Shown: positions 1 to 64,000, counted from the stretch's first letter. The stretch: DNA of 64,000 nucleotides from Raillietiella orientalis (GCA_036172245.1 JAYWIR010000018.1:1984001-2048000); one strand, 5' to 3'. Program-made: numbers and translations. Notes: generated by a model from the letters alone, not told the origin.

Positions 1-1066
1 TTGCATAAAATTGTCAATTAGGCTATCAGCATGTTAATAATAATCATTAGTGCTTCCAGTTTGAGTTTTGTTTATGAATGAACTTTTATGGATAGACTAC
101 ATAGAATCACTGCAAAATCAAATCATGTACATCTATACTATAGGAAAGACAGAAATACAGAGTTTAAAACCTTTGTATTTCTCCTGCATTCCTTTAGGAA
201 TAATGGAATGAAATGAAGAACGTTACGAACATTTGAAGTTTTAATAAATTCAAGAATTTCAAGAAAATTTCGAAGTCAGTACTTAATTCTACTGGACGTG
301 ATCAAATGAAATAGTTTTATATTTGATGAACGATTTTCTTTTATACTACGTTATTGCTTTATGTCATGCTCAAAAGAGAGTATAAAGAAAACAAGATATT
401 CCTATTTAATACCCACTAATTTAAACATATGCAATTTTATAGATTTTTTTCTCTTTTAAGGCGAGAATAATAAGGCCATTCTATAGTGAATTGTTTTGTT
501 AAGCAGAGCAAGAAAGTTAATTCCCAAAATTTCCCTTTAACCTTCCCCTTCAAGAGTGAAAACCACTTATACATTTCTATGAATGCAATACAATGAAAAA
601 TAGATACCGAGCTTTCCATTAACGCTTCTTCCCCGTGCTCTTCTATTTCTAAAGATTCATTGAAGAATTTTACTCTAACGAATTTTGAAGTGTCTATTGA
701 CTCTAACGAATTTCGAAATATAGTTGGAAAACGTGTCAAAACTGATGTTTGAACTCTCTTATAGAGTGAATTCGAAAGCATTTGATTTCTTTGGTATTTT
801 GCGTGCCATCGAATTCGAATGATGTTCTAGTTGTGTGCAGAGAATCTTTATATGTTTCTTGATTAGACATTGATTGACAAGGCAAAGCCAAAAAGTCCAG
901 GTTAAAAACGATTCAGGCTGGGCATCTTGATTCCCGAAAGCAGCATCCGTTCACAAATGGCTACCCATGATAATGAAGGTGCTATTGGGTTCACAATATG
1001 TCAGATCCTGATACTTCGTTTCTTAGAGAGTTAATATGAAGATTCCAATGCGAATTCCACAATGAG

Positions 1067-1801
1067 TTAATGAAACTCGACGTCTTCACAAACTATGAGC
1101 AAAGCCAACACGTTTCGTTCTACCGCAAATATGACGGGCATTGCAACTTTTTTCACACGAATAGAAGATTCTGACCAAGTTAACGCAGGATGGAGTGAAG
1201 CTTCAGCTTCTATGGACCAGATGCCTAAGCTGATCCCATCTACTGCGTACTGTATTTGCCCAGCCAGAAGTCTAGGCCAAAGAGTTCTACTCTTAACAAT
1301 AATAATGATTATGTACCACGAATTGCGATATCTCAAATGCTCGTACTTTTTCTTGACTATCTTATAAGTTTCGACTTTTCGTGTTTCGGAGTCAGGATGA
1401 TGACCTTCCGGATCCGTGGGTTTCTTACTCGACTGGCATTTAAACATATGTGTCTTAAGCGTAGCTTTTGGGGGGGCATTCCCTAAAATAGATCCCAAGT
1501 TATAGGTGATTGCTTTCGTCAGCCACATCTCTGTCAAATGTTGCAAAACATAAGGCATTACAGCTTTCGTCTGCCGAAAATGCTTCTCAGTGAAAAGGGC
1601 TCCTAAGATGCCGATTTTTTTCGTGTCGGTTCCATTCACCACGATTTTGTCGTTTCCACAGAGTTGCTTCGATGGAAACACACGAAGACGTAATGCAACG
1701 GGAGGAAAACGCAAAACAAAGTTTCTCGGATGAGAAGCATCTGAGATGTTCCTCATCCGAAAGAAGAAGAAAAAATCCGTGCCCTTATAAAGACAAAACA
1801 T
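1067..1801 (-). CDS. Unidentified 244-codon ORF, possibly part of a spliced gene continuing to about 450
   Basis: Long open frame in fairly AT-rich DNA, with a second minus-strand ORF at 437-781. No recognisable domain and no consistent exon chain found. Confidence 0.2.
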   Translation of the reverse strand: MFCLYKGTDFFFFFRMRNISDASHPRNFVLRFPPVALRLRVFPSKQLCGNDKIVVNGTDTKKIGILGALFTEKHFRQTKAVMPYVLQHLTEMWLTKAITYNLGSILGNAPPKATLKTHMFKCQSSKKPTDPEGHHPDSETRKVETYKIVKKKYEHLRYRNSWYIIIIIVKSRTLWPRLLAGQIQYAVDGISLGIWSIEAEASLHPALTWSESSIRVKKVAMPVIFAVERNVLALLIVCEDVEFH

Positions 1802-2119
1802 AAGGCAAAAACATGCAGTGCGTGAATGAAAAACGTGAACTTCCAGGATGCAAAAGTCAGCTCATTCCATTTCGATGCGGGTAAAGTGAGACGGCCGATG
1901 CCACATACTGCGTGATCGCATAGAATTTTTAATACGCCCTTTTTTTTGGTTTGAGTGGACGACTGCTTCAGGATTTAGTTGCCACTTAGAGTAGTGCGGG
2001 GGGGAGCAAATAGATCAGGAGGGTTGGCCGCTTTGATAGATAGATCTTCAGTACAAATGGGAACTTTCTTGCGCACCGCAAAGCTCCCTCAAACACTCAA
2101 ATCCTCCTCAGCCCAAAGA

Positions 2120-2310
2120 CATCCTGGATTTCCGAGTTCTCACCACGCTTGCCTATGACGCACTGGGGGACCTTTTAATGGGATTGGCATCCGTTCTCAG
2201 CCTGATGGTAGGATAGTCGTTACAGCAGTTTTGGGTCTAAATCCTTGTTTGCTTGGCTGAAAGAACTGTACAGAACGTTCGAAAATCCTCTTCAAACACG
2301 AGGCTCCTAA
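2120..2310 (+). mobile_element. Degenerate non-LTR retrotransposon RT fragment
   Basis: ILDF...AYDAL followed (frameshifted) by SSFGSKSLFAWLKELY resembles the L1/Tx1 RT pattern LDFxKAYD...LxxFGFxxxFxxWIKxLY. Confidence 0.4.
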
Positions 2311-3034
2311 ATGCTGCAACGAATCAGCAAACCTTACGTTCCCCTGTTCACTGAAGATGGATAAAAACAGAACATTTTATCTGGGAACCTCGAAGCACTC
2401 GCGACGGGACTGGGAACCATTCCGGCGCATCCTTTCCCAGCCTGCAGTCGGTGGAATATTTTTATTTACTCCTTCTGCTGAGGATACGTTTGCAGCAAGC
2501 GTTTCCATCCATTCACGAAATGGGCGCGCGAGTGAAATACCTTCCGGGAAAGGGGCCTTTCGCTTCGCCGCGCGAAGGCGATGCTCCCGCCGTTGCCTAG
2601 CGTTTCGCACTCCGTGCGGGAAAGAAAACAAAAGCGCAATGCGAACACTCAGGGAACGCCGGGCGAATCACTTGGATACACGTACACGCAAGCATAAACC
2701 TTTGTGCACTGCAGATATGAGTAACACAATGCACACTTAGGTTGTCACATGTGCGTGGAATAATTGGATGTACGCCATATGTGTGCATCTGCGAGCCACT
2801 GAATGGTAGCGCCTGTCCGGCACTTCATCAGTGCAAACGGGAAAGCTGGAGATCGTTCATTGATTTCCCACAAAGCAGTGCCTGACCGTACCTCCAGGCG
2901 ACCGCAAACGAGCCGTTACCAGCCATGGGAGTCTGGGTGGTGAGGCCCGCGTTGTCATGGTGCGCGCCTGCCATCTCGCGAGCGCATCAATAAGCTTCCG
3001 TCGCGTGCGCGTCCCTCAGAGAGGTAGGAAAACA

Positions 3035-3233
3035 GCGTTGCCGCTGGTGGAAAGCCGCGACCTGCCCTCTGCCAAGCGCCCTCCAGCATGCTTCTGACCT
3101 ACTGCGCGTTTCCATCCCCCCCTGTGCTCCCCCTTCCACACATGCTGCGTGCTCCGCGCCCCCTCACCGTTGCCTTCCGGCGAGAACCTCCTTCCTGCCG
3201 ATTTGCTCCCTACTCGCTTTCCTTTCCCCGTCC
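3035..3233 (+). repeat. Left arm of an inverted pair; LINE ORF1-like relic
   Basis: Reverse-complement match to 4712-4937, including 33 identical bp (3180-3212 vs 4733-4765). Translates RPLTVAFRREPPSCRF, similar to the segment preceding the zinc knuckle in L1/Tx1-type ORF1. Confidence 0.85.
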
Positions 3234-4711
3234 GTCCGTGCCTACTTTTTTTTTTCCTGTCCCGAGAATCGATCCAACGGGAAAAGGTGGATGCGCGTGC
3301 GCGTTCCAGGAAAGGTCCGGAAGCCAGAGAGAACGGGGACGTTCTCCCAACGCGATCCTGGAACAGCCGGTGCTATCTCGGGGTTTCGTCCAGCGGGCGC
3401 ATGCGCCTGAATGCCGGCCGGAGAGCGGCTCGGACGCAGGTGGAGTCGATGGCGCGCGCCGCTCCTGCACCTTTCCTCCCCTCCCCTACCCCCCCCCCCC
3501 GTGCAAACTTCCTGCGGCTGCTCCATGCGGGGCGGCCACGAGACCGAAGGGTGATGAGAGCAGCGCCTCCGTCGCGCCGTTCCTCGAGCTCCATCCGTGG
3601 GGATGAGGACACGCTCAGGATGCCGAGAGCCAGAGTGGCTCCTCGCGGGTGGAGTCGGCGTCCCGGGAGGGGAAGGGAGGAAAGGGGGAAGGCCACGTCC
3701 GATGCTCTCTCTCCGGCCCAAGGTCGGTTTCGAGAGCCGTCGCACCTTACTGACAGGGAAGTTTCCATCGTCGAAAAAGGGGACCTTCGTGGGTCCCCTT
3801 CCGGCGCCGGAAACGAGGGGGGCCGGGAGAAGAAAGGTCCTTTCCCTTTTTTCCTGGGCGTGGGGATCGAACCGACCTCGGGCAGGTCCAGTCGAGTGCC
3901 TCGGAGAGCAGCCGGTGGAGAAGGGGCGTGGGTTGAAAAGAGGGGCTCATCAGATTAGATTGGAGGCGGAAGGGTGGGCAGGGGAAGGAAGGGAGGGCCC
4001 ACAGGGACTGTGACGGCACGGAGGATCCGCTGCTCCTCTTGAGGAGTGAGAGTGACCGTGAGAGTCCCCTCAAAGAGGACTTTCACGGTATGGCAGTGCT
4101 TCCCGCCCCTCCCGTTCACGTCCACTACTGGGGGACCCGTCCTATCGACCGCACGATGCGGAAGGTCGTGATGTCTGGCGACGCCTTCGACTTCGAAGGG
4201 GAGCGCAGCAGCGACTCCGAGGTGCGCCCCGTGGCGGCGAGACCAATACCGGTCAGCGGGGCCGCCCCAGGAGGAGGACTCCCATCAGGAACGTCTCCCC
4301 TTCCCCCTCTTCCCCGGATAAAAGGGGATGGGAGTGAGGGGAGGAGGAGGAGCGAGAAAAGGCAAAAAGGGAAGGGTTTCCAGGAGGGAGGCGTCCGACA
4401 TCAAAGGGAAGACGTCCCAGGGGATCCTCCACTGCCGGAGCTTGGTGGGCAGGTGCGCCTACAGTCTGCAGTCCAGAAGCGGAAGCTGCCCCCATCCATC
4501 CATCTCCCACCTCGGAAACTGCTCGCGCGCTGGTGCTGCCGCAGCGGCTCTGTCCGTCCAAGTGTCCAAGACGAAGAAGGTTCCGCCCCCGCGTTCGGAG
4601 CCACCTGCCTGCTGAGAAGGGGGAACGAGGGGATGTGGAGCCGATCCAAAGGGAGGAAGAGGAAGGGCTGGAGGCTGAGAGAGGGCGGGCTCGTGGGAGT
4701 TCCCCACGGAA

Positions 4712-4937
4712 GGACAGGGACAGGAAAGCGAATAGGGAGCAAATCGGCAGGAAGGAGGTTCTCGCTGGAAGGTAACGGTGAGCGGGCGCGCAGCACGTAT
4801 GTGGGAGGGGAAGAGGGAGGCTTCCCTCGGCCTAGAGGAGGGGGAGAGCCGCGGGGGCGTGGACGCGCGGCAGGTCAGAAGCATGCCGGGGGGCGCTTAG
4901 CAGAGAACAGGTCGCAACTTTTCACCAGCGGCAACGC
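4712..4937 (-). repeat. Right arm of an inverted pair; LINE ORF1-like relic
   Basis: Reverse complement aligns to 3035-3233 and translates RPLTVTFQREPPSCRF. A more diverged third copy lies at about 20860-20910 on the minus strand. Confidence 0.85.
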
Positions 4938-5809
4938 CGTCCGTCGCTTCCGGCAGCACGGACCGAGGAGGCATGGGTCCGAGGTTTTCCCCGCCGCCGG
5001 CGTCCGGCGCGCGAGTCTGGCCGAGGTTGCCGAGTGCAGTGAGAGCATCCCCGAGGGAAGGGACGCTCCTCCTGCCGTCTCCTGGGGGCGATCCTACACA
5101 GGAGCAGAGGGAAGGGCGCAACGAGAGGACGTGCTCTCATCTCGAGCAGCCGTCCGCCCGATTCAACCTTCCCGGGCTGCAGCCCGGGAAGCATATCAGA
5201 CTGGAGGCTGCAGCGATGAAGTCGCTTTTGCGAGAAGACGGAAAGGGGTGGTCATTGTGGTCAGGGGTGCGAGTCCCCCGCGAACTGGAAGGAAAAAGGT
5301 GAGAGAAAGGGAGGAGCGGCGGCAGCGGCAGCAGCAGTTGGGGAAGCGAAGACACAGGCCAGTCACCAGAGGCGATGCCCTCGAGGAGAGCAGCGAACCC
5401 GTCGGCCACTCGCCCGAGAGCCCCTCCCTGCCCCGCTCCTCGTTCCGAGGGCGTGAGGTCGTCCTCCATGGTCCACGCATCATCCGTCACCCAATGCGTT
5501 GCTCGTGCCCTTCCCTCTGAAAAGAGAAAGAAGAGAAGAAGGGGGAGGAGCCCTCCTCCTTTTCCGTTAACGCTGGTCGTCGTCTTGCCCCTGGGAGATC
5601 GTCTTTCGTGGAGGGGATTTTCTTCTTTCTTGTTCCTTGACGACAACATTTCCATTCCATGGGTGGAGGGTGGGAAGCATCGAGCCCTGCACCTCCCCAT
5701 CCGCGGTCGGTGCGCGCGTGCGTGAAATTCTCGAGGTCTCCCCGCGAAATGGTACGCGCTCGGCCGCATAGTCCGGTGTTGCCATGGTGCCCATTCTTCT
5801 CTGTTTGCA

Positions 5810-7036
5810 TTGCGGGTTTCTTCTTTGTTTGGTTTTCCCCGGATCGTTTCGAAATTGGGGGGCAGGGTCGACCCCTTCCTGAGTTTCGGTTTTGAGACCC
5901 GTTCTGGATTCCCGGAGGTGTTTCCCGCTTCCCGTTCTCGACGGCCTCGTCGGGAAGATCCAAAAGCAGGGACGGAGGATCCGGACAGCAACTTGCCCGC
6001 TCCTCGCCCTCGGGCGGGCGCTTTCCCCGGAAGCGGACGGGTGCGAACAAGTTCAGAAGCTGGTGGAGGGCCGCTTCTCCTGCCCACGGATGCCTCCACC
6101 AAGGGTAAGAAGTCGAAAGTCCAACCTAGGACGCCAGGAGGAACAGCCTCCAGGCGACGGAGCAAGGCCGCGAAGGCCAGTTCGGAGGTCTGCATCCCTG
6201 TGTACAGCGGGGCCCTGCGGGAGACATCTGCGGAAAGGCACGTCGTTCTGATACAGCCCGCGAGGAGCGAAGCGGGGCGGCGGCACAGTCACGGCCCACA
6301 CGACCGCGCCATCGGAGGGGAGGCGAGTTCGAGGTGCAGAGGAGGCAGCTTCCTTCCCTGCGCCTCCCTCTCGGCGGTGAACAGCCTGGAAAACGTCGAC
6401 ATCCTGGGGTGTCTGCGAGACCTCCAGCGCCGGGTGGCAAACATGGAAGCCAGGGTGGACCTCGAGCTGCAGGAGAGGGGTGGCGGTCGCAGCAACAGCA
6501 AGGTAGCGCCCATCGGAGAGCTGCTCGAGGGACAAAGAAACCTGGCCGAGAAGCTTAGGGACAGCGTGGCCGCGTGCGAGGAAGTGGCGCGCCGCACGCG
6601 GAGGCTGGAAGCGAGGTCATTACACCTGCATTGCGTCATCGGCACCCTGGTGAGCGTGGTGGAGGTCCTCGACAACATAGGGTGCGTCGTGGGGAGCCTG
6701 TCCGACAAGGTGAAGGAGAACAAAGGCATCCTGCGTCGGATCGCCCGCCTGAAAATTGCAGGAGGCCCGATGTCCAAAGCATCGAGGGGGTTCCAGGCGG
6801 GAGGGGGTCTTTCTCCTGCCGTCACCAGGCGGAGGGATGCCGGGCACCGCAAGAGATACAAGAGCTTCGTCAATCTGAACGAGATGATAGAAGAATCCCC
6901 TTCGAGCCCGACGCAGCCGGCAGGCAGCAGCCCCCGTGACTCGCTCAAGGGTCCACCCGCGGAAAAAGCGAGGTCCACTGCAAGCAGCGACGATAGCAGC
7001 AGCAGTAACAACAACAGTGGGGACAGTAGTGAATGA
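5810..7036 (+). CDS. Uninterrupted orphan ORF encoding a predicted coiled-coil protein with a Ser-rich tail; true start or upstream exons unknown
   Basis: 408 open codons. From about 6370 onward it has G/C-ending codons and heptad-like composition (LRDLQRRVANMEARV, LLEGQRNLAEKLRDSVAACEEVARRTRRLEARS, VGSLSDKVKENKGILRRIARL), unlike the frameshifted TE relics around it. No family recognised. Confidence 0.45.
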   Translation: MRVSSLFGFPRIVSKLGGRVDPFLSFGFETRSGFPEVFPASRSRRPRREDPKAGTEDPDSNLPAPRPRAGAFPGSGRVRTSSEAGGGPLLLPTDASTKGKKSKVQPRTPGGTASRRRSKAAKASSEVCIPVYSGALRETSAERHVVLIQPARSEAGRRHSHGPHDRAIGGEASSRCRGGSFLPCASLSAVNSLENVDILGCLRDLQRRVANMEARVDLELQERGGGRSNSKVAPIGELLEGQRNLAEKLRDSVAACEEVARRTRRLEARSLHLHCVIGTLVSVVEVLDNIGCVVGSLSDKVKENKGILRRIARLKIAGGPMSKASRGFQAGGGLSPAVTRRRDAGHRKRYKSFVNLNEMIEESPSSPTQPAGSSPRDSLKGPPAEKARSTASSDDSSSSNNNSGDSSE

Positions 7037-8479
7037 GGACTCTTCATCTCCGGCAACCATTGGTCAGCCGGAATGGGAGGCACCTGAGGCTCGCTTTCGA
7101 TGCTAACATGAGATTCGTAACTGCTGCCGAGCAGACCCTTCAAAGAGAACAGCCGTGGCCACTCTCATTTCACGAGACGAGACACGAGTGTTCCGAGCTG
7201 GAGGAAGCTGGAGGATCTCTCTGAATGAGCATTTTGACAAAACGACATTAAAGTTGATTTTTTTGGGTGTGTTTTGCTGCTTTTCCTTTCATATGCAAAT
7301 CAGCGAGCGGGTGGTGGAGTCTCTCGGACACTCTGCTGCGATCGGAGGATACACAGCTGACAAACCTGATAAGAAAGCAAAGCAGGCCCTCGTGACTCCC
7401 AGGGGTCCGCCGAAACCCCCGGTTAGCTTCCTCCGAGGCTCGCAGTAAGGAGGTTAAAAAAATAATGCAAAGTGCAAAACCGATAAAGCGGTTATGGGGG
7501 GAGGAGTAGAGAAGGTCACCGGTTATCCCCGTGCATCTTTTGCGTCTCTATCGAGATGCAAGATCAGGGTCGGTTCTTCTTTGATTCTCGTTTCCAGGTG
7601 TTTCTTCCCTGCCCGGGACGGAGGTGTTCGCTGTGACTATTTCCCCTGCCTTGCCTTCCTCGCTCCGATGCATGACGTGACGTTTCGATGCCACGGATGG
7701 TTACAACCACTGCGGCGGGCGGCAGTCCCTGAACCAGTTCCTGGGTCGCTCCTCCGGGTGTGAGAAGAGCCCCTCCAGACGCTTCCTCCTCATCGGAGAG
7801 AACCAGCAGTCCGGTAGCAGATGCGGCGAAGATTCAGTCTCCCACTTTTCGGAGGAGAGAGTTTACTTCCGGTAGAGTGGCGCTGACGACAAACCACACC
7901 CCATTAGCTGCAGATGACAGCGAGCCACGGTTTCCAGTTGCCTCGGTCGCTGCTGTGACGATACTTCTAGGCGATGGATTTTCACCCGGTCACGCTCACG
8001 CCTCAGGGCGTTTATTATAAAAATTCTAACTTTCGTCAATAACTCTTTCTGTGTTCCAGTACAATGCCATTACTTCCGGATGTTCCAGAGGACTCCTCTT
8101 CTCGGAGCAGTCGCCAGAAGAGATCCTCTCGGAGAATGTAAGAGGAAGGGAAATGAACGGGAAAAATAAATAAATAAATATTAAAAAAAAAAGAGGTCTA
8201 AAATGTTTTTTTGGAGGGAAGGGAAGAGGTAAGGGAAGGGATCACAGATTGCTCCCCGGTGTCCTCTGTATCCTCTCAAGGATTCCTTCCGGTTATGCCA
8301 TCTCTCTGCAATCCTCAGGAACGGTAAGACGAAGGAAGTGGTGGCTCGTCTGCTGTTCGGTCCTCTGTCCTCGGGGCTCCCAGCACCACGATCTCGAGGA
8401 CGTAGCTCGCAGCTGCGATCGCCGCGGCAGACTCGTGAAGAGGCCTCTGAATGAGGCCCTCAGGAAGTTCAGGGGACGC

Positions 8480-9260
8480 AGTCACTCCGAAGGATAACGC
8501 GTGTCGAAAGCAGGTGAGGCAAGGTTTCCCTTTCGCTGCACCTTTTGCACCCTAGAGTCACGTTTCCCCTGGTCCAGCAGTGGAGGCGCGCGTTGAATGG
8601 GATAACACAATGCAGCAGTCACAACGCCGAGTCCCGCCACTTCAGGGGAAGGAAGAAGCTGTCCATGCAAAGCGTGGGCATCTTCACTTCCTCCAACTGG
8701 ATCCCGTGGAGTTCCGCCCAGAGGAGAAGTCCTTTGGGGAGAGCGGGCGGGGGTGGAAGCATCAGCCAGCTGACGCGCCGTTCAGCATCCCAATTGCTTT
8801 TTTTCCTCGTCATCTTGCAATTTATTTTCCATCTTGCAGGCTGGTGGCTATCTTGGCTATTCCGCAAGGACAACAGTGTTGCAGCAAGAGGGGGTCTTCC
8901 TCGGGCAGTCCATCATCTCCTTCAGCGAGCAGCGAGAGCAGTTGGAATATCGCAGACGTTGCTTTTCTTCCGGGCTCGTGCCGCTGATTTTCGCCCACGC
9001 CCGAACCGTTTCCTGCTTCCAGGCACTACAGTTGGTCGGCAAGCAGGAGATCCAAGTGTGGTCCTGAGCAAAGCAGCCATCTGCCGAAGCTAGTAGTCGC
9101 ATCGCGGCAGTTTTTGATGGCCCGCAAACGAGAAACGAGTGAGTCAATTTCGAGCGGGCTGCTCTCTCGGCCAGGAACCGGACCGGCACGCACCAATGGG
9201 TGCTCCAAAACTTCGTCTCCAGGGCCGTTCTTTCGGAGTTGCAGCTGATACTCTTCATCC
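8480..9260 (-). mobile_element. L1/Tx1-like LINE ORF2 C-terminal relic (zf-RVT and CCHC-type zinc finger)
   Basis: Minus strand, across a frameshift, reads FLPLKWRDSAL...LHCVIPFNARLHCWTRGNVTLGCKRCSERETLPHLL, the CxxC...ETxxH finger. Upstream is AWKQETVRAWAKI. Homologous to 12110-12300 and 35280-36300. Confidence 0.75.
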
Positions 9261-12109
9261 TTTCCAGAGTCAGAACGTCGAGTCCAATAAGTCAGGCAGC
9301 ACCAGAGTGCAAGGGTGCCTCATCTCAACACTCAGCATTGCCACGCGTGGCATGTGCGTATTTCGAACCAACTTGTGTATGCTTTGCTGTACTTTGCCGT
9401 ACGCTGAACGATTTTTGTCTTCAATGCGTGGTTAAGTTAATGCTGTAGGCTTCGGGAGACCTTTAACGAGATGCTGAGTCAGTTTAGATGCCGCCCATAT
9501 AAACACGGAGCCAGGTTTTCCACTCGGTTATGCCGGGACATTTATTATTGGGACAATAATAAATATACGTTTTTGTAGGAGAACACTTGGTTCTACCACG
9601 TGCAACGAACGTGCCAAAGACCGGTACGTAGACCCGGGAGATCCTCTTCGAAGCAGCGAAAGGCCAAACGGAAACCGAAAACCGAAAACAAAAATAAACG
9701 ACAAAAAAAAAGTAGGGAAAGTTTTACACGGCAACAGAGGGAAATCGTGGAAGGGATCACTGTGCTCTCTGCGAAGTGTGCTCTGCATGCTGTCCAGAAT
9801 GTTGACAAGTTCGGAACATATGTTCCCCAGGTGAGGCAATCTCGTGACAGCCTCCAAGAAGATTCGCGCCCAGTAGATGGCGTCCCTTCCATTTTGGCCT
9901 CTTCCTGCGTTCCAAGCCTCCGCTGTCCCGCGAAGCCAGCAGAGAACTGCAAGTGACGTGGATGGCGGCAGTGGGCACGCCCGAAGAGGCAATACGGAGT
10001 CAGGTTAAAATATCAGTCGGAGATCCTTCCTATAACCTTTGCCTTCACTCCTAATGCTTGCACTGTCGTTGTCGCCCGGTGACGACGGGGCGTTTATTTA
10101 AAACAATAAACATGCAAAGATAAGCAGTGGAGAGACGTTGGATCCTGACACGTCCCAAAGTTCTAGGAACATGTCGAGATGCCGGTACACAGACCGGAAG
10201 ATCTGCCTCGGAACGAGAGGGGAAGAGAACAAACAAAACAAAACAAAAATAAACAAACGAGTATAAAAACCTTCTGGGGGGGAGGGAGGGGTTCGGAAAG
10301 GGCTAGTGATCCCTTTCTTTCGCTCGGCGCCCTCTGCATCCTTTCAAGGTGCCGGCTATCCTATTGCCATCCGCCTGAAGCGAATGTCCGTGAGGTAGAT
10401 GCCGTCCCGGCCTCTTTCGGCGGCGCGCCGGAATCCCTCAGACAGCTGCTAAGCTGGAGGCGGTGCATCCCCCCCCCCCCGCTGCACAGTTGAGGTGATG
10501 CTTGCGTTGGTGAAAAATGGTGCCCCCCTTCCTCGTCAGAGACGAGCGGATCTCCTTCTCCACTTCTGAGATCTTTTGAGGAGTCCTCAAGCTGCAAGCA
10601 TGCATCCAAGCCGAGGACGAGGCCAAACTTAGGCTGGACATTAAGAAAACCCCGCCAAGATCACCGGGCATAAAAGACAAAGAGAAAAGTAGAAAAGAAT
10701 GCACTGTCAAGAGGGATGAATGATAAAAACACAGACACACACGCACTCCACGAACCAAATAAAGACGAACGGAACGTACATACGAGAACTGGTACGGATT
10801 GCTTCTCTTTCCAAGGAAGAATGATGCGATCGATCTGACTTGCAGAGACGAGATGCAGAGGCGAGGCCCGCGAAGCTGCGAGACTCTGTTCGATCCAAGG
10901 AGAGCCTTGAGAACTGTGCATGCACGTGGAGGCTGCTGGGCGATTTCTCCTTCAGGGAGGGCGGTGGCTCTGAGGTTGGGGCATGCATACGATGCTGGTG
11001 GCAGAGTGCCCTTCTTCTGGAGTTTATCCTTGCACTCCCTGGAGACCTGAGCAGACTGATCTCTCCCTTATGGAGCAGTCTGGGTGCCTTGCCTGACCAA
11101 GGTAGCCTCCCGAATAAGAAACCTGGTGGCTCCATCTCCTGGAGAATTCTCTGAAGGACACAGAGATCGTGCTCCACCCCATCCGGAAGCACTTCCCACG
11201 CTTAGAGTCCTCTTGAGGTTCGAACTTGCTTCTTCGAGAAATCTTCCTGCTTGGGAGCCGCAAAGACGCCACGAGACTGCGCCGAAGGTGGTCGCCCACC
11301 TCCGGCGCAGTCCCAGGAGGTCGCGCCTTCAAGGGGGGAAACAGGAGAACGGGCCTGGCAGTCCTGAGCCGAAATGCAAAACTATCAGGTACTGTCATTT
11401 CAGGAGGCTACAGAGATGCTATGCAAACGTGAACAAGAGGTTCATTCTGACCGAGCGCAGCAGAATGCTTCAGGAGAGGAGAAATGCAAAGGTTCTTGAC
11501 CTGGTGAATGCCGTAGGTTTTCGCTAATCTAAATATAACTGCAAGGCAGATCTTACCTAGGACTCTGTTGTGTGAGGCCTTTAAAGGTGGTGGTGGAACA
11601 GGCTGGTCACTGCGATAAGCAGACCTCCTCCAAGACATCGCCACGAGCATCTGAGTGTGACGAAAGGTAACTGGTTGCACCAGCAGGGACGCCTGCGCAT
11701 GACGTGCCCGGATCTGCGGATTTCAAAGATGTAATGGCTGCGCGAAGAGAACAGAAAAGTATCGCAATCTGATGATCAAGCGGATGCAGAGACTGCTCTC
11801 AGTGAGCATCCAAAGTCGTCTGGTTGGATCGTTGTTCCTTCGATGGGTTCAAAGGGGATTATAAGGAGGTCGATTTTGAGCAGCAGATGGCGACCTCCAA
11901 AACTTGGGCTTCGAAGCAAATCAACAGGAAACAAGGGGTGGCTCATAGGTTGCAGAGAGAGAAGGCGCAGCACGCTAAGGACGCATTGGTGAGCCGACCT
12001 CGAAAAACTCCATGATTGTGAAATTTGTCTTCAAAGGATTAGAGACTATATTTTCTGAATGATGATGCCCCTGGGTCCGCCCACCGGGATTTCTAGGGTC
12101 GTCGAGAGA

Positions 12110-12300
12110 CGATCCCAAAGGAGTCGGAGATCCAGCGCAAGGTGCGGGAAGGTGTCCTTCTCGTCGCATCTTTAGCATTTGGCATCCACTCTTCCCCGTG
12201 TCCAGTGGTGAAGGCGCGCTTTGTATGCAGAGGATTCCCCCATGCAATACCAGCAACGCCGACTCCTGCCACTTGACGGGGAGGGTGCCACTGATCCAGC
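12110..12300 (-). mobile_element. L1/Tx1-like LINE ORF2 C-terminal relic, second copy
   Basis: LPVKWQESALLVLHG...ARLHHWTRGRVDAKC*RCDEKDTFPHL, clearly homologous to the 8500-8660 copy, with an in-frame stop. Confidence 0.75.
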
Positions 12301-13499
12301 ACTCTGGGGTCACTTCACGCTCTCCGGAGGGATTGTAAGCAGCTCTCCCCAGAGTGGAAGCCCTTTGGGTGGGACACTCGGTGTCGCAACGTCCGTGAGT
12401 TGCCAAGTTGTCCACACACTTAGCCGTTTCTTTCTTCATGCAATGCAGCAGGACACTTCCCACCTTGCCGGAAGGTCGCTGTCACGAAGGTTGGGTGGAA
12501 ATAACCTAACGTGTTCCTTTCAGCCTCGATCTGAATAGGTTTTATCGAGTTACTTTAGGGCTGTGGAGTCGTTGGAATGTTTGTTCTTTGTACTGCGGTT
12601 TAATAAATGAGTGAAACTTAGATGCAGTCTTTAAGATGATTCAAAAAAGAACCCAGACAATTGCTAGAAGAGCTCAGACTTCAATAAAAGACCTCCCAAA
12701 AGAAATACCTATTCTTTCACTGTTTTCAATGCATTAAGTGTGGGTTGGGGATTTCCTTCGGAAAGATTCGGAGATTGGATTTTTCACTCTGTGGAAATTA
12801 AGTTGCAAAGAGATTTTGGAAGCAACACAGATATTTCTTGCAATGGTCAGCTGAGCATCAAGTTTTACAACTCGATTTCTTCGCATTTCATCTTTCAATA
12901 GAAAGGGGGGAGGGGCTAGAAGGAGGGGTAATTTTAAGCTACCTAAGAGTCATAGATCCCTAGAATCCAGGACGCATTTTAAAAGAAGCAACTGTAATAC
13001 TCTTCCGCCTTTTCGTTGTCATGGAATTCTGTCCAATTATTCTCAATGAATGATAAAGTGCATATTTATGATGGCCATATAGATGTTTCAATGGAATCTG
13101 TATTTTCGTATATTTTCTCTGTAGTCTATTTTAAAGTAATAAAATCATTTTTGAGCATTAGACATGGATACCAAAGATCTCAAAATAAGGGAACCAAATT
13201 AATAAGAGATTAGAATTCATATATGGTACCCTAATTAGACAGCTTTTTATAGATATAGAGCAAATAGTGTGAATGTACATATCGGGATTCTCAACACCAA
13301 CCAAAGTTACTTTCTTTTAGCGTACTAACACTATAATGAACATTGGTGTAATTCAAAATGATTTTATACACGATGCTTTGACTTCATGTACAGTTTTATA
13401 ACATTTGCTTTAAATTCTGATCATTTGACAGCATATTCAAGTTTCTCTTTAGAATAAGACAAACGATTCTCAAAGAAAATCTAAAAAAGAATATCTAGG

Positions 13500-14555
13500 T
13501 CATATTACTTCGGCTTACAGTATATCTCCTTGATTTTCCAAGGACCCAAGAAATATACTGTAAGCCTAAGAAAAATGACTAGATATCGACTAACATATTA
13601 GTGTCGTATTCTCCAAGCAATAAAGTGCAACAAAACAGTTTTTTCTCAAATGAAAAGTCAATGATTTTAATGTCTGGGAGATCTTTGAAATATGAAACTT
13701 AAATGTTGCTGTCGTAAGCAATTCTAGCTAGTACTGATATCGAAGCATCACTGTTGCTTCACTTACGTTAGAGCACAGTTCATTTCTTGAATGATAATTG
13801 TCTGTCTTGATTCGAGTAGAATTTTTTTCTATTTTCCAATTTAAAAGAAATTTGTGATTACTATGATCTATATTCCTGTTTTTACCACAATGCCAGTCCC
13901 TCTGGGAGATCTTCCAGAACACATAACCACTTGGGAGTCATTGATTAAATGATAGAGAGGGAATCAAGTGATCAGCATTGTAAATATATGACAACAATAT
14001 CTTATGAAATAATGGAGGATTATATAGTGATTCCAACATAGCTCAATACATTACTCTGACAAAGACATAATGATTTGAAAACAAAATTCTCCAGCTTCGA
14101 AAATTCAGAAATATTTGGGGATTGGTCATGTAGTAAATGGGACATCTACGTGCTGCATGTGGCTCTATGTTCGAAATCTATAATTCTAAGTCTCCTTAAA
14201 TGATATTCGCTGCTAAAGTCCACAAATCATTCTTCTACATGCCATATATAAAAGTTTTTGCTAATTTCTGGATTGTCTTTCAATACTTGAAACACGAGCG
14301 ATACTTTTGAATAGGATCCAATATACATTATGTTTTAAAAACCTTTCATCAAAATATTCATTTTTGTATTAATGAGCTGATCATTAACGATACAAACTCT
14401 AAATTCAAGACAGAAAAGTCGAACTCCAGGAATATGCAGACACATTTCCAACTTTGCACAAAAAATTCTGAGTAGATCACATTGATTGTCAGTAGAGTGA
14501 GTAAATATGCACCGAATTTTATAAATATGTGTAGTGGTGATCTAAGTAAACGCAT
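13500..14555 (-). CDS. Possible multi-exon gene of unknown function, head-to-head with GINS3, with an N-terminal hydrophobic segment
   Basis: ATG at 14555 followed by MRLLRSPLHIFIKFGAYLLTLLTINVIYSEFFV. Downstream are open segments flanked by splice-like signals, e.g. ISNIEPHAARRCPIYYMTNPQIFLNFRSWRILFSNHYVFVR|GTAATG and ...HSRNELCSN|GTAAGT near 13765. I could not assemble a fully in-phase model. Confidence 0.3.
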
Positions 14556-14672
14556 CTTCTAATATGGAATCTTTTTCAGTAGGTAGCATTACCGCCTTTC
14601 CGAACGATCATCAAAGCACCACCCAGAATCTATTTGGTGTACACTTGTGTAGTCTGTGAGTGTTTGTAGAGC

Positions 14673-16235
14673 ATGCGTGATTCCTCCTTAATTTATGATT
14701 TTATGCCTCCGTACTTTTCCATACATGACATATTGTCTTCTCAGACTAAAGTTCCCAGTAAATTTTTGGTTAGCTGCTCCAATTTAGGTAACTATTGCTG
14801 TACTGCTTAAAAATTGCTTTGTTGTGTTTAAGGATATATTGACCCCGCTTCAAATTCACAGCATTTGAATAAGGATTCGAAGTTAGAACTACCATATTGG
14901 TTAGCAAACCCTCTATGTAATAGTAGGAAGATTGTGTCTGTTAGTTTACCCAAGGCATATACGGAGAGTTACAGGTTTTGAATTTGGGAGGTACAAAACT
15001 TTCTGATTTTATGTTCTGGTTTAGAGAGGTGTTAAATGCTGATGCCACCGTTGTGGATTTGCACAAAGTTGGCCCTTATTTCTACTCATTTGGAAATCTC
15101 CTTGGAAGTTTTCAGCACATCGAGATACAAGAAGTTTTCGAAATAATTCAGCAGGTAATTTGGAACCAAATTACAAAGGATTATGTTTCCTATAACTGTT
15201 AGTAATTTACCAATTATAACTGTAATTTAAAATTCAATTTTGCCATCAAAGCAGCTGCATAAAACACACAACACTGAATTAAAGTTGGAAAACTGATGGG
15301 TGCTTTCGGGGCATTTAATGTCATAAATGATTTTTTTCAAGCGATTTGTAGCACCATGCATTGAAAAAAACTCATGCCAATTGCTATTGCAAACTGCACC
15401 CTATTTTTACATTGGTTACAGAATTATTGCAATCTTTGTAATGCATATTTAATCCTTTAATGTGAATGGTTTTTAGAGTGCAACCATAAGTCCCCCCCCC
15501 CCTCCCAGATATTATGCTTTGATATCTTGTGATTAGTTGTGGAACATGTTTGCAAAACTTTGTGTGAATTTGTTAAACATTTAGAGTTTCAAAATATACC
15601 AGGTGGTTGAAGTATAATCATCCTGAAGGGTTGAAGTTTTTTCTATTTTGACTTTGTTAAAGAGATGATAGATGTTCTTGAGTCACAAGTTGATAGACAG
15701 TTGGAAATGGTTCACATATTCCTTTAATATTATTGTCGTACTACAATGGTTTATTTTACATATAGCATACAACAGTGAACAATAAAATGTATTACTTGTT
15801 TTTGCTTAGCTACTGGAAGAGGTGTACACTTGGATGATTTTGCAGGTATTTATGCCTGTAATGGCATCTAACTGCTAGAAACGGAACTGTACAAAAGATG
15901 AAAAATCTGGCAGGAGTATACACAAAAAATCTGTTAATAGAAAGCTAATCTTTTGCTAATACATTCATATATGGACTAATAATTATTATTATTTTTTTTT
16001 TCAGGTATTTCGGGACCGATTCAAGAAAATTTTGGAATATTCATTGAATGCCTCATATAGAGAGCACTGTAACTTCTTGAAAAATCTTGATGAGACAGAA
16101 AGACAGCTATTGGCATTGGGACAGCAGATATCTTTTGATCAAGAAAACTGGATCCACAGCCATACTAATAAGATTTCTGCATCACAGATTATAGAAAATC
16201 AGCGCAAACGTGAACAAGATTACTCCAAATCTTAA
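14673..16235 (+). CDS. GINS3: DNA replication complex GINS subunit PSF3 (4 exons, 205 aa)
   Basis: join(14673..14787,14833..14974,15025..15154,16005..16235). All introns are GT-AG (45, 50, 850 nt) and phases are consistent. The translation has PSF3 hallmarks: YFSIHDILSSQTKVP, SKLELPYWLA, SVSLPKAY, ADATVVDLHKVGPYFYSFG, FRDRFKKIL, LDETERQL. Confidence 0.93.
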
Positions 16236-16264
16236 ATTCAGCAAACCCTACCAACAGGATATTG

Positions 16265-16270
16265 TTTAAT
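16265..16270 (-). promoter_or_regulatory. Candidate polyadenylation signal for HNF4
   Basis: ATTAAA on the minus strand, 8 nt after the stop, inside the 43-bp gap to GINS3. Confidence 0.35.
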
Positions 16271-16278
16271 GTTATTAT

Positions 16279-19200
16279 TTAGAATTCTTGTTTAATATGA
16301 CTTCTGTCCTCATCTGGAGATGGTGCATAATGTTTGGCAAACATAGTCTCATAGGAATCAGGGTTAGGTAATCTTGTCATGTTGTTTAGAGTTTGCCCCG
16401 ACATTTGGCAACCGGAATTGCTAATATTGGCAAAATGAGAGTTCACTGTGGGAGAAGAAATTATGGAATTATTGCCATTGCTGTTATTATCTGATCCTAG
16501 TCCTCCCAGTAGCATTTCATGTAGTAGATTATCGATCTTTGCCATTCCCAGAAGTTTGGCTACTTTAATTTGTTCAATCATTTGCCAAGTAATTGATTGC
16601 AAAGGAGGCAATGTCAAGAGGATCTCTCCAAATCTTCCTCTAGTATCATACTGTCGATCATTGATGTAATTCTCCAGATTGATTTGAATTTGATATCGAA
16701 TGTGCTTAACCTTGCAGACATCCTGTAGACCTTTAGCATCTATTAAGAAAAAATTCACAAAATGACGAATACATATCATTCTTACTGGGATCAAAAAAGA
16801 CGATGGCCTTCAGACAGGCATATTCACGGTCATCTAAATTTACTTCTTTTAGAGGATAAATTAATTCATCCATTATCCTCGCTCCAATTCTGCTAATTTC
16901 AATTTCTGCATAAAATTATTGACAAGTGTTTCAAAGAAGAGCATCACCTTGTGGGTTCAGATTGATTCCCAGATAATACTTCGGAATCACACAATCATTG
17001 CTGAGTAGAAGAATATCCTTGAGATGCATTGAGCGTTTAGCCAGGCCTAATAGCAAATGTTCTCCTGCATGTGCACGTAATAATGCAACCTATAGTGTTA
17101 TGACACTCGAATTAGAATTTGCTACAAGTCTTTACTAACCTGATCATCAAGAGATAAATCTAGGAATGCAGGGATGTATTTTGCCCATTCCACTAGCACC
17201 AGTAATTGCTGTTTCATGGACTCACATACTTCTGTGATGTTGCCAATTTTTTTATTGTGCATGCTATAGTCATTGACATGTGGAATAAGCTAAAAGCATA
17301 TTATCGATTTACAGTATTTTTTTTTTTAATTATCTCCGTCTTCACCTGTCGGGACAACAGTTCAGCGGTATGTAAGGATTGTACGGAGAGTCCGGAGGTA
17401 CAGATGGACTCTTCACAGTTTGGTCGTCGTGTACTTATTTTGTCTCTCTCGTTTTGCACAGCTTAAATTCAAAATTGAATGATGCGAAAAAGAAGCAGAA
17501 GTGGGTGCACAATTATCATGGTACTTATAAGTCATTTCGCAAGCGGTGTCCGATTTTCGTATTCATGACATGGAAGGGAAGAACTCAGTCTTATCAATTT
17601 GGGCAAGATGAAGGCTTAGTATCTAATAAAGTGAACTAAAGAGAACTAAGAAGTGAAAAGTGTGGATGGAGAGTAAATTAGAGCTTTGGGACTAGATACC
17701 AAACATTAATGGATTTAGCTCGTTTTCGGTGCAACCCACGGATTCCTGCAGACTAAATGCAAGTCAAGTTGCAGGTATTCCTGGAAGATACGGTTAGACA
17801 TAGCAAAGTAGAGGAAGTGTGGTGGTATGATATGTCAAATAGGAAGATCATAAGCTGCAAACTCATTAACACCTTAAGCTAACTGGGTGATGCGTGTTGG
17901 ATGGGATAAAAGTCCGACTGAAGGACAAAAATTTCGGATTTCTTGGATTGTGGCCATTCTATTCGGTCATCATCATCTGTGCTCAAGTAGCTTCGGTTTT
18001 TCTTTTACACAAGACGAAAAAAAACTGTTCCGAAAAGTATCTTTAATGCATTGAAATCGGAATCACGAATCTTCAAGAAAAATTTAAAATATCAAGCACT
18101 TAGCATCACTTCGAAATGAACTTTAACGGAAAAGAGCAAAAGGACACGTAGGGTTTTCGGTTCGATTCGAAGCGGTCATTAGTGTCAAGTAATTATTTAA
18201 TTTAATAACGAGAGAACTAAGAGCAAGAAAGGGATTGTTTTTGCAGCTAGCAAACATTTAATGAGATTCATGTACACTTTTTCAAGGACACCGTGCATGA
18301 AAACAAAGAGCATGCTACAACTTGGAAAAAAAAAGCAACAAGGCCAAACTAAAGACAACTTTTGCACTGAAATGATGCATTCCGATTGTATGCTGACAAG
18401 CTGAGACTGCAGCCAAAAAAAAAAAAAGTCTGCTGCTGACAACTGTCCACCGTTCCCCTCATCATGATAGTGACCGATAGCAGTCAAAAAGTTTTCCTTT
18501 ACATTTCGACGAACCATCTCTTCCTCACCGGCAAACTGAGAAAGCGGCAAACTGCCAGATTACGGAACTCTGCCGACTTGCTGCAGGAAGAGCAACTACT
18601 GTCAGCCGGACAAATGAAAGTTCGGGAAACTTGCCCGTTGGCATGAGAACAGTTCTGCTCCCATGGATGGGAAGAAGAAATGAACCCATGCCCTGGACTG
18701 GAGGTGAGGAGGAGGCTAACAACCGACACCGTAGGGAAGGGAGGCACCGGTTTTCACGGAGAGAATAAGCAGGTTGCTGATCCTCTTAAGAAAGCGGAGT
18801 ATCCAGGAAAAGCGGTTGCGCTGCTCTAACTGCAAGAAATGCCAGTGGCGGAGATCCCGCGCAACTTCATTCCTAGTATGCAAGGATACGTTCAAGTTTG
18901 CGAGTTCACGCGAGTTGTTTTGGGGGAAAGGGAAAAAGAACCCGTGGGAATATAGGGATTATTCCTGGGAGCTTGGAAGCCCCCTGAGAGGGTGGAAATG
19001 CTCATAGAGGATCCAGACTACTCCTTGAACACTGGTGAGGTACCAAGACACGACGTTCCAGCGGGAACCTGGGTGCTCAGTCCTCTGCAATCCGCGATAC
19101 ATGAGCATGTAAACAGCCGTGGTGTCACCACGAAATGCGGACAAACCTCTTCGAGAAACCCGGGAAACGCTCATTCAAGAGCACTACAACGCCTATCAAA

Positions 19201-22200
19201 AGACCATGAAGAAGCCTACGAGGAACTCGAGGTTTAGGACATTGGTCACTTTCCAGGAAGCTACTCCTCCCTGGAAAAAATCCCCACAAGAATGCGCGTA
19301 TTACAGTTCCAGCGCCAAGAGGGAAAAGTCCGGAAACTTCCGGCACCTTCCACCTCTCTGCCCACAGCTAGCGGTGGGCAGAGACGCACGGGACTGCAGG
19401 GGACATCTCTCCGTCTGATCTTTGGCCTGGCAGTCAGCCTGATGTTACCGTACGGATTCTTAACTTTAGCAGATATGACCCCAGAACCAATTCTAAACAA
19501 TCCATTTTTTCCTTCAGAGATGAGAGTCGCCAGAGCTAAACGTGAACGTCACTTCCCGTCGTACAAATCCCCAGGAATAGAGCGTTTTCTCTTCCTGGTA
19601 GAGCGCCATTGGTAACATCATACGCCAGTAATGGCACTGACTGAACGCTTCCCTCTCCTCCCCCGTGAAGAAATCCCGAGAGTACGGGAGTGGCACTGAG
19701 GTTCACCGCAGAGAACATATAGAAAAGTCCCGTCCATCGGATGCTGGGATGCTCTTCTTGCCCTCCTTCCCTTCGCGGAACCGGAATGAATTGGCATGCA
19801 AACGCTCCCACATCGCCTTTTAGTCTGCGAGGATACCCTATAGACATTCCTCCACTCTTGCCTACTCCCACCTATTGTTGCTGTTAAGGAGGGCGGGAAT
19901 CGGGAGGAGTCGTTTCAGGTGTCTGTATTCCGTGCGGAGTGGAATGAAGGATCCAGAGAGGGAAGGGCGAGCCGAATACCCTTCCCGAGAGGTTTATCCC
20001 GGATTCAGGCGTGGGGGAAAGAATCCAGGGTGCGTCTCGCTTTGTACATGCACGAGCGGCGGGCTGTCGAACACGCTGGACGGAAGCGCCCCTCGTATCA
20101 TAACTTTTCAGTAAATGTTTTCATGTTAATGGAAGGAAGAGGGCAGGGAAGGGAGAGAACAAAAAATAAAGGGAGGAAGATTTCAGGACGAAGAGAAATT
20201 TCCTACCCAGTGCTGCCTCTTCTCTCGAGATGGTAATTCACAAGGTCTCCATTCTCTCACTCGCTCTTCCACTTGCGAAAAAATGTTGCCCCGGACTAAG
20301 GAACAACGATCAGGGAATACAAAAGCTACGAAGAGGTTCTATTCCTCAGTCTTCCGAAGACAGCATGGGAGCACGTGAGTCAGCTCTTTACGCGACGTCA
20401 AGTTCTCTGCGGTCGGAATCTGTTCTCATCTCGGATGCCTGCAGAAGTGCCGCGCTCCTGAACTCTTTTTCCTGGCTTCCTGAGGACCGGAGAGCATCCG
20501 GTTCGCGAGGAGATGGGAAACGCGAGTTTCTTTCGTTGGTATAGGAATGGTGGTCGTGCTGAAAGTGGCCCTGGAGACGGCAACGTTAGCAGCAACCGCG
20601 CGCGTTGGAGTCCTCCCATAATGTTTCCTATAGTAGGGGAGGAGGAGCGTGACATTGCAACTCACCTCCTTTTGAGGTGTTTCAAACAAGACCTCCTTTC
20701 GAGGAGGTGAGTTGCAATGTCATGCTCCTCCTCGAAATGGACAGATGATTCTTCAGCTGAGGATGAGATGATATCCCGGGAGGCAGGGACGAGAAAGATG
20801 GTAGGAATAGAGAAAAATGATCAGCTTTCCCCCGCGAGCTGGAAGGAGCAAGGTGGACCCTCAAAAAATCCGGCGGTAGGAGGTTCCTGACGGAGGGAAC
20901 TTGGTACGGGAGCACTGGAAAGGTCCCCAGGATGCTGGTAGTGGGCTGAGAGTGTATGGATTGCATGAGGGAAGCTCGAAGGCACGCACTCCCTGCGAAA
21001 AAAAATCAACTGTGGGCCCACCGAGAAGAGGCGTCGCACCAGGGAGCGGAATCATAAACTCTGCACGGTCTTGGAAGATGATGAAGGCGCCCGAGGTCTT
21101 CTCAGGCGCTCCTCTTCGGCCGAAATTCTTCTAAACACTCGGAAGGGTCCCGTGTCAGCAAGCGCAGGCTCCAAAGAGGCGGAGCACCGAACCCCCGGTA
21201 GGTATCACGAGATGGACCTCTCTACTTGCAAGGTTCACCACCCACAAATGAGAGGAGGGGAGGAAGAGCACGAGCATGGAAACACCTGTGTTCGTGGAGT
21301 GCTCCCACGTAAGCTCCCACTTGGATGATGAAACGAAGAATCCGGACGAAAGTGGATAGCTGTGGACCACAGACTGCCCAATGGCACACGAAGACTCTCC
21401 TAGGATGTTTGCGTCGGGTACTCTTCTGGCCCAAGCTAAGGGTGGGGACGTTGGAAATGCCACGCCTGAAGGCTCGGGGACAAGGTGCTCTGAAGTGTTC
21501 TGGCAGTGCGGATGATACGTGTCTCGAACCGCCTGCGGGGATGTCGGCGGCCAAAGACCGGATCGGGCTTCCCTTCCACGCGCGCGCGCCTGTGATGTCA
21601 TCCCGGTAAGAGCTGGGAGGAGACGGACGTTCACTTCCGGTGAATTCCTTGGATCCTTCCTTGGGCACGGCTTCCGGCTGTCCGCGCAGGCGAAGAGGGT
21701 CTGGGGAGCATGCGAATTGCTGCTGCACGGAGACCGATAGCGGCGACGTGTCAGAAAGACGGGGCCGGTTGCCACGGCACGTGGCGGAAAGGCGCGAGCG
21801 TCGTCGTCCACCGAGCCAGCGGGCTCCCGCGCACAACTTGCGCATGGGCGCTTTCCTGGAAAAGCGCGGACAAAAAACGGGAGCTGAAAGCGATGGAAGA
21901 GGGCAAAGAAACAAAAAGAGGAGGTGGAGGAAGAGCAGGGAATAGAAAGCAGGGCGAGGTTTCGACCCGCGTCTTGAAATTCGATACCGCCTCCGAACAA
22001 GCAGATCGGCAAGCGAATGAATTGGGGCTGCTCGCCGGAGAGGAAGGAAGGAAGGGGTGAAGGGAAGGAGCAGAACCAGCAGCAGTGCAGGTCACCGAGC
22101 CAAAAAAAGAAAGAAAAATCGAAAGCAAAAAGTTCTTCTTTCCTGCTCCCACCCGCTGCCGTCTCCCTCCCCATCCTGCATTCGATTTGGGAAACCGCGG

Positions 22201-25200
22201 CGCGAAGGGTTCTCCTTCCCGATGCCTCCTTTCGGGAGCGCGATAAGACTTCGGTATCAGGGTCGCTGCCGAACGCGGTTCGTGGGGAGAGGAAGGGAAA
22301 AGGTTGTCGGGATCTCCTGGACACTCCTGATGATGGGGGGGGGGGAGCACCTCATCCCCCTTTCATCCTGAGATTGACAGGAAGGGGGAAGAACTCCTGT
22401 AGAGGGAATCGGTCTCAATCCCTTCCTCCTCCTCCTCACTTTACCTCGGGAATAACAATCCCGAGTCTCTCGCGTCAGGCGGGAGGTCACGAATCCTCCC
22501 CGCATCCACCTTCCAAGGACCCACTTTCTTTCCTCCCTCGGGTGTTGAACGGCCCTAAGGGAAGAAACAGGGGAGGCTGGTGACCAACCCCGTTCCCCTT
22601 CCCCCGCGCGCCTCTCTCTATACTCATGGCTTCCTCTTCCCTAGGCACTGAGAGAAAAGGGGGGGGGGGAGAATGTAGAGGCGTCCCTAGACAAAGGGAG
22701 GTGCGCGTGTTTTCAGCTGCGTTAGCGACCCCCTCCGTCCCCTCATCCGCGGGATCCCCTGCAAGCGTCCGGACGGAGTCCGTGGCCGGTGATCTTCCGA
22801 AGAAGACGACGACGCTGCTGCTGCTGGCGATAGGAAGGAAGAGACCGCTGGACGAGCGCGCGGCGCCCTGCAGTACCGCGGACTGCTCCCGGACAGCTTG
22901 CGTACACCCCACCGGGGCATCGCCACCTCTGCGGGCGCTCGCACGCCTCCACGGGAGCGCCAGTTCTCAATTCTCTTCCAGCAAGCTTTCTCTCGGGAGT
23001 GTTTCGTGACAGAAACAGCAGGAACTACCAAAGAGGATGAGAGGGAGGAAGGATGGGGATGGTACTGAGGAGCAGGGAAAGGGATCCGACGAAAAGACGA
23101 GGAAGGAAAGGGAGTGACGGAGGGACGTTGCTCCTCCGAATGAGGAGGACTCCCACCCACCCCTTCCCCTAGTGGACCCGCGCGGGCTTCTGCTGCCTTC
23201 CTCGGCCTTCCGCTTGATCGTTCCGAAGCCGCAAGAGGGCACTAGCAGTTCAGAGAGTCCTGTTTGGTCGGTCATCTGCGGTTCCCTGCGCCGCCCAAAG
23301 TCCCACTTCACGGGGGGTAGAGAGTAGGGGAAAACTGCTCTAGGGAAGGCCGCAAGTTAGGACCCCTCTCCTGCCGCCATCCGGCACTGCAGGGCGCCTC
23401 CTCCTGTGCAGTCCCGGAAATGATGAGAGGGGAGACCCTCGGACTTCCTGCCTCAGCGAGGCCTGCACGTCCGTTCCCTGACCTCCGCCACTTCGTTCTC
23501 CACACGGGAGTGGATGGGAATGCTCGCGAAATGGCGCATCCCCTAGCCCGATCTCCCCCGCGGGCGGAACAGGAAGCGCCCGAATCCCGTGGGAGGGAGG
23601 ATCCGGTCGCGTCGCGTGGAGAGGGAGGTCGGGTACAGGAGGCGCCGCCTGCCAGTCCGTACGGCCGCGACCCTCCTCCCTCGCCGCCCGCCTCCTCCAG
23701 TGCTGTTCCCTCGAGCACCTTTCCTCCCCCTCCACCTCGAATGGGTGCGCAAGCGACATCTGAGCACCCCTTCGAAGGGCTGGTCGGAGGGGACTGCCCT
23801 CGGGGCAGAGTGTCAGCACAGCGAAGGGTGGGCAGCGCGGAAGAGGCAGTGCGACGGCAGCAATCCACCCGACTAGAGGAGCTCGGCAGCATCCTGACTC
23901 CCATACGCGCTGTCCACTGCCCATGGCCTCGTCACAATCCCACCCTCCGAGTCCTCCGCTCGTTTCCTTCTACCCCGTCTGGCGGTCACCCCTCTTTGGC
24001 GGCTGCAGGCGTAGGGGTAGTAGGGACGGAGTTGGGAATGAGTGTGTGCGTGCGTGTATGTGGGTGGAGCGCACCTTTTCGCGCTCCTTCTCTCCCTTTC
24101 CCTCCTCCCGCAGTCTGCTCCCGGGATGCTCCTCCCCTTCCTCCCATACATACACATCGGTTCTCCTCGCTGCTCCGGGAGCTCTCTTCTCCCCCCCCCC
24201 TCCGCATCCTGGTTCCCGTCAGATCTCTTCCTCGTCCCCGCTTACCCTCCTTCTTCATCCCCGCTCGGAAGCACTTCTCCAGGCGGCAGAACCGGCACTG
24301 GTTCCTCTTGTCCTTGTCGATGACGCACTTCCTGTTAAACCTGGAAAGGGAGAAGGAAGAAAAGGGGGGGAGGACAAGAAAGTCCCCGTGGGACCCACCT
24401 GCAGGCGTACTGGTGCTTGTTGCGAACCGATCTGCGGAAGAATCCCTTACAGCCGTCGCACGAGGACGCCCCGTAGTGCTTTCCGGTGGCGCGATCCCTA
24501 CAGATGGCGCAGTAGAGGTTGGCGCAGCTGTGGTCTCCCTTCCCTCCCCCACCGGTCTTTGGCGGGTCGTACGAGGGAGAGGGGAGCGGAGCAGCTGCAG
24601 GGTGGCCCATAGCCGCCGCCTCCTTATAGGGGAAGGCGCCATCGCCGTAGAGTAGGTCCGCAGCTGCGGCGTGGGGGACCCCATGGTCCCGGGGCAGCTT
24701 CAGCATCTCGTAGGGCCCGACCAGGAGCCGCGCGTCCGCCGCTGCGGACGCAACAGCTCCACTGCCCTCGCCGCCGCCGCAAGGCGCCATGGGCGGCGGC
24801 TGCCGCATCACCCCGAACGGCGGATCGCCGCCACTGCTCGTCACGGCGATGCGTCCGGCTGAGGTTGTACCTGGGGGCGGGAGAGAAATGATGGTGAGTC
24901 CAGGTCCCTTTCCCCCCCCGCTCTCCGTTGGAAGCCTCGGTTGGGGAGAGAGGTGGGGAGACGGCGAAACCCCTACGCTTTCCTCCCTTCTTTCCACGAC
25001 CCCTTTCCGTTCCTTCCTGCCACTCGTCCCTGAGGAAAGCTCGACGGAGGGAGGGGAGGAGGGCGAACGGGGGACGAGACCATCGTGGGACCGAAGGGGC
25101 CCCATTTTCCGCCACCCCACCCTCACATCATGCAACCCCCGTTCCCGGGTGCAGGTTGCGTGCCTTGGACAGCAGGAGGAGGGGAAGGGGCAGGGCCAGT

Positions 25201-28200
25201 CCCAAGGAGGAAGGGGCCCAGGGGAAGGAGAGCAAGCAGGAGGTCTTCCCCTCATTCTCTTTTCCTTCTTCCAGCCTGCGGCGGATCCTGGAAGAGCGGC
25301 AGGACCGCGAGGCACGAACCGGGAGGGACAGGGTAGGCAGCTTCCTCTCCCCCCTCCTTGCTCCTTCGACGGTAGGATAGAGCCTGAGGGGAGGAAGTGA
25401 CTTTCTGGTCGCCGGAGCTTCGTGAAGGGAAACGCAGAACACCCTCCCTTCGGGAACACCCTCACTCGACTTCCTGGTTCCTCGGTCCGAAGGACAGAGG
25501 GCAAAGCAGCCTGAGGCGGAACCGCCCAAGCTGTCCTTGACGGGCAACGGGAACGCGCGCGCCTCGGTGCTGAAGCGGCGGCCCAGCATCTCGCCGCTCC
25601 TCCCCCTACCCTCTGCTTTCTTTTTCCCGTCTTGATCCCCTCCTCCCCCCAGTGCGTCCAGGGACCACAGGCGACGCACCCAGCAGTTACGGATGCCGCG
25701 ACGCATGGGCTCACGGGGTTGCCGCCTCAGGGCGGAGCTGTCGAGACCGCGAGAAGACCGAGAAAGCGGGGGACGAGGACGGGGACGGGCGCGAAGTCCC
25801 GCTTCGGCGCCGTTAACGGATCGCACGCGACAGGGGGAGCAACGATGCTAGCACGCGGACCATCCTCACTCGTGTGCCCGAAATTCGTGCAGTGCACGGG
25901 GAAGGGGGCGCGCACACCTTCCCCACCGACAATCCCGTCCCTCCTCTTCATCCTTTCCTCTCCCCACATGGGGCTCGATCCCCCACACCAGCGACAAGGA
26001 AGGAGGAGGGAGGGGGGAGAAGGAAAAAAAAAAGGAAGGAAGCCGCTCTCTCCTCATCTTTCCTTTGTTTTTCTGCCTTTCCACTCGATGACCCGCGCAA
26101 TCCCCATGGCCACGTACGTGATGGAATGCCCCATCATTGCAGGTTGCAGCGACGCTGCCAGGCGTTGCTGCAACCCGACTCCGCGGTGTGGCCTGCACCC
26201 GCGGCTGCCGTTGCGAGCGGCGAAGGTGGGTCCTCCTTCCACGCAGCCGCAGCCGGGAGATCTCACGTCCGCGTTCCCCCCCCCCTCCTCCTCCTGCTCC
26301 TTCTGCGTCGTCGCCGTCGTCCCGTCCAGGCTCTCCTCTCCCCCTCCCATCCCCTTGGTTCCAAGGCGGCCACGTGTGGCACCACAACAAATCACCGCTC
26401 GCGCGATTCGCTACTGTCCATTGTTTCTAGGAGCCGCCGTCTCCATTTCCACCAGAGGGAAAACGGTCCTTCGGCGTGAGCATGCTCCGTCCGCATCGAG
26501 TTTCAAGGAAGGAGGAGGGGGAGGGGGGGGGGGATTGGCGTTCGTTTCCTTTGCTTTCTTTGTTTGCTTTGCTTCTGCGCGTTTCGCTCGCGGGGGCGAA
26601 ACGAGCGCAACCGTCTCCGGGATACTCCGAAGAGTCTCGGCGCCCGTCAACGAGGGGAAGGAAAAACCGATTCCCGGTGAGCATTTTCTGCCTCCCTTAC
26701 GCTTCCCGGGGCAATCAAGCAGGAGGAGAAAGGGAGAAACGGGGTTGTTCACGACCCCTCCTCGCTTCGCTGATTGCCGGTTGCCACGGCTGCTCGCTGC
26801 TGATGCCATTGTTGCCCGCTCCCAATCGAGATCGCCACTGTTGATCCTCGCTACTTTCGTTGCCACGGGTGCCGACGCCACCGTCCAACCCTCGTCGGAG
26901 CGAAGGACGACGACGCCCACGATCAGCACAAAGAAATTCGTTCCGCCGCCAATGCAACGATCCTCAGCCCCCTCATTCTGCCTTCCCTCCTTCCTCCCCT
27001 TCGAGCCCCCGAGCTGGCCCGCTGGCGCGCGCCCGAGTCCGCGCGTATAACGAGACGCCCCCCCCGCCGTGCTCACGAAGGGGGCCGGAGGGGCGGAGGT
27101 CCTGCCGCGCGCGCTCATCACGCCGTAACTGCGGACGACCTGGAAGCGGAAGCGAAGGCAGACAGACAACAGCAGTCCAAGTCGTGTTGACCTGTCGACC
27201 GGGAGACACTGGTCGCGCGAAGCAGACCACGCCCTCGTAAGAGCCACGAGAGGAACGAAGTTGCTCGCGACGGCACACGGATGTCAGCGGAACGCGGGCG
27301 ATCGCGGGTCGGGGGGACGGGCTGCTTGGAGAAGCTGACCGGGACTCTGTGAGGAACGTCCCCCCTCCCCCTTCCTCTTTCTCCGGCGGTGAGAGTAAAG
27401 GGGAGTAGGGACAGCAGACAAGATGTGCTGAAGGGGGAAAGGGATTCCCCAAAGAGCTAGGGATCTTTCGGGAACGCTTGGGAGAGTTTGGAACAGCGAA
27501 GGAGAGGAGGAAAAGAGGCAGCCACTTTCGCTCCACGCTTTCGCGAACTTCCGTTTCTTTCTACACCGCCGGAATCCAGGGAAATGGGAGAAGCGCGGTG
27601 TGAAGAAAGGTGTTGGGTCTTGCGGGTGAAATCCACCTATCTCGGGAGCAGGCGTCCCACCTTTCAGCACACGATCTGGTTCGCACGCTATGCAGGAGAG
27701 GAACGAGGGGAAGATTCTCCAGAAAAACTCCTAAGGGGAATCTCAAGGTGAAGAACAGCAACACCAAGCAAAAAACAAACAAGCAAACAACATGAGAAGG
27801 GAAGGGGTGGAGAATCAGGAACACCTGGCAACCCTGCCGCGTCTTCGTCAGTTACCTCGGCTAGAGCTCAGTGGGGTTCGCTCGTTTCTCGGCACTTCTA
27901 AAGGCACTTGCGCTGTTTGCGTTCGGATCCGGGCCGGGCTCTTCGCGGAATGAAACGCTCTCCGAAGAGCTCTTCTTGAGGGGGCTGCTCCTCCCTTTCT
28001 TCCTCCTTCTCCTCCTCCTCTGCGGTAATGATGCAGATAGAGGAGGTGCGACTGCGCCATCGTCCTTCCTGAAGGCTGGAGGAGCGGTCGACTTCGATGC
28101 AAGCGCGCGTACTTCGCCCGACCGCAACCCCCTTGCCTCCTTGAAGGAGCCCCCATCGCCCTTGTCCCCCTTTCCCCCACCCCACTTTTCGAACCCGCCT

Positions 28201-31200
28201 TCTCAGGGGTCATCACTCACTCGGGGGTCCTGCGCGTCCCAATCCTCAGAGGACGCAGATGCCCCGCCCCTGACCTGAACGTGGCGGAGCTCACCGCTTC
28301 CTCCTCCATATTTTGCGGCCCCGTCGACGAAAAGGTGGGCGGGAGAGTCTTTCTGGAGGAGACTCTCTCGGGAGGGATCGCTCAGCCCTCTCCTAACCCC
28401 CAGATCACCGCTCGGTTTCGTGTGCTCCCCTCTCCCGTACCGTGGTTTCGCTTGGGAGCGGCTTGCGGAGATTTCCCGACGCTCCCAGCTACGCAGAGGA
28501 GAGTGCTGGACCCGCCGACCACAGTGGTGGCGCAGGGAGCGGTCGGCACCTCGTTACCACTGCGATCACCATGGCAGAGCCCAAGGGAATGGCCATGGAG
28601 GGCTCTCCGGTCTCTCCCGTTGGGGAGCACTCTGGAGCGGGGAAAGCACGGGTTCCTTCGAGTTTCAAGACCCGCAGCTTCCAGCGATGTGTGCGGCGGC
28701 ACAAACCCGGCGACCCCTCCGCACCGAACCCCCTGAGTAGGGTGGGTTCGGAGGGGTGGGAGAAAAAAGGGAAATATGGGATGGCTTTCGGGAGCCATCC
28801 TGTCCGACGTCCGGCTCGGTCCACCGACCCAGCCGGGGGCCTCACGCTCAGCGGGGCTTCCACCTCGGAACCGCCGCCTTACTTTCTGCCCGTTCCGAAG
28901 TGACGACCACGCCCTCTGGCCAACCTATGAGGTCTTACGACCGCGAGCAAGCGAGTCGACGGGGACACCCGAAGAGGGCTAAGGGACGTCTCCGTGGACT
29001 GAGAGGGTAGCACGGAGTCCCCCCAGCCGAGGCGTCGGCAGCGGCCTCTCCCTTCCCCCCGGAAGGCACCAGAACATCCCCTTCTCCTCCCCAGAAAGGA
29101 GGACGAGGGGGAGAGCGGACGATTCCCAACTCCCCAGGAGAGTGCCGCGGAAGGGCATCCACTCAGCTCCACGAGGACTGGGCCGGCACTCCCGGCAGCA
29201 GGAGTACCAGGTCCCTCTGGGAATGAGGACTCCCCTCCAGCGAGGTAGGTAGCTGAGGGAAGGAAGGGGGAGCAGCCCAGAAGCCCTTCCCTTCCAGGGC
29301 TTCCGAGCTCCTGTTCTCACTCACCCTCCTCCTCACGGCCGAGGCCCGCTAGGGACACCCTCAGAGGGTGCGGAAAAGGACGGGGTGAGAGAGGTGGAAG
29401 GTGGGGGGGTCAGGGAGAGGGAGAGGGAATCCGCCCACGGCGGCGAAGGAGCGAGCCCCTGGCCGACCCGGGTTCCCGGCACGGACTCCCCAACCCCAAA
29501 GGTGGTGGCGACGCTCATTCCCGGCCCTTCGAGTCCGCGCGCTCGCCGGCTCGGCGCCCGACGTTCACCCGGAAGGCAGGGGGGATCCCATGCCCCCCCT
29601 CCCTCCGTCCCCAAGGAGGGAAAGAGATGGCAGCCCGACAGAAGAACGGGAGGCGGCGCTGACCTTGGCGGAGCCGTCGTCGCGATCAGGGGGGGGGGAA
29701 GGGGAGGGGAGCGAGCGAGCGTCCCCAGTGCTTTCCTCCCTCCCTCCGCCTTCTCTCGCTCTTTTTGCCCGCATCCCGCCTCCTCTTCGCTCCGCCCAGC
29801 GACGGTGCTGTTACCCCACGCGTCCCTCGCGCAGGAAGGAGGAGTGAGTGAACCGTGGCAGAGACGCGCCCTCTCCCCCTTTCCCGCGTGAGGGGCACAC
29901 TCTCTCGGGCTGTTTGCAGAGTCCGGTAGGGCAAGCAGTTCGAATTTCGAGAGAGTGGACGGAAGCGCCCCCCCCCTTTCCTCGCTCTTCGAGAGGTCAC
30001 TTGGTTCGGGTCCTTCAAACCACCACGTCGTGCGCTCCGATTCCTCCCCTCTTCCCCCCCCTCTTTCTCATGCGTCGCCTTCGCGACGACGGGGACGCCA
30101 CGAGAGCGTGCGTCCCGGTTCTCCGCTCACGCGCTCCTCTTCCGTGCAAGCGCTGAGCTCAGGGGAGGAGATAACCACGAACGAGACCGCTGAGGGCCTG
30201 AGTAGCGTTGCCACGGCGACAGCCGGGAGAAGTGGGTGGTGGTGGTTTCCTCTTATCGGCGACACCCTCTTGCGCGGGTGCTCTCGTCTGCCCCGCCCAG
30301 TTCCGCCAGGCCTTCTCCTCCCCCTTATCTTATCACCCCTCCCCTTCTTCCCTCCCCTCCCCCCTCGAGCTCCCAGAGCTATAAATGGCCGCTGACGCAG
30401 CTGCAGGGAATGAGCGCGTCGCACTCGCGATGGACAATCTTCTGTGGGGCTGTCCGAGAGGATGCTGCTGCCTGCCCAAGAGACGAGATGGTGGACACTC
30501 GACCCAGCCCAGACGGAGAGAGAGGGAAGGGGAGGGGAAGGAAACGAGAAGGGGCTTGTTCGACCCCTCTCGAAGTCGAAAAACAGGTCGAAACATGCCC
30601 CTCGTCCCACGACCTTCCCCTCCCCCTTTGCACTGCCATCACCACCATCTACCCACACACACTCCGTTGCACGGGGAGATGTGCGCGCCGGATCTTCCGG
30701 GGGGCGGAGGGTGAGGCTGCTGCTCTTAGAGAACTCGAGCGTCACCTTTCGATCTCTGCATCTGCCTGCTGCGCACGCCTCTCTTGGCACCCGGAGGGAT
30801 TCTTTCCAGCTTCCCGTTGCCCGCCGCGGTTCCTACTTCATCCAAGTCGCTCGCGAGGCTGGGTGCTGCTGGAGGAGATCTGGGGGAGGGGGCAGGGAGG
30901 GTAGATGCTGGGAGCCGGGAACCGGCAGCACTCCTCGAGAGGCCCGTGGTGTCCCGGACGCTTCGCCTCCCCCTCTTCTCCCGATGAGACACTGCGGAAG
31001 TATGGCTGCAGCCCCGGAACAGGCGCGCGGCGGGTTAGCCGGAAGGGGAGGAGGAGGAACGCTCTCCCGACTCCATTTCGGATAGCAGGGGGAGGAGGGA
31101 TGAAGTGGAGGAGTCCCTAGAAAGGGAGTTGCCCACACAGCCGCTGCGCACCCTACCGAAGGGGACGGCTCGCTCCTTGACGCGGGGGACCGACCATAGG

Positions 31201-31871
31201 GAGCTCGGGGCACGTGTGAACCTCCAGAAGGGACGGTCTCTTCCCTTGTCCCCGCGACTCCCGACTCATCCCGGAAAGGGCAGGATGCACCTCCCCGGAA
31301 GTCGCGTTGCCACTGGTCAAAAAAAACGCTCTCCCGGTTGTCGCTATGAGCACGCTCCCCATTCCGCGGGTCTCTCCTTCTGTCCGTGGAGGTGCAAGGG
31401 TGGAGGCCGCCTCCGAGCGGGAGATTAGGGGGTGGAGTTGGGACAGGAACGACTATGGCATGCCGGCGTGATCGTGAGAGCGGCCTCCAGCCCGTGAATC
31501 ACCAACGAAACGGTGCGCGACCGTGGGGAAGACGCAGCTTCCGCTCCCCCTGCCCTTCCTTCCAGCCCGCGCTTGTCTTGCCCTCTGGGCGTCCCATGCG
31601 TGTGCTTGCTGCGGTTGTTCTTGTTTGTTTGTTTACCGTTGTGCAGCGGGAACTCCCTGGGATGCATCCCGCCGGGAATCACCGGGCCTCTCGCGCCGCC
31701 GTCCGCGGGCGCCGCAGACAGCCGTTGCGTCCCGTCTTCGGCCGCGTGGTTCTGCACGATCACCGACGACACCGTGGACATCTGGCAGGACGGCGCCACC
31801 AGAACGCTGGCGTATCCGGGGACCGCCGTCGCCGCCGCCGAAGCGGCGGCGGCGCACAGCTTTTCGTTCAT
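16279..31871 (-). CDS. HNF4: Hepatocyte nuclear factor 4 (NR2A) nuclear receptor (8 coding exons, about 596 aa as modelled)
   Basis: complement(join(16279..16739,16786..16905,16948..17089,17140..17289,17346..17461,24246..24340,24399..24870,31637..31871)). DBD reads [79 protein letters not shown] motifs are [66 protein letters not shown] and [10 protein letters not shown]. All junctions are GT-AG and in phase. The first exon is less certain than the others. Confidence 0.93.
18600..19285 (+). mobile_element. Degenerate LINE reverse-transcriptase and post-RT fragment inside an HNF4 intron
   Basis: Motifs occur in the expected order across frameshifts: VRETCPLA* (~VRQGCPLS, 18620), SG...NCKKC (~SGLxINxxKS, 18810-18842), PVGI*GLFLG (~KYLGIxLG, 18940-18970) and RGLG (~GGLG, 19230). 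Confidence 0.6.
19270..19880 (-). mobile_element. Degenerate LINE APE endonuclease fragment inside an HNF4 intron
   Basis: Ordered motifs [10 protein letters not shown] (~GGVAI), AVNLSATP (~NVYAP), ALFLG/D (~GDFN), VSAHR (~SDH) and [10 protein letters not shown] (~WKLNxxLL, typical just after the L1/Tx1 endonuclease). Confidence 0.65.
20639..20733. repeat. Inverted repeat / hairpin, 32-bp arms (31/32 complementary) with a 31-nt spacer
   Basis: 20639-20670 GAGGAGGAGCGTGACATTGCAACTCACCTCCT pairs with 20702-20733 AGGAGGTGAGTTGCAATGTCATGCTCCTCCTC. Confidence 0.95.
20830..21400 (-). mobile_element. Degenerate LINE ORF1 (gag-like) relics
   Basis: 20860-20910 resembles the 3160-3205 repeat (RQEPPT vs RREPPS). 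21200-21300 has remnants of Cys/His knuckles (RCFH...HL...CK*RG.HL). It lies upstream of the endonuclease relic on the same strand. Confidence 0.4.
23230..23660 (-). mobile_element. Highly degenerate LINE RT fragment
   Basis: Ordered remnants [23 protein letters not shown] (~LRQGxPLSP.LF) and TGLS/LNC*C (~SGLxLNxxKC). Confidence 0.4.
28570..28730 (+). mobile_element. Degenerate LINE ORF2 C-terminal zinc-finger region, in HNF4 intron 1
   Basis: [18 protein letters not shown]...[14 protein letters not shown] matches the zf-RVT pattern W+xL+xxLPxxxxL...CxxCG..ETxxH with two substitutions. Confidence 0.5.
30380..31290 (+). mobile_element. Degenerate LINE APE endonuclease, in HNF4 intron 1
   Basis: Ordered APE motifs across frameshifts: SCR/GM (~NxRGL, 30400), LLPAQET (~LQET, 30465-30485), GRRV...[14 protein letters not shown] (~GGDFN, 30870) and GTDHR (~SDH, 31190). 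Confidence 0.65.
31637..31871 (-). CDS. HNF4: Probable first coding exon of HNF4 (MNEKLCAAA...REFPLHN-G)
   Basis: ATG at 31871, 235-nt open frame ending AAC G|GTAAAC. This phase-1 donor matches the phase-1 acceptor at 24871 (CCCCCAG|GTACA). A pyrimidine tract plus AAG just upstream of the ATG may be an acceptor for a further 5' exon. Confidence 0.6.
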
Positions 31872-32478
31872 CTTTGGCGCGGAAGACAGCAGAGGGAAGA
31901 GGGAGTAGGGCGCTGGGGAGTTTTTCAGGAGGTCTGGAGTGGGTGCTAAGAAAATGAGGACGAGGGCGTTTCAGGATGGTGGCGTTGATGGCAGAGCGAC
32001 CACGACGGAGGCGAGGTTAAAGGGTGAGGAGGTAGGATCAGGCGAGGAGGGGCTGCAGGAAGACAAACACAGAGGAATGAGAGAGGAGGCGAAGAAACGG
32101 GAAGGAAAAAAGGAGAGGGGCAAGAGGAAGAAGAAAAGCAGGCAGGCAGGCAGGAGGAAGGAAAGAAAGAAAGAAGGAAAGAAAAAAAAGAATGAATAAA
32201 ATAAACCACGCACCACGGTGCGCGCAGTACAACACGCACGCACTCGGAGATCCGGAGGAAGGAGCGTTCCCCTCCTCACAGGGTCCAGAGGTCTTGGTCG
32301 CGATGACGCCAGCACCGACCGGGAGAAAAGGGAGGGGGGAAAAACCTGGTGGCCAAAGTGTGTTCCCGGATCCGCGATCGAACTTCCACCTCAGCTCGCC
32401 TTAACCTTTAGACTGGACTTTTCCAGGACTCGGAATCGGCAGCGATAACGGCCGCCACGTCACCAACGGGAGCTCCGC

Positions 32479-32526
32479 GTGTATGTGTGTGATGTGTGTG
32501 TGTGTGTGTGTGTGTATGTGTGTGTG
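32479..32526. repeat. (GT)n microsatellite upstream of HNF4
   Basis: Imperfect GT dinucleotide run, read directly. Confidence 0.9.
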
Positions 32527-32639
32527 TTTTTTTTTTCCTTTACGTCTTCTCTCTCCTGTTTTTTTTTTTTTTTATCTCGAGAGAGGACGGGAAACGGTTC
32601 GTCGTCGGTGGTACCGGGCGGGACGTCGGTGTCGCCCAC

Positions 32640-32657
32640 GAGAGAGAGAGAGAGAGA
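32640..32657. repeat. (GA)n microsatellite (GAGAG-type element) upstream of HNF4
   Basis: GAGAGAGAGAGAGAGAGA read directly. Any regulatory role is only inferred from its position. Confidence 0.85.
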
Positions 32658-33599
32658 TTTGTTTGTTCCCTCGGCTGCGGAGGCGGCGGCGACAGCCACC
32701 CCCCGAAGTGATAATATTTGCAGTGCTCGCGAGCGCGTCCGGGGCAGCAGCAGCAGCAGCAGGGGTTGCTGAGAGCGACGGGGGAGGTGGCGAGTGAAGG
32801 TGAGTGTGTCCGGAGAGCGCGGGAGGGAGAGGAGGAGGAGTGAATGGAGGAGCAGGGAGGAGCAGCAGCTCGCGCCTCCTCTCCACCCCAGAGGGAAAGG
32901 AGAAGGGCCAGCTCCTTATGCGGTGGTGGGAGGACCCGTTGGCAGCTCCCAGGGGAGGAGGATGGGAAACGGGAAGAGCGAAAGAGGCTTTCCCCTTGAA
33001 AACGGAGTGAAAGTGTACTTGCCCTGAAGGGGGAATGAGCTCCACTGACCAAAGCACGAGGCCTCCGAGACCATTCTTCTTAAAAGGGAAGGACCCGGGA
33101 GGCAAGTGAGCCCACGGAGGAGGACGTTGAGGGAAGGCCTACCGGAAACTGCTTGAGGGAGAGAAAGGGTGATATCATTGTCGATGTTCCACCCCCTTCT
33201 CCCCGCTTGGATGTTCCTACCCGGAAGCGCACAGGTGCCGCCCCTCCTGCACACTGGCAAGCGAAGGAAGAAGGAGAGAGCGTCTAAAGCTTCTTTTTTT
33301 TTCTCTCGTCCTCCCACGCCATCCTTGTCCGAGGAGCAGATCTCTGAAGGAGAGGAGGGAAAGAGAAAAGCTCGGGAGTCGGACTATGGAGCGGCTGTTC
33401 CTGCACCTGGAGACCCAGTTGCCCCGATGCCCTCTGCTCGCCCCCAAAACGACTGCAGTACGATCCGAGCAGATCGCAACATGGGGACCTCGCGGCAGCG
33501 TGCCATGACATGGTGGCACGCAGCAGCAGCGTTCCTTCCCGGTTTATCACCCGGTTGCTCCGTGGCGGCATTCCCTTGGGTAATGCGCTCCGGAACGGC

Positions 33600-34150
33600 G
33601 CCGCCGCCGCCGCCGCCATCGGATGCGCATCTGCAGCCGGTCGGTTGCCACACTGCTGGGCTGCGAGCCAGGCGTTCCTCTCGCACAGGAAGAACTCGCA
33701 AAGAGGGTGCCGCTCCAGACCTTCAAACTCTCGCGACTCTGGTTGCGACCTTCCCACAGCGACGAAGCAGGGCGCTCAGAGGCTCCAGATTCTATGATTG
33801 GCGCCGTTCTGGGACCACGGACGCCTTCCCGCGCGCCCTTCGTAAGTCGGAGGACGTAGCCCCAGCAACGGAGTGCAGGCAAAGGGGGAATTTTTATTCG
33901 CGAGCGTAGGGAGGATATCCTTCCTCCTCTCTCTCTCCCCCTTTCCTTCCCCCTTCTTTTCCGGGATAACTCGTGCGGGGAAGCATAGAGGGAAGACACC
34001 CCTCAACCGGAGTCGTCGCTGCTCCCAGACAGTGAAGCACGGCGCTTCCGGGTGCCTCCCCCCCCTTCGTTGCGACGGAAACCTGGTGGTTGGGGGCGCC
34101 CACGGAGCTGCAGCGAAGGCGTGTTCGATCCCTTCCGTAGCTGCTGATGA
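33600..34150 (+). mobile_element. Possible LINE ORF2 post-RT relic
   Basis: LQTFKLSRLW (~LSKLWY) and LPPLRCDGNLVV...AAAKA (~LPxxxGGLxVxD....KA) occur in the expected order. Weak. Confidence 0.3.
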
Positions 34151-35279
34151 AACCAGCGCCGCGCTCTTTCCGTTCCACGGGAAAAAGGGAAAAGAGAAGG
34201 AAAGTAGATGATCCCTTCCCTTTTTTCCTTCATTAGAGGCTCGTAGTTCTTTCTGGAAGTTCTCCCCGCTCTGCTCTACCCCCTTTGTCCCGGGCTCCGT
34301 GAAGTGGCGCTGGAAGCCGGAGGACAGAGATGGTGATGATCCTCGTGTTCCGTTGGCCAGCAGCGTGGCAGCACTTAGAGAGCTCAGCTATCGGCCTGAG
34401 TGGCAAAAGGAAGAGGAGGACGAAGAGGAAGAGGGACAGAGGGCGGGAATGCTGGTAGCGACCTGACCACTCCTCGTTCCTCTTCTTCCCCATGGGGCGG
34501 TCCCTCTGCCTCTCCCGTTGTCGTGTCTCCCCGGTATTTAGGTCAAACCTTTCGCAATCCCAAAGGGCAGAAGACACAAACACGGAAACTGCCTTCCTTT
34601 CCAGGATTCTGTGTGATCTTTTGCGAGGCTCCCTGCTCTTCATTGCCTCCGCTCTCGCTAGTCGCTTAGTTGAAGAGCGCCCGCCGCCTTTGCGGCCCTC
34701 GAGGGGCCAGCAGGCTGGACCCCATTGCATTTCCTGACGACTGATGGCGCCGGCCCTCAACGGAAGCCACCCCGTGAGAGATTCTCTCCGCTCCAGGGCA
34801 GGCTCGTGTGCGATCCTTCCTCACGACCTCCTTCCATCCACGTCTCCCTCCTTGCAAGTGGGAGGAAGTTGGCGGCAGCTGTACAGGTCAACGCAGGATG
34901 GGTTTTGGGGGAGGAAGGTCGCGTGCGCCGAAAGTTCCCCCTAGAGAGTACCCTGGAGGTTCCACCACGGTCATCTTCGGCTCCTTTGCTGAGCTGCCAA
35001 GTCTTCGGTCGGTGCACGCATGGAAGCCATAGATAAAAAGTCCCTTTTTGACACCCTAAGTGAAGGATACGCTCTGGATCACTCCAAACACCGGTTGTTC
35101 TGATCTCAGTTTCTGGGGAGGCACCCGTTCCTTTTTCCCGGGGGCATGCGTTCTTCCCTTTCCGCGATCGGAGTACTCAGTGCCGTCTCTCATCTTGTTT
35201 GCATCAGGCATCTCCCTGCTAAGGAAACGCCGGAAGGCGTTCCCATCCCTGGATCTCTATTTCTTTGCTCTTCACTAGC

Positions 35280-36300
35280 ATTACGGAACGGTGACGCTCG
35301 GAGCGACGCGGCTTTCCTTTTCAGTCCATCTTGTGGCATGCGAGTGCCACCCTGCTCGTTGCGTCTGGATAGCTCCGGAATGGAGGAGGCACTTCAGCCC
35401 TTGGAGCTGCATCCAGGAAATGAAGCACTCACGTGCTGCGTGTCCCGGGATTGCAGAAAGGATTCGAAGGAAACCCAGATGCTCCTTTCCTTTTCTGTGG
35501 TGCACGCCAGTTTCAGTAGGCTCCCTCCAATAGGTCAAGCGCGCGCACCCACGTGGGTCTCCCCTGGATGGTGTCTCAGTGGAGCCCTCAAAAGCCTCCT
35601 CCTCCTCCACCCGTCAGCGAAGCGTCCCATGGCTTCGCGTTTCCCTTCGCAGAGTCTCCGTTGTGGAAGAAATGAGGATTTTTCCGTGCGCCGCATTTGG
35701 GAAGGGAGGTTGGATGAAGTAAGGAAGCTGGCAGCATTCTGGAACTTGAGGGTCTTCTGGACCCTTCTGGGATCTTGGTGATCAGATCTTAAGAACGGCA
35801 GGGGAGCATCTGAGTTTCCAGGATCTCGTGGGGAGGATGCGCCCGCGGTGGGGGGGGAAGTCCTACATTCTTTCGGCAGGAGCTGCGAAAGTTATCTGTG
35901 GATCCTTCTTGCATGGATGCCCCATTGCTGGCTGGGCCCGAGTGTGCCAGCGGCAGCTACCGGCTTATCCTTCACACTCGCCCGCACACGCCTCCGCTCT
36001 CTGCCGCTTTGTCCTCCTGGTCTCGTATTCTTCAGCCTGACGTTACTTGCTGATGATGGTCAAGCCATCCCGCGGTGTGTGCTCCTCTGTCCTGGTTGGA
36101 GTCTCCTTGGCAAATGTTGAGGGACGACAGCTAAAGTCTGCAGGGCAGGAAGGAAATGTTAGGGGGCTGCTCCCAGGGACGCATGCCGCAGCCGATTATC
36201 CCAGGCGAGCGCCGAGAGAACTAGCAAGATGAGCCTGGTGTTGAGGGCACGAAGGCAGCAGCAGGAGGTCGGCTGAAAAGACAAAGGGGCAGGCCTGGAT
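35280..36300 (-). mobile_element. L1/Tx1-like LINE ORF2 C-terminal relic, third copy
   Basis: Colinear similarity to 8480-9260: LRALNTRL vs RTALETKF, a nucleotide-level match around 35960-36010 to 8985-9025 (VRAWAKIS segment), and SRVALACH/RWTEKES vs GNVTLGCKRCSERET. Confidence 0.55.
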
Positions 36301-37439
36301 TTCCCGAGATCAGTAGCCCAGGAGTCGTGATCACGGAGAAAAAGGAAACACTTGCGGGTGCCAGCCACCACCATGATGGGGCGAGTTGACTTACAACTTA
36401 GTCTGGAGAACGGGCGGCACCCTAATAGAGCACGGAATTCGAAATGGGATTGCTGCTAGTTGAAAACTTGACCTGCAGCATCAGTGCACGGCTTGCTGCA
36501 TCACGTATGCTAGTCCGAGAAAGAGGGATGCAAACCTTGACCTCTCAGACGAACAGGAACACGCTTCGATCAACTGTAGTAGGTCTCTGCTGTCCTCCGA
36601 CACGCGGCACGGGCAAGAGCGCAACCTGGTCTCATGGGAGGCACCCCCTTGCGCGGAGTTTTGCAGAGCAAGATCGCCTTTTCGATGCACCGGGCCATTT
36701 CTTTGCTCGTTCGTGTTTTGCAGGCTTTTCTGGGAATTCTGCTATCACGTGAGTGGTAACACTGCTGAGCGCCGCGCGCGACAACGGCAAGCAATGTGAA
36801 ACACACTGTGATGTTGAAGACATAGGAGGAATTTGCAGAATTGCATGACAAGAACGACAATCACATAAACACGGAGCACGAGTGTGAAGTCCGGGTGTGG
36901 CAATTGGGTGTCTGTGCTATTGCAGTTAGATTTCGTATTACCTGAAATACAAGCTTGTACATGCAGTAAGTGTATGTGCAGCTTGATATTACAGGAGCAT
37001 TCCTGTTTCTGTGGACTTTATAGTACACGACCGTGGAAGTAGGTTCTCGTCAACCCAAGGTCCCTCGACATAAAAGTGCTCATTTTCTTCCTCTCTTTTC
37101 CAGAACACTTATTAAGTGATAAACTTAGATGATCGATGGTTAAAATCAGGTTTTTGAAAAGAGTCTGTAGCAGTGCTACAGATGCGTCTTATTTGAGATT
37201 TTCCCCATATGTGCAATAGTCTTGCAGTGACCACCAAGTTCTGCACTACAGTTTCCGGTCACCTCATCTTCTCAGTGGCAAAAGTTCATGAGTGTTAACC
37301 GAACACCACCAGAAAACTCCTGTCTGCACTCCGCAAACGGGAGTGCAGCTGTATAAGGGACCACTGCCACGAGGAGACTGTTTTACTTGCTGAGGAATCG
37401 CTGGCAAATACCCGTGGAGTAGCACTTTACAGGGCGACT

Positions 37440-37720
37440 GGATGTGATCATCAATACAAGAGTATTATTGCTGAAAGGGGCAAAAATTCCGTGTGTGCCC
37501 CCTGAGGCGACGGCGTAAAGAAAACTCACCATTCGTACACAGTGGCGAACCCAATTAAAGTGCTATGGAATCGTTCTTCAGAGGATGATGAGGTCGATTC
37601 ATGGGTGCGGTTAGAGGGAATCAATTTCGAAAGGATATACGAGCGTCTGCAAACCGAGAAAAAATTTGAGCAAACGACGGAAAGATTTTGGTTCCCTGTT
37701 CCATCTGATGTGTTCGGAGA
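37440..37720 (+). mobile_element. Degenerate LINE RT fragment
   Basis: LEGINFERIYERLQTEKKFEQTTERFWFP resembles the L1/Tx1 RT segment LxLDFEKAYDRLxWxFLxxTLERFGFP. Confidence 0.6.
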
Positions 37721-38495
37721 GGCAGGAAACCCTCTGAATACTTCACGTGTTGCTTTTCCTTAAATCCCAGTTTCCCTGTCCATTCGTTTTCTTCTTCCCC
37801 TCTATTTGTACGCAGTGCATTACTTTTTCAAAGACTCCTGCATGTGGCTGAATAAGGTTGCTCAAATCGGCTGTGCAAGCCTCAATGTTACCCGGTTTGT
37901 GTTTCTCATACGCGAATGCTCTCCGTGCTTTGCTTTGCAAAACGAAGTTTCGAGATAATCGCAACTAGCTGCACGTTTTCTTAGTTTGCACAGCTGGCTT
38001 CTTAGAAACCAATATGCAATGTAGAACATGTTTTTCTCCCGGTTCGATGAGGAACGCTGTACCTCTTTGTCGGTCTGATGGTGACCATGGAAAGTAGTAG
38101 GAGGGTGTACAGTCGGAATGCAGGTGTGTATAAACCATGCATACGGGCATTGTATAGCAGGAATGACACGTTTCAAAGATTCAGTCCATGTTTCCAAAAT
38201 GATCAATACACAGCACACATTTATTGAAAAAGAGCCTGTATTGTAAATAAAATATCCAGCCAAAAAACAAGCGAAAGTGGCACATAAAGTACACAGCAAG
38301 ACAAAATTGAGACTAGAGAAGCAAAACACTTAGGGGCAAGGTTTAAAAAAAAAGTAGGGTTCATAGGGAATGTTCATATCAAAACTTTTTGGCTGGCATG
38401 CGATTTGTCGCCCTATATTTTATCGCATATCACCAGCAGTGTTGCATCTCTAATAAGAGTTTAATACTGCCAAAAATGAAGGCAACTTTGCATTT

Positions 38496-59433
<20,938 letters not shown>

Positions 59434-60375
59434 TTTGAATATTTTAATGGGGTTATATACTAGGTTTCAGCAAACCGAATTATTCTGGCATCCAAGCATG
59501 CACAAATATATCACAAACTCATGATAGATGAATACAGCTCTATGCAAACGTTTAAAAGAAAGTTAGTTCACTAGGATACATACACATTCACTGATATATA
59601 CGTATACATACTAGAATATGGAACCTGTTTTTCAAAATATCTTTTACTAGAAATGAGAACCACAATTTCCAAAAACCTCATCACTGCATGTACTAGTACA
59701 GTTTCGTCAAACTAATGGTTGCATAGATAATCCATACGCGTACATGAGAACCAAGGATAGTTAAAACAGGAATGTTGGCATGGAACGTCGTGAAAACTGG
59801 TTGATTCATATCCATATAACATCCAATGAAATCATTGTGTTCTTTACTTGTTCAAATACGAGGAAAATCTATCCCAACTGTTACCACCACACAATGCTGA
59901 AGTAACACAACCAACTTCAACAATACTTCTGTACCACAGACAGCGGTCGATATTTTCCACTAACAGCTTGTGCGCTCTCAACATTTTGCATTGATAGCGA
60001 CATCTTTAAGTTGGCACTATGTAGAAACGAAATATAGTTGCTATGGAAACCGCTTCAACTGAAAGATGGCACGCATCATTCATCGATCGATAAAATGGGA
60101 ATGCTGGGAAAAACTTGAGCGTAGTTGGATCGTGCGGCAGCGGCAAGGATGCTGTAGAATGTAATGCATTCTTTTCCCCATAGTGGAGCGTAATCGGATA
60201 ACAGAGAATTGGAACATCCTAATATAACAAAAATCTTTACGCTGATGATCATTCCACAAAGTGAACTGAGGATTTTCAAATCAGTGCTGTTTCGGGGTGT
60301 AATTATGCTACAGTGATCAGACTTGAACATCAGTATTCATGTAGTCAAAAATTCAGACAATCCAAATGAAATTAA

Positions 60376-60381
60376 TTTATT
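60376..60381 (-). promoter_or_regulatory. Candidate polyadenylation signal for RanBP9/10
   Basis: AATAAA on the minus strand, about 50 nt downstream of the stop codon. Confidence 0.5.
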
Positions 60382-60429
60382 AAATATTTTTTTTTTTTTT
60401 TATCTTGATGTCTGCCTCATGATTGCATG

Positions 60430-63400
60430 TCAACCCAATCGTTGTTGAAGTAAGCTATCCAGATCAGCAAAGGCACAAGCACCCAAACCGTTTGTACGGC
60501 ACATCAGACGTATTAGTTCTTTGGTATGAGAAATCGCTAATTCCAGTTGTGGCCGAGACGGTAAATTGCGTGATTCTAAAATGTTGATAGCAAGTATTAA
60601 AAAAAAAAAAATACTACATTACCTTGGATGGCAGAATTAAGCAGCGCACAAATGGGTTCTCTTTGCACAGGATCAAGTTGCCATCCCACAGGGCTATTCC
60701 AGGGATCTGAATATGCTAGCAGACTAAATGCATTTTGCAGAATACGTTTATTCTCCTCATTATGTCCCATTTCCCGACACAGCTGGATGCTAAATGCCTT
60801 TAATTCTCTCCCATAATGGATAATAGAATAAGCCAAAAGTGCTTGATGCCTCTGATTCGTACTCTCTCCATCTAAAAATACTGCTTTTAATTAGCTACTT
60901 AGTTTAGGATGTGTATACCTAAATTCTCATCTTCATGCAGCTGTCCATTTTCACAACCATTAGATGTTACTCCATTGCTACTAACTTCCTCCATTTCAAC
61001 ATCTGAATGCAAAGGCAATGAAGAGTCACCACCAGCCAATGTTGGCAACTGTTCAGACAATGGGTAGAAATTTTTTGTGCTCTGAATAACAGAAGTTTGA
61101 ATGGGACGAGTAGCTGGACTGCTGCTACGTGAACGATTTAACATAGACTGTCTCTGCGTGGGATAATTGGGACTCATTGAGGGGCTGGAACCTTGAGATT
61201 TAGGACTTTTGGCAAAACGCATTTCTGAATCAGCTCCTCCAATCATTTCAATAAACTGTCGAACACGCAAAACAAACAATAATTGTTGATTGTGTTCCAA
61301 TAACCCAGGATACAATCTCTGTGTCACATCAATAGTTTCTCCCATTCGTCCTGATAGCACTAATCGCTGAATACCTATTTTGATGGAAGAGCTTACAATT
61401 TATCAACACATCAGTGACTATTTACGTTGTCGATTTCTAATTGATATGGGCTCCTCATTAAAACTCTGTTGTGTGCAGTGAGCAAAAGCTTCAGCACTAG
61501 CACAATACCCATAATGCACCAAGTATGTCTGTACAATTCTGCATATGAAAAGATTAAAGAATTACATATTTCATGTACATACTTCTGTAAAATAGTTTGC
61601 CATTCTCCCTTATCATCCATTACAGGGAACCTCTGTATGGTCATTTGCACTTGCATTTTCAATTCTTTCATCATATCCTCCACATCAAATACAAAAGGCA
61701 TTTGTCCAAAATTTGCATCAACAATCTCACCAGGTGTCTGAAGACCCACTGTAGGATACAAATTGGGCTGCAACATGTTACAGCCTCAGATTTTCTTTAA
61801 AATATATGCTACTGACTGCAAGGTCAACAAATGCAATTCCCAAATTGTGACCATTCTTTGTATAGAAGCAAGTATTGTCAATCAGATTGACACCACAACC
61901 TATTACATCTCCAGTTGTAAAAGTTGGTCCATATACTTGTCCTGTCCCAGATGAACAAAAAGAATGACCATCATCTCCATGATAACCATATGACTGTTTA
62001 TCCCATCCTAAACAATATCCAATGGTCAATATTAAAATTTTAAAACTGAAACAAATAGAATCAGAAATGCAAACCTGGAAGACGATTCATGTTAACTCCT
62101 TGAGCTGACAATCCAATCCCCATATAGCTAAAAAGTAAAAATTTAATTTTGGTTTTACAGAACCATAACCTCACCCATCTCTTCCTTTACTAATTATTTT
62201 GACTTCAAAGTAATACAAGCCACATGCAGAAGGAATTGGATGGGTTGCTCTTACACTACCAGCATCAATATGTGTCTTTCCATGACCTCAAATGCAAGTC
62301 TATCCTAAGTTTTTGCATTCACAATTATGAAACAAAAACTTTTACTTTGTACCTTAAATGAATTTGAATTTCTTACAATTAAATTAAAATTTATAATAAA
62401 TGTAAAGAAATGAACATTTTTATTATACTGTGAAACAATAATCAACAAACATGAAACTTTGATCTCCTCACAATTTGTAACAAAAATTCATTTCATCGAC
62501 AAAATGCATGAGAATAGCAATGGACAATTCTGTTTACCAAAGTGCTCGTTCTACTTCAATTCATGGTGTTTTGCTAATGTAAAATTGGCATAGAAATTTG
62601 TTAAATATGGTTTTTGCACATGATTTTATCATTCCTTGTACTTCCTTTTAGGAAGTTCAAATTTTCCCAATTCGTAAGCACTCACAATTAACAAATCAGC
62701 ATGCATTGAAAATTTAATTCATATTTGAAAGAACATCCTAAATAGATTGAAAGAGTTACAACAATCATGCACTCATATTTGTGTAGATGATACCAGTTTT
62801 AAATCTGATTTCACTGAAATGTTCCAAACTGGAAGGCAGCTGCAGGTTGGAAAAAAGCTAATAGTAATACTTTTAATGGCTTTCGACATGTGCATTTTTG
62901 CATATTGCATTAGCTCATCATGATAGTAACATGGACAAGAATCTGTATCACCATGTTATAAACAATTTGGAGTCCAAACATATGTTACACTGAACTCAGT
63001 AACAATACTCAAAAGAAATAGTGCATTTCAAGGATTATCGAATTGCATTGCAGCAAATGGTTCAGTGAAGTTGGGAACCAAATGTCAGTGAAAACAAAAC
63101 GGATTTTTGACCATGCTTTCAACAAGCTTGATCTTATTTACTGAAACTATGAACAATTAGATCAAAAATACAATTATAAATGTTGTATACACATTAATTT
63201 CTAAACATGGAAAACAATTTTAAGCAAAAGTTATAATTCGTAGCAATAAGCATAGTAAAAATTACCTTTATAATGAACTCTAAGATTGTTTTGTGATAAT
63301 CCAATATAATTACATTTATCTTTGTTACTCCATGCTCTGGGTAAAGGAGTTTCCAATTCGTTCACATGTGGATATAAGAGCTTTATCCTGTCTATTTGAT

Positions 63401-63434
63401 TATTATTTATTTCTAATTTTGAGGAGGATGTCAT
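60430..63434 (-). CDS. RANBP9: Ran-binding protein 9/10 (RanBPM, CTLH/GID complex; SPRY-LisH-CTLH-CRA; 9 exons, about 557 aa)
   Basis: complement(join(60430..60575,60623..60871,60919..61374,61426..61538,61583..61767,61817..62007,62075..62127,62175..62286,63266..63434)). Motifs include [81 protein letters not shown] (LisH) and [16 protein letters not shown] (CRA). Junctions are GT-AG and in phase. The start codon is assumed. Confidence 0.94.
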
Positions 63435-64000
63435 TTTATTTCAGTCGATTCATCACAGGGGCCTCACCTGGCAATAAGAACTAGGCTTGTGAAAAGATAA
63501 CAGAAAACAACTTATTTGAATGCTAAAATACTCATGCATCCGTTGATTTTTCCTTACAGTTAGCATTGCATACTTTTCACACATGTTGAAATAAACATTA
63601 CCACGAAGCACCTCCTGTCACAAATGTAAACAGAAGTCAACACGATACGAAGCATACAATAGAGTCGTATAAAGCATAGAACAAAATCCTTTTGGGAAAA
63701 TCCATTTCGACAATTGCAGTCCTTTCTCAGCCTTGAGCTTTTTTCTGCCCAAAGTTTACCAATAGTTTTATACGATTTTCAGGAACCATAAACTAATACA
63801 TAGTTGTCGCTGAACACAACTTCAAAATTAAAACCTTTCTGATTTTACAGCATTTCGAAGATTGCATATCATTCAAATCACAAACAAAAGTATAAAATCT
63901 AAGAAAAGATTATCCTATTCCTAACTAGTCATAGCTTCTATTTCTTTCGGTTATTTTTAAGAATAATTCAAGCGTTTCATAATTCATTTGAAATGTTCTC

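Follow-up and report, generated by a model that had tools for sequence, protein, structure and literature searches.

One HNF4 gene in two base compositions at the edge of an 18-kb GC-rich domain

How can a single conserved gene come to be written in two base compositions? Such shifts are usually attributed to recombination-linked biased gene conversion, and the locus described here raises the question because a local base-composition shift of this known general kind is unusually strong in it. The window, i.e., the whole 64-kb stretch of DNA that was analysed, is bimodal in GC content, with a background of about 31–38% and two GC-rich domains whose cores reach 60–68%. Among 128 intervals of 500 bp, 67 fall below 0.42 GC and 56 lie at or above 0.50, leaving five in between. 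In 1-kb bins, GC is 0.31–0.38 in the background and 0.52–0.65 at 2–12 kb, and between 19 and 37 kb it climbs from 0.52 to 0.68 and returns to 0.53. Maximum-likelihood change points were placed at 2381, 12499, 18507 and 36793 (2ΔlnL 111–247), delimiting domains of ~10.1 kb (dome 1) and ~18.3 kb (dome 2; Table 1). Bins and change points thus agree with the two domes, the peak and the fall-off described in the initial annotation, all checkable numbers of which hold, including two sample 60-mers with GC contents of 0.80 (at 24721) and 0.38 (at 16801).

Two of the four transitions are ramped over 2–4 kb and two are steps, located at 12.5 kb, where dome 1 ends on the right, and at 18.5 kb. The left edge of dome 2 had been described as a gradual rise from ~18.5 kb; a ramp to 0.65 GC by 23.5 kb is indeed present, but it is preceded by a step from ~0.39 to 0.52 at ~18.5 kb and the rise is therefore not purely gradual. 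The shoulders of dome 2 (18.5–21 kb and 35–36.8 kb) have ~0.52–0.56 GC, and a weak tail of ~0.45 GC reaches ~38.2 kb. Since the shoulders take intermediate values of GC, TpA depletion and tract content, the domes are graded and do not resemble a simple splice of two sequences. The composition is symmetric between strands: purines make up 0.507 of the dome core, and the GC and AT skews, taken in 1-kb bins, stay small and vary in sign, so that the shift is no transcription- or replication-strand effect. In the AT-rich valley, a GINS PSF3-like gene and HNF4 converge at their 3′ ends, with 43 bp between the two stop codons.

Table 1. Positions of the genes, exons, introns and composition domains discussed in the text.
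Feature	Position	Strand	Description
GC dome 1	2381..12499	.	core 3–7 kb 0.638 GC; shoulder 7–12.5 kb 0.53
Open frame in dome 1	6251..7033	+	strongest 3-base periodicity of window; GC3 0.76
AT-rich valley	12500..18506	.	0.353 GC; CpG o/e 0.56
GINS subunit gene	14715..16235	+	PSF3 N-terminal domain and GINS helical bundle; entirely in AT valley
HNF4 stop codon	16281-16279	-	
HNF4 exon E7	16739-16282	-	part of LBD/C-terminal tail
HNF4 exon E6	16905-16786	-	part of LBD/C-terminal tail; GC3 12/39
HNF4 exon E5	17089-16948	-	part of LBD/C-terminal tail
HNF4 exon E4	17289-17140	-	part of LBD/C-terminal tail
HNF4 exon E3	17346..17461	-	hinge (AVQNERD...); GC3 18/38
Intron E2/E3	17462..24245	-	6784 nt; spans composition change; 0.54 GC overall
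HNF4 exon E2	24246..24340	-	second zinc finger; zf-C4, E 4.4e-9; GC3 29/31
Intron E1/E2	24341..24398	-	58 nt, GT..AG; within dome; 0.59 GC
HNF4 exon E1 (portion read)	24399..24868	-	zf-C4, E 8.3e-16; GC3 122/156
GC dome 2	18507..36793	.	core 21–35 kb 0.623 GC; maximum 0.679 at 29–30 kb
G-protein alpha subunit gene	38532..47235	-	Go/Gi-like by eye

The gene lying across the left edge of dome 2, which it crosses within its own 6.8-kb intron, is a single gene on the minus strand. Judged by its C4 zinc fingers, its nuclear-receptor ligand-binding domain (LBD) and its closest named relatives, it is an HNF4 (NR2A nuclear receptor): the Pfam domains zf-C4 and Hormone_recep were each detected on two exons, and among the 120 homologues listed, many of which are unnamed or labelled “hypothetical protein,” the named ones are mostly HNF4. 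Exon E1 encodes a Gly/Ala/Pro-rich N-terminal tail and the first zinc finger, and exons E4–E7 (16282..17289) encode the LBD and the C-terminal tail. Upstream of E1 as read lies a candidate acceptor AG (24872-24871). As claimed initially, the exon phases match across the transition; the last base of E2 and the first two of E3 complete one codon, and the junction reads ...GMKKE/AVQNERD..., contiguous as in HNF4 homologues. The GC content of the intervening intron is ~0.40 at its 3′ end and ~0.65 at its 5′ end. The mini-intron reported for the GC-rich part is likewise present and is matched on the AT side by introns of 56 nt (E3/E4) and of 50, 42 and 46 nt (among E4–E7). The DNA-binding domain (DBD) bears an arthropod-type “HQY” motif, and a tree places the whole HNF4 protein inside the arthropods and outside the insect clade. 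The best metagenome matches reach just the conserved zinc finger.

Exon by exon in the 5′ to 3′ direction, GC3 amounts to 0.78 and 0.94 before the 6.8-kb intron and to 0.47, 0.40, 0.34, 0.31 and 0.34 after it, the last four values spanning the 0.31–0.40 range of E4–E7. This corresponds to 151/187 in the two 5′ exons versus 118/326 in the five 3′ exons (p = 2.8e-23); the contrast singled out initially, that between E2 and E6, was reproduced as claimed (Fisher p = 8.5e-8). Short introns follow the same pattern, with 0.59 GC in the dome versus 0.24–0.33 on the AT side, as does intergenic DNA (0.60–0.68 in the domes versus 0.31–0.38 in the background). In the protein, the fractions of GARP and FYMINK residues are 0.50 and 0.14 in the N-terminal tail and 0.19 and 0.34 in the C-terminal tail. 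Because synonymous sites, introns, intergenic DNA and unconstrained tails all track local GC, the composition is set by a regional and not by a codon-level process. The resulting tail contrast of +0.51 compares with −0.26 to +0.12 in 81 homologous HNF4 proteins with at least 40 aa in each tail, and none of these 81 has an N-terminal GARP fraction of at least 0.50 (maximum 0.45). The dome therefore leaves a footprint on the protein, in its unconstrained tails. The two-composition split is also unusual among HNF4 genes: GC3 of the DBD minus GC3 of the LBD is +0.52 here versus −0.29 to +0.14 in 10 metagenome HNF4-type loci with both domains, and flanks of at least 0.60 GC were seen at 0 of 80 loci.

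On the other side of dome 2, the 3′ exons of the G-protein alpha subunit gene lie 0.3–1 kb past the weak tail and ~1.7 kb past the change point at 36793. Their GC3 of 0.30–0.31 shows no rise relative to that of a distant exon (0.33), indicating that the effect of the dome ends abruptly. For the open frame in dome 1, a family and a homologue were sought and none was found.

CpG had been described as abundant in the dome. This is correct for absolute density (83–89 versus 18–23 per kb), but not in the sense of a CpG-specific enrichment, as the observed/expected ratio of the dome cores (0.85–0.88) is near that of the AT-rich background (0.80–0.85), the overall values being 0.85 inside and 0.80 outside the dome. 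A CpG island or unmethylated CpG-rich domain was accordingly rejected, the ratio not being clearly above that of the surroundings. Lower values are confined to the valley, where the ratio drops to 0.27–0.43 at 15–17 kb, as would be expected of methylated gene bodies. The domes differ from the background in texture: runs of at least 10 purines or pyrimidines account for 13.5–16.6% of dome bases versus 1.6–4.7% in AT-rich stretches, the relative abundance of TpA is 0.27–0.38 versus 0.70–0.77 outside, and GGA/CCT-type 7-mers occur 10–15 times above composition expectation. The dinucleotide distance δ* is 0.23 between dome and background and 0.028 between the two domes. Plain rewriting of background-like DNA from AT to GC leaves these polypurine/polypyrimidine tracts and the strong TpA depletion unexplained. 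Rewriting on the scale of the domain had been proposed to extend to synonymous sites, introns and transposon debris alike; it stands for the first two, and the third has to be withdrawn, as no transposon-type Pfam domain was found in 264 ORFs scanned and no dispersed repeats were detected in the window by self-BLAST.

Such far-apart dome and background signatures, together with the near-identity of the two domes, would fit a misjoin of GC-rich DNA from another organism or haplotype to AT-rich DNA, and the joins were judged from sequence alone. Nevertheless, a chimera or contamination would require four joins within 64 kb, of which one would have to fall inside a single intron and preserve order, strand and codon phase, leaving HNF4 contiguous. 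Two of the edges are 2–4-kb ramps with shoulders intermediate in every statistic, the window is free of N bases, no bacterial or viral domains were detected in the dome ORFs scanned, the two halves of the protein are both of arthropod type and introns belong to the same size class (42–58 nt) on either side. The four transitions, two of them ramped, the contiguous arthropod-type protein, the matching phases and the shared intron size class make a chimera extremely unlikely; on this internal evidence the earlier view of one genome holds, and the assembly is most likely correct. It is just as hard to credit that the domes were built of inserted GC-rich DNA, i.e., old transposons, GA-rich low-complexity arrays or foreign DNA, with the exons merely lying among it. 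The GA/CT-rich low-complexity texture would fit, as would a (GT)24 array and weak 16–30-nt arrays in dome 2 and, in dome 1, an inverted repeat, beyond which the domes yielded no repeat. Insertion, however, can neither lift GC3 of ancient zinc-finger codons to 0.81–0.94 nor turn the N-terminal tail Gly/Ala/Pro-rich. Furthermore, none of the 146 dome ORFs of at least 105 aa that were scanned (out of 325 of at least 60 aa) encodes a transposon, viral or bacterial Pfam domain, and self-BLAST gave no dispersed repeats.

The reading we prefer, and to which we give an even chance, is a genuine, sharply bounded domain in the correctly assembled genome of an arthropod that is probably a pancrustacean other than an insect, produced by long-lived, recombination-associated GC-biased fixation over the 5′ and upstream region of HNF4. 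Changes from A/T to G/C would long have been fixed preferentially at every site class in the 5′ half of the gene and in ~12 kb upstream of it, the 3′ half lying in ordinary AT-rich DNA, and a second such fixation zone would occupy 2.4–12.5 kb. The GC rise in all site classes, the strand symmetry and the GC-ward amino-acid drift where constraint is weak are the footprint that GC-biased gene conversion (gBGC) would leave. From this we infer a fixation bias linked to recombination, as well as its strength: a hand calculation with the two-state equilibrium GC* = 1/(1 + k exp(−B)), in which the background is set to B = 0, would require B of ~1.2–1.4 for the noncoding core and of ~2.5 for GC3. Several observations count against this reading. 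The domes, at 10–18 kb, are far wider than single hotspots; at 12.5 and 18.5 kb the boundary is a step instead of a ramp; the dome texture is not predicted by site-independent AT>GC change; and the effect ends abruptly at the G-alpha exons. In addition, CpG o/e is 0.80 in the AT-rich stretch at 38.5–64 kb, so that methylation fails to explain its AT-richness.

A regional mutation or repair bias without recombination would produce the same strand-symmetric shift in all site classes. On this view, each dome would correspond to a domain of chromatin or replication timing, such as an unmethylated, Polycomb-type or early-replicating regulatory landscape, with a mutation spectrum ~3-fold less AT-biased than elsewhere. 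Step-like edges fit domain boundaries, the domes cover the 5′ and upstream DNA of a developmental regulator while the valley covers methylated-looking gene bodies, and the GA tracts that set the domes apart could be the mark of a special type of chromatin. Such a bias is nonetheless unlikely, as the equilibrium ratio of GC>AT to AT>GC mutation must shift from ~1.9 to ~0.6 (calculated by hand), and we know of no animal in which mutation bias alone holds 65% GC inside a 33% genome. Selection for a GC-rich, GA-tract-rich regulatory landscape (nucleosome exclusion, GAGA-type or Polycomb elements) would account for the over-represented polypurine/polypyrimidine motifs common to both domes and for the position of dome 2 on the 5′ and upstream side of HNF4, the codon and amino-acid shifts being either by-products or features selected at the 5′ end of the mRNA. 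It leaves unexplained the near-saturated GC3 of the conserved zinc-finger exon E2, the GC-rich mini-intron and 14 kb of uniformly 60–68% GC, and dome 1 contains no recognisable regulator gene, which makes it very unlikely. Returning to biased fixation, a more specific form can be put forward tentatively, although we doubt it more than we trust it: the domes may be stable 10–20-kb zones of meiotic recombination and gene conversion on GA-tract-rich, unmethylated regulatory landscapes of a non-insect pancrustacean, with the tracts part of the cause (break-prone open chromatin) and not a by-product. If true, the gerbil runaway-GC regions would have an invertebrate equivalent at roughly 1/100 of their size, strong enough to impose two codon-usage regimes on one conserved gene and to reshape the N-terminal part of the protein it encodes.

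Comparable systems are known. In the honeybee (Apis mellifera; 34% GC), crossover rate and GC are correlated in coding sequence, introns and intergenic DNA, gBGC is strong, and germline-methylated genes with low CpG o/e show less crossover (Wallberg et al., 2015; PMC4406589). Shared with the present locus are an AT-rich arthropod genome, variable GC and a joint shift of all site classes. The present genome is not that of a bee, its HNF4 branching outside the insects in the tree. Furthermore, noncoding DNA of the bee has a CpG excess of ~1.7, and its correlations were obtained on 100-kb windows (PMC4406589); here, CpG o/e is 0.8–0.9 and the domains measure 10–18 kb, with GC changing almost two-fold within a single gene. 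In the runaway-GC regions of gerbils, conserved genes have been pushed toward GC at both synonymous and nonsynonymous sites, and very high local recombination together with gBGC is held responsible (Pracana et al., 2020; PMC7403616). These regions resemble the domes in their localised, extreme GC; the gerbil clusters, however, are megabase-scale with many genes, and their AT>GC substitution excess was measured against outgroups (PMC7403616). The domes are ~100-fold smaller and are characterised here by composition. In grass genes, GC declines in a step-like manner from 5′ to 3′ (Ressayre et al., 2015; PMC4684703). Like these genes, HNF4 here combines two compositions in one gene, with high GC3 in the 5′ exons and a stepwise drop across introns; the grass pattern holds throughout the genome of a GC-rich plant and does not extend beyond the genes (PMC4684703). 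In contrast, the GC-rich state seen at this one locus reaches ~12 kb upstream into intergenic DNA.

Vertebrate isochores are fairly homogeneous over at least 100 kb, and their regional GC variation affects all site classes, as it does here. At ~10.1 and 18.3 kb, the domes are too short to be isochores of the vertebrate type. Promoter-type (PRDM9-independent) hotspots are stable and can accumulate GC, giving peaks of ~1–2 kb. The domes differ in size from isochores and promoter peaks alike, and they contrast more strongly with their surroundings.

The base composition of the window is two-state: 67 of 128 windows of 500 bp lie below 0.42 GC and 56 reach at least 0.50, which leaves 5 in between. 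Two domes stand out from a background of 0.31–0.38 GC (1-kb bins throughout the window). Dome 1 extends over 2–12.5 kb, with 0.61–0.65 GC at 3–7 kb and a shoulder of ~0.53, and dome 2 climbs from 0.44 at 18–19 kb to 0.60–0.68 over 22–32 kb before returning to 0.37 by 38–39 kb. Change points were located at 2381, 12499, 18507, and 36793 by a two-segment likelihood (2*deltaLnL 111–247). The edges are mixed, as ramps are found at 0.75–3 kb and 34–38 kb and steps at 12.5 kb (from 0.53–0.60 to 0.34–0.42 GC) and 18.5 kb (from ~0.39 to 0.52, then ramping to 0.65 by 23.5 kb). Short AT-richer patches (0.39–0.46 GC) break the dome-1 shoulder at 8001–8250, 9501–9750, and 10001–10250 and may represent later insertions into DNA already enriched in GC.

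One of these edges runs through the predicted gene for HNF4, the model of which was built manually from homology, open frames, and GT..AG borders. Pfam matches comprise zf-C4 on E1 and E2 and, on E6 and E7, the ligand-binding domain of nuclear receptors. The codon at the E2/E3 junction is split, with one base from E2 and two from E3, and the residues joined there, GMKKE and AVQNERD, are identical to those of HNF4 proteins of other animals. With the last exon as query, 760 of 1249 candidates matched at E ≤ 0.001; in the 120 matches listed, those that carry a name are mostly HNF4, many rows being unnamed or labeled “hypothetical protein.” The window HNF4 itself is absent from the protein collection searched. 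Its closest matches show 76–81% identity over the conserved half, and over the full length the best ones are of hemipteran, louse, beetle, and horseshoe-crab origin (64–73% identity). In a FastTree phylogeny of 35 homologues and the window HNF4, read for topology alone, the latter, together with an unnamed protein, forms the sister group of the insects. A non-insect pancrustacean or basal hexapod would be the most plausible source.

Features of the window, with G/C-ending codons (GC3) of the HNF4 exons E1–E7
Feature	Coordinates	Strand	Description	GC3
GINS subunit gene	14715–16235	plus	PSF3 N-terminal domain and GINS helical bundle; in the AT valley (12.5–18.5 kb)	
HNF4 stop codon	16281–16279	minus		
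HNF4 E7	16739–16282	minus	ligand-binding domain and C-terminal tail	52/152
HNF4 E6	16905–16786	minus	ligand-binding domain	12/39
HNF4 E5	17089–16948	minus	ligand-binding domain	16/47
HNF4 E4	17289–17140	minus	ligand-binding domain	20/50
HNF4 E3	17461–17346	minus	hinge	18/38
HNF4 E2	24340–24246	minus	second zinc finger	29/31
HNF4 E1	24868–24399 (5' end as far as read)	minus	N-terminal tail and first zinc finger	122/156
Purine-rich arrays	32100–32188		weak arrays of 16–30 nt beside (GT)24, dome 2	
(GT)24 microsatellite	32479–32527		dome 2	
G-protein alpha subunit gene	38532–47235	minus	Go/Gi-like by eye; exons spread through 8.7 kb or more of AT-rich DNA	

The initial annotation had set E2 against E6, together with two 60-mers of 0.80 and 0.38 GC; the spot values proved exact, and the codon counts (29/31 vs. 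12/39) were reproduced exactly (Fisher p = 8.5e-8). The two compositions are real and statistically overwhelming. Pooled GC3 is 151/187 in E1–E2 vs. 118/326 in E3–E7 (p = 2.8e-23). The GC transition is carried by the 6784-nt intron between E2 and E3, and the E1/E2 intron measures 58 nt; GC content is 0.59 in the dome intron and 0.24–0.33 in the four AT-side introns (56, 50, 42, and 46 nt). The shift thus affects every class of site. The conserved zinc fingers have an ordinary protein sequence, yet 59 of 68 codons end in G/C. Furthermore, both unconstrained tails of the protein follow the composition of the DNA that encodes them: Gly/Ala/Arg/Pro make up 50% and Phe/Tyr/Met/Ile/Asn/Lys 14% of the N-terminal tail (119 aa), compared with 19% and 34%, respectively, of the C-terminal tail (73 aa). 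The resulting tail contrast of +0.51 between these residue classes compares with −0.26 to +0.12 (mean −0.09, sd 0.10) in 81 of the 120 listed homologues, namely those in which the two motifs were present and each tail had at least 40 aa, and none of these 81 has an N-terminal Gly/Ala/Arg/Pro fraction of 0.50 or above.

The split is not general to HNF4 genes, as judged from the flanks and codons of metagenome loci. A metagenome scan yielded 304 matching stretches, of which 200 are relatives, and 80 HNF4-type loci were kept for comparison. Since matches were confined to the conserved zinc-finger part or the low-complexity tail, the set holds no close relative, and synonymous sites are saturated at this distance. 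The flanking DNA of the 80 loci has 0.27–0.58 GC, none reaching 0.60. Ten loci (~six or seven distinct genes) provided at least 30 codons of the DNA-binding and 60 of the ligand-binding domain; GC3 of the former minus that of the latter ranges from −0.29 to +0.14, vs. +0.52 in the window. An AT-rich arthropod-type locus (contigs L018/L020, 0.28–0.32 GC) shows the reversed pattern, with GC3 of 0.40–0.44 in the exons of the DNA-binding domain and 0.69 in one exon of the ligand-binding domain, so within-gene differences of ~0.25–0.3 exist elsewhere, in either direction.

The 3' end of the G-alpha gene lies 0.3–1 kb past the weak tail of dome 2 and ~1.7 kb past the change point at 36793, and its GC3 shows no rise toward the dome (16/52 and 25/84 in the nearest exons, 16/48 in a distant one). 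The effect ends sharply at this point, and dome 2 therefore comprises the 5' third of HNF4 and ~12 kb upstream. On the other side, GINS and HNF4 are convergent and their 3' UTRs probably overlap or abut, given that only 43 bp separate the stop codons. The CpG observed/expected ratio (o/e) has its minimum in this valley, with 0.27 and 0.43 at 15–17 kb over GINS and the HNF4 3' exons, and is also low (0.30 and 0.21) at 61–63 kb over a RanBP9/10-like gene, an exon of which best matches Daphnia (47–48%), centipede, and Artemia. Outside these low-CpG genes it is ~0.8–1.0, and the low values look like the signature of germline gene-body methylation in a subset of genes. That CpG decay through methylation had made the DNA AT-rich was rejected, the ratio being 0.80 in the 25-kb AT stretch at 38.5–64 kb.

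A regional, all-site, strand-symmetric, and graded pattern accompanied by drift at the protein level is what GC-biased gene conversion would be expected to produce, and its action within a persistently recombining zone would have given rise to the domes. The GC-driving process on 10–20 kb domains proposed in the initial annotation is a reasonable inference that is supported as far as its regional nature is concerned, whereas two of its details are not. Dome CpG is not specially enriched (o/e 0.85–0.88 in the cores vs. 0.80–0.85 in the background), and transposon debris finds no support, as neither a transposon domain nor a dispersed repeat was found: a Pfam scan of 146 dome frames of at least 105 aa (out of 325 of at least 60 aa) matched only the two HNF4 zinc-finger frames, 9 of 118 frames outside the domes matched, all from four ordinary genes, no transposon, viral, or bacterial domain occurred in either set, and self-BLAST detected no dispersed repeats in the window. 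One further dome match fell below its cut-off and was taken as chance. The strength of fixation bias, B, was calculated by hand from GC* = 1/(1 + k*exp(-B)), with the background taken as unbiased and a mutation ratio k of ~1.9; the dome core would require ~1.2–1.4 and GC3 ~2.5. Such values lie within the range reported for animals.

A chromatin-linked bias of mutation or repair that does not depend on recombination is a serious rival, although we consider it unlikely. Selection on a regulatory landscape rich in GA tracts, or GC-rich insertions, could account for parts of the noncoding pattern, but both fail for the exons. That the domes are a product of mis-assembly is highly improbable, and the internal evidence argues against a chimera: it would take four transitions within 64 kb, ramps and intermediate shoulders mark two of the four edges, and one transition falls within an intron of HNF4, the two halves of which share a strand, keep their order, and are in phase. 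Both halves of HNF4 are moreover of arthropod type, one short-intron class is found on either side, and the window is without N bases.

The main point left unexplained is the texture of the domes. Both share a dinucleotide signature (delta* 0.028), compared with 0.23 between dome and AT background and 0.094 between AT stretches, and the relative abundance of TpA is 0.27–0.38 in the cores vs. 0.70–0.77 in AT stretches. Polypurine/polypyrimidine tracts of GGA, GGAGG, and GGAAGG types abound in both cores (21001–35000 and 3001–7000), where purine or pyrimidine runs of at least 10 cover 13.5–16.6% of bases vs. 1.6–4.7% in AT stretches and ~1% expected from shuffling. The top 7-mers (CCTCCTC, GGGAGGA, GGAAGGA, etc.) exceed the composition expectation 10–15 times. 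The texture grades with GC, each measure taking intermediate values in the shoulders. Rewriting background DNA by transitions only was rejected as a sufficient explanation, because it would keep the purine/pyrimidine pattern and long runs are ~3–10x commoner in the cores than in AT stretches. Since independent AT>GC changes make no long runs and transitions only preserve them, an extra contributor is needed, which may be slippage, function, or a chromatin property that also attracts the bias.

The phenomenon is of a known kind. A honeybee study provides a precedent for GC-biased gene conversion and describes lower recombination in germline-methylated genes, a finding matched by the low-CpG AT valley over gene bodies in the window; the noncoding CpG o/e of ~1.7 given there differs from the 0.8–0.9 seen here (PMC4406589), and the window does not come from a honeybee. 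Further precedents are the high-GC regions of gerbils (PMC7403616) and the step-like 5'–3' fall of GC in grass genes (PMC4684703). In the literature on gene conversion, insects, gerbils, and plants found by word search, no 10–20-kb GC domes are described in a crustacean or basal hexapod. The points of interest are the sharpness, the small scale, the polypurine texture, and a seemingly little-studied arthropod lineage. If the domes are footprints of gene conversion, the genome would offer a natural experiment of compact size, in which adjacent 6–18-kb blocks that differ two-fold in GC within single genes make fixation bias, mutation bias, and selection separable at one locus, and HNF4 would be a case of a conserved developmental regulator whose sequence is altered by a neutral or mildly harmful process. 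In practice, half of such genes would escape gene finders trained on a single composition, sequencing with a GC bias would leave the domes poorly covered, and codon-usage or dN/dS analyses blind to the domains would be misled.

Rfam and tRNA scans returned no RNA genes in the window, and tandem repeats form small arrays only. The window has a single sizeable repeat, an inverted one located in dome 1 (3032–3240/4705–4940), whose arms are 76–91% alike and ~1.5 kb apart; repeat search and self-BLAST also found two short local palindromes. The plus-strand open frame 6251–7033 in dome 1 has the highest 3-base periodicity in the window and a GC3 of 0.76. Pfam assigns it no family, nothing in the Atlas matches it above 0.79, and 2769 candidates of 143–457 aa included no homologue, so that this frame may represent an orphan gene or a gene that drifts fast; its product has a coiled-coil-looking sequence with a Ser/Asn/Asp-rich end.
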